A stretch of 64,000 nt of DNA from an uncultured Poribacteria bacterium (GCA_951813565.1 OX638351.1:1632001-1696000); one strand, 5' to 3'. Positions 1 through 64,000 are shown, counted from the first letter of the stretch. Program-made: numbers and translations. Notes: generated from the sequence alone by a model not told the origin.

Positions 1-115
1 ACATTAAATGCAACAAAAAATTGAACTACTCAGGAAATTCAGATAAAATACATTAACACAATTAACTACCAAGCGGTACATTACCATTGAAAAACCAAAT
101 AAAATGAGGCGGTTT

Positions 116-757
116 ATGACAAAATTAGAACAGATGCAACGTATTGAGGCATGCGGCATCGTTGCGATAATTCGCGCCAACAGTTCGAATGAATTGATTG
201 AAGCGGCAGTGGCTATTCAAACTGGAGGTGTTGACGTTATTGAAATAACGATGACAACACCCGATGCGTTACGGGTGATCAGCGAAGTGTCAACCCGTTT
301 AGGCGATGCTGTCTTAGTCGGTGTCGGATCGGTATTAGACGCTGAGACAGCCCGTGCAGCAATGCTCGCTGGCGCTGAATTCGTCGTCAGTCCCGTTACA
401 AAGCCAGACGTAATAGAAATCTGCAATCGGTATGGCAAGGTTGTTATACCAGGGGCATTTACACCTACAGAGATTTTGACAGCATGGGAAACAGGCGCAG
501 ATTATGTGAAAGTCTTCCCTTCAAGTGGAGTCGGTCCCGCCTACATCAAAGATATAAAAGCACCCCTTCCACAGATTCCACTTATTCCGACTGGCGGCAT
601 CAATGCGGAAAATGCTGCTGAATTCATTAATGCTGGTGCATCAGCATTAGGTGTTGGCAGCTCACTTGTCAGTAATTCTCTAATCGAATCTGGGGACTTC
701 GCGATGCTTACAGAAAGAGCGAAAATTTTGGTTGCTGCTGTTAAATCTGTCAAATGA
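116..757 (+). CDS. eda: KDPG/KHG aldolase
   Basis: Motifs IEITMTTP, VGVGSV, FVVSP, PGAFTPTE, VKVFP, PTGGI. ATG 116 follows GAGG (the ORF track starts at 104). Confidence 0.9.
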   Translation: MTKLEQMQRIEACGIVAIIRANSSNELIEAAVAIQTGGVDVIEITMTTPDALRVISEVSTRLGDAVLVGVGSVLDAETARAAMLAGAEFVVSPVTKPDVIEICNRYGKVVIPGAFTPTEILTAWETGADYVKVFPSSGVGPAYIKDIKAPLPQIPLIPTGGINAENAAEFINAGASALGVGSSLVSNSLIESGDFAMLTERAKILVAAVKSVK

Positions 758-1055
758 AAGATAAACGAAAATAATACTATTAACGTCTGACAAATAATTT
801 AGTCATGTTTGCGGTTAGACGTTACTTTTTTCGCAATTTAACGATACGCCGTCGATCTGTGATGTTCACTTACAAACTGCAATTTTCACTTACAAAACGC
901 TCCTACCCAATTCTTTAAAACTTTAATTCATTAGACATTCCACATTAATACCGTTTTTACGTTGACAGTTGATTTTATTTTTGCTAATTTTTAAATAGAG
1001 ACAATAAACCCATAAAATTTTATTAAAAGCGGATATAACTTAGCGAATAATCGTT

Positions 1056-3047
1056 ATGAAGATTAACGAATTGATATTAGGAAAATATAGGTTGCTTGAG
1101 TATCTCAGCTCAGGCAGCTTTTCGTCTGTCTTTCGCGCGCACGAAGAAATGACGAACCGCATTGTTGCGATCAAAGCTCTCTCCAAGGATGCTTATCCTG
1201 CAGATAGGATGCGTTATCTTTTAACCGAGTTTCAAGCAATGTCAAATATATGGGGACATCCTAATATTGTCTCAATCCATACTGTTGAACCGGGTAAGGA
1301 CAACTATATTGCATGGATAGTGATGGAGTATATTGAAGGCGATAACCTACATCAACTCGTTCAACAAGGTGACTTAACCCTAAATGATGTTCTCAATATT
1401 GGCTTAGATATTTGCAACGGTTTAAAAGCTGCGCATGCTCACAATATCCTGCACCGGGATATTAAGCCACAAAATATATTGCTTACCCCCGAAAAAGAAG
1501 CGAAAATAGCGGATTTTAGTATCGCACGCATTTTTGGTGAAACAAGTAAATTTGCAGTTACTATGACTGGTACCCGACGCTATATGGCACCAGAACAACA
1601 CTTTGGTGCTTATGATTTCCGAGCTGATTTGTATGCTACAGGTTTAGTCCTTTATGAGGCACTCACAAAACAGTTTCCATTTGCGGGCGAAGCGGATGAA
1701 ATTGACAGGAAAAAAGCCTCAGGCGAAATAGAGAACCTTGAGAAATGCCCCGAGGAATTTCGTAATTTTTCGATGAAAGCACTCCATCGAGATGTGGATA
1801 AACGTTACCAAACGGCATCTGAAATGTACGAGGAGCTTGATCGAATTCGCCGCTGGCAATACGAACAGCAAGCCTCTATCCTGATTTCTGAGAGTTCTAA
1901 TTCCCCATCAACTGAATTGGCCGGAGCACTTGAACGTTGCCGAAAAACCTTCCGATTACAAATTGATACTGCCGAGCGAATTAACCAGAACCTCTTTTTT
2001 GAGATGCGTAGCAAAGTCGAAAAGGAAAATCGCGAAAAACTAAAGATTCGGACCATGCAGCACTATACTGAAGCGATTGAATATGCACGGAGCGGAGACA
2101 CAGATGAAACACTTCGGGAACTCCATAAGGCACACTCTCTCTGCTTAAAGGATGCAGAACTCGTCGCTCAAGCCGACACACTCTTAAAAGAGATGAGCAC
2201 AGTTTTACCACCTACAGATGCGCTGACGATCCACGAAATCGCTGAACTGATTAGGAAACTGCCTGAAGCGGAAAAGTTGAGTTTATTTTATGAATTAAAT
2301 ATTGATGAATCTCAGCTTGAACCGGAAGTTGAGATTAAGCCAGAATATGAGTTTGAGCCAGAAGAGGAAGAAAAAGAATTTGATACACAACTTGCCCCGA
2401 ACACCAAAGTGCAAACGAGCGGCAATTACCGCGTATTAATCGAAGAAGCTTCTCCGGAATTTTTATTGGACAAAGTTCACGAAGATATACAATATCCGCA
2501 TGAGGAAGAAGCGGCATATATTTATCAGCAAGCACAAATTTTTACACAACAAGAAAACATACGCCGATGCCTCATCCAATATAAGAGACTTGGTGCTTTT
2601 TACCATAGATATGCCAGACGTTTTATCAAAATGGACGAAATAGAACTCGTTGCAAATTGTTATACACGTGCACGTTTTGCTTACGCAGCAGCTAAAAAGC
2701 AACGGGACGCAAAGAAAAATGCAAGAAATGGAGCCGCGTACTACGTCCATCTGGCACGACAGTTAGAAATGCAGCGCGCATGGATAGAAGCGGGGAAATC
2801 TTATATCCTTGCTGCGGACAATTTTCGCTATGCGCAACTCATCCCAGATGTTGAAAAATGCGAATCTTCCGCAACTGTTTGCTATTTTAATGCTGCTGAA
2901 AGTGCTCATCTCAACGGTGATTTTCAAACTGCTTATGATTATTACATGCTAATTTTAGCGATTGGCGAAAGTTTGCCAAATCCTCCAAGGTCAGTACTTG
3001 AGGCACAAAAATTGCTCGACGAAATCCAGAAAGAGAATTACGGATAA
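1056..3047 (+). CDS. Cytoplasmic Hanks-type Ser/Thr protein kinase with helical (TPR-like) C-terminal region
   Basis: VAIK, HRDIKPQN, DFS, GTRRYMAPEQ, DLYATG; no TM segment; Ala/Tyr-rich helical C-terminus. Confidence 0.9.
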   Translation: MKINELILGKYRLLEYLSSGSFSSVFRAHEEMTNRIVAIKALSKDAYPADRMRYLLTEFQAMSNIWGHPNIVSIHTVEPGKDNYIAWIVMEYIEGDNLHQLVQQGDLTLNDVLNIGLDICNGLKAAHAHNILHRDIKPQNILLTPEKEAKIADFSIARIFGETSKFAVTMTGTRRYMAPEQHFGAYDFRADLYATGLVLYEALTKQFPFAGEADEIDRKKASGEIENLEKCPEEFRNFSMKALHRDVDKRYQTASEMYEELDRIRRWQYEQQASILISESSNSPSTELAGALERCRKTFRLQIDTAERINQNLFFEMRSKVEKENREKLKIRTMQHYTEAIEYARSGDTDETLRELHKAHSLCLKDAELVAQADTLLKEMSTVLPPTDALTIHEIAELIRKLPEAEKLSLFYELNIDESQLEPEVEIKPEYEFEPEEEEKEFDTQLAPNTKVQTSGNYRVLIEEASPEFLLDKVHEDIQYPHEEEAAYIYQQAQIFTQQENIRRCLIQYKRLGAFYHRYARRFIKMDEIELVANCYTRARFAYAAAKKQRDAKKNARNGAAYYVHLARQLEMQRAWIEAGKSYILAADNFRYAQLIPDVEKCESSATVCYFNAAESAHLNGDFQTAYDYYMLILAIGESLPNPPRSVLEAQKLLDEIQKENYG

Positions 3048-3396
3048 ACGCGAAGTTTTTAAGAATGCTTGGGCAAGGTATATCAATGCAGCCATCTGCA
3101 TTGATAGTGGGTTTTACAATTGATTTTATATTCTCATTTGGCACGGACAAAGTGTTCCACAGTTTTAAAGTCGCGACCTGGAGGCCGCTCCCGACAAATA
3201 CCAAACGCTTATTTGGCGTTGATTCACAGGAAGATACACAATGAATTGCGCGACGACAAACACACCAAATCTATAAAACAATGTAAAGGTAATTTTAGAT
3301 TTCACTATATGTTTATGAATGTGTGTTGATAATTTTTTTTGCGAACAGAGTTTATGGTGTCTCATTGATTCAGTTTTTACTATATGGTCGGATATA

Positions 3397-4404
3397 ATGG
3401 AAACCTATGACATTCTTGCGATTGGTCGGAGTTCCATAGACTTGTACTCTAATGATATAGGGAGTCCGTTTTCTGAAATTACAAGTTTTGGTGCATTCGT
3501 TGGCGGGTGTCCTACTAATATCAGTGTGGGGACACGTCGCCTCGGGCTACGGTCAGTTCTTCTCACAGCGGTTGGTGATGACCCAGTCGGAGAATTTCTA
3601 CTCAAATTTTTGAATGATGAAGGCGTTGAAACGCGTTTCATCGTCAACAAACCGGGGCACCGAACGAGTGCTGTTGTTCTTGGAATTGAGCCGCCTGACC
3701 GATTCCCACTCATCTATTACCGTGATAACTGCGCGGATATTGAACTCACAATTGATGACGTTATTGCGTCACCGATTGCAGAAAGCCGCGCCGTGTTGAT
3801 ATCCGGCACTGGTCTCAGTAAAGAACCGAGTCGTAGTGCTACTCTTTATGCAGCAGAGCAGGCAAAAGTCTTTGACCGAACGGTATTTTTGGATTTGGAT
3901 TTTCGCGCAGACCAATGGCATGACCCGCGTGCTTTCGGTGTGAGTGTCCGGTCTGTCTTGCGTAATGTTGACATCGCTATCGGGACTGAAGAGGAGATTA
4001 AAGCAGCATCCCTGACCGATGTCTCACACATGTCAATAGAACATTCTCAAATCTCAAATCCGAACATTGAAGGGGATATGGAAGCTGCCATCGCAACAAT
4101 TCTAAATACAGGGCCTGAGGCATTAGTAGTGAAGCGCGGCAGTGACGGAGCGGATATCTACTTAAAGCATGGAGAAGTCATTCATGCGCCTCCTTTTCCA
4201 GTTGAAATCTATAACACACTCGGAGCAGGTGATGCGTTTGCCAGCGGTTTTATTTATGGCATACTAAATGGATGGGATTGGCGAAAATCGGCTCGACTTG
4301 GTAATGTGACTGGGGCAATTGTTGTTACACGCCACGGATGCGCAAACTTTATGCCTACGATGGCAGAAGTCAAAACTTTTGTTGAACAACGTGGTGAACT
4401 TTAA
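3397..4404 (+). CDS. iolC: 5-dehydro-2-deoxygluconokinase (PfkB family)
   Basis: GRSSIDLY, GGCPTN, FPLIYYR, DLDFRADQW, GAGDAFASG; adjacent to iolD; start taken at METYDIL. Confidence 0.9.
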   Translation: METYDILAIGRSSIDLYSNDIGSPFSEITSFGAFVGGCPTNISVGTRRLGLRSVLLTAVGDDPVGEFLLKFLNDEGVETRFIVNKPGHRTSAVVLGIEPPDRFPLIYYRDNCADIELTIDDVIASPIAESRAVLISGTGLSKEPSRSATLYAAEQAKVFDRTVFLDLDFRADQWHDPRAFGVSVRSVLRNVDIAIGTEEEIKAASLTDVSHMSIEHSQISNPNIEGDMEAAIATILNTGPEALVVKRGSDGADIYLKHGEVIHAPPFPVEIYNTLGAGDAFASGFIYGILNGWDWRKSARLGNVTGAIVVTRHGCANFMPTMAEVKTFVEQRGEL

Positions 4405-4448
4405 CTCATTCAAATGTTCTGTGGAATATAGAACAGAGGATTTTTAAA

Positions 4449-6317
4449 ATGAAAAATCGAGAATTAACTATGGGGCAAGCCATAGTACAATTTCTTAAGC
4501 AGCAATATGTTGAACGTGATGGAATTGAAAGGGCTTTTTTTGCAGGTATGTTTGGTATCTTTGGACATGGAAACGTGGCAGGGATTGGGCAAGCACTGCA
4601 CCAATACTCCGATGTGTTCCGTTTTTATCAGACGCGCAATGAACAATCTATGGTACATACTGCTGCAGCTTATGCCAAGATGTCTAACCGCCTCAGCACC
4701 TTTGCTTGTACCTCTTCTATCGGGCCGGGGGCAACTAACATGCTCACTGGTGCTGCAGGGGCGACAATTAACCGATTACCTGTGCTATTATTGCCGGGAG
4801 ATATTTTTTCAACGCGTTTAGTCGCACCTGTTTTACAGCAGTTGGAATCTCCCAATTCACAAGACTTTTCGGTCAATGATTGTTTCAAACCGGTTTCTCG
4901 CTACTGGGACCGCATCAACCGTCCTGAGCAGATTATCACTGCACTGCCAGAGGCGATGCGTGTGCTCACTTCACAAGCTGAAACAGGAACCGTGACGTTA
5001 GCCTTACCACAAGATGTCCAAGCGGAAGCATTCCCTTATCCTGAACAACTCTTTGAAAAACGGGTTTATACTATTGCAAGACCTCGTGCAGATGCGCATC
5101 TGCTAAACCGCGCTGTAGAATGGATTTCAAATAGCGAAAGACCATTAATCATTGCAGGCGGCGGTGTTATCTATAGCGAGGCAACTGAACAGTTAGCAAA
5201 ATTTGCTGAGCAAACCGGCATCCCTGTCGGTGAAACCTTTGCAGGTAAAGGTTCATTACGGTATGACCATCCACAAAACCTTGGGGCAATTGGTGCTACT
5301 GGCACACCTGGTGCAAACATCGCTGCGCGTGAAGCAGATTTAGTCATTGCCATTGGAACGCGATTGAGCGACTTCACAACTGCGTCTAAAACCGCTTTTC
5401 AAAATCCGAATGTTCGGTTTATCACTATTAATATTGCGGAGTTTGATGCTGCGAAACACGCAGCCCTACCGTTAGTTGCAGACGCTCGTGTCACACTGTC
5501 TGAATTATCAGATGCTATCGGAACGTATCAAATTAATACTGATTACGCAACACAGATTGAAAATTACCGAGATGCGTGGGAAGAAGAAGTGGAAAGGCTT
5601 TTCCATCTTGATCATCAACCGTTGCCGAGTCAGAGTGAAGTTATCGGAGTTGTTAATGAATTTTCGCGTCCTGAAGATGTCGTTGTCTGTGCTGCGGGAA
5701 GCCTGCCCGGCGATCTCCACAAACTGTGGCGTACGCGTAACCCGAAACAATTCCATCTGGAATACGGCTACTCCTGTATGGGATATGAAATCGCTGGCGG
5801 ATTAGGCATTAAAATGGCTGACCCTACGCGCGACGTCTATGTACTTGTCGGCGATGGCTCATATCTCATGTTAGCACAAGAAATCATCACATCAATTCAG
5901 GAAGGCTATAAGTTTATTATTGTGCTTATCAATAACGATGGACACAGCAGTATTGGCGGATTGTCGCAGGCAACAGGTGCACAAGGTTTTGCTACACGAT
6001 TCCGATACCGTGATGATGACACCGGAGAATTGAAGGGAGATATTTTGCCCGTTGACCTTGCCGCGAATGCAGAGAGTCTTGGTGCTAACGTCATTGAGGC
6101 AACAACGACGCAAAGTTTAAAGGCTGCACTACAGGAAGCGCGAGATAGTGATAGAACAGCCGTCGTCAAAATTGATGTCCATTTTGACGTGCGGGTTCCA
6201 CAGTACGAATCGTGGTGGGATGTGCCTGTGGCAGAAGTTTCAGAGGTAGACTCTGCAAAACAAGCATTTCAAGAGTATAAAGAAGCAAAGCAGAAAGAGC
6301 GATATTTCCTCGGTTAG
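4449..6317 (+). CDS. iolD: 3D-(3,5/4)-trihydroxycyclohexane-1,2-dione acylhydrolase (ThDP-dependent)
   Basis: GIFGHGNVAG, RNEQSM, SSIGPGATN, EYGYSCMGYE, GDGSYLM, WWDVPV. Confidence 0.95.
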   Translation: MKNRELTMGQAIVQFLKQQYVERDGIERAFFAGMFGIFGHGNVAGIGQALHQYSDVFRFYQTRNEQSMVHTAAAYAKMSNRLSTFACTSSIGPGATNMLTGAAGATINRLPVLLLPGDIFSTRLVAPVLQQLESPNSQDFSVNDCFKPVSRYWDRINRPEQIITALPEAMRVLTSQAETGTVTLALPQDVQAEAFPYPEQLFEKRVYTIARPRADAHLLNRAVEWISNSERPLIIAGGGVIYSEATEQLAKFAEQTGIPVGETFAGKGSLRYDHPQNLGAIGATGTPGANIAAREADLVIAIGTRLSDFTTASKTAFQNPNVRFITINIAEFDAAKHAALPLVADARVTLSELSDAIGTYQINTDYATQIENYRDAWEEEVERLFHLDHQPLPSQSEVIGVVNEFSRPEDVVVCAAGSLPGDLHKLWRTRNPKQFHLEYGYSCMGYEIAGGLGIKMADPTRDVYVLVGDGSYLMLAQEIITSIQEGYKFIIVLINNDGHSSIGGLSQATGAQGFATRFRYRDDDTGELKGDILPVDLAANAESLGANVIEATTTQSLKAALQEARDSDRTAVVKIDVHFDVRVPQYESWWDVPVAEVSEVDSAKQAFQEYKEAKQKERYFLG

Positions 6318-6533
6318 GTTTACTTTTGTAATCTATCTCTTTGAATTTGCAGTGTTTGTAGTCGCGCAATTCATTGCGCCTCTTATCTTCTTGTAGGAGC
6401 GAGCTCCAGCTCGCGACTTGTGGTCAAAACTGTAGGAGACTTGGTAAACACACCGAACGACAGTATCCCATTAATTGTAAAATCTACTATAATTATAACT
6501 TAGCCAAAATCTCAACAAGGAGAATCCAACTCT

Positions 6534-6773
6534 ATGAAATCATCAGAACTATTATCCAAACTTAAAGAAGGTGAAGCCATTCCGTGCGACAACTGCGATG
6601 GCACAATTCCAGCTGACGAGATGATGCGTTTCGTCTTTAAATTAGGAAAACTCGCGCCACGCATGGAAAACACAAATGTTGGCGACATCACTTGTGTCCA
6701 ATGCCAAGTAGACGATCCTGATATTAAGATTACACCGCGTGGACCTGACGTCAAATTTGTACGCGGTGATTAA
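6534..6773 (+). CDS. Small putative zinc-binding protein (79 aa)
   Basis: AAGGAG RBS; CDNC and CVQC pairs. Confidence 0.7.
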   Translation: MKSSELLSKLKEGEAIPCDNCDGTIPADEMMRFVFKLGKLAPRMENTNVGDITCVQCQVDDPDIKITPRGPDVKFVRGD

Positions 6774-7172
6774 CTTAAATGAGTATTGGAAGTTTAGGAA
6801 CACCTCCCACCATCTTTGTGGAATTGTTGTTAAACTATTTGTAGGTAAAGATATTAGTCTATGATAAAAAGAAAATATATCGTAAATCATTATGGATTCA
6901 GCTATTGCTTTTGTGCATTGTAAGTCTGTTTGTTTACGCAGAAGATGCAGAGGAATGGATACCCGATGCAAACTTGCAGCAAACAGTGAGCGAGGCTTTA
7001 GAACTAACAGCAGATGAACCTTTGACAAAAGAAAAAATGCTGCAACTAACGAAATTGCATGCGTGAAAAAAAGGCGTTGTGAATATACAAGGATTAGAAT
7101 TTGCAGTAAACCTGACTGAGCTTGAGTTAGCCGGTAACCCCATAAAGAATATCAGTCCTCTTCAAGGTCTAA

Positions 7173-7575
7173 TACCAAATTAACGGGATTTATCGCATTT
7201 TCCGGACGGTAGGTGCGGTTTCCTAACCGCTCCATAACTGTCAATTTAAGAAAAAAAGCGTTTGTAGTCGTGCAATTCATTGCCAAATCAACGCCAAGCG
7301 CACTTGGGCGAATACGCGTGGTATTCGCCATGACTTGTCGCCTCGGACATTCTGTAGGAGCGAGCTCCAGCTCGCGACCGGGAGGTCGCTCCTACAGAAG
7401 AAAATCGGGGTTGAAAACCCGACAAATGCCAAAAAGCGCATTTGGCGTTGATTTGGCAGCATGCCAAACGCGCATGCTGCGTTGATTCACTCCCACAAGA
7501 GGGTATATCCTTAAATTGACGCATAAGGTACGTTTTCCTAACTGCTCCATAAATATGAATCAAGTTAATGTGGTA
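7173..7575. mobile_element. MITE family A (composite, carries nested elements)
   Basis: TIR TACCAAATTAAC/GTTAATGTGGTA; TAA duplicated at 7170-7172 and 7576-7578; interrupts the LRR gene. Confidence 0.85.
7234..7526. mobile_element. MITE family B nested in MITE A
   Basis: TIR core GTCAATTTAAG/CTTAAATTGAC; flanked by an imperfect 22-bp direct repeat (7212-7233, 7527-7548) that is itself a hairpin. Confidence 0.8.
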
Positions 7576-8007
7576 TAATCAACCTGACGCACCTCGGTCT
7601 CGGTTCTACCAACCTGTCAGATTTATCGCCATTAGCATCTCTGACAGCCCTTATAGACTTGGATTTAGGAGACAATCAGATCTCAGATTTATCGCCACTC
7701 TCCGAACTAAAATCTCTTACAAAATTGGATTTACAGTACAATCAAATCTCAGATTTATCACCATTAGTTGATCTGAAAGCCTTGAAAGATATAAACTTGA
7801 TAAATAACCCGATCAGCAATTTAGGTCCACTTTCAAATCTCACAAATTTAGAAGTATTGGATATCGCTTATTGTAGAGTTTCTGATGTGTCTCCGCTTGT
7901 GGGTCTTGAGAAACTTCCGATATTAGTAATGCACAGCGCATTGCGTGCCGTAGTCCGAGAGGAACTTCGTTTATCTAATGTAGTGCCCTTGACCAAAGAC
8001 AATATTA

Positions 8008-8915
8008 TAGTAGATCCTAAAAATAAGTTTACATTTTCTGAGATTTATGTTAGCGTTTATGATTATGGCATATTCAACAGATCTACGTAAAAGCGTCCTT
8101 GATTTCATCAATAATGGTGGGAGTAAAACCGCTGCTAAACGCACCTTCGGTGTCTCAAGAAGGACAATCTATAACTGGTTAGAAGCAGAAGACCCCTTTG
8201 CCTATAAGAAGCCGGGTCCCAAAGGACCCCGACACATTGATTATGATGCGCTTCAACAACATATTGCCGATTTTCCCGATAGCACACTCGCCGAACGTGC
8301 CAAACACTTCGGTGTTTCAACAAACGGCATCTTTTATGCCTTGGCAAAACTCAATATCACGCGAAAAAAAAGACCACGACCTACAAAGAACAGTGTCCGA
8401 TAAAACGCCAAGAGTATCTCTCGGCACTACAACAAGAGACACACGAGCAAGGCAAAAAACCGGTTCATCTTGACGAAAGTGGTTTCACCGAAACCGATTT
8501 CCGTCGGTATGCTTATGCCCCAAAAGGTGTCCGTGTTGAAGATAAAGTGCCGAGCCATCGGTATACCACCACGACCTTGATTGCCGCACGGCTTGATGGA
8601 TGTTTCACAGCACCTGTGCTTTTCAAAGGTAGTTGCGATGCGGTTGCCTTCAACGCTTGGCTTTCGGAGATGTTATGTCCTTTGCTTGACGATAGCCACG
8701 TTGTGATTATGGATAATGCCTCTTTCCACAAAGGTTCACAAACAGAAGCATTGATCCGGGAATGCGGTGCGAGTTTGTTGTTTTTACCGCCATATTCCCC
8801 GGAGTTGAATCCGATTGAGAAGGATTTCGCTAACATCAAGCGGATACGTCAATACAACGCTGAGACCTCTATTGACGATATTATAAAAGTGTCCAAGTAA
8901 TTACAGGTTTTACTA
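8008..8915 (+). mobile_element. IS630-family insertion sequence
   Basis: TA duplication (8006-8007, 8916-8917); ends TAGTAGATCCT/AGGTTTTACTA; transposase inside. Confidence 0.92.
8065..8900 (+). CDS. IS630 transposase (two frames joined by a -1 shift at A8G, 8364-8372)
   Basis: MAYSTDLRK HTH orfA; orfB has HLDESGF, IMDNASFH, LPPYSPELNPIE (DDE). Confidence 0.9.
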
Positions 8916-9326
8916 TAAAGACTTAAGTCCACTTGCAGAACTGAAAAAACTCCGACATTTGAATCTTTCAGATAACAGTATTAAAGACTTAAGTCCGCTT
9001 ACGGGACTTACGAATTTGGAGGAGTTGTGGATTGAGAACAATCCGGCAACTGATTTCAGTCCGTTGACTGCTTTGAATCTTACAGACTTTCTATCCGATA
9101 TGGATGTAAATGATGATGGCGTTGTGAATATTTTGGATTTGGTTGCTATTGCGAATGCGTTTGGTAAAGCAGAACCTGATCTGAATGGTGATGGTGTTGT
9201 GAATATTCAAGATTTGGTTATTGTCGCAAATGCTTTTTGAGGGCAAGTTTGTTCATAATCTTTGTCTACAGCGCGATTAGTTTCAATTAGTGTTGGTACA
9301 TACTTTGCATCTGAAGGGGAATCCGT

Positions 9327-10064
9327 ATGTCGGAACAAATTGTTGGTAGAAATCCGGTTATGGAAGCACTTCGGAGTGGTGTGCGGCAGATAGAAAAAAT
9401 CTTGATTGTACAAGGCAGTGAACATTCTCGTCTCCGACAGATAATTGCTGCTGCTGACCGTAAAGGTATCCCTTACCAACGTTGTCCAAGGCATCATTTA
9501 GATAGATTGCACCCGAATCATCAAGGTGTGATCGCCTATATCAGTGAGTTTCGCTATACAGAACTGTCAACGCTTCTGAAAAAAATTGGAAATAAAAAAG
9601 ATGTACCTGCTATCTTAATTATGTTAGATCAGGTTCAGGATCCAAGAAATTTAGGTGCGATTCTACGGACTGCTAATGCAACGGATACGGATGGGGTACT
9701 AATACCCAAAAACAACGCCGCTGAGATTACGGCTGCAGTCCACAAAGCATCTGCAGGTAGCACAGAATGGACACCGATTACGAAGGTAACAAACTTGGCC
9801 CAAACCATTGAAAAACTAAAGTCAGTTGGGGTGTGGGTCGTTGGCACTGCTGAGGAGGCGGAACTTACATATACCGCTGCAGACTTTACAGTGCCGTTGT
9901 GCATTGTTTTGGGAAACGAGGGGGAAGGAATTCGGAGGCTCGTAAAACAGAAATGTGATTATCTCGTGCATCTACCTATGTTAGGTCAAATTCGTTCGCT
10001 GAACGTATCTGTTACGGCGGGGGTGCTGTTATACGAGGTTCTTCGGCAACGCAGTGTTAAATAA
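9327..10064 (+). CDS. rlmB: 23S rRNA Gm2251 2'-O-methyltransferase (SpoU/TrmH family)
   Basis: GRNPVMEAL, HQGVIA, DPRNLGAILR, GNEGEG, SLNVSV. Confidence 0.9.
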   Translation: MSEQIVGRNPVMEALRSGVRQIEKILIVQGSEHSRLRQIIAAADRKGIPYQRCPRHHLDRLHPNHQGVIAYISEFRYTELSTLLKKIGNKKDVPAILIMLDQVQDPRNLGAILRTANATDTDGVLIPKNNAAEITAAVHKASAGSTEWTPITKVTNLAQTIEKLKSVGVWVVGTAEEAELTYTAADFTVPLCIVLGNEGEGIRRLVKQKCDYLVHLPMLGQIRSLNVSVTAGVLLYEVLRQRSVK

Positions 10065-10806
10065 CACCTTCCTCTTTTAAACTGTAAAAGATACCATCAC
10101 CGATAATGATGTGATCTAACACTTTGATGCCGACGTAGTTTCCGGCTTCAATCAATTGCTTTGTCGCACGGATATCCTCTTGGCTCGGCTGTGGATCACC
10201 AGATGGATGGTTATGCGCAAGCACAATAGAGTTTGCGGATTCCTCAATAGCAAATCGAAAAATTTCACGCGGATGAAAAACGCTCGCGTTTAACGTGCCT
10301 TCAAACACTGTATCTTCAGAAAGTAGTTTTTTGCCCCACTGAATCTCGTTATTGGCATCACCCGCAATGCCTTGCGTTGTGACGCCGCCTTTGGTGTCAA
10401 GGCACATCACACAAACGACTTCCTTTCGGAGGTCGCGCATAAGTGGCATTAATAGACCGGCAACATCGCTGGGGGAGGAAATTTTGACTCGGTCAGCATG
10501 TGAACGGGCTAAACGGCGTCCTAATTCAAATGCAGCGACCAGTTGTGCAGCTTTGGCTGCGCCAACACCTTTAATGGACTCAAACTGCTTTGGTCGGTTT
10601 TCTGCCATCCGCTTGAGATCGTTATTATATTCAGTCAATATCTGTTCACCAAGTTGGACAGCAGTAGTGCCTTTGAAACCGCTTTTGAGAATAAGCGCGA
10701 GAAGTTCTGAGGTTTTCAAATGTGAAGGACCGTGTTTATAAAGCCGTTCACGAGGACGTTCATCTTCGGGTAGGTCTTTGATTCGCAATCTGTCAACGGA
10801 ATACAT
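10057..10806 (-). CDS. radC: RadC family JAB-domain protein
   Basis: RPRERL, ELLALIL, HhH KGVGAAKA, HPREIF, HNHPSGDPQPSQED, LDHIIIG. Confidence 0.92.
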   Translation of the reverse strand: MYSVDRLRIKDLPEDERPRERLYKHGPSHLKTSELLALILKSGFKGTTAVQLGEQILTEYNNDLKRMAENRPKQFESIKGVGAAKAAQLVAAFELGRRLARSHADRVKISSPSDVAGLLMPLMRDLRKEVVCVMCLDTKGGVTTQGIAGDANNEIQWGKKLLSEDTVFEGTLNASVFHPREIFRFAIEESANSIVLAHNHPSGDPQPSQEDIRATKQLIEAGNYVGIKVLDHIIIGDGIFYSLKEEGVI

Positions 10807-11209
10807 CTCATACCTTTCAATTAAGAGTTAACATTCTATCTTGGTTTAAAGTATAGTCAGTTTTGATAATAAAGGCAAGCAAAATTAAAGAGTACTTTAT
10901 TGTCAGCGAAGTAATGAAATTTAAAATAATTCGGAAAAAGCCATTTTTTCTGCCAAAAAACTTAACATTCGCCAAATTTGAAGGCATAATAACGTAAATC
11001 GACTGAAGTTGTTGGTTGAATAAATTTGACAATTTTTGTGCAATTTTATACAATATGTGCGTAATTCATTACAACAATACGCTCAATATGGCTGATCATA
11101 ATACTTACTTGAGATATTGTTGTAGGGAGTTATTGTGTCGGATGAAGTACATTGGACTCTCAATGGGTGCATCTACCGAGATATATCGTTATAGATTAAG
11201 GTTAACATT

Positions 11210-11800
11210 ATGCAAAAAAGCTTTTTTCGAGAGATGCTGCTAGTCAGGATTTTTCTTATCATTTTTTTTGTTATCAGCGCATGTCAGCAAACAGATAGAA
11301 AATCTGAGAAAACGGAGGACAGTAATATCCAAAAATCTCAGGAAGTACGAAGTTCGCTTCTTGGCTTGGGTCCCTATCCTGATGTATCAGATGAGGTTTT
11401 AGAAATGTTATATTTTGAAACGGTGGATGATCTCTGGGATAAGATAGAGTCTAGAGTTAAAGAAGACGAAGAGTGGGGTTTAATTCATGAGCTCATGATC
11501 CGCGTCCGTATCAAACTCTGGGAACAAGGTATAATTACCAGAGGTGCATTTGCTACGGGAAACGGATGGGATATCGTTGTTTATCCCTCTATCTTTAATG
11601 TAGCTTATGTGGAATGGGGATTCAAAGAAGGACCTAATGGCAAGTCCCAACGATATGCAGTCCGTAAAAAGGGTCCGAATATTCATAAAGTGAGTCATTA
11701 TTTCGACAGTGGGGAAGTTCCTCCTGGATGGACTGTAAAGTCCTTTGAAGAGGGTGCTATTGATCCCTATAAATTTTTAAATCTAAATAAAAGGAAATAA
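11210..11800 (+). CDS. Uncharacterised 'GPYP/RVRIKLW' family protein, predicted lipoprotein
   Basis: Lipobox-like VISAC after a hydrophobic stretch (start may be ATG 11234); paralog of 12312-13088 and 40964-41728. Confidence 0.8.
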   Translation: MQKSFFREMLLVRIFLIIFFVISACQQTDRKSEKTEDSNIQKSQEVRSSLLGLGPYPDVSDEVLEMLYFETVDDLWDKIESRVKEDEEWGLIHELMIRVRIKLWEQGIITRGAFATGNGWDIVVYPSIFNVAYVEWGFKEGPNGKSQRYAVRKKGPNIHKVSHYFDSGEVPPGWTVKSFEEGAIDPYKFLNLNKRK

Positions 11801-11802
11801 TT

Positions 11803-12212
11803 ATGATTATCAAATTGTTTGGCAAATTTTTAATCATCGCTTTCTTGACAAGTATTACCTTATTGGCATGGGGCAGTGGCAACAGCATCCACAAAGTGAC
11901 GGTCCTCTAGATGCCGATCCAAGAAAGTTACATAGTGGTCTTAATTACAAGACTGAAGCCAGAGGCAGTAATAGTTTGGACAGTGTATCAGGTGATTATA
12001 CACTCGATACCTATGTAGGTGATTATACTGACCCAGAAGACGGTTATGTATGTAGTGACTATAACGGGAACTTTTCTGATTCTGCAACCACCAATAAACG
12101 CTCTGGCCAGACAATAAACAATTACGGAGCAGACGTCTACGTGTATGGACTTTCTGACGATTATCCGAATTTTCCAGGCGACGATGAATGGTCGGTAAAC
12201 GCAGGTATATAA
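11803..12212 (+). pseudogene. Small secreted acidic protein with a frameshift after the signal peptide
   Basis: ATG 11803 (AAGGA RBS) encodes MIIKLFGKFLIIAFLTSITLLAWG; one extra G in the G4 run near 11870 joins it to QWQQHPQ...NAGI. Confidence 0.7.
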
Positions 12213-12260
12213 GTTGTGTTTTTACGTTAAGAAGTTCTATAGATTGATGTCTTGCCAACA

Positions 12261-12294
12261 GGTATACGTTGATAACTTGTTATTAACGTATACC
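12261..12294. promoter_or_regulatory. Intergenic hairpin (terminator or mRNA stability element)
   Basis: GGTATACGTTGATAAC-TT-GTTATTAACGTATACC. Confidence 0.5.
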
Positions 12295-12311
12295 TTCACA
12301 ACTCTTAGGGA

Positions 12312-13088
12312 ATGATTATGTGGAAGGAAGCTTTGCTAAACAGATGGCTTCTCGGATTATTTTCACTTTTGGTTACCGTTATCATCGGTTGTATTTTTTG
12401 GACAATATATGTCAATAGACAAATCCAAAAGGAAGAAAGAGCACTTAAATTATTAGAAGCCTCATTAGTTGAAAAAAAACCTATAGAGGAAACTGTGTTT
12501 TCCGCAAGAACTGATACACCATCGGAACAGGTAGAAATGCAGCGTAAATCCAAGACGGAGATAGAAATAGATACCGGAACAGATATTGTTGAAAACCTAC
12601 ACCTTGAGACAGCAGATGTGAAAATTCCTGAAGCAGGTGCCGAGGTGCCAAAGAATGTAGATGCACGTGTCTCTTTGTTTGGGTATGGTCCGTACCCAGA
12701 AGTTCCTTTAGGACTTTTCCCAGAAGGCGAAAAAATTTGGGATAACCTTGAACGGATGGCTGAACGTAGTGAAAGACTCGCCCGGAATGTGGAACTGATG
12801 GTGCGCGTGCGTATCAAACTCTGGGAACTTGGCACAGAAACTGTCGGTGCAATTGGGGGCGTGGATGGCGTTTATCCGATAATTCCAAATGTAGCCTATG
12901 TAAAATGGGGATGGTCAGAAGGGGAAAATGGGGAACCTGAACGATATATTAAGCGCATGAAATCACCCGCAGGTATGAGTCCAGAAACAAGGCGAGGTAT
13001 TGAACTCGGTGAAACACCCCCAGGTTGGACTATAATGGATTTTGACGAAGGACTTATTAACCCTCATACGTTTTTAGAATTAGAATAG
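12312..13088 (+). CDS. Uncharacterised 'GPYP/RVRIKLW' family protein, N-terminal membrane anchor
   Basis: N-terminal TM, low-complexity linker, VSLFGYGPYP, ELMVRVRIKLW, VYPII, TPPGWT, EGLINPHTFL. Confidence 0.85.
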   Translation: MIMWKEALLNRWLLGLFSLLVTVIIGCIFWTIYVNRQIQKEERALKLLEASLVEKKPIEETVFSARTDTPSEQVEMQRKSKTEIEIDTGTDIVENLHLETADVKIPEAGAEVPKNVDARVSLFGYGPYPEVPLGLFPEGEKIWDNLERMAERSERLARNVELMVRVRIKLWELGTETVGAIGGVDGVYPIIPNVAYVKWGWSEGENGEPERYIKRMKSPAGMSPETRRGIELGETPPGWTIMDFDEGLINPHTFLELE

Positions 13089-13155
13089 AATTGCCGAAGG
13101 CATACGGACAGAGTGTTCCCGCATTAGAAACGCAGGCATTGACAATATATTACAT

Positions 13156-15658
13156 TTGAAGCAATTATTGACTTGGATATGGCCCATCTCAAAACGTGTA
13201 ATTTTTCCATGTGTGTTTATCTGCAGCATTCTGCTTCTCGGTTTCTGGATCCGTATTCGGGAGCTGAACATATACCTGTTGGTCAATTTACGGGGAACGA
13301 TCCATATCTTTACGCGAAACAAATAGATTGGATTCTCAAACATGGATCTCTTCCCTCAAAGGACATGGACAGATGGCTGCCTTTCGGTAGAGACAATAGG
13401 CAGTTGTCATCATTCTACGCCTACATCCTTGCTTATACTTCCAAAATCCTTCAATGGTTCTTCCCAACACTTATACCCAATTAACTCAATTCGTAGTGCA
13501 AGGTCTCTGTGCCTCGCAATGCCGACTTTCTCAGAAAACGCCTAATTAAGTCAATTTGTTATTACTCCCTACCACATCCAACTATATTCACCCACAGTCT
13601 TTTTTACAATAGGGCTTGCTGCACTTTCGTTATTTCTTGCGCATATCTACGGTATCGCCTTTGCTGGTATTGTTGTAATACTCTTGGCAACACTACCAGG
13701 AAGTATCAGTCGAAGCATGGCTGGTTTTAGTGACAGGGATGCTTGGGTGTGGCTTTTAGCAATACTTGCATTGACAACCTATTTGTGGAAAGAGCAGATG
13801 GAACCGGGGTGGCGCAGGAGGCTGGTGACCGCAGTATCAGGAGTAACCGTTTGCCTCGGTGGACTTTCATGGGAAGCTTTCGGTATATTCGTTGCAATCA
13901 TACTCTGTATTGAAATATGGAAGTTCTGTTCCACGGATATTGAAAAATATCTGAAGGAATACATCTTATGGTCATCCATGTTCATCCCTTGGCTTTTTCT
14001 TCTGAGTCCTGCGTATCGAAACGGATATGGTTTTTCAATGCATGTGACTGAACTCATGTTATTGCCTTCAATAGTCGTTGGTGGAATTCAGATTGTAAGA
14101 CATCTGATCCTTCACTTTTTTAAGCAATTCCGTCCTCATGCACAGTTATTAGCTATCGGATTATTACTACTTGCGATTGCTATAGGAATCGGGTATGTCA
14201 TTAGCAAATCCCATACTTTCGCCCTAACTGCTTACCCACTTCATAAGACCCGATTGATGCAGCATATCAATGAATTAAAATCACCGGACTTTAGGCATTG
14301 GCAGTCTAAATACGGGGGAATATTCGTATTAGGGAGCATCGGGTTAGTAATCGGAAGTCTGCGATATTGGAGATGGAAAGGGTTCCCTCTTGCGGTATAT
14401 ATCTCTCTATTTATGGCAGCAACTTTCTTCCGTGAACCGATTAGTCTATATATAGGTGATTTTTGGTGTGATGGGCTCTTTTACTGTTCTATCTTTTTAA
14501 TTGCCATCGGAGTAGGTATCGCATGTTGGAAACATCAAGAAAAATCTAAAAACGAGTTAGTAATGCTTGCCGCTATTGTGTGGTTTATAATGTGGGTAAG
14601 TTTCACGCGCAGTGCAACACGATATAGTTTTTTTATTGGTATGCCTCTTGCATTTGGAACTGCGTTCCTATTATCGTCTTTTCCCACATGCCTCACACAG
14701 TGGTTAAAGGATAAAAATATACTTCACACACGTATCAAAGAAAAACATCTTACGACTTGCATTGCGATCAGTGTGTTAGTCCCTATATTATTCTGGACAC
14801 CACTTGGTGGACATGCAGCCAATACTATTGTTAACAAGCAACAGCGCAGCAAGACCGGGCAAAGGCAGCTTGTTGGAGGTTTATCAGTGGATGGATAATG
14901 AACTCTCATCAGAAGCGGTGGTTGCCGCTACATGGGATTTCGGGACGCAGCTCAATATGCTTGGCAATGTAAAAACAATTATTGACGCAGATCATTATAT
15001 ACAACATTGGGTATTTCTTTACTATAGACATGTTTTTTGTGCACAATCGGAGAGTGAGGCACTCTCCTTTTTGAAAACCCACAACGTTACACACCTAATG
15101 TTTGTAGATAAGGAGGTCGTACTCCGCGCAGATGGATATTCATTCATTGGCAGTAATAAATACAACGACAGACATTTTAGAATTCATAAACTTGTGCCCG
15201 TAGAAACACCAATCGGAACACCGATCCGATTGGTACCACAAGTTCAAGCATTGCCTTTGGTTTATATTGACATTAGTGCACAAACACCGCAAAAGGTAAC
15301 AGTAACAGCTAATTTTAGAACCCGCAAACCTTTATCCCATAAGTTCACTCCAAATGTAAAACGAGCAACTAAAAAAGTAATAGATGTCGGAATTGGCGGA
15401 GTAATTCTATATTTTGATCATAATCGTAGACTTGGGAATGTCTATTATGTTCCACCTAACGGGTGGAATAGTCTTGCTGTTAAGTTGTTCATACGCGAAG
15501 AGCATAGCGATGCTTTTGTTCCTGTTTATCCTAACAATGGAAATGATGTTGCTGAAGTAAAAGTGTGGAAAATCCAATACCCGCCAGGGATAAAAACAGA
15601 CAATAAATATCTTGCCACAGAGCCAGAAGGGTCTCGCCATAAATTTTGGAAACAGTGA
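13156..15658 (+). pseudogene. STT3/PglB-like oligosaccharyltransferase (GT-C fold), disrupted
   Basis: TM1 ...GFWIRI, GNDPYLY, AGFSDRD, multiple TMs, TRY, VVAATWDFG (WWDYG-like). Frameshifts near 13260 and near 14840; MITE at 13474-13561 whose removal restores PTL|TPYHIQLY. Confidence 0.75.
13474..13561. mobile_element. 88-bp MITE family A
   Basis: TTA duplicated at 13471-13473 and 13562-13564; ends TACCCAATTAAC/GTCAATTTGTTA; same-length homolog at 47090-47177. Confidence 0.85.
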
Positions 15659-15697
15659 AATCTCTGTCAAATTCTATGCAATACTTGAAAAATAAAG

Positions 15698-16405
15698 ATG
15701 ACTACTAAAAACGTTCAAGTCTCTATAGTCATGCCGTGCCTCAACGAGGAAGAAACCCTCGGCATTTGTATTGAAAAGGCACAATCTACCCTCAAATCTT
15801 TAGGCATTCAAGATGAGGTGGTTATTGCGGATAACGGATCAACCGATGCATCCGCTGAAATTGCAGAACGCCTCGGTGCAAGCTTCGTTCATCAACCTAC
15901 ACGCGGGTACGGTGCCGCATATCTTGCAGGACTTGCAGCAGCGCAAGGGCAATACATTATCATGGGAGATTCTGATGACACCTACGATTTCACGGATTTA
16001 GAGCGGTTCATAACACCGCTTCAAAATGGATGCGATCTCGTTATCGGAAATCGTTTCAAAGGAAAAATATTACCGGGCGCAATGCCCTGGGCACGCCGCT
16101 ACATCGGCAATCCGATCCTGTCAGGAATGCTTCGTATCCTTTTCGGCACGTACATATCAGATTCACACTGCGGGATGCGCTCATTCACCGCAGAGGCATA
16201 CAAACGGATGAATTTGAAAACAACCGGCATGGAATTCGCTTCTGAAATGGTCATAAAAGCAGTAGAAACAGATTTAAAGATTCTTGAAATCCCTATCACC
16301 TACCATCCGCGCGACGGCGAGTCTAAACTCAACGCTATTAGAGATGCGCTCCGACATATCCGATTTATGCTGAAGTCCAAATTTTCCCGCCGCAGGACAG
16401 ATTAA
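15698..16405 (+). CDS. GT2 glycosyltransferase (polyprenol-phosphate glycosyltransferase-like)
   Basis: SIVMPCLNEE, ADNGSTD, GYGAA, MGDSD, DSHCGMR, MEFASEM, RDGESKL. Confidence 0.9.
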   Translation: MTTKNVQVSIVMPCLNEEETLGICIEKAQSTLKSLGIQDEVVIADNGSTDASAEIAERLGASFVHQPTRGYGAAYLAGLAAAQGQYIIMGDSDDTYDFTDLERFITPLQNGCDLVIGNRFKGKILPGAMPWARRYIGNPILSGMLRILFGTYISDSHCGMRSFTAEAYKRMNLKTTGMEFASEMVIKAVETDLKILEIPITYHPRDGESKLNAIRDALRHIRFMLKSKFSRRRTD

Positions 16406-16517
16406 TCCTTCCAAATCTGAATTAACAGCTATTCTTGGATCTGACATTAAAAACCATAAACACATATCATCAAAATCGTTAAGAAACTAAACGATTTCTG
16501 CCCAGTTTTAAATTTTC

Positions 16518-16546
16518 TTGACAAACAAACTAAAATTACATATAAT
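16518..16546 (+). promoter_or_regulatory. Consensus sigma70 promoter of the STAS/signalling operon
   Basis: TTGACA-N17-TATAAT. Confidence 0.8.
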
Positions 16547-16604
16547 AGAATCAGAATTAGTGAAAATGCCGTATAACTTAAAAACATAAAAGGGAGAAAA
16601 AAGC

Positions 16605-16952
16605 ATGGCAACCACGGTTCGCTACAGAGATGGTGTCACAATTTTGGAACCATCAGGAAAAATTATGGGTACCGGGGTATCGGAACTAAGAGAGGTAATT
16701 ACAGCTGAGGTAGATGCCTCTGATACACCGAGAATTCTAATAGACTTTGAAAAAGTCAATATGATGGATAGTTCCGGTCTTGGAACACTCATGGGTGCCC
16801 ATGTCACAATCACTCGACAAGGTGGCAGGGTTGGTGTTCTCAATGTCGGCAAAAATATCAAAAACCTAATTGTGCGGAGTCGGCTTGCGAGTATCTTTGA
16901 GCACTTCAACACCGAAGATGAAGCTGTCTCGGCTTTAAGCAGCGAGACTTAG
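16605..16952 (+). CDS. STAS-domain anti-sigma-factor antagonist
   Basis: VNMMDSSGLGTL phospho-Ser motif; 115 aa. Confidence 0.9.
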   Translation: MATTVRYRDGVTILEPSGKIMGTGVSELREVITAEVDASDTPRILIDFEKVNMMDSSGLGTLMGAHVTITRQGGRVGVLNVGKNIKNLIVRSRLASIFEHFNTEDEAVSALSSET

Positions 16953-17051
16953 CATACAATTTATAATCGCAGCAACTTGGAGGTTGAGTAACAGTATCTA
17001 AAAATCTACATTTTTCTTGACATTCCTTGATATTTATGTGATACTATATAC

Positions 17052-17639
17052 ATGACTTATGTATCAGCGCGCAAAGCAAGTGAGCTGCTGGATTATACAC
17101 CTGACCATTTACGGAGGTTGGCAAATGAAGGAAAGATTGATATTATCCGCACAGGAGGCGGACACAGACGCTATGATGTTGACGGATACATCAAAAGCAA
17201 ATCCAAATCAATTGCAACTGTTTGCTACAGCAGAGTATCCAGCACAAAGCAAAGAGACGACCTTGAACGACAAGTTGAATATATGCGAAGTATCTACCCC
17301 GCCGCAGAAGTTATCCGAGACATCGGAAGCGGTATCAACTTCAAAAGAAAAGGGCTTAGAACCTTATTGGAACGGCTTATGCAAGGTGATAAGCTCCAAG
17401 TTGTTATTGCCCATCGGGATAGATTCGCCCGGTTCGGTATCGACCTTATACAATACCTCATTGAACAAAACGGTGGCGAACTCGTGGTTTTGGACCAAAC
17501 AGAACACAGTCCGCAAGAGGAACTCACGCAGGATCTTCTCGCAATCCTGCATGTCTTCAGTTGCCGGATGCACGGGCTCAGAAGTTACCGTGACAAAATC
17601 AAAGAAGATAAGAGTTTATCCGACGACAGAACAACGTGA
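17052..17639 (+). CDS. tnpA: IS607 serine-recombinase transposase with N-terminal MerR-like HTH
   Basis: RTGGGHRRY, YSRVSSTKQRDDLERQ, DIGSGINFKRKGL, HRDRFARFG, ELTQDLLAILHVFSCR. Confidence 0.95.
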   Translation: MTYVSARKASELLDYTPDHLRRLANEGKIDIIRTGGGHRRYDVDGYIKSKSKSIATVCYSRVSSTKQRDDLERQVEYMRSIYPAAEVIRDIGSGINFKRKGLRTLLERLMQGDKLQVVIAHRDRFARFGIDLIQYLIEQNGGELVVLDQTEHSPQEELTQDLLAILHVFSCRMHGLRSYRDKIKEDKSLSDDRTT

Positions 17640-18708
17640 AACACTTCGGCAGTGGTTTGGCACAGCACGTTTCACTTACAATAAAACCGTTGCTTTGTTA
17701 AACGAAACAGACATAAAAGCGAATTGGAAAGCGATAAAAACAGACATGCTCCACGATCTACCTGATTGGAGCAAAGAAACTCCGTATCAGATAAAGTCTA
17801 TTGCTATCCGAGATGCTTGTATTGCTGTCCGAGAAGCAAAGCAAAAATGTAAGAAAATAGGTGTGTTTCAATCTGTTTCCTTCAAATCTAAGCGAAATCC
17901 ATCAGATAGTATTTTTATACCGAAGTCTGCCATAAAAACTATCGGTGTTTACCACACCTTGCTGGGAGACCTCAAAATGTCGGAGACGCTGCCTGAGAAT
18001 ATCTGTGACTCCCGACTGGTAAAAGAGCATGACAAATACTATTTATGTATATCTTATACTGTAACAACTCCGAAGCGAAAGCCAAACGGAAGTGTTGTTG
18101 CTTTAGACCCAGGCGTGAGAACATTCCTCACATATTTTCATGAGCGTGGTTTCGGATGGCTTGGACACCATGCTATTAATCGGATTCAAAGACTTTGTTC
18201 ACACCTTGATAATCTTTTATCCCGTGCAACTAAAGCAACTCAACAATCACGCAAGAATATGAGACGTGCTGCGAATAGAATACGTAAACGTATCAGAAAT
18301 CTTGTAGATGAATTGCACCATAAAGTCGCGCGATACCTTGTAGATACCTTTGATATTATCTTACTCCCCACCTTTGAGACTTCAGATATGGTGATGCGTG
18401 GAAAACGCAAACTACACAAGAAGTCTGCCCGACAAATGTTGACACTGTCGCACTACAGATTCAAACAGTTTCTAAAGCACAAAGCGAAAGAGACTGGATG
18501 TATCGTCCTTGATGTCTGTGAAGCATACACATCAAAAACAGTGTCGTGGAATGGTGAGATTAGAAAATCACTCGGTGGACGAAAGATAATCAAAGATAGT
18601 GCCGGACTCAAGATGGACAGAGACTTGAATGGCGCACGCGGGATATTCCTGCGTGCTTTGGTAGATGAACCCTGGTTACTATCTATGAGTAACTTGCAAA
18701 CCGTATAA
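17590..18708 (+). CDS. tnpB: TnpB RNA-guided nuclease, IS607/pro-Fanzor type; frame is open back to 17059
   Basis: KIRVYPT..Q...L.QWFG.ARF.YN, ALDPGVRTF, LLPTFE, CEAYTSKT, DRDLNGARGI; true start uncertain. Confidence 0.92.
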   Translation: MTKSKKIRVYPTTEQRETLRQWFGTARFTYNKTVALLNETDIKANWKAIKTDMLHDLPDWSKETPYQIKSIAIRDACIAVREAKQKCKKIGVFQSVSFKSKRNPSDSIFIPKSAIKTIGVYHTLLGDLKMSETLPENICDSRLVKEHDKYYLCISYTVTTPKRKPNGSVVALDPGVRTFLTYFHERGFGWLGHHAINRIQRLCSHLDNLLSRATKATQQSRKNMRRAANRIRKRIRNLVDELHHKVARYLVDTFDIILLPTFETSDMVMRGKRKLHKKSARQMLTLSHYRFKQFLKHKAKETGCIVLDVCEAYTSKTVSWNGEIRKSLGGRKIIKDSAGLKMDRDLNGARGIFLRALVDEPWLLSMSNLQTV

Positions 18709-18766
18709 GATGTGAAATGCCCAGCATTGCACGGATATATACAGGTTAATATCATCGGCTGCACTA

Positions 18767-19132
18767 ATGGCGATCACTCAATCAGAGCGGGATGGCGTAT
18801 TGATTTTCAAACTTGAAGGTAGGATTATAGCGCCCGATGTCCAAGATTTAACAAATGTCGTTCAAAACGCTCTTTCACAGGTAAATGACTCACCGAAACT
18901 CGTCTTTGACTTTAAAGATGTTACCGGCATGGATAGTTCTGGGCTTGGTGCGTTGATGAAAATCTATGCTGATATCCATCCGCGCGATGGAACAATTGCT
19001 GTGATTAATGTCAATAAACATGTGAAAAATCTCATTGTCATGGCGAGACTTATCACTGTCTTCCGTAACTTTGAGACCGAAGACGAAGCAATTTGGGCAT
19101 TATTGAATCCACCATCCGAATCACCACATTAA
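18767..19132 (+). CDS. STAS-domain anti-sigma-factor antagonist (second paralog)
   Basis: VTGMDSSGLGAL; similar to 16605-16952. Confidence 0.9.
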   Translation: MAITQSERDGVLIFKLEGRIIAPDVQDLTNVVQNALSQVNDSPKLVFDFKDVTGMDSSGLGALMKIYADIHPRDGTIAVINVNKHVKNLIVMARLITVFRNFETEDEAIWALLNPPSESPH

Positions 19133-19151
19133 TTGTTGTAAAGGTTATCTC

Positions 19152-19913
19152 ATGATAAAAAATATCCTCGTTTCCATAGGCGATACCGATTATGAAAGAA
19201 ACGCCTTTGATTACGCAGGACAACTTGCAGTTCTTTTAGGAACACACCTCTCTTGTGTTTTTTTTCAGGATAGTGCTCACGGTGGAAGCACAGAAGTCGC
19301 GGAAACAGTGCTGCGCCGAACCGAAAAAGAATGTGCACTTTACGATTTTTTAGATTACCATATAGAAGCTGTCGCAGGCAACCCGCGGCAGATGATTTGT
19401 CAAAAGGCGCATTCCGCCGATTTAGTCGTGGTGGGACTCCCCGAAGATATTAAAACGCGCGGTTTAAAACTCATTCAAAACCAAATTGATGATGTCCTCG
19501 CACATATTACTAAGCCTATTATCGTCGTCCACGAACAGTGCACCCTATTACGCAAAATTTTAGTTGTTAATCATGGGGATATTTATTCTGATCACGTGCT
19601 CTCACTCTCCGCAGAAATTGGCGAATTGACTAAGGCCGACATTCTCGGTTTAGCACTTTCAAATACTACCCAAGAGGCAACAGAGATAAAACAGCAGATG
19701 GAAGCTTATCTGCAATTCTACGATGTCCCAACGGAATTTCTGACTGCCCTCGGATTTACAGTAACAAACATCTTGGAAAACGCGGAAGCAAACGATTGCG
19801 ACCTAATCGCCCTCAGTGCCAGTCATCACGGACGATTGTATGAGATGGTTTTCCAGAGTACTACACAGACCGTTGTTAAACTTGCCAATCGTGCCGTTTT
19901 GGTAACCAAATAA
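19152..19913 (+). CDS. Universal stress protein (tandem USP domains)
   Basis: MIKNILV, ADLVVVG, CDLIAL...QSTTQTVV...VLV. Confidence 0.85.
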   Translation: MIKNILVSIGDTDYERNAFDYAGQLAVLLGTHLSCVFFQDSAHGGSTEVAETVLRRTEKECALYDFLDYHIEAVAGNPRQMICQKAHSADLVVVGLPEDIKTRGLKLIQNQIDDVLAHITKPIIVVHEQCTLLRKILVVNHGDIYSDHVLSLSAEIGELTKADILGLALSNTTQEATEIKQQMEAYLQFYDVPTEFLTALGFTVTNILENAEANDCDLIALSASHHGRLYEMVFQSTTQTVVKLANRAVLVTK

Positions 19914-19925
19914 TGGGGAACCTAC

Positions 19926-22205
19926 ATGGCATCTGAAACTTTTAAAAACCTCCCTTTTTTGCAGCTGTCATCGGATATGTTTGGATATATCCATCTTGAC
20001 GGTAAACTTGTCCCACTCAATCCTGCATGGGAACAAATCCTCGGTTTTACTCACCCAGAACTCCAAGCGCGGCAGTGGATGGAACTTGTTCACCCTGATG
20101 ACCGACAACCTACGTCGGCGCAATTCTCGAAATTGAGTGCAGAAAACTGTGATACAATCTCTTTTGAGAATCGTTTTCTGTGTAGTGACGGCGAGTACAA
20201 GAGATTCTTGTGGTCAGCACAGTCTGATCCAGAACATCCTCGCTATTGTGTTGTTGCTAAGGATATAACGAGACAAAAAAGGATTGAGGCAAAACTCCGT
20301 GAAAATGAAAAAAGGTTTAAGCAATTAGCGCAAACCCATGCACAAGAAAGTGATTTCCTCCACACCCTCATGGATAATGCCCCCGACCATATCTACTTTA
20401 AGGATATTGAAAGTAAATTTATACGCATTAATCGGTCCCTCGCAAATCGATTCGGTCTCAAAAATCCGACAGAAGCCATAGGCAAAAGCGACTTTGACTT
20501 TTTTACGCGCGAACATGCACAACAAGCATATCAAGATGAACGAACGGTCATTGATACTGGAAAACCAATTGAGGGTAAGCAGGAAAAGGAAACCTGGCCA
20601 GGCGGACAAGATACATGGGTATCTACCACAAAAGTCCCGATTCGAGATAGAAGTGGACGCATCAAAGGGACATGCGGTATTTCTCGAGACATCACAGAGT
20701 ATCATAGTGCAGATCAGGCGCTTCGCGATTCTGAGGCAAAATGGCGGTCCTTGGTTGAAAGTGCTCCTGACATTATTGTGACACTTGACCTTGACTACCG
20801 ATTGCAGTTTATTAATCGGGTTCCGGCAGGTGTTAACCTCACAATAGAGGATATCGTTGGGGAAAGTATTTTTGATTTTCTGACCGATGAGCATCATGAT
20901 GGATTTCGACAGGCATGCCAACAGGTTATTGAAACAGGTGAAGTAGCAGGCTATGAAATTCAGGGAAGAATCAGTCAAAATTGGTACGCGTCTTGGATTG
21001 CGCCCATTAAACGCGACAGCAAACTTGTTGGGTTCGTTATGACTTCAACAAATATTACAGACCGAAAACAAGCAGAAACAGAATTGCAAGAAAGCGAACA
21101 ACGTTTTCGGCGTGCTGTACTCAATGCACCTCTACCGATTATGATTCATGCAGAAAACGGAGAAGTTATTCTTATCAGTCGTGCCTGGACAGAACTTACT
21201 GGGTATACATCTGAAGAGATGACAACTGTTGCCAAATGGTTAGAACAAGCGAACAGTGAAATGAGCGAGCAGATTCAAGAATATCTCGTACAGGTTAATC
21301 AAAAGAAAGAACGGAGCGCGCCAGAACAATACGAAATTATGACGAAGGCAGGCAAAAAACAGATATGGGAATTTAGTTCCTCTTTACTTGGCATCCAACC
21401 TGATGGACAACGGATTATCATTAGCATGGCACTTAACAACACTGATCGTATAAAAGCACAACATGCCATGCAAAGTGCAAAGGAAACAGCTGAATATGCG
21501 AGTAGAGCAAAAAGCGATTTTCTCGCCAACATGAGCCATGAATTGCGTACTCCTTTGAATGCTATTATTGGGTTCGCTGAAATTCTCAGAGATGAACTTG
21601 TCGGCCCTGTTAACGATGAACAGAAGGAATGTGTCAACGATATTCGCATGAGTGGACAACATCTACTTGAAATGATTAACGATATTTTGGATCTCTCAAA
21701 GATTGAAGCTGGGAAAATGATCTTACAACTTGAGGAATTTGCTATTGTTGACGCGGTTGAGGAAGTTAACGCTATCATCAAGGCTCTTGCTCTCAAGAAG
21801 AACATTGAACTTACGTTGACGTGCCAGCAAAATGTCATGATTCATGCAGATCGCGTCAAAGTGAAGCAAATATTTTACAATTTGCTTTCAAACGCTGTCA
21901 AGTTTACGCCAGAAGACGGCAAAGTAACAACGCAACTGGAAGTTACGCCTACCGATCTACAAGTCAAAGTCATAGATACTGGAATAGGAATTGCCGAAGA
22001 AGATCGAATGAAACTTTTTGCACCTTTTACACAAATAGACACTTCCAAGTCGAGACGATATGGTGGGACTGGACTCGGTCTTGCATTGACACAACGTTTG
22101 ATTGAGTTACATGGCGGACAAATCCATGTAACAAGCGAAGAGGGAAATGGAAGTACTTTCTCCTTTAATATACCAACGACTCAGATAGGACAAAAAACTA
22201 ATTGA
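19926..22205 (+). CDS. Cytoplasmic multi-PAS sensor histidine kinase
   Basis: Four PAS/PAC units; FLANMSHELRTPL, NLLSNAVKFT, DTGIGI, GTGLGL. Confidence 0.95.
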   Translation: MASETFKNLPFLQLSSDMFGYIHLDGKLVPLNPAWEQILGFTHPELQARQWMELVHPDDRQPTSAQFSKLSAENCDTISFENRFLCSDGEYKRFLWSAQSDPEHPRYCVVAKDITRQKRIEAKLRENEKRFKQLAQTHAQESDFLHTLMDNAPDHIYFKDIESKFIRINRSLANRFGLKNPTEAIGKSDFDFFTREHAQQAYQDERTVIDTGKPIEGKQEKETWPGGQDTWVSTTKVPIRDRSGRIKGTCGISRDITEYHSADQALRDSEAKWRSLVESAPDIIVTLDLDYRLQFINRVPAGVNLTIEDIVGESIFDFLTDEHHDGFRQACQQVIETGEVAGYEIQGRISQNWYASWIAPIKRDSKLVGFVMTSTNITDRKQAETELQESEQRFRRAVLNAPLPIMIHAENGEVILISRAWTELTGYTSEEMTTVAKWLEQANSEMSEQIQEYLVQVNQKKERSAPEQYEIMTKAGKKQIWEFSSSLLGIQPDGQRIIISMALNNTDRIKAQHAMQSAKETAEYASRAKSDFLANMSHELRTPLNAIIGFAEILRDELVGPVNDEQKECVNDIRMSGQHLLEMINDILDLSKIEAGKMILQLEEFAIVDAVEEVNAIIKALALKKNIELTLTCQQNVMIHADRVKVKQIFYNLLSNAVKFTPEDGKVTTQLEVTPTDLQVKVIDTGIGIAEEDRMKLFAPFTQIDTSKSRRYGGTGLGLALTQRLIELHGGQIHVTSEEGNGSTFSFNIPTTQIGQKTN

Positions 22206-22254
22206 TAAATCTCGGCCTAAATTGCTGTCCTTTGCCAATGTTCTCTTATTCTAC

Positions 22255-22387
22255 TACTGCTTAGTCAAGTGCTAATTGATAGGTCTTGAAAGTAGTCGCG
22301 ATTCGGAGATCCCTCCTACCATAAGCAGCCCATCGGTAGGAGCGATCTCCGAATCGCGACGGACAATAATATGTTGACTAAGCACTA
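22255..22387. repeat. MITE-like unit carrying an inverted REP doublet
   Basis: Ends TGCTTAGTCAA/TTGACTAAGCA; internal GTCGCGATTCGGAGATCCCTCCTAC and GTAGGAGCGATCTCCGAATCGCGAC. Confidence 0.7.
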
Positions 22388-22487
22388 CCTATAATCGCTA
22401 ACCTTGGTGATTTTTTAAACAAAGCTTACCCTCTCGTTAAATTCTTGAAGCAATTTCTGCCATGTGTTTGGGCATAGGAGTTATGAG

Positions 22488-22877
22488 TTGAGTGCGGAGA
22501 GTCCGAAATCAATCTTAGTCATAGAAGACCAAGCGTTGAACCGAAAAGTTGTCCGTATTGTATTGCAATCTGAAGGCTATGAGGTTATAGAAGCGATCAA
22601 TGCAGCCGAAGCTTTAGCGTGTTTGGAGGCAAATGTCCCCGCACTCATCCTAATGGACATTGCTTTGCCCGGACAGAGTGGTGAAGAATTGACCCGCCAA
22701 ATTAAAGCTGATCCAGAGAAGTGCAGCATACCGATTATTGCATTAACTGCCGCAGCAATGTCTGGCGACCGTGAACGACTCCTTAAAGCAGGTTGCGACG
22801 ATTACCTCAGCAAGCCGATTGATACACAAGAACTTTTAGAACGTGTGGCACACTATCTTGAAGGAAGTGCAACATGA
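22488..22877 (+). CDS. Single-domain response regulator (DivK/CheY-like)
   Basis: ILVIED, ILMDIALP, IALTA, YLSKP; TTG start after AGGAG. Confidence 0.9.
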   Translation: MSAESPKSILVIEDQALNRKVVRIVLQSEGYEVIEAINAAEALACLEANVPALILMDIALPGQSGEELTRQIKADPEKCSIPIIALTAAAMSGDRERLLKAGCDDYLSKPIDTQELLERVAHYLEGSAT

Positions 22878-24034
22878 ATACCCAAGAATCCACAAAAATT
22901 CTTGTTGTTGACGATGAACCTCGCAACGTCAAAATTCTTCAGATCCAACTTGAGTCGCGCGGTTACATCGTCCTCACTGCTGGCGATGGTGCTGAGGCAT
23001 TAGAAGTTATCAAGGACGAAACGCCTGATCTTATCTTGTTAGATATTAACATGCCCAGAGTAGATGGGTACGAAGTGTTAGCAAAGGTGCGCGCAGATAA
23101 GACGACAGAATTTATCCCTATCATCATGATAACCGCCCTGCGCGATACAGAAGAAAACCGAATTAAGGCAGTTGAAGCTGGTGCAGACGATTTTATAGAA
23201 AAACCTTTTAATAGTTTTGAAGTGTTGGCTCGGATTAAATCCCTCTTACGCATTAAGCTTTATCACGACACTCTTGAACAACACAATGCTCGTTTGGAGA
23301 TGGAACTTCAGATGGCGCGAAGTGTTCAAGAAATAATAATTCCGCAGAACGGTTCTCAAGATTTGGCAGGATTTCGCACAGCTTCATACTGTCGTCCTGC
23401 GCTTGCGGTCGGTGGTGATTTTTTTGATCTATGGGAGATTGATGGAGATCGGATAGGTGTCTTAATTTCTGATGTGATGGGGCATGGTGCTTCTGCTGCT
23501 CTCGTCACTGTGTTTATCAAAACAGTTTTAACGGAACATCGGGAACATATAGAGAATAATCCTGCTCAGCTCTTACACATCCTCAACACACGTTTCAACG
23601 ATATAATTAGTTCCCGTCTATTTATGTTTGCCACTGCGTTCTGTGGTGTTTTTGATCTAACGAAAAAAGAACTCGTTTGTGCTAATGCCGGCCATCCGTT
23701 TCCGTTTTTGCAACACGAATTGCAATCAAACTGTGAAGCGATCACTGACAAACATACCGGAAACGGTTTGGGTATTCGGAGAGAATCTGTATACGAAAAT
23801 TGCTACTACCCGTTTGATTCTTCAAGTAGAGCCTTTTTCTACACCGATGGTGTCTATGAAGTTAAAAATCCACAGGGTGAAGAATTTTCTGTAGAACGAC
23901 TCCAAAACGTGGTAAAGATGTGCAAGGGAGAATCGCCAGCGCAACTTATCCAATGTGTTTCTGATGCTATCACTGAATTTACAGACACTCGTCCCAATGA
24001 GGATGACTTAACACTTATTGCAATTCAGGGTTAA
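22874..24034 (+). CDS. Receiver + PP2C (SpoIIE/RsbU-type) phosphatase
   Basis: ILVVDD, LLDINMP; VGGDFFD, DVMGHG, NAGHP, YTDGV, EDDLT. Confidence 0.92.
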   Translation: MNTQESTKILVVDDEPRNVKILQIQLESRGYIVLTAGDGAEALEVIKDETPDLILLDINMPRVDGYEVLAKVRADKTTEFIPIIMITALRDTEENRIKAVEAGADDFIEKPFNSFEVLARIKSLLRIKLYHDTLEQHNARLEMELQMARSVQEIIIPQNGSQDLAGFRTASYCRPALAVGGDFFDLWEIDGDRIGVLISDVMGHGASAALVTVFIKTVLTEHREHIENNPAQLLHILNTRFNDIISSRLFMFATAFCGVFDLTKKELVCANAGHPFPFLQHELQSNCEAITDKHTGNGLGIRRESVYENCYYPFDSSSRAFFYTDGVYEVKNPQGEEFSVERLQNVVKMCKGESPAQLIQCVSDAITEFTDTRPNEDDLTLIAIQG

Positions 24035-24477
24035 TTTTCACCTATTTTGACATCTCGATAGAAAATAGCAGTCACATCTGTTCCCCCAACCGCATTCGCT
24101 TCCAATTTATGAACATCAGTGAGACATTTTATTAAGTACAGACCATGCCCGCTTTCACCCGCGGGAGAGCGCTGCTCTTGAATCTCTGCTAATCTCTCAG
24201 GTGTTATCCAATCCTGCGTGTTACTTCCGCCTTTATCTCGGACGACAATTTCAAGTGTGCGCGTGTCCACAGAAATTTGCAATTGAATTCCACTCGATAC
24301 ACACGTGGACCCGTGATAAACTGCGTTGCTACACATTTCGTCAAGAGCGAGCTGAACATCTGCTATCCGTTTCTTGGAAAATTTTAGCGTTTCACACAAC
24401 TTTCCGATAAACGCCCGTACCGATTCGAGGTAATACACGTCGCTCGGCACCTTCAACTCAATATGGGATTTCTCCAT
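24031..24477 (-). CDS. RsbW-like anti-sigma factor / Ser kinase
   Basis: LALDEMCSNAVYHG, VRDKG, ESGHGLYLI. Confidence 0.88.
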   Translation of the reverse strand: MEKSHIELKVPSDVYYLESVRAFIGKLCETLKFSKKRIADVQLALDEMCSNAVYHGSTCVSSGIQLQISVDTRTLEIVVRDKGGSNTQDWITPERLAEIQEQRSPAGESGHGLYLIKCLTDVHKLEANAVGGTDVTAIFYRDVKIGEN

Positions 24478-24513
24478 GGGCTAACACCAGTTTTTCTTTT
24501 TTTATGACATTGA

Positions 24514-24867
24514 TTAAAAAGCCGCAATTGCGCTCTTCTCAGATTCATAAATTTCAACAACACTGGAAGCCCCTATAAGATTAAAGGTCCGGGTGAGGGT
24601 TGCAGCTAAATTGCATAGTTTGAGGTCACCACCGTTTTGGCGGAGTCGTTTTGCGATGCCTACTAACGTCCCTACTGCAGTACTGTTGATGTGGTTAACT
24701 TCGCTGAAATTCACAACAACCTTATTTACCTTTTCCATCAAAAGATTCTCCAGAACTTTCCGCAAATCCGAGGCAGCGTAACTGCTTAAGTCGGTTTTTA
24801 CATCAATGATTTTGACATCCGCATTCTCCCGAGTGGTTATAAATTCGGTACCGGTCATAAAAGTCAC
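24514..24867 (-). CDS. RsbV-like STAS anti-anti-sigma factor
   Basis: VNHINSTAVGTL, GGDLKL; upstream of the RsbW-like gene. Confidence 0.88.
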   Translation of the reverse strand: MTFMTGTEFITTRENADVKIIDVKTDLSSYAASDLRKVLENLLMEKVNKVVVNFSEVNHINSTAVGTLVGIAKRLRQNGGDLKLCNLAATLTRTFNLIGASSVVEIYESEKSAIAAF

Positions 24868-25302
24868 CTTCCGTAGTTAAAATCCGTATCTACCATTTTA
24901 GTTTAGATTCATAAAAAAATCAAGCATTTTTTAAATTTAACATTCCATAAACTAAATTCACATTACCTAATCGGGTGTGCAAATATATTGTCATATAGGT
25001 TCAATTGGCAAAGAATCCTTCGTGTTTTCCACTGGAGGCGAATCAACGCAGCGGGCGCATGCGGTCACGTCTAATGTATCTAAGCAACGGGCGGGCACAG
25101 AGACCCGCCGTTACAATAAGAGATGTACATAACTTTTGACAAAATATTTAGACTTTCCAATTGAAAGATTATTGTTGCATTTCTATGTACATTGTGATAT
25201 ACTATTAAGTAACCGATTTGAAAGTGCCAGAAGCACTTCGCAACAAGGAGGAACTGGCGGACTTAACGCTGTTTTGCGTTTTGAGGAGACCCAGGTATCT
25301 TA

Positions 25303-27792
25303 ATGAATAACGAACAGACCCATACAGATGATTCCACCGTTGACGTGGAAGAAGAAAAACAATCAGTTGAAACTTCAACTGAAGTTACGCAAGATGAAGG
25401 AAATGAAACAGAAACAGAGGTAGAGACAACTTCTGACAATGCTGAAACAGAACAGGCGGAATCTCCAGTTGATGAACCTGCGCAAGTTGATCAAACTGAT
25501 GAAACCGATCAGATTGCCGAATCTGAAGAAGTTTCTGAAAGCACCCCATCCGAAACTGAATCTGAAGAAGCTGATCAAACTGCTGAAGCCGAAAGTGAGA
25601 CCGCTGAAGCCGAGGCTGATGAGGTCAATCAAACTGCTGATCCTGAGATCACCACATCAGAAGTCGAACCCCAGGAAGCCACCCCGACTGCCGAAGCTGA
25701 AAACGAAATCCCTGAAACCGAGGCTGATGAAGTTTCTCCGCCTTCCGAACCTGGAAGCGACACAGTAGAGGAACAAACGACTCCGATGAGTCAGGAATCT
25801 CTTGAAGAAGCTTATGATAATTCACTTAAAGCGTTTACCGATGGAGAGATTGTTAAAGGAACCGTTGTAGATGTAAGTCGCGATGAAGTGATGATTGACA
25901 TCGGTTTTAAATCAGAAGGTTATATTCCAGCATCTGAGTTTGATTCGGCAGAAAATGATTTGCCTTCGGTACAAGTGGGCGATGAAATTGATGTGTATAT
26001 TGTCCGGCGAGAAGATTCAGAAGGGCAAATAGTTCTTTCAAAGAAAATAGCTGATCAGACGTTAGTTTGGGACGAAATAACGCAAGCTTATGAGAGCGGT
26101 TCACCGGTCGAAGGCCGAATAACAGAGCGGATTAAAGGTGGGTTACGAGTGACTGTCGGGTCTTTGCGAGGATTTTTGCCTGCCTCACAAGTTGAATTAC
26201 GACCTATTCAAAACCTTGACCAGTACATCGGGGAAGTTTTTCAGATGAAGGTCATCAGCATGAGTAAACGACGGCACAACATTGTTTTGTCGCGCCGTGC
26301 ATGGCTGGAAGCTGAAATGGCCGAAAAGAAAGAAGAAGTCCTAAAAACTCTTGAAGTTGGTCAACACATAACTGGCGTAGTCAAGAACATTACCGCTTTT
26401 GGAGCATTCGTCGACCTTGGTGGGGTTGATGGTTTACTCCATAAGACCGACATGGCATGGAAGCGCATTAATCATCCATCCGAAATTGTTTCTATTGGTG
26501 AGGAAATTGAAGTTCAAGTCATTGCTATTGCACAAGAGAGCGAAAAAATTTCGTTGGGATTGAAACAGAAGACACCTGACCCGTGGGAAAATGTTGAGGA
26601 AAAATATCCTATCGGCTCAAGGATTAATGGTACAGTTGTGAATATTGTCAATTACGGTGTTTTTGTCCAACTTGAAGAAGCAGTTGAAGGCTTAATTCAC
26701 GTTTCAGAAATGGCGTGGACTCGCCGTAACGTTGCCCCATCGCGCATTGTTAGTAAGGGTGATGAGATTGAGGCGATCGTTCTTGAAATTTCTAGAGAGG
26801 ACAAACGGATTTCCTTAGGAATTAAACAATTACAACCGAATCCTTGGGAACTCTTGGAACAGAGGTTTCCTGTTGGAACCAAGATTACAGGACGCATCCG
26901 AAATCTCACAAATTTTGGCGCATTTGTTGAAATTGAAGAAGGTATTGACGGATTAATTCATACCTCTGATCTTTCTTGGACAGATCGTGGGTCTAACCCA
27001 CAAGAATTACTTAAAGAAGGTGATGAGGTTGAGGTCGTTGTGCTGCAGATTGACGCTTCTGAACGGCGCGTTTCATTAGGGCTTAAACAGACACAACCTG
27101 ATCCTTGGGATGAGGTTCCCGAAAAGTATAAGGTCGGCTCTGTCGTCCGCGGACAGATTGTTAATTTGACCAGTTTTGGTGCGTTCACAAAACTTGAGGA
27201 GGGTATTGATGGGCTTATTCACATTTCTGAAATCGCTGACCGTAGGATCGAAAGACCGGAAGAGGTTGTTTCTGTCGGAGATGAAATAGATGTTAAAGTC
27301 ATTAACCTTGATCCAAAAGGTAGACGTATTGGCTTGAGTTTGAAAGCAGCAATAGCAGACCAAGAACGAGCTGCTGCCCCACCAGAAGAAAGACAAGAAC
27401 GTCCCCGTCGCCAACGTCCTGCACCGCAACGCGAACCCAGAGAATCTAAACCTGTTGAGGAAGAGGAAACCGTGATGGGTGCTCTGCTCAAACGGGAAAT
27501 GGGAAAAAACAATATTGACAATCTTGTGAATTCCCAGGAGACAGAAGACACTGAAGAAACTGAAAGCGCTGAAACTTCCGAGAACACTGAGAAAGTTGAG
27601 AGTGCTGAAACTTCTGAGGAAACTTCCGAGAACACTGAGAAAGTTGAGAGTGCTGAAACTTCTGAGGAAACTGAGAATGTAGAAACTTCTGAGGAAACTT
27701 CCGAGAACACTGAGAAAGTTGAGAGTGCTGAAACTTCTGAGGAAACTGAGAATGTAGAAACTTCTGAGGAAACTGAGAATTCTGAAAGTTAA
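25303..27792 (+). CDS. rpsA: 30S ribosomal protein S1 with long acidic N- and C-terminal extensions
   Basis: Six S1 domains ([54 protein letters not shown]). Confidence 0.95.
27553..27787 (+). repeat. In-frame tandem repeats in the rpsA tail
   Basis: Three copies of GAAACTTCCGAGAACACTGAGAAAGTTGAGAGTGCTGAAACTTCTGAG interspersed with GAAACTGAGAATGTA units. Confidence 0.9.
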
Positions 27793-27799
27793 ATGTTTA

Positions 27800-27987
27800 T
27801 AGTAGATTTTACAATTAATGATACACATTGATCGGCGCGCTTGCAAAGCGCGCCTACTTGTGATATAAGAGGCGACGAATGCCATACGCGCATGAGGCGT
27901 TGATTTGGCAATAAATTCGCGACTACAAACGCTGTAAATCCAAAGAAAATGTTCCGGTATTTTAGGTTTTACCAAAATTTTCTGCTA
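27800..27987. repeat. MITE with IS630-like end carrying REPs and a micro-hairpin
   Basis: TA|TAGTAGATTTTACAATTAATG; the same end appears inverted at ~6469-6490; right end approximate. Confidence 0.6.
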
Positions 27988-28150
27988 TAGCGTCTCGTAC
28001 AATGCTGCTCTCTATTCATATTTAACGGGCATTTCTATGCTATATAATACAATAAAATATGTCCCGGGATGTCCTTTTATCACGGAAATAGAGATGCTAT
28101 TTCATTTCGCATGAGGGCAAAAAGAAAAATATGCAGACAGGAGAACCGAA

Positions 28151-30549
<2,399 letters not shown>

Positions 30550-30577
30550 TTTTGGCTTAGACACACTCTGAAAACCT

Positions 30578-30811
30578 ATGAAAAAGTCAGAAATCTGGGA
30601 GGGAGTGATATTACTCCTTGCAGTGTTACTCTTGTTACCGATATGGTTAGCACAGACTGGTAAAGTTCAATTCCCTCCAGCAATTTTCACGTTCCTTGAG
30701 TATTTGCCATATCCACTTATCGTTGTGCTCGCTGTCATTTTTGTGCGCCGCTTGCGCCGAATCATCAGTGCGTTGCGTGAGAACAAAAACCGTCCTGGCA
30801 TGTTTTCGTAA
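30578..30811 (+). CDS. Small two-TM membrane protein
   Basis: Two hydrophobic segments and a basic tail; follows ahcY. Confidence 0.65.
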   Translation: MKKSEIWEGVILLLAVLLLLPIWLAQTGKVQFPPAIFTFLEYLPYPLIVVLAVIFVRRLRRIISALRENKNRPGMFS

Positions 30812-30820
30812 GACCAGATA

Positions 30821-30879
30821 AATTAATTTCCAACCCATAGACGTGCTTACAAAGCACGTCTATGGGTTGGAAATTAATT
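30821..30879. repeat. Perfect 28-bp inverted repeat with 3-nt loop
   Basis: AATTAATTTCCAACCCATAGACGTGCTT-ACA-AAGCACGTCTATGGGTTGGAAATTAATT. Confidence 0.9.
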
Positions 30880-30886
30880 GTATAAT

Positions 30887-31085
30887 ACCATTTCTAATTG
30901 AGCGCTTTTCATTAACGAAAAACGTGCTTGTAGTCGCGCAATTCATTGCATCTCTTACATTCTTCACCTCAGTTTGAACCCATAATCTTATAATGAAATC
31001 TTATTATTTAACGTGGGTTCGATAAAAGAATTCAAATTTGGACGTTGTGTTTCACTTATGCCCATCTAATCGAAAGACTTTGGTA
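30887..31085. mobile_element. MITE family C
   Basis: Starts TAA|TACCATTTCTAATTGA; ~100 bp homologous to 63868-63999; same end at 47197; right end approximate. Confidence 0.7.
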
Positions 31086-31255
31086 GGAGAGCAAGGCAAA
31101 GTTGTTTTTCCAGGTATATGAATTCTTGAGAACATGCAGGCAAAAATTACGGGGATACTTCACACCTATTTTACGACCATGATTGCTAAACTCACAGCGT
31201 TCACATATTTTGTAAAACTGCTAATGCCATATAATCTATTAGAATAGGGGAGAAT

Positions 31256-32276
31256 ATGAATTTTAGCAAACAGATTTGTGTTTTGGTTTTCGTGGCAATG
31301 CTATCAACATCTCTAACAGTAGCTGCCGAAGAAGAAACCGAAGAGATTTACACATTAGAAGAAGTCGTGGTTACTGCAAGTAAGCGTGAGCAGTTGTCTT
31401 TTGAGGTGCCGCTTTCCGTTTCGACTATCCGTGGCGACAAATCCGATGCCTTGCGATCATCAGGTTTGGATTTGCGATTTTTGTCTAATCGGACACCAAG
31501 TTTACAGATGGAGTCCTCTTTTGGACGTGTCTTTCCACGTTTTTATATCCGTGGACTTGGCAATACGGGATTTTGACCTCAACGCTTCGTAGCCTGTTTC
31601 GTGCCAATATCTTGGCACCGGGTGAGGGTGGTCCAAGATTTTACGCGTGACAGCATTGCACACGACGGGCGTAATGAACAAACGCTGGAGTCAGGTGGTT
31701 TAACCGCTGAAGTGCGTTACGATATTGGAAACTTCCAACTTGTTTCCCTGACGGGATTGGAGCGACTTACCACTTTTTCGCGCGGAGATATTGATGCCGG
31801 ATACGGTGCTGCGTTCCTTCCGTCAAGCGGTCCCGGTGTGATTCCTTTTCCTTCAGAAACAGCGTCCGGTATTCCCTTGCTGAACCAGTTTAGCCAAGAA
31901 GTCCGCTTCTGCTGAGGGAACTTTTTCCATTGATGGCAACAGTCTACCGCAAGCACCCGCTTGGATTGCAGATGTGACGTTACGTTACATGCTTGATCTG
32001 CCTGCAGGTTTTCGCTTTGTCGCAGCTACAGATTGGGCATATCGTAGCCGAGTGCAGTTTTTTCTCTACGACTCTGTGGAATTCAGCGATGATTGGCTCT
32101 TGGAGGGAGGCTTACGGGTTGCTTGCCACTTACCTGATGGCGACACAGAGGTGGCACTTATAGGACGTAACATTCTCAACGATACGTCTCCCACTGGTGG
32201 TATTGATTTTAATAATCTAACTGGTTATGTCAATGAACCTCGGTTTTGGAGTTTGGAATTGGTGCGGCGATTCTGA
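31256..32276 (+). pseudogene. TonB-dependent receptor remnant
   Basis: Signal peptide, LEEVVVTASKRE, FYIRGLG, frameshift then TAG in (T)DFDLNAS*PVS, large internal deletions, C-terminal GRNI...NEPRFWSLELVRRF. Confidence 0.85.
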
Positions 32277-32301
32277 ACACATCAGAAACTTTGTATCTAC
32301 C

Positions 32302-33603
32302 TCAAGAATTCAACAAACTACGCTTTTTATTCATAGAGTTTAATCTTCTGAGGGTGCGTTCCACGGTTCGTAGGCGTCGGCGTACGAAAGTTTGTTTGGG
32401 ATTTAACCTAAGTAACTTGGTAAAATCGTCAATTGCCTCTTGATATAACCGCTGTGCTTCAGCTATATTTTCATCTCCTATTTCAAATTCAGCCATCATA
32501 CATTTTGCTTGACCTCGATTTAGGCGACCTAAGATATAATTTGGGTTCATTTGAAGTGCTTGATTGAGGTCATCAAGCATGTCGTGTAAATCCCCGAGTG
32601 CACCTTTAGTAGAAGCCCGATTGTTGTAGGAAAAGATATCATAAGGATTTTCTTTAATAGCCTTATCAAAGTCTTTGAGTGCTCCGACGTAATTCCCGAG
32701 GCGTGACTTCATTCTCGCTATTCTTGCGTGAATGCCACATAAACCCGGGTTAAGTTTTCGGGCAGAATTATACGCATTTAGTGCTTCTCTGTCGTAATTA
32801 AAATCCGCATATTTGTCACCTTTACTTTCCATGTTATAAGCGCGCACGCGTGCATTTTTTTTCCACTGTGCCAAAGGTATTACATTTCCTGAATTAGCAA
32901 TTAAAGTATTGATCACGTTGGAAGAAACCATAATTGTAGACATAGTGCTGAGATCTTCAACATCAGAATCTAACCCCGTGGTAGCAACACCAATGACTTC
33001 ATTGTTCTTATTCATAGCTGGGCTGCCGAAAGCTCCAGTAATAAATTCGGTTTTTACTTCGTAACGTATGTTGTCACCGTATCTACCTTGAATGTAACCT
33101 ATTCTACCCTGGTATCCCATCTCTAAATGGTATCCTGTGATATAAACTGAATCGCCTATTTGAATGGTGTCGCTGTTTCCGATGGATAGTGGGACACCCG
33201 TGTTAGTAACTTTAAGAAGTACCAGATTGTTTTTTGCATCATAGGTGGTTACCCCTTCAATAGTGATGTCTTCCGTACCGTTAATCTGAACATTTTTGTG
33301 TTGGCGCAACGGAAAAATATCCATTTCGTTCTGTTTCTTACCTAAGCGAGATGTGGCGTGCTCCCTTATTGTCTCATATTGATTTGAGGAAAACGCAACA
33401 ACATTTTCAGCATTGGCAAGAACAGCTATGGTCGTCACGATCTTGTCTGGTTCTACATAGAAACCTGTTGCAGTTATAATGTCTGGATATTCTGAGTCCA
33501 ATTCAAAGTTTTCGCTGTCATCAATTTCTATTTCCAAGTAAACTGTAGATTCTTTATTGTTATCAAAAATTTGTTGTAGTAAAGCGTCTTTTTGTTCTTC
33601 CAT
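32302..33603 (-). CDS. Trypsin-like peptidase homolog + TPR, predicted catalytically inactive
   Basis: Paralog of its neighbours but VTTIAV / NNLVLLKV / GAFGSP at the triad positions. Confidence 0.8.
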   Translation of the reverse strand: MEEQKDALLQQIFDNNKESTVYLEIEIDDSENFELDSEYPDIITATGFYVEPDKIVTTIAVLANAENVVAFSSNQYETIREHATSRLGKKQNEMDIFPLRQHKNVQINGTEDITIEGVTTYDAKNNLVLLKVTNTGVPLSIGNSDTIQIGDSVYITGYHLEMGYQGRIGYIQGRYGDNIRYEVKTEFITGAFGSPAMNKNNEVIGVATTGLDSDVEDLSTMSTIMVSSNVINTLIANSGNVIPLAQWKKNARVRAYNMESKGDKYADFNYDREALNAYNSARKLNPGLCGIHARIARMKSRLGNYVGALKDFDKAIKENPYDIFSYNNRASTKGALGDLHDMLDDLNQALQMNPNYILGRLNRGQAKCMMAEFEIGDENIAEAQRLYQEAIDDFTKLLRLNPKQTFVRRRLRTVERTLRRLNSMNKKRSLLNS

Positions 33604-33619
33604 AGTCTTTCTCCAACTA

Positions 33620-33741
33620 TAGGGTTATTTAGTTCTCCATATTTTCGGTTATTCTTGAATGCCTCTCTTGCTGTAGGAGCGAGTTCCAGCTCGCGACTTT
33701 TTGACGAAAATGTGCAAAAACCCTAAAACTAAATAACCCTG
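33620..33741. mobile_element. MITE family D
   Basis: TIR AGGGTTATTTAGTT/AACTAAATAACCCT; CTCCAACTA duplicated (33611-33619, 33742-33750); internal REP; second copy 55157-55258. Confidence 0.85.
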
Positions 33742-33767
33742 CTCCAACTATTTACCTAACAGTTTCG

Positions 33768-35075
33768 TTAGTTTGATATATTTTCAACATTGAGATCTAA
33801 TTCCTTCACCTTCGCAAAATCTGCTTCCGCATCTTCCTGCTGTCCGAGTGCTTCTTTCGCAATTCCTCTATTATAGTAGGCATACGTATGTTCAGGGTTA
33901 AGCCTTATAGCCAAATCATAATCTTCTATTGCCCCTTTGGTGTCACCAAGATCATCCTTTGCATTACCACGATTACAGTATGTGTTTGCAAATTCAGGAT
34001 TTAGGTGGATAGCCATATCATAATCTTCTATTGCCCCTTTGGTGTCACCAAGGTACTCCTTTGCATTACCACGATTACAGTATGCGTTGGCAAATTCAGG
34101 ATTTAGGCGGATAGCCATATCATAATCTTCTATTGCACCTTTGGTGTCACCGAGGTACTCCTTCACAATACCACGATTATAGTAAACATGATCCAAATCA
34201 GGGTTCCGTCGTAGTGCGTCATTATAATGATCTATAGCCTTATTGTGTTTCCCCTCCGCATATTCCAAGTTCCCAAGTTTTCCTTTGGAATATGCCCGGA
34301 CTCGCGGCCGGTTTCGCCATTCCTCAAAAGATATAATCTGTCCAGTATTTTCCATCAACCTTCTGAGCACTGTTAATGGAATTGCCCCAATCATTGAATA
34401 GGTATCAATGTCACTGTCACTTGGCAGCCTTCCGCCAGCATCAACAACTCCAATGACTTCACCTTTGCTGTTTAACACGGGGCCGCCGCTTAGACCTTCA
34501 CAATCCTTTGGTGAAATTTTTGCTTTTATCAGGAGTTGATAGTCGCTATTATGTCCGCTAAGTATGTTGCCTATTATACCTTTGTATTTTTTGCCTTTGT
34601 AACCGACAATAGAAACTGGATCTCCCCTCTGAAGCTCGTCGCTATTTCCAAGGGGAAGTGGCACACCTGTTTCGGCAACCTTAAGGATCACAAGGTCGTT
34701 CTTGTCATCGCATGCTGCCACACCTTCAATTGTGTAAATTGCTGTTTCATTGCAATTACGAGGTAGTTCAGGTACTCGATTTTCTTGCATCCTTAAGTGC
34801 TTAGGGGCCCTCCGAAGGGGCAGTTTTTTCATTGCCTCATAAACACGATTGTGAATAGGGGTCTTTTCAATCTCATACTGCTTTGCGGTGATTATCTTGT
34901 ATTTGACAATTGGCAAGTTCATAACGTGAATGTTTGTTGCAATCTTATCCGGTTCCACGAAGAAACCGATTCCAACCCCAGTTGTCAACCCAAATTTTTT
35001 GCCTTTCAAGAAAACAATAGACTGTTTACTGCTTTCAACTATATTTTGGTGTGTCTTTTCTCTTTTTTGTTCCAT
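33768..35075 (-). CDS. Trypsin-like serine peptidase + TPR protein
   Basis: ATNIHV, DLVILKV, GLSGGPV; C-terminal TPRs including three near-identical 34-aa (102-bp) units. Confidence 0.88.
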   Translation of the reverse strand: MEQKREKTHQNIVESSKQSIVFLKGKKFGLTTGVGIGFFVEPDKIATNIHVMNLPIVKYKIITAKQYEIEKTPIHNRVYEAMKKLPLRRAPKHLRMQENRVPELPRNCNETAIYTIEGVAACDDKNDLVILKVAETGVPLPLGNSDELQRGDPVSIVGYKGKKYKGIIGNILSGHNSDYQLLIKAKISPKDCEGLSGGPVLNSKGEVIGVVDAGGRLPSDSDIDTYSMIGAIPLTVLRRLMENTGQIISFEEWRNRPRVRAYSKGKLGNLEYAEGKHNKAIDHYNDALRRNPDLDHVYYNRGIVKEYLGDTKGAIEDYDMAIRLNPEFANAYCNRGNAKEYLGDTKGAIEDYDMAIHLNPEFANTYCNRGNAKDDLGDTKGAIEDYDLAIRLNPEHTYAYYNRGIAKEALGQQEDAEADFAKVKELDLNVENISN

Positions 35076-35117
35076 TACAGGGTTCCTGTCTATTGCCTGT
35101 GCATTAGTGTCTAAGAC

Positions 35118-36608
35118 TTATTTTTCAAAATCTGGGTCTAATTCCTTTGCATTCGCAAAATCTGCTTTTGCTTCTTCGTGCTGTCCGAGTGCTTCTTTTG
35201 AAAGTCCGCGGTCGTGATAGTATAATGCCTTCTTCGGTCTGAGTCGGCTGGATTCATTGAAATCCTCAATCGCTTCATGGTGGTCACCGAGAGCAGCCTT
35301 TGCAGCACCGCGAGTATGATAAAAGGCAGCACGAACTCTTGAAAGTTTCGGATTGGACTTAAAAGCGGTATCAATATCGTCTATTGCAAATTGGTAACAA
35401 TATTCCGCTTCTTCTATATTGCCCAGTTTGTTTTCAAATTGCCCCAATAAATATCTCACCCATCCTCGACTATTATAGGTAATACCTGTCTTCTCTTTTA
35501 AATCAATTGTTTCAGAATATAGGTTGATTGCGTTTTTATAATATCTACGGGCTTCTTTATATTTTCCCTGATCCGTTGCAGATTTAGCTTTGCGTAGATT
35601 TGAGTTTGCATTAGCAGTTAACCAAAATCTTCTTCCCACAATAGAAACAAATAGATGGAGCGAAAACCGCAAACCATAAAGTTTAAGCATTTTCCATCTC
35701 CACGAGATGGACTCGCGAATATTTGAAAAACTAAATGGCACAGAATGGAATCTAAGCAAAGATATTAGATCAGTCATTGCCTCAGTTAAAAGTCCAAATT
35801 CAAGCTTTGCATCCGCACGGCCTGTATAAGCGTTCTGCATATCAGGGACAAGGTCAATTGCAATATCATAATGAGCAATCGCTTCTTTGTAATCTCCTTC
35901 GTTGCAAAACTTTTCTGCCGCGTCAATTTCGGCTAAATAACGCACATCTGGAAGTTCTTTCCATTCTTCAAAAGGCACTGATTCTGTTCTGTCCTGTAGA
36001 AACTTTTTCAATCTGTTTGAGGGGACAGCATAACCGCATACGACATTTCCAGCTTCATCAATCCTACTGGATTTCTTCACACCTATTACCTTTCCCTTAT
36101 TATTTAGGATAGGACTACCACTGCTCCCGCCAGTGGATTTAGTTGTCAGGCAGATCAGATCACCGCTTGGTCTTTTCCATATACTTTCAATAGTTCCGTG
36201 TTCAATCTTAGCATGATCATTTGGATAGCCAACAGCACAGATTTCATCCTCATCTTGAATTGTGTCACTATCACCAAGTGTAAGCGAAATACCTTCATAA
36301 TTAACCTTTAAAAGTATTAGGTCGTTTTTATTATCATAAGCCTCCACGTTCTCAATTTGGTATGATTCTTCTTGACCAGAAAGTTTTATGGTCACAGATG
36401 TTGCCCCAGCGATAACGTGAAAGTTTGTCACTATTAGATGTTTATCAATGAAAAAACCGCTACCATTATTCGTTTCAATTTTGATAAAATCAAATTTAGG
36501 GCGCGATGCAAGACAAGGAGTTTTTCTTTCTATATTCAAACACACAACGGAATTCTTTAGGGTATTTTCAGCAATTTGTTGTAAAATGGTATCTTTTTCT
36601 TGTTCCAT
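35118..36608 (-). CDS. Trypsin-like serine peptidase + TPR protein
   Basis: GSGFF, VTNFHVI, DLILLKV, GSSGSP; TPRs; start at MEQEKD by analogy with paralogs. Confidence 0.88.
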   Translation of the reverse strand: MEQEKDTILQQIAENTLKNSVVCLNIERKTPCLASRPKFDFIKIETNNGSGFFIDKHLIVTNFHVIAGATSVTIKLSGQEESYQIENVEAYDNKNDLILLKVNYEGISLTLGDSDTIQDEDEICAVGYPNDHAKIEHGTIESIWKRPSGDLICLTTKSTGGSSGSPILNNKGKVIGVKKSSRIDEAGNVVCGYAVPSNRLKKFLQDRTESVPFEEWKELPDVRYLAEIDAAEKFCNEGDYKEAIAHYDIAIDLVPDMQNAYTGRADAKLEFGLLTEAMTDLISLLRFHSVPFSFSNIRESISWRWKMLKLYGLRFSLHLFVSIVGRRFWLTANANSNLRKAKSATDQGKYKEARRYYKNAINLYSETIDLKEKTGITYNSRGWVRYLLGQFENKLGNIEEAEYCYQFAIDDIDTAFKSNPKLSRVRAAFYHTRGAAKAALGDHHEAIEDFNESSRLRPKKALYYHDRGLSKEALGQHEEAKADFANAKELDPDFEK

Positions 36609-36673
36609 AGAGGTTTTCCTTTTCAACTATATCCATTATACACCAAATCACTCAGGATTTATACCAAAAAGAT

Positions 36674-36703
36674 TTGACATGATGCTATAGAATGTGTTAC
36701 CAT
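36674..36703 (+). promoter_or_regulatory. Sigma70-type promoter of the ileS leader
   Basis: TTGACA-N18-TACCAT. Confidence 0.6.
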
Positions 36704-36752
36704 ACATTAAAAGATACACTATCCAATTATAGTTTCCAAACGAGATTTTCTG

Positions 36753-36881
36753 ATGTTACATCTATCGCTTATCACACTGACATTGCAATATAAAAAGTCT
36801 GCCCGCCACACTGCCCTACACCAAGACCACCTTCGCGCCGGACGCATTATTATTGCAATTCGTCGTGCTGTGGTGGGCTAA
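36753..36881 (+). CDS. Ile-rich attenuator leader peptide (42 aa)
   Basis: Ends GRIIIAIRRAVVG*; followed by alternative antiterminator/terminator stems; start could be TTG 36783. Confidence 0.75.
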   Translation: MLHLSLITLTLQYKKSARHTALHQDHLRAGRIIIAIRRAVVG

Positions 36882-36907
36882 TCGCAAGCAGATAAAAAGG
36901 ACTATTG

Positions 36908-36957
36908 ACACGCCCATCACTGAAACAGACAATTTCGGTGAGGGTGTTTTCTTTTTT
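36908..36957 (+). terminator. Attenuator terminator upstream of ileS
   Basis: ACGCCCATCACTGAAA...TTTCGGTGAGGGTGT followed by TTTCTTTTTT. Confidence 0.8.
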
Positions 36958-37136
36958 AATAGTAGGTAGCAAACTAAACCTTTGACATGGAGATTGAGGC
37001 AACATGAGGAACTAAACATGTTTGAGTCAATCGTGCACCTTAGTAGAAAAGCCTCATGATGCCAACCCAGTACCCGTTTACCAAATAACCTGTTTCGGAC
37101 AACGGACGAAACAGACCAGGAGGCTAAAAGTTAAAA

Positions 37137-40100
37137 ATGTTTGAAGAGGTATCGCCGCAATTTACCTTTGCTGAAAAGGAGAAACAGACCCTTGCGTTCT
37201 GGCGTGAAAACGACATCTTTCAGAAGAGTATGGAGATGTACAAAGACGCGCCACCCTTTGTTTTCCTTGAGGGACCGCCATTTGCAAATGCACCACCCGG
37301 TGTTCATCATGTCCTTGCACGCATCATGAAAGACGCTGTTTGCCGTTATAAGACGATGACAGGACATTACGTCCATCGTAAAGCGGGTTGGGACACACAC
37401 GGGCTTCCCGTAGAATATCAGGTTGAAAAGCAACTCAATATCACAAATAAAGCGGAGCTGGAGGCTTACGGCGTTCAGAATTTTATTGAAAAGTGTAAGG
37501 AAAATGTCTTTCAATATGAACAGGATTGGCGGCAGATGACGGAACGCATCGGGTTCTGGGTGAACTTAGATGAGGCGTATATCACGTTGTCAAACAATTA
37601 TATTGAGAGCGTCTGGTGGGTGTTGCGGCAAGCGTGGGATAAAAAACTGTTGTATCAGGGGCATAAGGTGCAACCGTATTGCTACCGATGTGGCACGACC
37701 TTAGCAAGCCACGAAGTCGCGCTCGGTTACCAAGAGGTTGCTGACCCATCCATTTTTGTGCGATTTCCACTAAAAAATAGAGAGAATACTTATCTACTTG
37801 TATGGACAACGACACCCTGGACGTTGCCATCTAACGTTGCTGTTGCTGTCGGTGAAGATTATGATTATGTTGCTGTTGAACAAGACGGGCAATACCTCAT
37901 TCTCGCGAAAGAATGTATGTCAAGTTTATTCGGTGATGAACTTCCGAAAATTGTTGAGAACTATAAGGGCAGCAACCTCCAAAATTGGGAATACGAACCG
38001 CTATTTGATGCTGGACAACATCCGAAAAAATCTCACTACATTGTTCCTGGTGATTTTGTAACGACCACAGAGGGAAGTGGCTTGGTGCATATTGCTCCCG
38101 CTTTCGGACAAGACGACTATGATATTGGGCAGAGACATAATCTGCCGTTAGTGCAATTGGTGGGGGCAGATGGCAAGTTTGTCCCAGAAGTTAAAGACGT
38201 GTGGGCAGGTGAATATGTCAAAGATGCTGACCCGAAAATCATTAAGAACTTGGACGGACGCGGGTTGCTGTTCAAAGCCTCTGAGTATATACACCAATAC
38301 CCGTTCTGTTGGCGATGCGATAATCCGTTGCTCTACTATGCACGCGAATCGTGGTTTATCCGCACCACCGCCATCAGAGACCAGATGCGTCAGCACAATC
38401 AGGAAATCAACTGGTATCCTGAACATATCAAAGATGGTAGGTTCGGGAATTGGTTAGAAAATAACATTGACTGGGGATTGAGCCGTGAACGTTATTGGGG
38501 AACACCGCTACCTGTTTGGATATGCGACGACTGCGGGCATCAACACTGCGTTGGTAGTATTGCCGAACTGAAGGAACTCGGCACCGATGTGCCAGAAGAT
38601 ATTGAACTACACCGCCCCTACGTAGATGATGTTGTGCTTGCCTGTGCGGAATGTAGTGGCACGATGCACCGTGTGCAGGATGTGATTGATTGCTGGTTCG
38701 ATTCAGGATGTGCGCACACTGCACAATGGCACTATCCGTTTGAAAATAAAGAACTGTTTGAGCGTGCCTATCCTGCAGATTTTATCTCAGAAGCCATTGA
38801 TCAAACCCGCGGATGGTTCTATAGTCTCTTAGCCACCGGCACACTGCTCTACGACAAACCTGCTTACAAAAACTGTCTCTGTCTTGAACTTATTCTTGCC
38901 TCAGACGGACAGAAAATGAGTAAGAGTCGTGGCAACACAGTTGATCCGTGGACGATCTTGAACGAGCAAGGGGCAGACGCTATGCGGTGGTATATGTTCA
39001 CGGCATCACCGCCTTGGGCACAGCGAACCTTCAAACTTGAAGGCATTGACGAAGCGTTGAAGAAATTCATGGGGACGTTTCAAAATGTTTATAGTTTCTT
39101 CGTGATGTATGCCAACTTAGAGCAGGTTAATGTCTTAGAAGATGCACCACCGGTTGCGGAACGCGCTATCATAGACAGGTGGATTTTATCTCGTCTCCAT
39201 ACTTTGATTAACAAGGTGCGTGATGACATGGAGAATTACCATCTCACGAATGCACCGCGCGCGATTGAGGTGTTTGTTGATGACCTTAGCAACTGGTATG
39301 TTCGCCGTTCCCGCGACCGATTCTGGGGTGCAGAGGCAGGGCAAGACAAACAAGCAGCTTACGCCACACTTTATGAGGCACTTGTTACCGTAGCGAAACT
39401 CGCTGCGCCGTTCATCCCGTTTTTAGCAGATGAACTCTACCGTAATTTAGTCGGTTCGCTCAATCCTGATGCACCGCTCAGCGTTCACCTTGCAGAATAT
39501 CCAGTCGCAGATGCTGCGTTGATAGAGACTGCTTTAGAAAACGATATGGCGTTTACACGCGAGGTAATCAGCATGGGGCATGCTGCTCGGAATCGCTCCG
39601 GTATTAAAACGCGCCAACCACTCGCTGAAATCACACTCGGTGGACTATCTGACGCTGAAAAAGAGACCGTCAATCGTTTGGCAGCATTTGTTCACGATGA
39701 GTTGAATGTTAAGGAAATTGTTTTCACAGAGGAGTTGGACGCGTTCACACAGGTTACACTCAAACCGAACTTTAAGGTCCTGGGACCAAAATACGGCAAA
39801 GGTGTGCAGGCAATTGCAAAAGCACTCGCTACCGCAGATACAATGCATATAAAAGCGGAATTGGAAGCAAACAGGAGTTTTCAGATTGAAGCATCTGGTG
39901 AAACTTATACCCTTGAACAGTCAGAAATTGATGTGCAGACACAGAACCGAGAAGGCTTTTTTGTAGAGGTGGACGCGAGAAAATTTGTTGCATTGTCAAC
40001 AGAACTGACGCATGAGTTAGTGCTTGAAGGTATGGCACGCGAACTTGTCAACAAAATCCAGAATATGCGGAAGGATGCAGATTTTAACGTGTCCGATCGG

Positions 40101-40280
40101 ATTAAGCTCAGTGTGAACACATCATCTGCGTTGGTAGACGAAGCGTTCCAAACGCATCGGGATTACATCCTCACGGAAACGTTGACGACTGAGGTCGTTG
40201 AATCGCCAGGGGAAAATGCGTTCAGTTTTGACCAGAAACTCAATGGGGAACCGGCAACACTTAGCGTTGAACAAGTATAA
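37137..40280 (+). CDS. ileS: Isoleucyl-tRNA synthetase, type 2
   Basis: GPPFAN, GWDTHGLP, WTTTPWTL, SRERYWGTP, DQTRGWFY, KMSKS; HIGH position reads GVHH. Confidence 0.96.
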   Translation: MFEEVSPQFTFAEKEKQTLAFWRENDIFQKSMEMYKDAPPFVFLEGPPFANAPPGVHHVLARIMKDAVCRYKTMTGHYVHRKAGWDTHGLPVEYQVEKQLNITNKAELEAYGVQNFIEKCKENVFQYEQDWRQMTERIGFWVNLDEAYITLSNNYIESVWWVLRQAWDKKLLYQGHKVQPYCYRCGTTLASHEVALGYQEVADPSIFVRFPLKNRENTYLLVWTTTPWTLPSNVAVAVGEDYDYVAVEQDGQYLILAKECMSSLFGDELPKIVENYKGSNLQNWEYEPLFDAGQHPKKSHYIVPGDFVTTTEGSGLVHIAPAFGQDDYDIGQRHNLPLVQLVGADGKFVPEVKDVWAGEYVKDADPKIIKNLDGRGLLFKASEYIHQYPFCWRCDNPLLYYARESWFIRTTAIRDQMRQHNQEINWYPEHIKDGRFGNWLENNIDWGLSRERYWGTPLPVWICDDCGHQHCVGSIAELKELGTDVPEDIELHRPYVDDVVLACAECSGTMHRVQDVIDCWFDSGCAHTAQWHYPFENKELFERAYPADFISEAIDQTRGWFYSLLATGTLLYDKPAYKNCLCLELILASDGQKMSKSRGNTVDPWTILNEQGADAMRWYMFTASPPWAQRTFKLEGIDEALKKFMGTFQNVYSFFVMYANLEQVNVLEDAPPVAERAIIDRWILSRLHTLINKVRDDMENYHLTNAPRAIEVFVDDLSNWYVRRSRDRFWGAEAGQDKQAAYATLYEALVTVAKLAAPFIPFLADELYRNLVGSLNPDAPLSVHLAEYPVADAALIETALENDMAFTREVISMGHAARNRSGIKTRQPLAEITLGGLSDAEKETVNRLAAFVHDELNVKEIVFTEELDAFTQVTLKPNFKVLGPKYGKGVQAIAKALATADTMHIKAELEANRSFQIEASGETYTLEQSEIDVQTQNREGFFVEVDARKFVALSTELTHELVLEGMARELVNKIQNMRKDADFNVSDRIKLSVNTSSALVDEAFQTHRDYILTETLTTEVVESPGENAFSFDQKLNGEPATLSVEQV

Positions 40281-40290
40281 ATTACATTAA

Positions 40291-40328
40291 AAGAACAATC
40301 AGGCACCGCTAAGTGCCTGATTGTTCTC
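40291..40328. terminator. Hairpin between convergent genes
   Basis: AGAACAATCAGGCAC-CGCTAA-GTGCCTGATTGTTCT. Confidence 0.75.
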
Positions 40329-40358
40329 GTTATATCCAGGAATTCTACTTTATAAAAC

Positions 40359-40952
40359 TCAATCGCACGCAGAACAGGCATTAGCACCAGATAAGTAGCA
40401 ATCCCATTCATCAGCATCAGCATGTGAGAAATCATCAGCATAAGCGTGCGCAATGTCTTCATAGTGGTATTCATGTCCATCATAATCGTGCATGTTCGCG
40501 CCGCCAACAATCTGTGCAGTTGCACTACAATGGCTCAGGAACTGTGCCGGAGGTGACAGGTGTTTAGGATCACCTGTCCACTTCCATTTTGCCTCAAGAT
40601 CATCATCATAATCACCTCTCCACTCACCATGGGGATTATCCCCAGTCCCATCTGGAAAAGACTTGTAATCTTCACGAGCAGTTAGCCAAAAGCCGTAATA
40701 TCCTTCATAATCATCGTCAGGCGCGTAACCTTGGATGTAGCCCCACGCCTTGAATTCAGTACCGTGGGTTTGCCATTCAGACCATTTATCGTGATCAACG
40801 TCAATACGGGCTTCGGCGTATAGTTCTGCTTGACTATCTCCTACCCGCTTCCGGGCAAATTCTTCTTGTAGATTTGCATATTTGTATTCTGCATGTAGCG
40901 GTGCCATCATTAGCATTCCCATGATAGCAGCACAAAGTATACGATAAAACAT
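40359..40952 (-). CDS. Secreted acidic uncharacterised protein
   Basis: Signal peptide MFYRILCAAIMGMLMMAPLHA; GGAGG RBS; Asp/Tyr/Trp-rich; C-terminal Cys cluster. Confidence 0.8.
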   Translation of the reverse strand: MFYRILCAAIMGMLMMAPLHAEYKYANLQEEFARKRVGDSQAELYAEARIDVDHDKWSEWQTHGTEFKAWGYIQGYAPDDDYEGYYGFWLTAREDYKSFPDGTGDNPHGEWRGDYDDDLEAKWKWTGDPKHLSPPAQFLSHCSATAQIVGGANMHDYDGHEYHYEDIAHAYADDFSHADADEWDCYLSGANACSACD

Positions 40953-40963
40953 TTGTTTCCTCC

Positions 40964-41728
40964 TTATGGTGGTGTGAGTCCTAAGAACTCGTAAGGATCA
41001 ATGCCCCCTTCTTCGTAAGGGACCAATTTGATATCCGGTGGTATATCTGCCTCGGTTAAATCATCGTCTTCGCCTCTGTTGAATTTCGCTTCTCTGATAG
41101 CACGCAAGCGTTTACCATCATCTGGATGGCCGGTACTTCCTGCGATATATCTGTATTCGCCCATCGGTGTGTTTTCTGTCTTCCATCGAACATAGCGAAT
41201 ACCTTTAATAATTGGGTATACCTTGCCATATTTCATACCAGCACCTCTTACGTCTACACCTTCCCAGCGTAGTTTTATCTGGACCCGTGCTAGCAGTTCA
41301 TGATTAGCGGATAGGTTATTCCATGTTTTCTCAGGTGTGCCTCGCCATCCTGGAGGCAAAGGCGGATAGGGTCCAAATCCGTAAGGTGACACAGGCACGG
41401 CTGCGTCTGTTTTTACATCTGATGCTGTCTTTTGAGACTTACTGTTGTCTGCAGTCTCCGACACAGAACCGGTAGTATTAACAGCTCCATTAGCAGGCGT
41501 AGTTTCCATAGAGGCAGTGTGTGGTACCCCTCTCTGCTTAATCGCTGTAGACGTTTTCATCGTTTTATAAGAGGCTTCCCTTTGCCGGAGTAACTTTTCG
41601 GCATCGGCTGCTGCTTTTCTGTCATCTGCCGTATCGTATCGGTACCAGAGGACACACGCAACGGCAAACACAATCAGGAAGGCTATGCCGCCAAGAATCC
41701 ACTTATTGGTAAGAAAATCACGAAACAT
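40964..41728 (-). CDS. Uncharacterised 'GPYP/RVRIKLW' family protein, N-terminal membrane anchor
   Basis: AAGGAGG RBS; TM; VSPYGFGPYP, HELLARVQIKL, VYPII, EEGGIDPYEFL. Confidence 0.85.
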   Translation of the reverse strand: MFRDFLTNKWILGGIAFLIVFAVACVLWYRYDTADDRKAAADAEKLLRQREASYKTMKTSTAIKQRGVPHTASMETTPANGAVNTTGSVSETADNSKSQKTASDVKTDAAVPVSPYGFGPYPPLPPGWRGTPEKTWNNLSANHELLARVQIKLRWEGVDVRGAGMKYGKVYPIIKGIRYVRWKTENTPMGEYRYIAGSTGHPDDGKRLRAIREAKFNRGEDDDLTEADIPPDIKLVPYEEGGIDPYEFLGLTPP

Positions 41729-42019
41729 CGGACACCTCCTTTTATTTCTAACACATTCATATATGGCGTGTCTGTTGAAAAGGATAGGATAGTTCGGTCA
41801 AGCAAACCGAGTATTACATTAATGTTCTGCAATACAACGACATTAAGACAATCATATAAGTAATGGAAAAATAGTAAATTATCGTCTCAATATAATTATT
41901 ATATCAATTCTGCAAAAAAAAAATCAAGTTAAATTTGCATAAATTTGGAAATTATTAGAATTTTAAGGAATTAAGACAAAAAAATCACGAAATTTACGGA
42001 ATCCGCGCTATTTTTTGGG

Positions 42020-42360
42020 TTAAGGACTATATTTAAGCACACCCTCTGCATCAGAAAAGCGCAGATACAGTGCCCACGTCCAACTTTTCTGTTCAATGCT
42101 ACACACAACCTCGTTCCATCTGCTTTCAACTGACACGGAATCGTATCTGCATCTGGCGTGATACGGCGGTAAATCCGTTTTTTGTGGATTTCTGTTCCGT
42201 TTAGCCACACCGTAACTGTCTCATCGCTGCCTAACAGCAGAACGGTGTCCATGGCTTTTGGCGTATAGACGTAAGTAACAGCGTATCCAACCATACTTGT
42301 GTTCATTACGATTTTTGCTCGCAAATCCAGCATACCGTTCGTTGATGATTCACACAACAA
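42020..42360 (-). pseudogene. C-terminal fragment of a beta-sandwich-domain protein
   Basis: YAVTYVY...LLLGSDETVTVWLNG in one frame continues as WNEVVCSIEQKSWTWALYLRF in another; no clear start. Confidence 0.55.
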
Positions 42361-42430
42361 TTTATTTGCAATGAAAACACGCGTATGCTAAAATAATATC
42401 AGTCGTAGCGTTGCATATAGAGGAGAGAAG

Positions 42431-45400
42431 ATGAATTACGCAGAACTGCCGCTCCCACAACGTCAAAGAGACGAAATCCATCAAATTTTATCGGACGCAT
42501 CCGATAGAGACGGAGGCGTGGATAATGACTCTATATTGCGAAGTCTACAAGAACTTGCCACTGACGATACCGACATCCAAACCTGTTTTGCCGAGATCGT
42601 CATCCCGATATTAGAAACTTGCCTAAATTCACCTAATCCTGAAGCTGCCTTAAATAATTTTTCGCGTTTTGCACGTGTAACGTTTAACCGAAAATGGATT
42701 TATCAATTCTTGCGAGATGCACCGTTTCTGATGCAGACCGTGATGCTCAGTTTCGGCGCGTCCTCATATCTGTCCGATATTCTGATTCGCAATCCGATCT
42801 ATTTTTATGACATCATTGATGTGAACGTGATGGACGCCACGAAAACACGCGACATCATGTATGACGAGCTCGCTACGGCACTCAGTAGATATAAAGATAT
42901 TGATCAGAAACTTCAGATAATTCGGCGATACAAGCGTCGCGAAAGCCTTCGCATAGCACTCCGTGATCTTCTCCAGGTAGTAGCCGTTGAAACAACGACA
43001 TTGGAGATGAGCAATTTGGCAGAAGCAGCGTTGCAACACTGCTATGAAATTGGCTGCGATCAGATCATAAAGCCAAAGTTTGGCACACCGCTAAATGAAG
43101 AAGGCACCGCTCCCTGCCGCTTTGCTGTTATCGGAATGGGAAAATTCGGGGGATATGAACTCAACTTTAGTTCTGATATTGACCTAATTTTTGTTTATTC
43201 AGATGAAGGACAAACCGATAAAGGTGTTGATAATAGTGAATATTACACACGTTTGTGTGAGTTTTTAATTAAAGCGATGAGCGAAGTAACGGTGGAAGGC
43301 TATGTGTTTCGTGTGGATATTCGTTTGCGTCCGGAGAGCAGCGCTGGGGTCATTATTCGTTCTATGGAAAGCTATGAAAGTTATTATGAAGGATGGGGCG
43401 ATTTATGGGAACGTCAAGCGTTGATAAAAGCGCGTCCGGTCGCTGGGGATATGGCATTTGGAGATGAATTCATCCGCATGATTCAGCCGTTTGTGTATCA
43501 ACGCTATTTAGATGGGGTAACGCTTAATGAAATTAAGGTAGACATTCGGAATACGAAAGCGCGCATAGAGGAACGGCTTATAGGAGAGAGGACAGACCTT
43601 GAAAAGCATGTCAAACTTGGTCCGGGTGCTATTCGGGATATTGAGTTTACTGTCCAATGCCTCCAGATGATACATGGTGGACAGCAAAAGTCACTCTGCT
43701 CACAGAATACGTTGGAGACACTTGAAGCGTTGAAGGCTAACGAATTGTTGGAAACGGAAGATGCTGATACCTTATCAGATGCTTATCGGTTTTTACGAAG
43801 GCTTGAAAACAGTATCCAAATAGAGGCGGACCAACAACGTTACGCAATTCCGGCAAAAGAGGAGGAGGAGATTCAACTTGCTCGACGTTTGAAATACCAT
43901 GACGCACCGCTTGAAACATTCCGACAAGATTACCAAACCCATACAGCACGTGTCCGTGAAATCTTTGAAAAAGTGATGGACGTCCGTGAACCAAACCAGT
44001 TAGATATCCCTGTGCTGCTTAGCCAAGATGACTCAGAAGAGATTCAGGAACAATTGAGTAAGTTCGGTTTTGAGAATGTGCGTGAAGCACATCGCTTGTT
44101 GCGACAACTTGCCAACGGTAGTGATGGACAGCAGTTCTCCCCCGCAGTCAGACGTGCATTCTTCAAACTCGCTCCGAGTCTCCTGAAATATTTGCGTGCA
44201 GCCCCCGATCCAGATATGGCACTTCGCTATTTTGATGCATTTGCCGCTAAAGTCGGTGCGCGGAGCAGCTACTACACCATGTTTATGGAAAGACAAGGGG
44301 TACTTGAAGCACTCATAAGTGTCTGCGGTTCAAGCCTTTACTTGGCAGATTTACTGATTGCCAGTCCAGAACTGTTTGATTTGTTGACAGTGCCGACTTT
44401 CACCGAATCCCCGAAGACACTCGCCCAAAAACAGGAAGAGGTTTTACAACTCGTCGCGGATACATCTGATGTTCACGTGCTTAGAGCGCTTAGACGTTAC
44501 AAGAACGATGAGATTTGGCGCATCGCCTTACGAAACATCCTCGGTAACGCTGACCTTCCAACAACGACCAAAGAACTCTCCGATTTGGCCGAAGCAATCC
44601 TGCAAGCCGTCTATCCGAAGATTGACGCGCAGCTACGCGAAGAACGCGGTATCCCAATGAGCGATGACGGAACACCCGTGACTTTCGCCATCATTGCAAT
44701 GGGGAAATTTGGAGGACGTGAACTTAACTTTAGCTCAGATTTAGATGTGATGTGTGTCTACACAGCAGATGGTGAAACAACTCAAGGAATGCCAAATTCG
44801 GAGTTTTTCTCGCTTCTCGGTTTAGAATTAGTAAAGCAACTTGGTGGGGATCACGGAATGAGTATTTATGAGATCGACCTACGGCTCCGTCCCTATGGCA
44901 CAGGTGGCGCGATCGCATTGCCGTTGTCGGGATACCAGCATTACTATGACCATACTGCAGAAATCTGGGAACGGCAGGCACTCACACGCGCCCGCGTCGT
45001 GGTAGGAGATGTGGAAGGAGTAGGAAACCAATTTATGGAGATCGCACACGCCTTTTGCTATAAGCAACCACTCACTTCTGAAGATATCTCCGAGATTGTG
45101 CGGACACGCCAACGGAAAGAAGCACAAGCCACACGAAAAACTAAACCACGACGTAGACGGAGTGGAAAAGTCAGTAAACCTACTGCTAATGTAAAGTCAG
45201 GATACGGAGGACTTGTTGATATTGAATTTGCTGTGCAAACCCTTCAACTGATACATGGAACCGATACAATTTCAGTCCGTGTGCCGAATACGCTTCTTGC
45301 AATTGACAGATTGCACGCTATTAGCGTTCTGACAGAGGCACAGCGTACAGGATTATCAGAAGCGTATCAATTTCTTCGGCGCGTGGAAAATGCATTACGG

Positions 45401-45580
45401 ATTGTTCACGACCGCGCGTTGGATGCGTTGCCTACAAATCGGGCAGAATTGACGCAATTAGCCCGTCGGCTCGGATACGTGGAAACGGAAGATACCTCTA
45501 TCGTGGAGACTTTTTTGCAGGATTATGGAAAGTGGACCGAAAAGACTCGTGCGCTTTTCAATGAGATCCTTGTTAATTGA
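42431..45580 (+). CDS. glnE: Glutamine synthetase adenylyltransferase/adenylyl-removing enzyme
   Basis: Two GMGKFGG.ELNFSSD.D nucleotidyltransferase domains, D.RLRP, WERQAL. Confidence 0.95.
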   Translation: MNYAELPLPQRQRDEIHQILSDASDRDGGVDNDSILRSLQELATDDTDIQTCFAEIVIPILETCLNSPNPEAALNNFSRFARVTFNRKWIYQFLRDAPFLMQTVMLSFGASSYLSDILIRNPIYFYDIIDVNVMDATKTRDIMYDELATALSRYKDIDQKLQIIRRYKRRESLRIALRDLLQVVAVETTTLEMSNLAEAALQHCYEIGCDQIIKPKFGTPLNEEGTAPCRFAVIGMGKFGGYELNFSSDIDLIFVYSDEGQTDKGVDNSEYYTRLCEFLIKAMSEVTVEGYVFRVDIRLRPESSAGVIIRSMESYESYYEGWGDLWERQALIKARPVAGDMAFGDEFIRMIQPFVYQRYLDGVTLNEIKVDIRNTKARIEERLIGERTDLEKHVKLGPGAIRDIEFTVQCLQMIHGGQQKSLCSQNTLETLEALKANELLETEDADTLSDAYRFLRRLENSIQIEADQQRYAIPAKEEEEIQLARRLKYHDAPLETFRQDYQTHTARVREIFEKVMDVREPNQLDIPVLLSQDDSEEIQEQLSKFGFENVREAHRLLRQLANGSDGQQFSPAVRRAFFKLAPSLLKYLRAAPDPDMALRYFDAFAAKVGARSSYYTMFMERQGVLEALISVCGSSLYLADLLIASPELFDLLTVPTFTESPKTLAQKQEEVLQLVADTSDVHVLRALRRYKNDEIWRIALRNILGNADLPTTTKELSDLAEAILQAVYPKIDAQLREERGIPMSDDGTPVTFAIIAMGKFGGRELNFSSDLDVMCVYTADGETTQGMPNSEFFSLLGLELVKQLGGDHGMSIYEIDLRLRPYGTGGAIALPLSGYQHYYDHTAEIWERQALTRARVVVGDVEGVGNQFMEIAHAFCYKQPLTSEDISEIVRTRQRKEAQATRKTKPRRRRSGKVSKPTANVKSGYGGLVDIEFAVQTLQLIHGTDTISVRVPNTLLAIDRLHAISVLTEAQRTGLSEAYQFLRRVENALRIVHDRALDALPTNRAELTQLARRLGYVETEDTSIVETFLQDYGKWTEKTRALFNEILVN

Positions 45581-45616
45581 ATCGAGGACGTAGGTTGGGT
45601 AGAGTTTGCGAAACCC

Positions 45617-45826
45617 ATAAATCAACGCAGCATGCGCGTATGGCATGCTGCGGGTGTAAACTTAAGAAAAAAATGCTGGATTTTCTCTTGTGGGAGGGAG
45701 ACCTTGTCCGACCGATTTTCGAGATTCAACCAAGTAAATCCGGGTTGAAAACCCGACAAATACCATACGCGTATTTGGCGTTGATTCACTCCCACAAGAA
45801 GATATATCCTTAGAGTTGACACGTAT
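45617..45826. mobile_element. MITE family B with two micro-hairpin inserts
   Basis: 20-bp direct repeats 45597-45616 and 45827-45846 (3 mismatches); ends GTGTAAACTTAAG / GTTGACACGTAT. Confidence 0.78.
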
Positions 45827-45959
45827 AGGCAGAGTTTGCGAAATCCAACAACCGAACACTAAAATATCGCTCTGGTAGGCGCGCTTTGTAAGCACGCCTA
45901 CAGTGGAAGGTTCTGTCTTTTTATCTGTAACAAAAATACAAAACCTTAAGGAGACATTC

Positions 45960-47018
45960 ATGGCATCCGATTCGTCACCTATCAGTCCCCGTTTCCCGAA
46001 AAATGTTATTATATGCATCGGGGACGGGATGGGTTTTGAAGCAGTCAAAGCCGCGGGCTACTACGCATTGGGCGAAACGGGAACCCTGTCCTTTGAGGCG
46101 TTTCCTCACCAGGCAGAATTGAAAACTTATGCAGCAAACACACCGATGACTGACTCCGCCGCTGCTGCAACCGCCATAGCGACAGGACACAAGGTCAACA
46201 ACGGTGTTATTAGTATGGAGATCCCGGGCACTGGCACCTCACTGAAGACGCTCCTTGAGGTTTCTAAGGAATTGGGCAAAAGAACCGGCCTCGTCTCAAC
46301 AACCTACATCACCCATGCGACCCCCGCTGCTTTTGGCGCACACAACTCGCAACGTAACAACCTCGGTGAAATCGCACATGATTACCTCCATCTCACCCGT
46401 CCCAACGTGCTGTTGGGAGGCGGTGGCAATGGAATTACAGAGGAGAGGGCAGAATCCGCTGGTTATACAGTCGTAACTGATCGAGAGGAACTGCTTACCC
46501 TCAACACCAATACGGAAACCTTTGTTTCTGGACAGTTCGGGCAGACCAATATCCCGTATATGTATGAAGGAGCTAACAATCTACCACATTTGTCAGAAAT
46601 GGCAAATGTGGCGTTAGATATTCTCTCTAACAACGAAAATGGGTTTTTCCTGCTTTTGGAAGGTGGACGCATTGATCATGCTGGACATTCTAACGATATA
46701 GAACGTCAACTTTTAGAGACAATTGAGTTTTCTAAAGCGGTGCAAACCGTTTATGATTGGGTGTCAGATGATGCGGATACCGTTATTCTTGTTACCGCTG
46801 ACCACGAAACCGGTGGATTGAAGGTACATAAAAACAACGGACAAGGAAAAGTGCCTGAAATCTCTTGGACGACTGGTGGACATACTGTGAGTAATGTACC
46901 GCTTTACGGTTGGGGAAAGAACGCAGAACGCGTTGAAGGTGTCATGAACAATACGGATTTGATTAAAGTGGTATCAAGCGATAGTGATTTAGGTGAGGTA
47001 CAACTTCCACTATTATAG
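45960..47018 (+). CDS. Alkaline phosphatase (PhoA family), no signal peptide
   Basis: GDGMG, TDSAAAATA, HATPAAF, EGGRIDHAGH, TADHETGG; AAGGAG RBS before ATG 45960. Confidence 0.92.
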   Translation: MASDSSPISPRFPKNVIICIGDGMGFEAVKAAGYYALGETGTLSFEAFPHQAELKTYAANTPMTDSAAAATAIATGHKVNNGVISMEIPGTGTSLKTLLEVSKELGKRTGLVSTTYITHATPAAFGAHNSQRNNLGEIAHDYLHLTRPNVLLGGGGNGITEERAESAGYTVVTDREELLTLNTNTETFVSGQFGQTNIPYMYEGANNLPHLSEMANVALDILSNNENGFFLLLEGGRIDHAGHSNDIERQLLETIEFSKAVQTVYDWVSDDADTVILVTADHETGGLKVHKNNGQGKVPEISWTTGGHTVSNVPLYGWGKNAERVEGVMNNTDLIKVVSSDSDLGEVQLPLL

Positions 47019-47089
47019 TGCCATTTTTGTATGATAGCTTTCATAAACAAAACATGCGTTTGTAGTCGCGCAATTTATTGCGCCTCTTA

Positions 47090-47376
47090 TACCAAATTAA
47101 CCTAATCTGTAGCGCGAGGTCTCTGTGCCTCGCAATATTGACTTGCCCAAGAAACACCTAATCAAGTTAATTTGGTATAATACCAAATTAACCTAATACC
47201 ATTTCTAATTGACAAAATGTCATAATATATTGTAGGTCGGGTAGAGGAACGAAACCCGCCAAGTGCCAAATGTGCACTTGGCGTTGATTTGGACAGGACG
47301 CTATAAAAAGTCGGGTTTCGCTACCGCTTCTACCCGACCTACGAAATAATGCCACATAATCATTTAGAAATGGTAT
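47090..47376. mobile_element. MITE stack: 88-bp family A (47090-47177), truncated A end, family C-ended unit (47197-47376)
   Basis: TACCAAATTAAC/GTTAATTTGGTA; TACCATTTCTAA/TTAGAAATGGTA; units separated by TAA/TTA; internal inverted REP pair. Confidence 0.8.
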
Positions 47377-47534
47377 TAGAATTTTATCATAGATTATGCC
47401 GTTGCGTCAATTTTCTTATTTCTCCCAGAGGTGTTCTGTTTTAGAGTTTTTCTCAACATTAACACCTGGAAATGAGGAAATTGCGTTCGTCTCGCATACA
47501 ATATACAAAAATGCCCTAAAAAGAAAAAAAATTG

Positions 47535-47623
47535 TTGACAAAAAACATGAAATGTTGTATGATAACTAAAAATGTAAAATTACTTATAAAGTGATTGACA
47601 TTTTTGGTAAAGTTATGTATACT
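47535..47623 (+). promoter_or_regulatory. Tandem sigma70 promoters
   Basis: TTGACA-N17-TATGAT (47535-47563) and TTGACA-N17-TATACT (47595-47623). Confidence 0.75.
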
Positions 47624-47634
47624 TTACAAGAAGG

Positions 47635-47935
47635 TGTAATAGATGCACAGGATGCATCTGTTGCCCCTGGGCACGCTTCACCCCTCCCCCGCGAGGGGGC
47701 GCGTCGACAGTGGTGTTAGCATTTATCCACTATCAACGCGTAGCCATGCCATAATGCAACTATGACAAGGTTGGTTTTCATTTTAACACAAGTATCACGC
47801 TTGCTGTTATAGAAATATGAAAGCCAGCGAGCCCGAAGGAAACCGTTGACAGCAACTTTCCATTTTCCTGCCAACTTCTCCTTTCGGGTCTGTCACATTT
47901 AGAAAGATCGCTGGACGCTTTTTTTGTCCAGTCCG
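47635..47935 (+). ncRNA. Candidate structured leader RNA
   Basis: At least seven consecutive stems including CCCCC-GCGA-GGGGG; no family recognised. Confidence 0.45.
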
Positions 47936-48659
47936 ATAAATTCAACGATATGCTCGGGAGAGTATATCTACTCATTAAGGAGAAAAAAATGAAATTTAGA
48001 TCAATTAGCATCGCCGTGACGATGCTACTTTCCTTATCTTTGTTCGGCATTCCCAGAAGAGTGATGCCTTTGAGATCACATATATGTATGTATGGGCCGA
48101 TAATGATTTCGGTGATGGTGCAAATGCGACTGCTTATGTGAATACAGATGAAGACATCGTCTGTATAAGGTGGTCTGTTGACGATGTCTATAGCCATACA
48201 ACTCATTACGGTGCGGGCACGCGCTTTGCCTCTGAGATATTCACGCTCACGGGGAGCATTAAAGGTGAAAAATATACTATCGAAGCAGAAGTCTCGTTCT
48301 GGGATGGTGATAATTGTGTATCGGATACCGATTCGTATAAGTTCCGGATGTTTAAACCGATCGACTCGCCTCAAAACGGTCCCGGTCAAAATACGGGTGC
48401 CTCGGGACACGCAGTGATTTCAAGTTTCTACTATGACGGTTCGTCTATTATTATGTCTTCTTACGCCTATGCCTATAACCCAAGAAATAATCCGAAGGCG
48501 AAAGACCCAGACGATAACCCACTACAGGTTTTGGCGTGGTTCCGAACGCAGGAATACCCTGCACCCGATGGTGCCGCGGGAAATGAACATCGAGATACCA
48601 AAGACTCCGAAATTATTACAGTGGGTGAAACCTCTAAGAATTTTACCCCCGGTCCTAAT

Positions 48660-50338
48660 CTTACTATTACCCATAAGTCGAAATTCTTACTATTGATCAT
48701 AAATTCGACATAAAGTGCAGACATCTATTTTCTTGATTTACATTCACCTGTGCTGTCAAGATAAGTGTATTTTCGCTTGGGTCATTGGGTCATAATATAC
48801 TTGCATATCAAGAACATTTGTGTTATGTTCAATAGATATTATTACCAACACAAGTAACACTTATGGATCTGATACATTGGAGTGAATAATGATGTCTACA
48901 AACAAGAAAGAGTTATCTACATCTTGGAGTATTGAAGAGTTTACGGGTCTTGATTTGGGAGATGCCCGTCTAAATAAAAGGTTGCTCAGCGTTGCAGATG
49001 CGTTGGCGGCACATCCTACCGCAACCATCAACGCTGCGTGTGGCGATTGGGCATCGGTGAAGGGTGCCTATCGTTTATTTGATAATGAAAAGGTTTCTTC
49101 AGAGAAGATATTGGCACCTCACTTTAGACAGACGATTGCGCGGATGTGTGCGTATCAGCGTGTGTTTGCTATACAAGATACAACCTATCTGGATTACACC
49201 GATCACCCGTCAACAGAAGGTTTAGGTCCGATTGGTGCCTCGTCTCATCACCATTATGGTTTTGTCAAACACACGACACTCATCGTGAGTGGGTCGGGGC
49301 TCCCGCTTGGGTGTTTGACAGATAAAGTGTGGGTTCGGGATGCGCCGACACAAGAAAAAAAACGGAAATCCAGACCGCTGGTAGAAAAAGAGAGCTACAA
49401 GTGGATTGAAGCAGTGTCGGCAATAAAATCCGAAGCCCCAGAAGGTGTTGAGGTGATTTGCATTTGTGATCGTGAAGCTGATATTTATGAGTTTTTCGTT
49501 GAAGCACAAGAGATGCCTTTTGTAATGCGTGCTGCGCAAGATCGTGTGGTTGATAATGATGTTGGTAGATTGCGTGCTTTAGCAGAAAGTCTACCGGTTG
49601 CTGGTGAGTTTAGCATACAAGTTGCAGCGCGTGGTGCCCAACCTGCCCGAGAAGCAACTCTGAGCGTTAGTTTCACAAAAACGACGCTTCTCCCACCGCA
49701 TCGTTCGCAAGCATCACGCTCCCAAGAGCTGCCTGCTGTGGAAATATATCTCGTATGGGTGATAGAGACGAACCCACCCGATGGCACAACACCTGTGGAA
49801 TGGCTGCTCCTTACAAATGTGAAAGTGACAGATTTCTCAGATGCGATTGAACGGGTAGACTGGTATACGCAACGCTGGCACATTGAAGTCTATTTCAAAA
49901 TCCTCAAATCAGGAACGAAAGTTGAGGAAGTCCGCTTCCAAACCCAAGAGAGACTCCTACGCTTTATTGCCCTGCTGAGCGTGATTGCTTGGCGTCTTTA
50001 TTGGTTGACAATCATCAATCGGCAGGCACCGGATACGGACTGCACACATATATTGACTGAAGTTGAGTGGAAAGCACTTTACTGTATAACACATAAGACG
50101 CACATTTTACCGAAAAAACTACCAACTGTGTCTGAAGTCGTTGTTTGGATCGCCAAACTGGGTGGCTTTTTAGGACGAAAGTCCGATGGTAAACCTGGAG
50201 TGACCGTTATTTGGAGAGGATGGCAAAGGCTTAGTGATATTTCTGACACCTTTGCTCTTTTTCACCAATACACACAAAACAATATCGGTCAGAACCTTAT
50301 TGATGGACATGTTCCATAAACTTATGGGTAATAGTAAG
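48660..50338 (+). mobile_element. IS4-family (IS50/Tn5-like) insertion sequence
   Basis: Perfect 19-bp TIR CTTACTATTACCCATAAGT; 9-bp TSD GGTCCTAAT (48651-48659, 50339-50347). Confidence 0.96.
48889..50319 (+). CDS. IS4 (Tn5-like) DDE transposase
   Basis: LGDARLNKRL, IQDTTYL, CDREADIYE, YTQRWHIEVYFKILKSG, LGGFLGRKSDGKPG...WRGW. Confidence 0.96.
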   Translation: MMSTNKKELSTSWSIEEFTGLDLGDARLNKRLLSVADALAAHPTATINAACGDWASVKGAYRLFDNEKVSSEKILAPHFRQTIARMCAYQRVFAIQDTTYLDYTDHPSTEGLGPIGASSHHHYGFVKHTTLIVSGSGLPLGCLTDKVWVRDAPTQEKKRKSRPLVEKESYKWIEAVSAIKSEAPEGVEVICICDREADIYEFFVEAQEMPFVMRAAQDRVVDNDVGRLRALAESLPVAGEFSIQVAARGAQPAREATLSVSFTKTTLLPPHRSQASRSQELPAVEIYLVWVIETNPPDGTTPVEWLLLTNVKVTDFSDAIERVDWYTQRWHIEVYFKILKSGTKVEEVRFQTQERLLRFIALLSVIAWRLYWLTIINRQAPDTDCTHILTEVEWKALYCITHKTHILPKKLPTVSEVVVWIAKLGGFLGRKSDGKPGVTVIWRGWQRLSDISDTFALFHQYTQNNIGQNLIDGHVP

Positions 50339-50614
50339 GGTCCTAATACGGACCCCGAGCCGTGGGCTGGCGGAGGGGCACCCTTCGATCGTTTTGTCGG
50401 CGACCTGGGCGATGATGCGGTTTATTATAACGCGCATACGCACCTTGTGGTGTCTACAACAAAGGGCCCTCACAAGGAGGACCACTGGGAAGCAGATACA
50501 CAACAACAGACAGGCACCGCTGCTGTGACGTTTACTTCGGACGATGGGCCATAACCCTATTGCAACGGCAGAGGACATGCGCCCCTGCCATTCCTTCTTT
50601 TAAGGAGCAGAACC

Positions 50615-51643
50615 GTGAAAAGACACAAAGTTGTTATGTTGTGCCTGTTACTGCTACTGCTTGCGTCTACCTTAGTCCATACCAAAATCGTTTTTAATTC
50701 AGTACGCGATGGTATTTATGGGATCTACGTGATGGATGATGATGGCAGCAACCAGACACTGCTTACCGACGCGTTCCGTCCCCGCTTACCGAGTTGGTCT
50801 CCCGACGGCAGACAGATTTTATTTCGAAGATTTGTGCATGGTAGTGCTATTCTTTGCTTGATGAATCCAGACAGCACAAACATTCGTCAACTCACAAAAG
50901 CTGATTATATCGATAGAGCTTCATTTTCACCGGACGGCAAATTTCTCGTTTTTAGGAGAACGATTGAGGATCCCGGTGATTGGAAAAACCGCACCGTCGT
51001 CCTCAATATAGAAACGGGAAAGATGAAAGAGATCTCGGATTTCTGGGGTGTCCAACATGATTGGTCGCCGGATGGCAAGCATATAATATGTGCGGAACCT
51101 TGGACGCACGGTGTCAATAATACGATTTGGATTATGGCAGCGGATGGTCACAACCTACGCCCACTGATACCCACAGCGGCTTTCGACGGAGAGTTCATGA
51201 TTCACCGTAAATATCCGCGCTGGTCGCCGGATAGTCAACAGATTGTGTTCACCCAGGTAGAGTGGAAAACCGTGCGTCAGATGAATGCCCGGGAAGGCCC
51301 TTTCTACAAGGCGTTTCGGTATATGATCTGTAATCGCAACGGAGAAAACCTCAGAGTGCTCCCTATACCGAAGGGCATGCAAGGGTTTAGCGTTGACTGG
51401 ATGGATGACGGTGAATCCATCGTTTTTAGTGCGCGTGCTGACATCCCTTTGAACCAACCGCTACCGGGTGATTTTGAGTTTCCACCACCGAATATCTATA
51501 AGTATCATATCCGGACACGCGATATGACACGGCTCACAAACCATCCGGGCCGTGATTACGGGTTGGACTGGATCAGTGATGATGTGCTTTCTGTAACACC
51601 ACAAGGCAAAAAAAAAATAACGTGGGGGGCAATTAAGGAGTAA
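50615..51643 (+). CDS. Secreted TolB-like (PD40) beta-propeller protein
   Basis: Signal peptide, KIVFNSVRDG, repeated WSPDG motifs, tail LSVTPQGKKKITWGAIKE. Confidence 0.88.
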   Translation: MKRHKVVMLCLLLLLLASTLVHTKIVFNSVRDGIYGIYVMDDDGSNQTLLTDAFRPRLPSWSPDGRQILFRRFVHGSAILCLMNPDSTNIRQLTKADYIDRASFSPDGKFLVFRRTIEDPGDWKNRTVVLNIETGKMKEISDFWGVQHDWSPDGKHIICAEPWTHGVNNTIWIMAADGHNLRPLIPTAAFDGEFMIHRKYPRWSPDSQQIVFTQVEWKTVRQMNAREGPFYKAFRYMICNRNGENLRVLPIPKGMQGFSVDWMDDGESIVFSARADIPLNQPLPGDFEFPPPNIYKYHIRTRDMTRLTNHPGRDYGLDWISDDVLSVTPQGKKKITWGAIKE

Positions 51644-51669
51644 GTCGTCTGCTGTAACATCATATTTTG

Positions 51670-51714
51670 GACAGGCAGGTCCCCTTTTTTATGGGGACCT
51701 GCCTGTCTCTTTTT
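51670..51714 (+). terminator. Intrinsic terminator
   Basis: GACAGGCAGGTCCCC / GGGGACCTGCCTGTC followed by TCTTTTT. Confidence 0.85.
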
Positions 51715-51720
51715 AAGTTA

Positions 51721-52028
51721 TACCGAATTAACAGGATTTATTTGTTTTATTGGAGACAGGCAGCATACACCAAATCAACGGTATGAATCATGCAGCATGC
51801 CGGACGCGCATGCTACCAATGGCATTCCCCATGTTCCACAAATGCACAAACTGTATGAAGATTAATTTATTAATTCGGTAATTTTCTATCCGTACGAGGC
51901 AAGTGTACTCCTCCGCTGGCGAGGTTTCCTAACCTCGCCAAATTACCGAAATATTTTCTTAATCTTCATACAGTTTGTGCTACAATGTGTTTTTATCAAA
52001 CTCACGTTGTCAATTAAGCTATACGGTA
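51721..52028. mobile_element. Composite family A MITE with nested element (51854-51970)
   Basis: TTA|TACCGAATTAACAGGATTTAT matches the 7173 copy; nested unit has TATGAAGATTAA/TTAATCTTCATA ends; right end approximate. Confidence 0.65.
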
Positions 52029-52049
52029 TACGCAGTCCAGTTATGGACA

Positions 52050-53603
52050 CTACCCCTCTGAACGGAGTTGGATAAGTTTATTCACAGCATGGATATACGC
52101 CTTAGCACTGGCTTCAATAATATCCGTACTTGCACCGTTTCCTGTGATGACGTGTCCGTTGTCCTGCACCTTCAGCGTAACTTCACCGATAGCATCTTCA
52201 CCTTCCGTTACAGAACGAATCTGATAATCAATCAAGTTCAGTTTGATTTTGACAATTTGATTAATTGCCTTAAAGGCGGCATCAACAGGACCATCACCAG
52301 TAGAGGCATTTTCAACTATTCCGTCCTCAGTTCGGATACCAACGGTGGTTGTTGGTGAAATCTTTGTCCCACTGACGACTTGAATGTAATCAAGCTCAAA
52401 GATCGCAGGAACAGTTCGAATCTCGTCGCTCATAATCGCTTCAAGGTCAGCATCATGAACAGCTTTTTTCTTATCTGCAACGCGGAGAAATCTTTCGTAA
52501 ACCTTCTCTATCTGCTCTGAATCCAGCTCATACCCAAGTTCGCTAAGGCGATGTTTCAAGGCGTTCCGTCCAGAACGTGGACTGAGAATTATTTGGCTTG
52601 TTTGCCAACCGATCTCTTTCGGATCAATGATTTCAAAAGTCACACGTGACTTAATAATGCCATCTTGATGGATCCCAGAACTATGCGCAAAAGCGTTTTC
52701 ACCAACAATTGCCTTATTCGGTTGCACTGGAATGCCCATAGTCCGACTCACACGTCTGCTGATAGGAACGATTTCTTTGGCGTTAATTTCGGTGTAATAT
52801 TCTTTAAAGTAATCACGTCGGGTTCGGATTGCCATGACGACTTCTTCAAGTGAGGTGTTTCCTGCTCGTTCACCAAGTCCATTGATAGTGCACTCCACCT
52901 GCCGTGCGCCTTGTTCAATTGCAATAAGGCTGTTTGCTACTGCCAACCCCAAATCGTTGTGGCAGTGGACACTAATAACGGCATCGTCAATATTTGAGAC
53001 ATTTTCCCTGATTCCTGCAATAAGACCACCAAATTCTGCAGGAACTGTCCATCCGACTGTTTCAGGGATATTGACTACGGTTGCACCTGCGGCGATAGTG
53101 GCTTCAACCACCTCGTACAGATATGCTAATTCTGTTCTACCTGCATCCATCGGCGAAAACTCAACGGTGGCATCTGGATGATCTGCACACAAACTCTTTG
53201 CATAAGCAACCGCATCCACCGCCATTTCAAGGGTTTTCTCTGGTGTTGTGCGGGTGATGCGTTCCATGTGGATAGTTGATGTGCCAACAAACGTATGGAT
53301 ACGTGCGCGGTGAGCATCTTGGATCGCTTTCCACGCTGCCGTTATATCCTTTTCAACAACGCGTGAAAGCGCGCAAATTTCGGGACCCTTAACCTCGTTA
53401 GCTATGCGTTGAACAGCATCAAAATCACCCGGTGACGAAATTGGAAAACCAGCTTCAATGACATCAACATTTAATTTAGCGAGGTGTTTGGCAATCTCCA
53501 ACTTTTCTTCAATGCCGAGAGCGGCTCCGGGAGTTTGCTCCGCATCTCGGAGTGTTGTATCAAAAATATAAACCTTTTCTTGGTTCGTTTCAAAATCGTC
53601 CAC
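52050..53603 (-). CDS. leuA: 2-isopropylmalate synthase
   Basis: FDTTLRDAEQ, IEAGFP, HCHNDLGLA, NGLGERAGN, HSSGIHQDG, regulatory domain GDGPVDA; GTG start after GGAGG. Confidence 0.93.
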   Translation of the reverse strand: MDDFETNQEKVYIFDTTLRDAEQTPGAALGIEEKLEIAKHLAKLNVDVIEAGFPISSPGDFDAVQRIANEVKGPEICALSRVVEKDITAAWKAIQDAHRARIHTFVGTSTIHMERITRTTPEKTLEMAVDAVAYAKSLCADHPDATVEFSPMDAGRTELAYLYEVVEATIAAGATVVNIPETVGWTVPAEFGGLIAGIRENVSNIDDAVISVHCHNDLGLAVANSLIAIEQGARQVECTINGLGERAGNTSLEEVVMAIRTRRDYFKEYYTEINAKEIVPISRRVSRTMGIPVQPNKAIVGENAFAHSSGIHQDGIIKSRVTFEIIDPKEIGWQTSQIILSPRSGRNALKHRLSELGYELDSEQIEKVYERFLRVADKKKAVHDADLEAIMSDEIRTVPAIFELDYIQVVSGTKISPTTTVGIRTEDGIVENASTGDGPVDAAFKAINQIVKIKLNLIDYQIRSVTEGEDAIGEVTLKVQDNGHVITGNGASTDIIEASAKAYIHAVNKLIQLRSEG

Positions 53604-53694
53604 GGTTGTGTCCTCCAAATGGGTTACCTGTCTGTCATTAGAAGGGATGATATACCCCTTTACAATGGAATTAGTAAAATCCTACTTTGCCGTT

Positions 53695-54711
53695 TTATAT
53701 TTCACGTCCAACAGCGATAGCGATCGGTTTTAGTTCTTGAATGAGTGCCTCAAATTGATCAGGAAACAGAGACTGTGCACCATCACCTGTCATTGAATTA
53801 TCAGGATCATGATGAACTTCAAGTAACAGTCCATCTGCTCCAGCTGCGACGGATGCTTTTGTCATATCGCTCACCAAGTTACGGATACCGGTTCCATGGC
53901 TCGGATCAACAACGATAGGCAAATGGCTTAATTCGTGAACAACAGGAACAGCGTTAAGGTCCAATGTGTTACGCGTGTGGGTTTCGAAGGTGCGGATGCC
54001 TCGCTCACATAGAATAACATCCGGATTCCCTTCAGAAAGTATGTATTCTGCAGCAAGCAACCACTCTTCAATCGTCGAAGCCATTCCACGCTTCAGAATA
54101 ACAGGTTTGCGGGCACGACCAACTTCACGCAACAGATAGAAGTTTGTCATATTCCGTGTGCCGAGTTGAAATATGTCCGTATGTTCACCAACAAGTTCAA
54201 CTTCGTTGGGAGTCATCACTTCTGTTACGATGCCCAAACCCGTTTCCTCTTTGGCTGCGACAAGCATTTTCAATGCATCTGCTCCAAAACCTTGGAAACT
54301 ATAAGGACCTGTGCGAGGTTTAAATGCGCCACCTCTAATAAAACCGGCTCCCGCTTTCTTCACCTGTTTTGCAATAGTTACAATCTGTTCGGTACTCTCA
54401 ACCGCACAAGGACCCGCCATAACCGCTAACTTCCGTCCCCCAATTTTCGTCCCGTTTGTGGAGATAACAGTCGGTTCATCCCGAAATTGGCGGCTTGCTA
54501 ATTTATATGGGGCAGTGATCGGCATCGTCCTTTCAACGCCAGACATTGACTCCATCGGAATATCGCCAAGCAATGTTTTATCTCCTATTACACCGATGAC
54601 GGTGCGTTGTTCGCCAGTTGAAATCTGTGCTTTCAACCCTACACTCTCAATCCGTTTGACAATTGCGTCAATCTGATTAGGTGTTGCATCCGTTTTGGTA
54701 ACGATTACCAT
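53695..54711 (-). CDS. aroF: DAHP synthase type I-beta with N-terminal regulatory domain
   Basis: MAGPCAVES, RGGAFKPRT, KRG, CERGIRTFE, DPSHGTG; GGAGG RBS before MVIVTK. Confidence 0.93.
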   Translation of the reverse strand: MVIVTKTDATPNQIDAIVKRIESVGLKAQISTGEQRTVIGVIGDKTLLGDIPMESMSGVERTMPITAPYKLASRQFRDEPTVISTNGTKIGGRKLAVMAGPCAVESTEQIVTIAKQVKKAGAGFIRGGAFKPRTGPYSFQGFGADALKMLVAAKEETGLGIVTEVMTPNEVELVGEHTDIFQLGTRNMTNFYLLREVGRARKPVILKRGMASTIEEWLLAAEYILSEGNPDVILCERGIRTFETHTRNTLDLNAVPVVHELSHLPIVVDPSHGTGIRNLVSDMTKASVAAGADGLLLEVHHDPDNSMTGDGAQSLFPDQFEALIQELKPIAIAVGREI

Positions 54712-54766
54712 GGTTTGAATTCCCTCCGACACATAACTCTGTTTCAAGTCAATGTTGATGATTAGT

Positions 54767-54806
54767 AAAAAAATAACCCAACATCGAATTATTCTCGACA
54801 CTGGGT
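54767..54806 (-). terminator. Attenuator terminator upstream of aroF-leuA
   Basis: Minus strand ACCCAGTGTCGAG-AATAA-TTCGATGTTGGGT followed by TATTTTTTT. Confidence 0.75.
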
Positions 54807-54856
54807 AGTGATGTATAAGATTCAATTAAAACTTTTTCATGAGTGCTTACAAACTA

Positions 54857-55006
54857 TCACCACCTACCGCCGCAGTACAAAAACGGGTACAACCCGAGCG
54901 TAAAGAGTGCCCAAAGATCAAAAATATTTCCCCGTAAAAATGATAGAGCGGACCGTGTTCCACTTGCCAGTACTGTAGAGATGGTAGAGCGTTCAAACTT
55001 CTGCAT
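54857..55006 (-). CDS. Putative leader peptide rich in Leu/Phe/Tyr/Trp (49 aa)
   Basis: MQKFERSTISTVLASGTRSALSFLRGNIFDLWALFTLGLYPFLYCGGRW*; AGGGA upstream; its 3' end can pair with the terminator 5' flank. Confidence 0.65.
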   Translation of the reverse strand: MQKFERSTISTVLASGTRSALSFLRGNIFDLWALFTLGLYPFLYCGGRW

Positions 55007-55108
55007 CACAAAAGATCCCTAATTTCTTTGGTTGTAAGCCTTTCCTATTTTCTTGCCTTATAATACGTTATTCCAAACAAAACGTTTAATGTAAGACTAC
55101 TTTTTAAT

Positions 55109-55138
55109 ATGGTAACACATTTCATAAGGTTATGTCAA
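55109..55138 (-). promoter_or_regulatory. Sigma70-type promoter of the aroF-leuA leader
   Basis: TTGACA-N18-TACCAT on the minus strand. Confidence 0.6.
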
Positions 55139-55156
55139 GTTTTTATGATAGTATTG

Positions 55157-55258
55157 CAGGGTTATTTAGTTTTCGGGTTTTCTGCTATATTTTTTCACAT
55201 TTCTAAATAAACTATTAGTAACACGCATCAACCGGTAATTCATAAACTAAATAGCCTG
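55157..55258. mobile_element. MITE family D, second copy
   Basis: CAGGGTTATTTAGTTT / AAACTAAATAGCCTG; no clear TSD. Confidence 0.65.
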
Positions 55259-55437
55259 CTCTATAAAACGGGTGTGTAAAGTTTTTGTAGAAATCCGCCC
55301 TACAGTGGAAAACGCCGCGTAATCATTGTAAATTGAACCTATGTAACCAAATATTTACAAACCCTATAAAACTGATTCCTTGCATTAAAAAGGAATTTTT
55401 ATTATGATATGCATATCCCGAATGAAGGAGAAAACGA

Positions 55438-56943
55438 ATGAGCCTATTGGGCATTGATGTTGGTACAACAGGATGTAAAGTTATAGCATTTCGCGAGGAT
55501 GGTGAAACTCTTGCACAAGCGTATGGCGAATATCCGTTGATACACCCGCAACCCGGTTGGTCAGAACTGGATTCAAATGTTGTCTGGGAAAATGTTTCCA
55601 ACGGAATTCGCAAGGTTGCGGCACAAACAAAAACAGATCCGATTGAAGCAATTAGCGTGGCATCACAAGGCGAAGCCGTGACGCCCGTTTGGGGTAACTG
55701 TGATGTGCTTGCAAACGCTATTACTACCTTTGATTCTCGCACCACAGGAATCTGCGAAGAAATCCTGCAAGAAATTACACCTTTAGAAGTGATGCAAATC
55801 ACTGGTATGCCACCGAGTAATATCCACACACTTGCGAAACTGGTATGGATACAGCGGAATCAACCAGAAATTTATAAAGAGGTGTGGAAATTTTTCGGCT
55901 TTGAAGATTTCGTCAATTTCAGGTTGGGCGTGCAACCTGCGGTAGACTATTCTCTGGCAGCGCGTACGATGTGCTTTGACATTATCAACAAATGCTGGTC
56001 CGAAAAAATGCTCAGTTTGGCGAATGTTGACGTGTCAATCTTGCCCGATACAGTTCCGTCAGGCACTATCATCGGCGAAATTGGTGCTAAGGTTTCAGGT
56101 GAACTCGGTCTTCCCAAAGGCGTAGTTGTTGTTGCAGGCGGGCACGACCAACCTTGTGGGGCGTTGGGTGCAGGAATTATTCGCGGTGGCGAACTTATGG
56201 ACGCAACTGGCACTGTGGAATGTATTGCCCCTGCTTTTAGCGAACCTGTTATCAACCAACAGATGATAGATGGGAATTTTGCATGCTATCCGCATGTCGT
56301 TGAAGGGCTATATGTCACATTGGGATTTGTTTCAAGCGGTGGTGTTGTGCTACGCTGGTTTCGGGATACCTTAGCACAAGCAGAAGTAACACAAGCATCT
56401 GCAGAGGGACGCGATGTCTACGATATCCTCCTTGAAGATATATCCGATTCCCCCGGAACAGCCATGCTCCTTCCGCACTTTACCGGTTCTGGAACCCCAC
56501 ATCTTGACTTGGAATCGAAGGGCGCAATCGTTGGATTGACACTTTCTACAAGCAAAAGTGAACTTGTTAAGGCGATACTTGAAGGTATTAGTTATGAAAT
56601 AAAACAGAATCTTGCGATGCTGCAAGATGCCGGTGTTGTCATAAACGAGGTCCGTGCCATCGGCGGCGGCGCAAAATCGGAAAAATGGTTGCAACTCAAA
56701 GCGGATATGTTCGGTAAAAAGGTCATCGCACTTGACATTTCCGAAGGTGTCTGTCTTGGGACTGCTATCCTTGCAGGAACGGCAATAGGTAAGTATAGTG
56801 GAATTGAAGAGGCGGTTGACCTATTAGTCAAACCACAAAAGGTTTACTATCCGCGTGAGGAAATAGCCCAACAGTACGATGAGAAGTTGAAAGTTTATGA
56901 GCAGATTTACCCTACTTTGCGTGAGTTGAACGATCAATTATAA
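55438..56943 (+). CDS. FGGY-family carbohydrate kinase (xylulokinase-like)
   Basis: LGIDVGTTGCK, GGHDQ, LPHFTGSGTP, AILEG, GGGAKS. Confidence 0.9.
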   Translation: MSLLGIDVGTTGCKVIAFREDGETLAQAYGEYPLIHPQPGWSELDSNVVWENVSNGIRKVAAQTKTDPIEAISVASQGEAVTPVWGNCDVLANAITTFDSRTTGICEEILQEITPLEVMQITGMPPSNIHTLAKLVWIQRNQPEIYKEVWKFFGFEDFVNFRLGVQPAVDYSLAARTMCFDIINKCWSEKMLSLANVDVSILPDTVPSGTIIGEIGAKVSGELGLPKGVVVVAGGHDQPCGALGAGIIRGGELMDATGTVECIAPAFSEPVINQQMIDGNFACYPHVVEGLYVTLGFVSSGGVVLRWFRDTLAQAEVTQASAEGRDVYDILLEDISDSPGTAMLLPHFTGSGTPHLDLESKGAIVGLTLSTSKSELVKAILEGISYEIKQNLAMLQDAGVVINEVRAIGGGAKSEKWLQLKADMFGKKVIALDISEGVCLGTAILAGTAIGKYSGIEEAVDLLVKPQKVYYPREEIAQQYDEKLKVYEQIYPTLRELNDQL

Positions 56944-56991
56944 ATTGGTAATTACGGATAGCGCGTGGGTTGGGTAGAGTTTATGAAACCC

Positions 56992-57201
56992 ATAAGCGTC
57001 AACTTAAGGAAAAAATGTTGGGTTTCCTCTTGTGGGAGGGCTTTCTAAGCCCGATTTTGTGAGACCCAAGCCGTTAAATCGGGGTTGAAAACCCGCAGCA
57101 TGCCAAACGCGCATGCTGCGTTGATTTGGACAAATGCCAAAAAGCGCATTTGGCATTGATTCACTCCCACAAGAAAGATTGGACGCTAAATTGACACCTA
57201 T
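56992..57201. mobile_element. MITE family B with tandem micro-hairpins
   Basis: Perfect 20-bp direct repeat GGGTAGAGTTTATGAAACCC at 56972-56991 and 57202-57221; ends ATAAGCGTCAACTTAAG / CTAAATTGACACCTAT. Confidence 0.88.
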
Positions 57202-57457
57202 GGGTAGAGTTTATGAAACCCGACAATGGCTATCAGCAATCGACTTTCAGCCATCAGCGGTAGGTGCGTTCCATCCTTGGTAGTCGCGCTTTGATGAAGA
57301 TTAAGAAAATATTTCGGTAATTCTAATTTTTCCGTCTTGTTCTTATGTGGATTTCAAACACACCATGAATATAAGAGGCGCAATGAATTGCGCGACTACA
57401 AACGCCGCTAATCTGAAGAAAATGTTAAGATATTTTTAGATTTACTATAATGCCACT

Positions 57458-58411
57458 ATGAAAAAACATGTCGCAGGAATAGACATTGGCGGTACAAAAC
57501 TCGCAACCGTCGTTGCGGATAATTCTGGCAAGATTCTTAGCAAAGTCCGCAGACCGACATTTGCTGATAAGGGGCCTGAATATGCTATCCAACTTCTATT
57601 TGAGATGGTGGACGAAACTATCACCAAGGCAAATCTCAAGCAGGAAGCAATTTCAGGGATTGGTGTGAGTTGTGGTGGTCCATTGGATACAAAAACAGGG
57701 ATCGTTTATTCTCCTCCGAATTTGCCTGGTTGGGATGCATTTCCACTTAAAACGCGTCTTGAAACGGAGTTTCAGATACCCGCTACGATTGAAAATGATG
57801 CCAACGCCTCAGCACTCGCCGAATACCGGTTTGGAGGTGGCAGAGGCTATAATACTGTCCTTTACATGACGATGAGCACTGGAATTGGTGGCGGAATTGT
57901 TATAAATGGACAGATATTCCACGGTGCCAACGACAGCGCAGGCGAAGTCGGTCATCAGATTCTTTTGCCCAATGGTCCGCTATGTGGGTGTGGTAAGCAC
58001 GGGTGTTTGGAGGCTATCTGCTCAGGTCCAGCTATTGCACGTCGTGCTAAGGAAGCAATTCAAAAACAGTCAAACACTACAATACTTGCTCTTGCAGATG
58101 GACATATAGAGACGGTAAAATCAGAACATGTACTTGCAGCAGCACGGCAAGGTGACGCGTTGGCACTTAAGTTGATTGACGAAACAGCATATTACATGGG
58201 ATGGGGCATCGCAAATTTGGTCAATATTTTGAATCCGGACATTGTTCTACTGGGAACAATTGCTATCGCCGCTGGAGACCTTTTACTTCAACCGATTCGA
58301 AAAACTGTATCAGACTTTGCAATGGCACGTCCTGCCGAAGCAGTCAAGATAATGCCTGCACAGTTGGGTGAATCACTGGGAGACCTCGCTACCATTGCAT
58401 TGGTAGTATGA
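57458..58411 (+). CDS. ROK-family sugar kinase
   Basis: GIDIGGTK, ENDANA, STGIGGG, GEVGH, CGCGKHGCLE. Confidence 0.92.
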   Translation: MKKHVAGIDIGGTKLATVVADNSGKILSKVRRPTFADKGPEYAIQLLFEMVDETITKANLKQEAISGIGVSCGGPLDTKTGIVYSPPNLPGWDAFPLKTRLETEFQIPATIENDANASALAEYRFGGGRGYNTVLYMTMSTGIGGGIVINGQIFHGANDSAGEVGHQILLPNGPLCGCGKHGCLEAICSGPAIARRAKEAIQKQSNTTILALADGHIETVKSEHVLAAARQGDALALKLIDETAYYMGWGIANLVNILNPDIVLLGTIAIAAGDLLLQPIRKTVSDFAMARPAEAVKIMPAQLGESLGDLATIALVV

Positions 58412-58439
58412 TGTTCCATTCAAATATGGAGAAAACTTG

Positions 58440-59003
58440 ATGGAGAGAATCAAAAAATACATTTCGCATCTACAAGGCGCTTTAGAACGCTTAAAACTGG
58501 AAGATGTACGGCGTTCTATAGATGTAATCATGGGTGCCTATCATGCCGACAAACAAATTTTCGTTATCGGCAACGGCGGCAGTGCGTCTACTGCATCCCA
58601 CCTCGCCTGTGATTTGGGTAAAGGTACAAGCATTGCAGGTAAACCTCGGTTCCGCGTAATTAGTTTAACTGATAACGTGGCGACGATGACAGCATGGTCA
58701 AATGACGTTGCTTACGAAGATGTCTTTGTAGAACAACTCAGAAATCTCGTGAATCCAGAGGATGTCGTGATAGGTATCAGTGCAAGTGGCAATTCAGAGA
58801 ACGTTATCCGTGCGATGCAGCACGCCGTAGACATAGGCTGTCAAACCATCGGATGGAGCGGATTTGGTGGCGGAAGATTGGTAACAATTTGTGATGTCAA
58901 CGTTGTTGTTGATAGTGACCAGTATGGTCCGGTTGAAGATGTGCATCTTATTTTAAACCACGTCCTACACGCTTGGATTAAGGAGGAATTTTCAGCATTA
59001 TAA
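58440..59003 (+). CDS. SIS-domain phosphosugar isomerase (GmhA-like)
   Basis: GNGGSASTASH, TAWSND, ISASGNSENV, VEDVH. Confidence 0.88.
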   Translation: MERIKKYISHLQGALERLKLEDVRRSIDVIMGAYHADKQIFVIGNGGSASTASHLACDLGKGTSIAGKPRFRVISLTDNVATMTAWSNDVAYEDVFVEQLRNLVNPEDVVIGISASGNSENVIRAMQHAVDIGCQTIGWSGFGGGRLVTICDVNVVVDSDQYGPVEDVHLILNHVLHAWIKEEFSAL

Positions 59004-59158
59004 AACGAGTGTAAATATTTTGCCATTAACCATGTGATCTTTCTTGTTGAAAGGATTTGTAATCCCGATTTATCGGGGTTGAAAACCCTCCTACAAGAGA
59101 GGAGAAATACCCATGCCAAAAATTTTACACACCCTGTTCACCTCATAAAACACATTTC

Positions 59159-59188
59159 TTGACATACTAACCGCTTTTAAGGTATACT
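59159..59188 (+). promoter_or_regulatory. Sigma70 promoter of the nfeD/floA operon
   Basis: TTGACA-N18-TATACT. Confidence 0.6.
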
Positions 59189-59265
59189 TATAGCAAGACT
59201 TTACTATCCACTAATCAGCAAAATATATTTAAGGGCATTTTTAATTAAACAGGAGTGATAGGAAG

Positions 59266-60807
59266 ATGAAAAGCCAAAAAAATCTGCTATATTGCTCGCT
59301 TCTCTTAATCGGGTGCCTTCTCATGAGAGGTGGAGTGTCCGCTGAGGACAACGCTTTAGTTTATGTCATAGATATCCGCACAGAAATCGGAGGCGGCGTA
59401 AGTACCTACATTAATAAAGGTATTACAAAGGCAGAAGATGTAAATGCTGATGCTATTATTTTTGATGTTGATACCCCCGGTGGGAAAGTTGATTCTGCTA
59501 TAAAAATTATCAGAGCAATCCAAGAAACACAAATACCGACTATTGCTTTCGTCAACCGACAAGCTATCTCCGCTGGTGCCATGATTTCTGCTGCATGTGA
59601 TCAGATTGTTATGACATCAGGCGCAACGATTGGCGATTCTGCCCCCGTAGATGCACAAGGTAATGAAGCTGGTGAGAAAATCGTCACCTATATCCGAGGC
59701 ACTATTCGCTCCACTGCTGAACGACAAGGTCGAAATCCTGATATCGCTGAGGCTATGGTGGACAAAAGGCTTATTCTTGTACGTTTAGAAAATGGCGATA
59801 TAATTAAATTACGGCCTGAAGAGTACTTTAATGAACAAGATGCTGCCACGCGGATGCAAGTGCTTTGCGCAGAGGGAGAACTTCTCACCTTAACGACCCG
59901 TCAAGCCCTTGAATACGGTTTTGTTGATACGCAAGCAGAAAACCTATCCGAACTGCTTGCTCAATACCAAATTGTTGAAATTGATGAGAATTACAGAGAC
60001 GATGAAAATGATGTTGTAATGATCGCTCTCACTGAAGACGGTATCTTAGGCAGGCAAGAAGAACTCGGTACCGATAAAGTTACCCCCATTAAATCGCTGG
60101 CAAACGCTCAAGTTACTAAATTTGTAGTGACACTTGCAGACCGCACAGTCTTTTTTATTACTAGCCCCTACATCAGCGCGCTTTTGCTTTCTTTAGGCGG
60201 CCTCGGTTTAATCGTTGAGATTCGGACACCAGGTTTTGGCATTCCTGGATTTCTTGGATTGCTTTTCATCGGTCTTTTCTTCGGTGGACACATGCTAAAC
60301 CAAGTCCCGAATGCGTATATTGTTGCATTAATCTTTGTAGTCGGATTGGCATTAATTATATTAGAGGTTTTTGTGATTCCAGGTTTTGGGGTCGCTGGGA
60401 TTTTGGGTATAATTTTGATGTTGGCAAGTGTTTTTTACACGTTTTTCCAAAGTACTGACGATTTCAGTATTGCACTATTATGGCTCTCTATTTCAGTGAT
60501 TCTTACTTCCGTGTTGGCAATTCTTGCTACTATTTTTCTTCCTAAATCGGCACCATTTCAGCACCTTGCATTGTCCACAGTGATGAGTGCTGAACAAGGT
60601 TACCACTCAGCTGGCAGTCAGGATTTTGAGGTTTTTCTCGGTAAAACAGGTGTAGCATTAACTCCCTTACGCCCAGCGGGAACAGCCAGAATTGATAACA
60701 AGCGATTGGATGTTATCACAGTTGGTGACTTCATCGCACAAAACACACCTGTTAAAGTATTAGAAGTTGAAGGTTCCAAAATTTTGGTTGAAGCTATTGA
60801 GCAATGA
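59266..60807 (+). CDS. nfeD: Long NfeD (ClpP-like protease domain, TM domain, OB fold)
   Basis: VDTPGG, AISAGAMI, AEAMVD, TPGFGIPG, TPLRPAG. Confidence 0.9.
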   Translation: MKSQKNLLYCSLLLIGCLLMRGGVSAEDNALVYVIDIRTEIGGGVSTYINKGITKAEDVNADAIIFDVDTPGGKVDSAIKIIRAIQETQIPTIAFVNRQAISAGAMISAACDQIVMTSGATIGDSAPVDAQGNEAGEKIVTYIRGTIRSTAERQGRNPDIAEAMVDKRLILVRLENGDIIKLRPEEYFNEQDAATRMQVLCAEGELLTLTTRQALEYGFVDTQAENLSELLAQYQIVEIDENYRDDENDVVMIALTEDGILGRQEELGTDKVTPIKSLANAQVTKFVVTLADRTVFFITSPYISALLLSLGGLGLIVEIRTPGFGIPGFLGLLFIGLFFGGHMLNQVPNAYIVALIFVVGLALIILEVFVIPGFGVAGILGIILMLASVFYTFFQSTDDFSIALLWLSISVILTSVLAILATIFLPKSAPFQHLALSTVMSAEQGYHSAGSQDFEVFLGKTGVALTPLRPAGTARIDNKRLDVITVGDFIAQNTPVKVLEVEGSKILVEAIEQ

Positions 60808-60828
60808 AAATTCTAAAGTTCTAACTAT

Positions 60829-61326
60829 GTGGAGGAAATATCAATGTTATGGGTTCCAACTATTCTCATTGCCCTTGGAATATTATTAGTTTTTGTTGAG
60901 ATTTTGATTCTTCCGGGGTTTGGTGCAGCGGGTGTTCCGGGAATAATTTTACTCATTGTCGGATTCTGGATGATTTGGTCAAAATCGGGGGTCACGACGG
61001 CACTCATTTATGCGAGTGTCGCGCTAATTTTCGTGATACCTATAGCGATTTTTGGTCTATCACTTATCCGTGAATCACCTATAGGAAAAACCTTTATCCT
61101 TAGTGCTGCCCAAAGAAGTGAGGAAGGTTTTCAAGCAGCACCTGAAGAGTTAACTGCACTTGTCGGAAAATCAGGAAAATCTGTAACCCCGCTTCGTCCC
61201 GCAGGGGTTGCGCTAATCAACGGTCAACGTGTTGATATCGTTACGCAGGGAGAATTTGTAGAGTCAGAAACAGAGATAGAAGTTATTCAAGTAGAAGGTA
61301 GCCGTGTTGTCGTCCGTAGTTTATAA
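60829..61326 (+). CDS. Short NfeD-family protein
   Basis: EILILPGFG TMs; TPLRPAG, C-terminal OB fold. Confidence 0.85.
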   Translation: MEEISMLWVPTILIALGILLVFVEILILPGFGAAGVPGIILLIVGFWMIWSKSGVTTALIYASVALIFVIPIAIFGLSLIRESPIGKTFILSAAQRSEEGFQAAPEELTALVGKSGKSVTPLRPAGVALINGQRVDIVTQGEFVESETEIEVIQVEGSRVVVRSL

Positions 61327-61393
61327 AAATTGTGAAATTGACATTATTATTTTATGAATCAACGAACTCTAATTTAAAGAGAGGAAATTTGAT

Positions 61394-62314
61394 ATGGGAG
61401 AGTTTTCAGTAGGAGTCCCGATATTAGCGGTAATTGTTCTCATCGTTATTTTTATGTTCTTCTGGTTCGTCCCAGTTGGGCTCTGGATTGCTGCTGTTGC
61501 AGCCGGTGCCCCATTGCGCATTTCTGAACTCATTGGAATGCGACTGAGACGAGTTAATCCAAATGTCATTGTTAGAGCACTTATCAGTAGCCACAAAGCT
61601 GGGTTGACAGTGGCAACGTCTGATTTAGAGGCACACTATCTTGCTGGAGGTAACGTTCTTAATGTTGTCAGTGCGCTTATTGCGGCAGATAAAGCGAGAA
61701 ATATTAACCTTGATTTCACGCAAGCAGCTGCAATTGATTTAGCAGGTAGAGATGTGTTTGAGGCGGTTCAAATCAGCGTTAACCCGCGCGTCATAACTAC
61801 TTCCAGAATCAGCGCGCTTGCACTTGATGGCGTTGAACTGATTGCCACCGTCAAAATCACTGTGCGTACTTTTATCAATCGCCTTGTCGGTGGTGCTGGT
61901 GAAGAAACCATCATTGCACGTGTCGGTGAGGGCATCATCAGTGCGATCGGTGCATCTGAAACTTACGAAGATGTGCTTGAAAATCCAGATATTATCTCAA
62001 AAACTGTTCTGGATCGTGGGCTTGATGCAGGTACCGCTTTTGAAATCCTGTCTATTGATATTGCAGACGTGAACGTTGGGAAAAATATAGGTGCAGAACT
62101 TCAAGCGGAACAAGCAGAGGCTGACCTTGTTGTTGCACAGGCAAAGGCGGAAGAACGCCGCGCACTCGCTGTTGCAAGGAAACAGGAGATGACTGCAGGT
62201 GTTCAGGAACAGCGCGCAAAGGTTGTGGAAGCAGAAGCTACTGTGCCTCGCGCACTCGCCAGTGCCTTTCGTGAAGGCAATTTAGATATTTCACCTCAGA
62301 GAGAAGGAGAATAA
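61394..62314 (+). CDS. floA: Flotillin-like protein FloA/YqfA (paralog 1)
   Basis: [46 protein letters not shown]. Confidence 0.92.
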
Positions 62315-62315
62315 A

Positions 62316-63341
62316 ATGGTTTTTGTTGCAATTATTGCTGTTTGTATTCTGCTATTTTTAATCGTTGTTGGATGGTTCGTTCCACTTGGATTGTGGATTA
62401 CTGCAATTGCAGCGGGAGTTAAAGTCGGTATTTTTGACCTCGTAGCGATGCGTTTACGTCGTGTGCCACCCAACCAAATTGTTGAACCACAAATTAACGC
62501 AACTAAGGCAGGGTTAAGTCTTTCGCTTGATGATCTTGAGGCACATCTCCTCGCGGGTGGACGTGTAGGAAGTGTTGTTGCTGCACTCATCGCCGCAGAT
62601 AAAGCGAACATTGACCTTGAATTCGCACAAGCCGCCGCTATTGATTTAGCAGGTAGGGATGTCTTACAAGCTGTACAGGTCAGTGTTACACCAGAAATTA
62701 TTGATATTCCAAGCCAAGAGGATCCAAACAGCGGCATTACTGCGGTTGCGCGCGATGGAATCCAACTCATTGTCAAAGCACGCGTCACCGTTAGAGCAAA
62801 CATTGATCGCCTCGTCGGTGGTGCTACCGAAGATACCATACGTGCAAGGGTCGGCGAAGGTATTATCACAACGATCGGGTCTTCCGGGAACCATAAACAA
62901 GTTTTGGAAAACCCAGTACGAATCTCTGAAACAGTGCTTGAAAAAGGGCTTGAGGCTGGAACCGCCTTTGAAATTTTGTCTATTGATATCGCTGACATCA
63001 ATGTTGGTGAGAACGTTGGGGCAAAATTACAAACCGATCAGGCACAAGCTGAGCTTAAGATAGCACGCGCAAAAGCGGAAGAGCAACGCGCACGTGCAGA
63101 AGCGGAAGAAGAAGAAAATAAGGCACTTGTTGAAGAAATGACAGTGAAATTGATTGCAGCGGAAGCTGAAATTCCGCTTTCTATCTCAGATGCATTTAAT
63201 TCAACAAGGATGAGTGTGATGGATTATTACACGCTTCGCAATATCCTTGCAGATACTGAAATGCGTCAATCCATCGCCTCACCAGGTGGTCCTGAAGACG
63301 GAGACACAACCCGATCTTCTCATTCCTTGGGGCTCTCATAA
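62316..63341 (+). CDS. floA: Flotillin-like protein FloA/YqfA (paralog 2)
   Basis: Same motifs plus the C-terminal VMDYY..RNI.ADTEMR. Confidence 0.92.
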
Positions 63342-63363
63342 ATAACTTCTAAAGGAGAAACTG

Positions 63364-63840
63364 ATGGGATTTGATCTGGAAGCACTAATTCCTATAATTA
63401 TCTTTCTACTTATAATGATATTTGGAGGAATGCGCCGTCGGAAAACTGACCAACGCCCAGCTGAAAACAACCAAAGTCAAACTGAAAACATGAGTGAGGT
63501 TGATACGGCTCAAGAAAGTGAAACTGTATTTCCGCCATTTATGGAAAATTTTGAGGGTTTTCCCTCTGAACCAGAAATGGTGGAGGAAACTGTGGAAAAC
63601 ACCGAAGCGGATATGCCAATGGTTGCGGCGCAATCTGAACCAGAACCCGTTCAAGAACCAGCACCTGAAAGAAAACCTATAGAACCGCCACCGATCCCAG
63701 TGGATTCTCGGACTCCGCTGCCAACGAAACCGTTACCTATAACTTCTCTGATTGATCCGTCTCCCGAAACATTTCGTCAAGGTATCATTCTTGCTGAAAT
63801 CCTCGGGAAACCTAAGACACTGCGAATGAGGAGAAGGTAA
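63364..63840 (+). CDS. Membrane-anchored Pro/Glu-rich protein (YqfB-like position)
   Basis: N-terminal TM; C-terminal RQGIILAEILGKPK. Confidence 0.7.
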   Translation: MGFDLEALIPIIIFLLIMIFGGMRRRKTDQRPAENNQSQTENMSEVDTAQESETVFPPFMENFEGFPSEPEMVEETVENTEADMPMVAAQSEPEPVQEPAPERKPIEPPPIPVDSRTPLPTKPLPITSLIDPSPETFRQGIILAEILGKPKTLRMRRR

Positions 63841-63867
63841 ACATATAGAAACGCAAAACAGTTCTTA

Positions 63868-63999
63868 TACCATTTCTAATTGATCGCCTTTCATTAACAA
63901 AAAACGCGTTTGTAGTCGCGCAATTCATTGCCAAATCAACGCCAAATGCGCGTTTGGCATTTGGCGCCTCGGACATTCTTCAACTCAGCTTGAACCGAT
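63868..63999. mobile_element. MITE family C (runs off the window) with micro-hairpin insert
   Basis: TTA|TACCATTTCTAATTGA; homologous to the 30887 copy plus 34 extra bp. Confidence 0.75.
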
Positions 64000-64000
64000 A

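Follow-up and report, generated by a model that had tools for sequence, protein, structure and literature searches.

Within the genus Candidatus Poribacteria, the intergenic repeat described here is best read as an orphan REP-like insertion element, probably moved as single-stranded DNA by a trans-acting Y1 enzyme, a reading to which we assign a probability of about 0.45. The unit is very likely mobile in its own right, and its movement by a Y1 enzyme is a tentative assignment. It is apparently among the smallest mobile DNAs. The repeat was noticed in a 64-kb stretch of one genome from this uncultured sponge-symbiont phylum (the window), and an earlier note had proposed that it is a minimal substrate for a HUH/Y1 transposase acting in trans.

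Each unit consists of a hairpin of 7–9 bp with a loop of 7–8 nt, followed on the 3' side by an invariant unpaired tag, GCGTTGATT, and 1–2 further bases, for a total of 33–35 nt; the opposite strand reads 5'-AATCAACGC-hairpin. In the consensus, the stem terminates in ATGC/GCAT and GTAG is absent, and the 3' end varies among TG, CA, CG and CT. The compensated stems and near-fixed tail described in the earlier note were borne out by an alignment-based count over 106 distinct units, in which 75 cells had changed on both sides of the stem vs 21.5 ± 3.5 after shuffling (0 of 500 shuffles reached 75). When folded as DNA, 6 of the 8 units in the window formed this hairpin, at −6.4 to −10.7 kcal/mol, whereas those at 3193 and 27874 were degenerate. 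Pairing between loop and tail (AACGC/GCGTT) was possible in about half of the units, yet it was not counted as structure because the base in the loop is variable (C 0.50, A 0.38), whereas the tail never changes. Tail-less hairpins made up 63 of 408 and were considered as left ends of a larger element, but most were nested or compound forms. A second unit type (type II) has the stem GGGGAATGCC... and the tail ACCGTTGATT.

Exact copies of GCGTTGATT numbered 742 genome-wide vs about 44 expected from composition, and the genome-wide collection called for by the earlier note yielded about 541 units. In the window, the tag with at most one mismatch occurred 33 times (11 of them exact) vs 20.6 ± 4.5 after shuffling, and none of 100 shuffles reached 33. 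A covariance model trained on the units of other genomes, with a training set that also included 3 window units, gave 16 window matches at E ≤ 1, 8 of them full length at 50–62 bits. All nine loci listed earlier held units as described: six singles, two 69-nt head-to-tail dimers (7421–7489 and 57095–57163) and the compound unit (Table 1). The decayed unit at 25036–25062, the type II nested unit at 51768–51830 and the GTAG-type nature of the host REPs had been overlooked.

Table 1. Units and host repeats in the window
Feature	Position	Strand	Remarks
Single unit, stem partly decayed	3193..3226	+	After ...GCTCCC within REP-A-type repeat; 55.5 bits
REP-D (GTAGTCGTGCAATTCATTG...GCCTC) split by compound unit 7284-7339	7264..7344	-	Unit loop contains second, tail-less hairpin
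Intact inverted REP-A pair (GTAGGAGCGAGCTCCAGCTCGCGAC type)	7354..7395	.	REP class flanking RAYT Y9 elsewhere in genome
REP-C hairpin GGGGTTGAAAACCC + two units (7421-7454, 7455-7489) + CTCCCACAAGAGG	7407..7502	+	
Decayed unit remnant, tail intact, hairpin collapsed	25036..25062	-	
Single unit, mismatched stem	27874..27907	+	After GAGGC of REP-D; 50.5 bits
Empty REP-D site, junction 30947/30948	30930..30951	+	Paralog of filled 63932 site
Single unit, AGCATGC stem type	45618..45651	-	After ACACCC
REP-C hairpin + one unit (45755-45788) + CTCCCACAAG	45741..45800	+	
Single unit, compensated stem GCCAAGTGC/GCACTTGGC	47258..47291	+	After AAACCC; fold z -4.5
Type II unit	51768..51830	-	Tail-less AGCATGC hairpin nested in loop
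REP-C hairpin + two units (57095-57128, 57129-57163) + CTCCCACAAG	57081..57175	+	
Empty REP-D (GAGGC/GCAATGAATTGCGCGACTAC)	57378..57399	-	
Empty REP-C, tag intact (GGGGTTGAAAACCC/TCCTACA)	59074..59094	-	
Single unit within REP-D	63932..63965	-	Filled counterpart of empty 30948 site

An empty-like paralog spanned the junction for 201 of 321 unit arrays. Among 132 good filled/empty pairs, single units accounted for differences of 34 nt (33 pairs), 35 nt (24), 33 nt (19) and 32 nt (19), and dimers for differences of 69 nt (15) and 68 nt (4). Junction ambiguity was 0 nt in 47 pairs, 1 nt in 33, 2 nt in 27, 3 nt in 10 and more in 15, i.e. 0–3 nt in 117 of the 132, and no constant target-site duplication was found in these pairs, the modal ambiguity being 0 nt. 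In the window, the family C MITE at 30887 was said to lack the unit of its homolog at 63868; exactly 34 nt, those of 63932–63965, were missing near 30948. The GGGGTTGAAAACCC repeat was likewise found empty at one site and filled at 7421, 45755 and 57095, as claimed. Insertion occurred just 3' of a C, usually where a C-rich helix arm ends (ACCC^ or GGC^): base −1 was C in 89% of 44 de-duplicated left contexts, which read CCC in 25 and GGC in 6.

The host repeats were mostly GTAG-type REPs. Proximity of units to intact GTAG REPs showed no enrichment (32 of 396 vs about 31 expected), and this test was replaced by in-silico deletion because an inserted unit itself destroys the REP. For 129 of 321 arrays, removing the array left a restored GT[AG]G-plus-hairpin REP that spanned the junction, whereas random intergenic 34-nt deletions did so for 6.7 of 321 on average and for 11 at most, placing units inside REPs about 20 times above chance. 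The insertion points varied, lying at either foot of the REP, in its loop or in an arm. Behind the two units at 7421–7489, CTCCCACAAGAGG is the displaced, mutated GTAG tag of REP-C in reverse complement.

Once inserted, units are amplified locally into head-to-tail arrays and are carried along by their host REPs and MITEs. Of 146 neighbouring unit pairs within 60 nt, 112 were direct and 34 inverted, and some units also held nested units in their loops, at fixed offsets of 48–49 nt. A search for an autonomous parent, using right arms without a nearby left arm and up to 4 kb of upstream sequence, returned only fixed short offsets (48–49, 83–85, 107–109, 133–134 nt and similar) that reflect nesting or composite repeats, and about ten long distances, near the chance estimate of about 8. 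Between neighbouring units there were 51 ORFs of at least 100 aa.

Such local spread could be the whole story if the unit were immobile by itself, a module of composites that rides on REPs and MITEs while slippage, unequal exchange and gene conversion mimic insertions. Most copies do sit in multi-copy composites with identical flanks, and arrays alternate two unit types with a period of 69 nt, as from slippage. The filled REP-C copies form one sub-lineage, with CTCCCACA in 74 of 80, and the units of one relative, G023, lie within one larger composite. We nevertheless consider this explanation improbable in view of the 44 unrelated left contexts, of insertions in four REP classes at differing positions and in other units' loops, and of one REP-D site at which 86 of 294 copies are occupied, the inserts comprising at least 7 stem subtypes as well as compound and nested forms. 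Furthermore, identical units recurred in unrelated contexts (33 copies in 9 contexts; 21 copies in 10), indicating that the unit does not belong invariably to a single larger element, a possibility that the earlier note had raised against its own proposal.

Within the genus, 36 of 40 genomes had units, the copy number per genome ranging over 0–286 and the other 4 having no strict-pattern copy, and none were found among 16 genomes of neighbouring families or in the viral contigs searched. Between species with only 74–86% gene identity, tag and inner stem hardly vary, 511 of the 541 units lie outside predicted ORFs, and units persist in Y1-free genomes, all of which would suit a unit kept mainly by host use, as a protein binding site or an RNA/DNA structural signal, with spread being secondary. 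Copy number and location make this improbable: some genomes lack strict-pattern copies altogether, and units sit within other selfish repeats rather than at fixed gene-adjacent places. At the locus orthologous to the intergenic region of the 3193 unit, which was fetched from the relatives, 12 of 13 had no unit, and G006 had two different ones. Rfam gave no match at gathering score in the 64-kb window. Gene orientation was only weakly biased (185 co-oriented vs 148 opposed), and this speaks against the unit acting as a terminator or RNA stabiliser. No usable GC skew exists in this genome by which strand bias relative to replication could be judged. Assembled contigs from four public runs, examined over 45000–64000, all ended at repeats (e.g. 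45622/45781, 57055/57385 and 63892); short-read assemblies break at every unit copy.

Whole-unit gain and loss, a C-ending target, the preference for REPs and nesting together form the pattern expected of single-strand HUH/Y1 elements. On this reading, the unit would travel as single-stranded DNA, and a HUH Y1 enzyme in trans would recognise the folded hairpin and tag, the arrangement 5'-AATCAACGC-hairpin matching the GTAG-hairpin layout of a REP, and would cut and rejoin at short C-ending sites exposed at hairpins. In published biochemistry, the dinucleotides at which RAYTs cleave single-stranded DNA lie on the 5' and 3' sides of the REP stem-loop, and the cut dinucleotide is set by the tag, a GTGG tag shifting cutting to CC (PMC8266576). 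In the present genome, the GTGG tag form was found in 74 of 80 filled vs 46 of 144 empty REP-C copies. The prime suspects would be Y9 and Y7, the genome's two intact REP-associated tyrosine transposases (NF047646, 132.5 and 116 bits; cut-off 80), whose translations, by reading, retain the HUH motif and the tyrosine. Variable 3' ends and insertion points, looser than known IS200/IS605 ends, speak against a Y1 enzyme.

The genome contains ten Y1_Tnp loci of both RAYT and IS200 types. GTAG REP classes A, C and B flank the RAYTs Y9, Y8 and Y7, respectively, a separate repeat class accompanies the Y5-type gene, and the resident IS200/IS605 copies have their own end hairpin, CCCCTGCCTTTAGGTAGGGG, insert after TT and are unrelated to the unit. 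The earlier note had suggested looking for a Y1 or RAYT gene flanked by the unit; units bracketed 0 of the 10 loci in this genome and lay at the ends of none of the Y1 genes in 18 loci of relatives. In relatives, GTAGGAG repeats flanked 9 of 10 RAYT loci, any unit was nearby in 4 of 10, and a unit occurred at 1 of 8 Y5-type loci, about 1.3 kb away from the gene. No Y1 family tracked unit copy number across the 40 genus genomes. Because no Y1 gene has unit ends, no family tracks copy number and units occur in Y1-free genomes, the enzyme is one that we infer. The earlier proposal of a trans-acting HUH/Y1 substrate thus stands in its whole-unit insertions, C target and REP nesting, and falls short in that no Y1 gene with unit ends was found.

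The same observations bear on the doubtful alternative that the unit is mobile by means other than Y1, through an unrecognised recombinase or through host replication or repair, e.g. copy-choice between extruded hairpins, by which hairpin and tag would be pasted into single-stranded sites. Units occur in genomes without a Y1_Tnp match at E ≤ 1e-5 (16 in G023, 13 in G045, 10 in G010 and 4 in G024), including a lineage-specific subtype dispersed over the chromosome of G023, a single contig. G055 has 126 units and only weak RAYT-query matches (E 1e-12), and G002 (160 units) and G012 (89 units) lack the Y5 type. Tail-less hairpins, too, are nested in loops, which means that the moved piece is not always identical. 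There is also a precedent in the CGTC-tagged REPs, palindromic repeats for which the passages covered report no dedicated transposase (PMC3733652). However, all of the top copy numbers besides G055 (286, 227, 160, 89, 88 and 77) coincide with a strong RAYT-family match, although that of G048 is a fragment with stop codons, and a conserved unpaired tag beside a hairpin conserved in structure only is the signature of a HUH substrate. Template switching, moreover, leaves identical 34-mers at unrelated sites unexplained, and the candidate enzymes were sought among Y1 only.

A bolder but unlikely reading is that the unit, with its single hairpin and 9-nt tag, is a self-sufficient minimal substrate for a cut-and-rejoin reaction that can do without a transposase gene of its own. 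In that case, either a resident REP-processing Y1 might be hijacked through the non-GTAG tag, so that one selfish repeat would parasitise the machinery and sites of another, or a housekeeping replication or repair activity might move the unit, a mode of DNA mobility that would be new. The hundreds of exact filled/empty pairs would then be the first natural map of REP cutting in vivo.

The published evidence for REP movement in cells consists of in vitro RAYT cutting and population inference. The 34-nt element adds hundreds of exact filled/empty sites, mostly in GTAG REPs and with junctions within 1–3 nt, a natural record of places where REPs are opened. Together with a tag that is easy to recognise, the ACCC^ or GGC^ target rule provides testable substrates for Poribacteria RAYTs. 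The repeats further display layered parasitism, with units lying within REPs or within one another and REPs lying within MITEs. Literature searches on the motif returned primers only, and those combining Poribacteria with REP, RAYT or REPIN found no relevant paper; we found no published REP description in this phylum.

Several known systems were compared with the unit. Integron attC, dif and IHF sites probably do not fit: the tail matches GTTRRRY at 6 of 7 positions only, and the unit is too short and without a paired inverse core. A classical MITE with terminal inverted repeats and a DDE transposase was set aside because there is no fixed-length target-site duplication, and an IS200/IS605-derived miniature because, in aligned copies, the unit ends do not match the resident IS end hairpins. 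The small dispersed repeats (SDR) of Nostocaceae cyanobacteria, the subject of a 2008 paper by Elhai et al., are reportedly clean insertions of about 21–27 nt inside other repeats and genes, for which no enzyme is known; they are not known to be related in sequence to the unit, and they differ from its hairpin and 9-nt tag in length and layout. IS200/IS605 elements and their miniatures resemble the unit in inserting on the 3' side of a short, specific target that is not duplicated, in having a hairpin near the end with the cut site about 10 nt 3' of it, and in their single-strand lifestyle, whereas the unit has one hairpin rather than distinct left and right ends.

The CGTC-tagged REPs share with the unit a tagged palindrome and, in the passages covered, no dedicated transposase gene; their authors suggested that the enzyme has been lost or that several transposases mobilise them (PMC3733652). 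As defined there, these repeats have a terminal CGTC (or TGTC/CCTC), an 8–9 bp stem starting A-T and a loop of 4–5 nt, and the unit differs in its GCGTTGATT tag, its 7–8-nt loop and its ATGC/GCAT stem end. They are known mainly from alpha-Proteobacteria, and nesting in other REPs is absent from the passages of that paper covered here. The unit differs from the GTAG REP/REPIN-RAYT system in that its tag is GCGTTGATT rather than GTAG, no RAYT is flanked by units, units sit inside GTAG REPs themselves, and they are mostly head-to-tail (112 direct vs 34 inverted) rather than in inverted pairs, head-to-tail dimers being described as rare in REP families in the passages covered (PMC3733652). The likeness is nonetheless close: GTAG REPs, in the parts of the literature covered, are intergenic palindromes of 20–40 nt in hundreds of copies (PMC3116915, PMC3733652, PMC8266576), lineage-specific, with an unpaired conserved tag at one end and a stem maintained for its structure. 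Their processing takes place on single-stranded DNA, the route supposed for the unit, and this genome has true GTAG REPs and RAYT genes alongside the unit.

Inspection of the window sequence showed that all nine loci at which the earlier note had placed a hairpin unit carry it as described. The unit is a 33-35-nt element made of a hairpin with a stem of 7-9 bp and a fixed 3' tag, GCGTTGATT/AATCAACGC; its consensus, following (A)CCC, is G C/A - CAAATGC - C-loop-GC - GCATTTG - G C GTTGATT - T/C G/A. A covariance model trained mainly on units of other genomes gave 16 matches in the window at E<=1, eight of them full length (50-62 bits) and the remainder being weak remnants, the compound unit and, in each of the two dimers, the second unit. 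When folded as DNA, six of the eight window units formed the expected hairpin. The surrounding genome is a single contig of 5.43 Mb (43% G+C), in which exact copies of GCGTTGATT numbered 742, where base composition predicts about 44. A strict 20-base unit pattern matched 286 times (reversed control, 0) and a fuzzy pattern 541 times, the two strands contributing 263 and 278 matches. Of the arrays formed by the 458 units whose stem reaches 7 bp or more, 330 hold one unit, 45 two, 9 three and 7 a larger number (maximum 9 units). Of 146 pairs of adjacent units, 112 were arranged head-to-tail. The stretches that separate adjacent units contain 51 ORFs of at least 100 aa.

Almost no variation was seen in the tag or in the inner stem (ATGC/GCAT), and the outer three stem pairs showed compensated variation (CG/UA/AU, AU/GC and AU/CG). 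In an alignment of 106 distinct units, of which other genomes supplied 103, pairing was kept in 93.1% of stem cells and dropped to 18-49% when the stem partners were slid by one to three columns. The compensatory stem changes proposed earlier were confirmed by 75 cells changed on both sides, compared with 21.5 ± 3.5 after shuffling (0 of 500 shuffles as high); this comparison is qualified by a retrieval pattern that fixed the inner pairs and by the grouping of the sequences into related subfamilies. We also found a type II unit, with stem GGGGAATGCC/GGCATTC and tail ACCGTTGATT, the tail sometimes being followed by repeated TCTTGATT; these tandem copies look like stuttering at the tag. Hairpins without a tail were present as well, nested in loops.

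The genomic copies behaved as insertions. For 201 of 321 arrays, the joined flanks matched another genome site across the junction, and in 132 good pairs the filled site exceeded the empty one by 32-35 nt for each unit (33 pairs differed by 34 nt, 24 by 35, 19 by 33 and 19 by 32), with differences of 68-69 nt for dimers and 102-104 nt for trimers. The coexistence of empty and filled sites in the window itself, as the earlier note had it, held to the nucleotide (see table). The junction had a single possible position (0 nt of shift) in 47 pairs and could be moved by 1 nt in 33, 2 nt in 27, 3 nt in 10 and further in the other 15; because this ambiguity varies, there is no constant target duplication, in agreement with what had been claimed. 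De-duplication of the left contexts by dropping related flanks left 44 independent ones, in which position -1 was C in 89%, positions -2 and -3 were C in 61% each and position -4 was A in 57%; the preceding trinucleotide was CCC in 25 and GGC in 6. The possibility that the unit is a constant component of a single larger element was excluded, since exactly identical units occurred in many unrelated contexts (33 copies of one in 9 contexts, 21 copies of another in 10).

The host repeats of the units are GTAG-type REPs. Four classes were distinguished: REP-A (GTAGGAGCGAGCTCCAGCTCGCGAC), REP-B (hairpin GCGAGGTTAGGAAACCTCGC), REP-C (the GGGGTTGAAAACCC repeat, whose other strand reads GTAGGAG-GGGTTTTCAACCCC) and REP-D (the GCAATGAATTGCGCGACTAC repeat, which reads GTAGTCGCGCAATTCATTGC). 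For 129 of the 321 arrays, in silico deletion rebuilt a REP of the GT[AG]G-plus-hairpin form that spans the junction, whereas random intergenic 34-nt deletions did so in a mean of 6.7 and a maximum of 11. Of these 129 junctions, 86 lay in the tag or between the tag and the near hairpin foot (83 on the opposite strand, 3 on the same strand), 21 at the far foot, 17 in the far arm of REP-D and 5 in REP loops; on its own strand the unit was always preceded by the end of a C-rich helix arm. REP-C was empty in 144 copies and filled, with 1-6 units, in 80. Among 294 REP-D copies, the tail stood directly upstream in 86 and was lacking in 208, and the fillings comprised at least seven stem subtypes together with compound and nested forms. 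Units were also nested in one another: the loop of a CAAATGC unit holds an inverted CGAGTGC-stem unit and that of an AGCATGC unit holds a type II unit, at offsets of 48-49 nt.

Coordinates of individual features in the window, the genome contig (G000:C1) and extracted loci (L numbers)
Feature	Window	Contig or locus	Observation
Compound unit	7284-7339		further hairpin inside loop
Unit in filled repeat	63932-63965		34 nt, exactly missing from the repeat at 30930-30951
Insertion sequence	48657-50338		1.68 kb; five genome copies, 99.6-99.9% identity; 476-aa ORF 48889-50319; depth raised in all four runs
Stretch differing in related strain	46977-52046		includes unit at 47258, insertion sequence at 48657, type II unit at 51768
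REP-A array directly downstream of RAYT Y9		L009:1913-2232; G000:C1 about 242501-242820	tandem, ~7 REP-A copies, period roughly 35-55 nt
RAYT paralog Y8		L010 about 1425-1970, minus strand; G000:C1:3549545-3550027	in-frame TAG; REP-A on one side, empty REP-C on the other
IS200/IS605-family element		G000:C1, e.g. 228254-230011	tnpA + tnpB, ~1.73 kb, 4 full copies
Octamer TCTTGATT		G000:C1 e.g. 502298, 691333; L176-L188 in G023	one to three tandem copies after type II tail

About 5 kb of the window is absent or replaced in a related strain, because its contigs, from three runs, join 46976 to 52047 with ~145 other bases between. Over the whole contig, GC skew gave no replication-related signal; its cumulative curve wandered with no clear origin or terminus.

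The strict unit pattern was found in 36 of 40 genomes of the genus, at 0 to 286 copies each (highest counts 286, 227, 160, 126, 89, 88 and 77), and was absent from all 16 genomes that were sampled in three further families of the same order. A pattern scan of a species-genome collection gave at least 115 stretches with the unit; among the 80 matches listed, the titles named Candidatus Poribacteria MAGs in 79 and an "uncultured bacterium" in one. The viral contigs searched gave no match. The coding flanks of the unit at 3193 were 74-86% identical in relatives, and the loci around its downstream gene carried no unit in 12 of 13 relatives and two different units in the other (G006). The two matched genes flanking this site were 83 nt apart in the relative G002, compared with ~270 nt here. 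These counts and the locus comparison show that the repeats are lineage-specific, whereas the unit sequence is conserved across the genus.

The genome had ten Y1_Tnp (HUH) matches: five IS200/IS605 tnpA genes, an IS200-like gene of 166 aa and a fragment of another, and three REP-associated tyrosine transposase (RAYT) genes, one with a stop codon. Against the NCBIfam RAYT model (cut-off 80), Y9 scored 132.5 bits and Y7 116; the paralog Y8 is probably a pseudogene. The suggestion that a transposase gene might be flanked by the same hairpin and tail failed, as units bracketed none of the ten loci. The repeats beside the RAYTs were REP-A, REP-B and REP-C, the Y5-type gene had its own repeat class, and the IS200/IS605 copies inserted after TT and had end hairpins unrelated to the unit. 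About 25 further copies of 1.25 kb matched the IS200/IS605 element only beyond tnpA (left end ~110 nt); they also insert after TT and end in CCTATGAC.

Across the genus, GTAGGAG repeats flanked 9 of 10 RAYT loci, and some relatives' REP arrays were far larger than that of Y9 (>40 GTAGGAG within 1.5 kb in L151). Five genomes had no Y1_Tnp match, four of them with units (G023, 16; G045, 13; G010, 10; G024, 4); G001 had neither. The single-contig G023 had its own unit subtype, chromosome-wide and inside a larger composite repeat. The Y5 type was missing from G002 and G012. RAYT queries gave only weak matches in G055, which has 126 units, and a strong RAYT-family match was found in all other high-copy genomes, that of G048 being a fragment with stop codons. 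Because these genomes are related to one another and many of them are fragmented MAGs, this link between copy number and RAYT-family match is a tendency and not a test. In G009, most of 20 Y1_Tnp matches were split IS200-type genes sharing one TAG, which suggests that a frame-broken IS200 copy multiplied in a burst.

From its layout, its mode of insertion and the parallel with REPs, we therefore regard the unit as an orphan REP-like insertion element, with a Y1 enzyme acting in trans as its most likely mover. We put the probability that it is independently mobile at about 0.8; that a Y1 enzyme moves it is a tentative proposal, at somewhat below even odds. The unit has the layout that HUH Y1 enzymes read, a hairpin conserved only as structure with an adjoining invariant unpaired tag, and its duplication-free insertion on the 3' side of a short motif is consistent with their action; on the other strand the unit has the REP-like order 5'-tag-hairpin. 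The structural part of the trans-substrate reading in the earlier note (structure-only hairpin, invariant tag, no duplication) stood; the lack of a unit-bracketed Y1 gene counts against a Y1 enzyme as the mover. According to PMC8266576, RAYTs cleave single-stranded DNA at dinucleotides on both sides of the REP stem-loop; pairing with the tag determines which dinucleotide is cut, and the cut moves to CC when the tag is GTGG. The GTGG form was present in 74 of 80 filled REP-C copies vs 46 of 144 empty ones, and units come after CC(C). This match is a lead only, because the REP's tag is on the other strand in most insertions and because a tag split from its hairpin could by itself become free to mutate.

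No publication dealing with REPs in Poribacteria came up in our literature search. A near parallel to the unit is reportedly provided by the small dispersed repeats of cyanobacteria. Also among the nearest published parallels, as described in PMC3733652, are CGTC-tagged REPs, which likewise are without a dedicated transposase, and REPs inside palindromes. In its behaviour the unit resembles both REPs and miniature IS200/IS605 elements, yet it is without the membership features of either: in contrast to the GTAG REP system, it has no GTAG and no REPtron and its dimers are direct, not inverted, and, unlike IS200/IS605 miniature elements, its ends match no IS ends.

Follow-up and report, generated by a model that had tools for sequence, protein, structure and literature searches.

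Head-to-tail stacks of REP-like hairpin units in a REPIN-like element of an uncultured Poribacteria bacterium: probable growth by insertion at a rebuilt site combined with local duplication

Introduction

How do two different hairpin units of 34-35 nt come to be stacked at the same site of a repeated element, in one order at one locus and in the opposite order at another? The question is raised by a stretch of 64,000 nucleotides (hereafter the window) from an uncultured Poribacteria bacterium (GCA_951813565.1, OX638351.1:1632001-1696000), whose genome is one contig of 5.43 Mb with 43% G+C. A preliminary description of the window had reported the same two hairpins, here called A and B, in reversed order at two loci, and a direct sequence check confirmed the reversal base for base, apart from one tail base in B. 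After GGGGTTGAAAACCC, positions 7421-7489 read B (7421-7453)-TG-A (7456-7487)-CA and positions 57095-57163 read A (57095-57126)-TG-B (57129-57161)-CA, and CTCCCACAAG follows in both cases. At 45755-45788, a single B-like unit with CA precedes CTCCCACAAG. The B at 57129-57161 differs from the B at 7421 by one private tail base, GCATTGATT replacing GCGTTGATT. The features of the three loci and of related repeats in the window are collected in Table 1.

Table 1. Hairpin units, host repeats and related features in the window
Feature	Position	Strand	Remark
Unit A (GCAGCATGCC..GCATGCTGC-GTTGATT) with terminal TG	57095..57128	+	canonical 34-nt insert; probably the younger unit
Unit B (GACAAATGCC..GCATTTGGC-ATTGATT, one private tail change) with CA	57129..57163	+	probably the founder; abuts the REP tag
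Inverted REP arm hairpin GGGGTTGAAAACCC	57081..57094	+	3' foot CCC plus the unit's first G would give a rebuilt C^G entry site
REP tag CTCCCACAAG, reverse complement CTTGTGGGAG, GTGG/GTAG-like	57164..57173	+	separated from its hairpin by the stack
Forward REP arm CTCTTGTGGGAG-GGCTTTCTAAGCCC-GAT of REPIN-like doublet	57027..57055	+	pairs with 57164-57175 in the predicted fold
Whole host MITE with REPIN-like core and stack inside	56992..57201	+	TIRs ATAAGCGTCAACTTAAGG (56992-57009) and CTAAATTGACACCTAT (57186-57201)
Left copy of 20-nt direct repeat GGGTAGAGTTTATGAAACCC flanking the MITE	56972..56991	+	
Right copy of 20-nt direct repeat GGGTAGAGTTTATGAAACCC flanking the MITE	57202..57221	+	
Second locus: REP hairpin (7407-7420), B, TG, A, CA, tag CTCCCACAAG (7490-7499)	7407..7499	+	common B-A arrangement
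Third locus: REP hairpin, one B-like unit (45755-45786), CA, tag	45742..45798	+	one-unit stack
Unoccupied REP of the host family: GGGGTTGAAAACCC (59075-59088) followed directly by TCCTACAAG	59075..59097	+	empty site
A-type unit in a TIR of the MITE that also holds 45755	45620..45652	-	right junction TAT, CC^TA target type
Solitary unit with canonical TGG end	27873..27905	+	target GAGGC^GCAAT.. REP
Solitary B-type unit with canonical TGG end	63934..63966	-	target GAGGC^GCAATGAATT REP

The host element

The stacks lie inside a larger repeat. The motif CTCC[CT]ACA that follows the units is the GTAG-like tag of a REP, and the stacking site lies between this tag and the REP hairpin; on the other strand the host site reads CTTGTGGGAG-GGGTTTTCAACCC, a GTGG/GTAG-like tag and, behind it, a hairpin with a GC foot. 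About 30 nt away there is an inverted partner, CTTGTGGGAG-GGCTTT..AAGCCC-GAT, which makes the host a REPIN-like inverted doublet (CTTGTGGGAG-GGCTTT..AAGCCC-GAT ... ATC-GGGGTTGAAAACCC(C)-TCCCACAAG) present in dozens of copies. The doublet in turn belongs to a MITE about 170 bp long, which has the TIRs CATAGGCGTCAATTTAAG and CTTAAATTGACGCCTATG and direct repeats of roughly 20 nt on its flanks. The predicted fold of positions 56990-57206 (217 nt; -47.7 kcal/mol, z -5.84) is a single long hairpin from which the two units branch off, and none of 200 shuffles folded equally well. The window stack is situated between two co-oriented sugar-kinase genes, and no Rfam family was found in the window at the gathering threshold.

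Two intact RAYT genes were identified in the genome (NF047646, 132.5 and 116 bits at a cut-off of 80), each flanked by its own GTAG-tagged REP family of the same form as the host REP, and a REP of the host family stands ahead of a third RAYT-like frame, which is broken by a TAG. The nearest relatives of one of the RAYT proteins are titled Candidatus Poribacteria. IS200/IS605 copies are also present, with end hairpins unrelated to the units. According to the passages on target recognition in PMC3479197, a RAYT must read the tag of its REP; since the host is a REP with such a tag, the stack lies exactly between the REP hairpin and the tag that the RAYT requires. Among ten PF01797 (Y1) hits, no enzyme gene flanked by a pair of units was found, which counts against the explanation preferred below. 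Similarly, in 26 intervals that lie between opposed units, the longest ORFs, when read by eye, included nothing transposase-like and had the look of ordinary genes. As no gene is bracketed by the units, any enzyme that moves them must act in trans.

A genome-wide family of hairpin units

Units were defined, over the whole genome and on both strands, by an exact GTTGATT tail preceded by the hairpin core ATGCC..GCAT, because a search allowing one mismatch in the tail was too noisy (989 found against 345 expected in a shuffled genome). This definition yielded 580 units among 2358 occurrences of GTTGATT. The layout consists of a G, a hairpin of about 9 bp, the conserved unpaired tail GTTGATT and TG, giving 34-35 nt, and the tail usually continues as TGG (346 of the 580). 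By stem, 110 units belong to family A, 212 to B, 58 to C, 26 to D and 139 to E, with 35 others.

As single-stranded DNA, unit A is predicted to form a 9-bp hairpin (-10.7 kcal/mol, z -2.54), and the 9-bp stem is perfect in 237 of the 580 units and carries one mismatch in a further 131. Several Watson-Crick pair types occur at stem positions 1, 3, 4, 5 and 8, with compensatory changes at position 3 (CG 194, AT 105, TA 58), position 4 (GC 188, AT 179) and position 5 (AT 259, CG 105); the compensatory A-T found at position 1 in 24 units argues for this position being paired as well. The units are thus imperfect palindromes in the 20-40 nt range of REPs, with a structure kept across variants, and their copy number is high (580 exact-tail units; 509 matches to the unit pattern against none for the reversed control). 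An unpaired GTAG or CGTC tag of the REP kind is replaced by GTTGATT(TGG), or (CCA)AATCAAC on the other strand. The units also differ from MITEs, as they have no TIRs beyond their own hairpin and leave no duplication at clean insertions. No strand bias was seen (232/261 and 43/44 by replichore), a comparison with little power because the GC-skew extremes at 0.49 and 5.05 Mb make one "replichore" cover most of the genome.

Junctions between units and with the tag

All 86 adjacent unit pairs in the genome are arranged head to tail on one strand, and at each of these 86 junctions GTTGATT is followed by TG. In contrast, the 79 junctions between a unit and CTCC[CT]ACA carry CA (54), CG (24) or CC (1) and never TG. 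Of the 415 units with neither a second unit nor the tag directly next to them, 267 are likewise followed by TG, in 260 cases as TGG. In other genomes of the genus, the 55 junctions among the matches listed, beyond which lie 22 more matches, gave CA 44, CC 5, CG 3, TA 2, TC 1 and TG 0.

In the preliminary description, the terminal dinucleotide was said to follow position in the stack and not unit identity, with TG marking inner units and CA the last one. For inner units this held without exception, while the rule for the last unit had to be widened to CA or CG, and TG, although universal between units, proved not to be special to inner positions. Because TG stands at unit junctions and at most other places, and never at the tag, it is the unit's own normal end at C^G targets, and CA or CG is specific to the founder junction with the REP tag. 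A common origin of TG and CA from an ancestral CG by CpG decay was rejected, as the genome has a CpG observed/expected ratio of 1.03 and the inner joints are TG in 86 of 86; such decay is possible as a source of CA from CG at the tag junction only.

Stack size and order vary between host sites

A genome-wide count of stacks had been suggested as a check on the preliminary description, which would have been contradicted by fixed two-unit alleles; the host sites instead hold from none to six units. The census started from 163 anchors (at most one substitution), for which the distance to the next tag was measured and then parsed. Sixty sites were empty (0 nt), 23 contained one unit (34/35 nt; 17 B, 5 A, 1 unclassed) and 25 contained two plain units (69 nt; 23 B-A, 2 A-B), while at 4 sites two units were accompanied by a reverse unit nested in the B loop (102/103 nt). 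Three plain units were present at 5 sites (103 nt; 4 A-B-A, 1 B-A-A) and three units with a nested unit at 2 (136/138 nt). Larger stacks had four units (5 sites, 138 to 172 nt), five units (2 sites, 171/172 nt; B-A-A-A-A and A-B-A-B-A) or six (1 site, 207 nt; (B-A)3). The remaining anchors comprised 21 without a tag within 700 nt, plus a handful of complex or unrelated cases. The A-B order of the window is therefore rare but not unique, being found in 2 of the 25 two-unit stacks and at the start of A-B-A and A-B-A-B-A. Within one near-identical host subfamily, 0, 1, 2, 3, 4 or 5 units occur at different loci, and four loci with different flanks in the window's own host subfamily carry B, B, B-A and A-B.

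Units of the same type within a stack are often identical. This was the case for 23 of 28 pairs, against 9.2 +/- 2.6 expected (2000 permutations, maximum 21), and an identity so far above chance indicates that local tandem duplication also makes arrays grow. For example, the private variant CAAACTCGC is present in all four A units of one stack, and in another stack the two B units, one holding a nested unit, have the private tail GGTGTTGATT in common. C-type arrays of 5 and 9 units are found elsewhere in the genome. The permutations thus show statistically that existing stacks also gain or lose units, or B-A pairs, through local tandem duplication or deletion, so array growth is a mix of insertion and local duplication. 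The earlier view of insertion as the builder of arrays is supported by the empty and filled sites described below, yet it has to be shared with duplication.

Empty and filled target sites

As many units lie inside other multi-copy repeats, paralogous empty and filled versions of one context could be compared. The clean inserts always have the form G..GTTGATTTG (G..GATTTG), measure 34/35 nt and are located at C^G without duplication, with 1-3 nt of ambiguity. The targets ATAC^GCGC (12 cases) and ACAC^GCGC (10 cases) belong to the loops of A units, and AGGC^GCAA (7 cases), CCCC^GATT (3 cases) and TCCC^GTAG (3 cases) each to another REP family. ACCC^GACA (2 cases) is the host site itself, one of the two cases being the window locus, and CCCC^GCAG (1 case) received a three-unit stack as an insert of 104 nt. 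In many cases the host repeat has spread one and the same event, so that only about seven independent target contexts speak for C^G. At the window locus, comparison with three paralogous host copies, which read ..AAAACCC-GACA.. with B right after the hairpin, leaves exactly A plus TG, 34 nt, as the extra sequence.

These comparisons also place the ends of the insert. The breakpoint had been expected inside or beside the TTGATT tail; the insert instead spans from the hairpin's first G to TG, two bases past GATT, and as the canonical insert ends in TG, this dinucleotide is the 3' end of each unit. An insert of the form TG plus unit, which growth at the 3' side would need, was not found among the clean empty/filled cases. 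Occupancy of the C^G targets, empty against filled, was 155 to 19 and 64 to 9 in two REP families and 5 to 12 and 12 to 46 in the other comparisons; saturation of targets was ruled out, since most C^G targets of the two REP families are still empty.

Two other junction classes were observed. The founder junction, AAACCC^CTCC[CT]ACA, leaves CA or CG and not TG. In a third class, at CC^TA, C plus the unit is added and nothing on the 3' side, the targets being the MITE end ACACC^TATGGG and the REP tag GCTCC^TACAG. No single cut-and-join rule was found for the C^G, founder C^C and CC^TA junctions, which is a further point against the preferred explanation.

Distribution in related genomes

The unit pattern was present in all 40 genomes of the genus that were searched, in 4 to 509 copies, the present genome having the most and the reversed control none. 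When the TTTGG end was included in the pattern, it occurred in every one of the 37 other genus members, in 8 of the 57 genomes from the sister genus (1-10 copies) and in none of 56 genomes from 20 further genera of the phylum. The window locus itself is not shared: in same-genus genomes that match both flanks, the orthologous spacer lacks the repeat mosaic of 56950-57450, and 4-55 bp separate the kinase genes. The flanking genes are 74-86% identical in same-genus genomes.

Other species show further states of the host site. In one genome (G005), all 16 host sites fetched carry one B-type unit followed by CA. At 3 of these 16 sites, an E-type unit with the canonical ..TTTG end is found at ATAC^GCGC of the B loop, and other loci fetched have this loop intact. 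In a second genome (G006), the founders are A, C, C and B-TG-A. Founders of types A, B and C in different species, mostly with CA, make the founder junction look recurrent and bound to a mechanism, and not like one old accident.

A model for stack growth

Taken together, these observations make it reasonably probable that A and B are stem variants of a family of genus-specific REP-like mobile hairpins, and that their stacks are formed by insertion at a C^G site rebuilt on the 5' side, combined with local duplication. Insertions have hit other REP families, the loops of other units and, in the REPIN-like MITE, the 3' foot of the REP hairpin, and, as judged from the paralogs compared, the units enter C^G without target duplication. 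According to this model, a founder would enter a REP between its hairpin and its tag (AAACCC^CTCC[CT]ACA) by the second junction type, leaving CA or CG. With CCC as the last bases of the REP hairpin and G as the first base of every unit, CCC^G would be restored by a resident unit on the 5' side of the stack, and the next unit would enter there, bringing its own TG. Since TG is the 3' end of the insert, in an array X-TG-Y-CA the X together with its TG would have been placed just before the G with which the resident Y begins. As such, A would have entered in front of a resident B at 57095, and B in front of a resident A at 7421.

If C^G is rebuilt by each arrival, stacks should grow at the 5' edge, which would make inner junctions always TG, the newest unit 5' and the rightmost unit the oldest, and the founder's own junction type would explain why the last dinucleotide tracks position and not unit identity. 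The sequential insertion at a regenerated site that had been proposed earlier is partly supported, by the head-to-tail stacks, the paralogs with 0-5 units and the exact insert in the window, once the site is moved to the 5' edge. Divergence from the common variants is similar along the stack, with a change in 2 of 41 first, 3 of 22 middle and 4 of 43 last units, and so lends the proposed age order no independent support. The presence of B-A beside B-only copies in one host subfamily counts against pure 5' insertion, as B-A cannot arise from B in this way; deletion between two GCGTTGATT tails of a B-A ancestor or conversion between MITE copies must therefore occur. Moreover, the dominance of B-A (23 of 25 two-unit stacks) and the strict alternation fit duplication of B-A pairs as well as or better than alternating insertion.

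As the agent of movement, a single-strand HUH/Y1 (RAYT-like) nuclease is most likely, and it would act in trans on the hairpin and its AATCAAC tag. The combination of a hairpin with a tag at its foot, a dinucleotide target and no duplication fits such an enzyme. In TnpA-REP, the AG of GTAG is described as the guide that specifies C^T (passages of PMC3479197). On the tag strand of the unit, AATCAAC-G-stem, the equivalent bases are CG, and an unpaired outer G would let them specify C^G; the compensatory A-T at stem position 1 speaks against this condition. A bolder and rather doubtful extension would regard these 34-nt hairpins as the smallest self-targeting mobile DNAs of a bacterial lineage, CG-guided hyperparasites of REPINs. 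A Y1/HUH nuclease would then read the hairpin with the CG at its foot as a guide and cut C^G, and since the insert starts with G behind a C, it would rebuild its own target and turn stacks into chronological records with the newest unit 5'. The units would parasitise REPINs by coming between the REP hairpin and the GTAG-like tag, which the RAYT of that REPIN needs to read. The joint ..GTTGATTTG|G.. is the same as the junction of an excised circle, and arrays could consequently also come from multimeric or rolling-circle products.

Alternative explanations

The signs of local duplication would also suit a history without ongoing insertion, in which one ancestral insertion of B-A (or of A and B) was carried by the MITE and subsequently remodelled by slippage, recombination or conversion. 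Recombination would take place between the GCGTTGATT tails and between MITE copies, with A-B as a remnant of A-B-A or B-A-B. We regard this as unlikely on balance, even though the identical same-type pairs (23 of 28 against 9.2 expected), the common private CAAACTCGC and GGTGTTGATT within stacks, the periodic arrays (B-A, A-B-A, B-A-B-A, A-B-A-B-A and (B-A)3), the homogeneous 5- and 9-unit C-type arrays and the excess of B-A among two-unit stacks (23 of 25) all agree with it, and tail-to-tail slippage would automatically keep CA or CG outside and TG inside. However, slippage is unable to make a first unit or to supply a unit type missing from a stack, whereas near-identical host copies carry no unit, A only, B only, A-B or B-A, and the founder type is A, B or C depending on the species. 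Furthermore, loss of the leftmost unit would have just 1 nt of homology to work with, and the extra 34 nt in the window equal the canonical insert at six unrelated targets.

The stacks could also be functional structures maintained by selection, such as RNA stabilisers, terminators or protein-binding arrays like BIMEs, with mobility incidental. The window stack, lying between co-oriented sugar-kinase genes, would be co-transcribed with them, the hairpins are kept by compensatory changes and the family persists in 40 of 40 genus genomes searched. We nevertheless consider a primary function improbable, given that the mosaic is missing from the orthologous spacer of same-genus genomes matching both flanks (gap 4-55 bp), that copies per genome range from 4 to 509, that units sit in other repeats and in each other's loops, and that the window has no Rfam match. 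Still harder to credit is an assembly error in a repeat-rich region as the origin of the swapped order. The locus is present in sponge-metagenome runs, and in Logan short-read contigs of four public runs the left-flank contig stops at 57055/57056, cover at unique depth restarts at 57180 in three of the four, and none of the listed contigs spans the stack; listed contig joints with short sides (21-36 nt) in repeats were left unused. This break speaks for such an error, but the flanks up to 57055 and from 57180 are identical in the four runs and the genome is one 5.43-Mb contig. Moreover, A-B occurs at a second locus and opens the four A-B-A stacks and the A-B-A-B-A stack, and the B at 57129 has a private tail change unseen in the 7421 copy, all of which makes such an error highly improbable.

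Comparison with known repeats

The insertion model invites comparison with known small mobile DNAs. IS200/IS605 elements use a short specific target without duplication and recognise a hairpin together with adjacent guide bases. The units resemble them in their fixed short target without duplication, C^G at seven contexts, but have a single hairpin instead of two subterminal ones, no tnpA or other gene, and only 34 nt. To our knowledge, exact insertion junctions have not been defined for REPs, whereas the units show them (C^G, no duplication). REPs and REPINs, which RAYT (TnpA-REP) Y1 HUH transposases mobilise, share further traits with the units: passages of PMC3116915, PMC3479197 and PMC3733652 describe imperfect palindromes, 20-40 nt long and carrying a conserved unpaired tag at one foot, in hundreds of copies with several stem families per genome, inserted into or beside other REPs and lineage-restricted but vertically persistent. 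A further link is the host of the stack, a GTAG/GTGG-tagged REP doublet in its own right, in a genome that encodes RAYTs.

The units are best read as REP-like miniature mobile DNA, yet they depart from REPs in tag, cognate RAYT and dimer orientation. Their tag is AATCAAC (GTTGATT on the other strand) and not GTAG or CGTC, the tags given in the passages of PMC3733652, and no RAYT gene is flanked by units in the way that a cognate RAYT is flanked by its REPs. In addition, units are solitary or head to tail (86 of 86 pairs), unlike the inverted doublet that is the replicative unit of a REPIN; known REPs dimerise head-to-head or tail-to-tail, and according to one passage "HT dimers [are] negligible" (PMC3733652). 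The BIMEs of Enterobacteria, arrays of REPs (PMC2817692), are similar to the stacks in having two alternating REP types and a copy number that varies by locus, but they alternate in orientation, whereas the units of a stack are all co-directional with a fixed 2-nt joint.

In architecture alone, the sequences being unrelated, the stacks also correspond to the pneumococcal BOX elements, boxA-(boxB)n-boxC, with a variable number of internal modules, here 0-6, between fixed ends. In the passages of PMC3049150, the tandem copies of boxB between the fixed outer modules range from 0 to many, variation is greater in longer arrays and the module folds alone as a side branch; these passages present it as an internal module of BOX and make no mention of independent insertion. 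The units also occur alone at many other targets and two module types alternate, and the place of the outer modules is taken by a REP hairpin and its tag. The SDRs of heterocyst-forming cyanobacteria likewise nest as very small repeats; Elhai et al. in 2008 reportedly found them to be about 21-27 nt long, mobile by empty/filled comparison, often nested in MITE-like repeats and sometimes tandem. SDRs are of a different phylum and of different sequence, and HIP1 has only 50 occurrences in the present genome, which is not cyanobacterial.

Within the literature library searched, no published description of such repeats in Poribacteria was found. The movement of REP-type sequences is still unsettled and known REPs rarely give exact empty/filled junctions, while this family gives dozens of them, with a defined 34/35-nt insert, a dinucleotide target, nesting and readable array joints. 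If the proposed mechanism is true, the hairpin with its AATCAAC tag, cut at C^G, would be a testable substrate for a RAYT-like nuclease, and the stacks would be an instance of repeats parasitising repeats exactly where the host tag meets its hairpin. The units may furthermore be useful as a strain marker for uncultured sponge symbionts. For annotation, they serve as a warning that a mosaic of nested repeats from at least four families may fill intergenic regions of Poribacteria.

Transposase genes and their repeats

On the downstream side of the one uninterrupted RAYT (REP-associated tyrosine transposase) gene listed in the table, its cognate GTAG-tagged REPs (GTCGCGAGCTGGAG..CTCCTACA) are repeated in tandem with a period of about 45 nt. 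Upstream of the gene, a single GTTGATT-type unit splits the tag region of a REP. Elsewhere, a host-family REP (TTGTAGGAGGGTTTTAAACCCC) immediately precedes a RAYT-like frame that a single TAG interrupts, and so the cognate transposase of the stack-hosting REPIN may be a pseudogene in this genome. There is also an IS200/IS605-type element in three copies with 94-95% identity. Its 139-aa ORF spans a Y1_Tnp match and adjoins a 370-aa ORF, which we take from its size and position to be a putative tnpB. The end hairpins of the element read CCCC(C)T.CCTTTAGGTAG.GGG.

Flanks of the host MITE

The host MITE is bordered on both sides by direct repeats of 20-22 nt with the motif GGGTAGAGC..GAAACCC, in either orientation, and private variants of these repeats match exactly on the left and right sides. 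Genome-wide, among the 45 MITE copies with both ends located, flank identity reached at least 19 of 21 bases in 15, compared with 7% for mismatched pairs. These repeats reflect one of two things: a target duplication of unusual length, or insertion of the MITE into a fifth repeat family via a copying mechanism.

Repeat arrays, targets and composite units

The empty REP (ATCGGGGTTGAAAACCCCTCC[CT]ACAA) also occurs outside any MITE, where its copies follow one another in tandem at intervals of approximately 37-57 nt. The commonest 14-mers genome-wide come from a different GTAG-tagged REP (GCGTTTGTAGTCGCGCAATTCATTGCGC, approximately 135 copies), which the units often use as a C^G target (19 filled vs 155 empty). 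In addition, a composite B unit of 66/67 nt carries a reverse-oriented unit inside its loop, and it is present in at least nine host stacks, so nested composites spread as units.

In public runs, coverage of window 57361-57401 exceeds the unique depth several-hundred-fold, which indicates another high-copy repeat; this repeat (query 1027-1151) has many matching places in same-genus genomes.

Coordinates of the features (C1, the single contig of genome G000; L-numbers, extracted loci)
Feature	Position	Strand	Remark
RAYT gene	L039:609-1097		L039 = G000:C1:241400-243300
RAYT-like frame, one TAG interruption	G000:C1:3549623-3549949	-	L040
IS200/IS605-type element, copy 1	G000:C1 226940-230296		L001-L003 set
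IS200/IS605-type element, copy 2	G000:C1 2157299-2160655		L001-L003 set
IS200/IS605-type element, copy 3	G000:C1 3744235-3747591		L001-L003 set
Direct repeats at host MITE ends	window 56972-56991 and 57202-57221		pattern also genome-wide
Empty-REP tandem array	G000:C1 about 2245790-2246010		
Empty-REP tandem array	G000:C1 about 3053000-3053110		
Empty-REP tandem array	G000:C1 about 3958729-3958880		minus-strand script coordinates
Composite B unit, examples	G000:C1:2632697 and 4427657		
Further high-copy repeat	window 57279-57442		just upstream of ROK kinase gene
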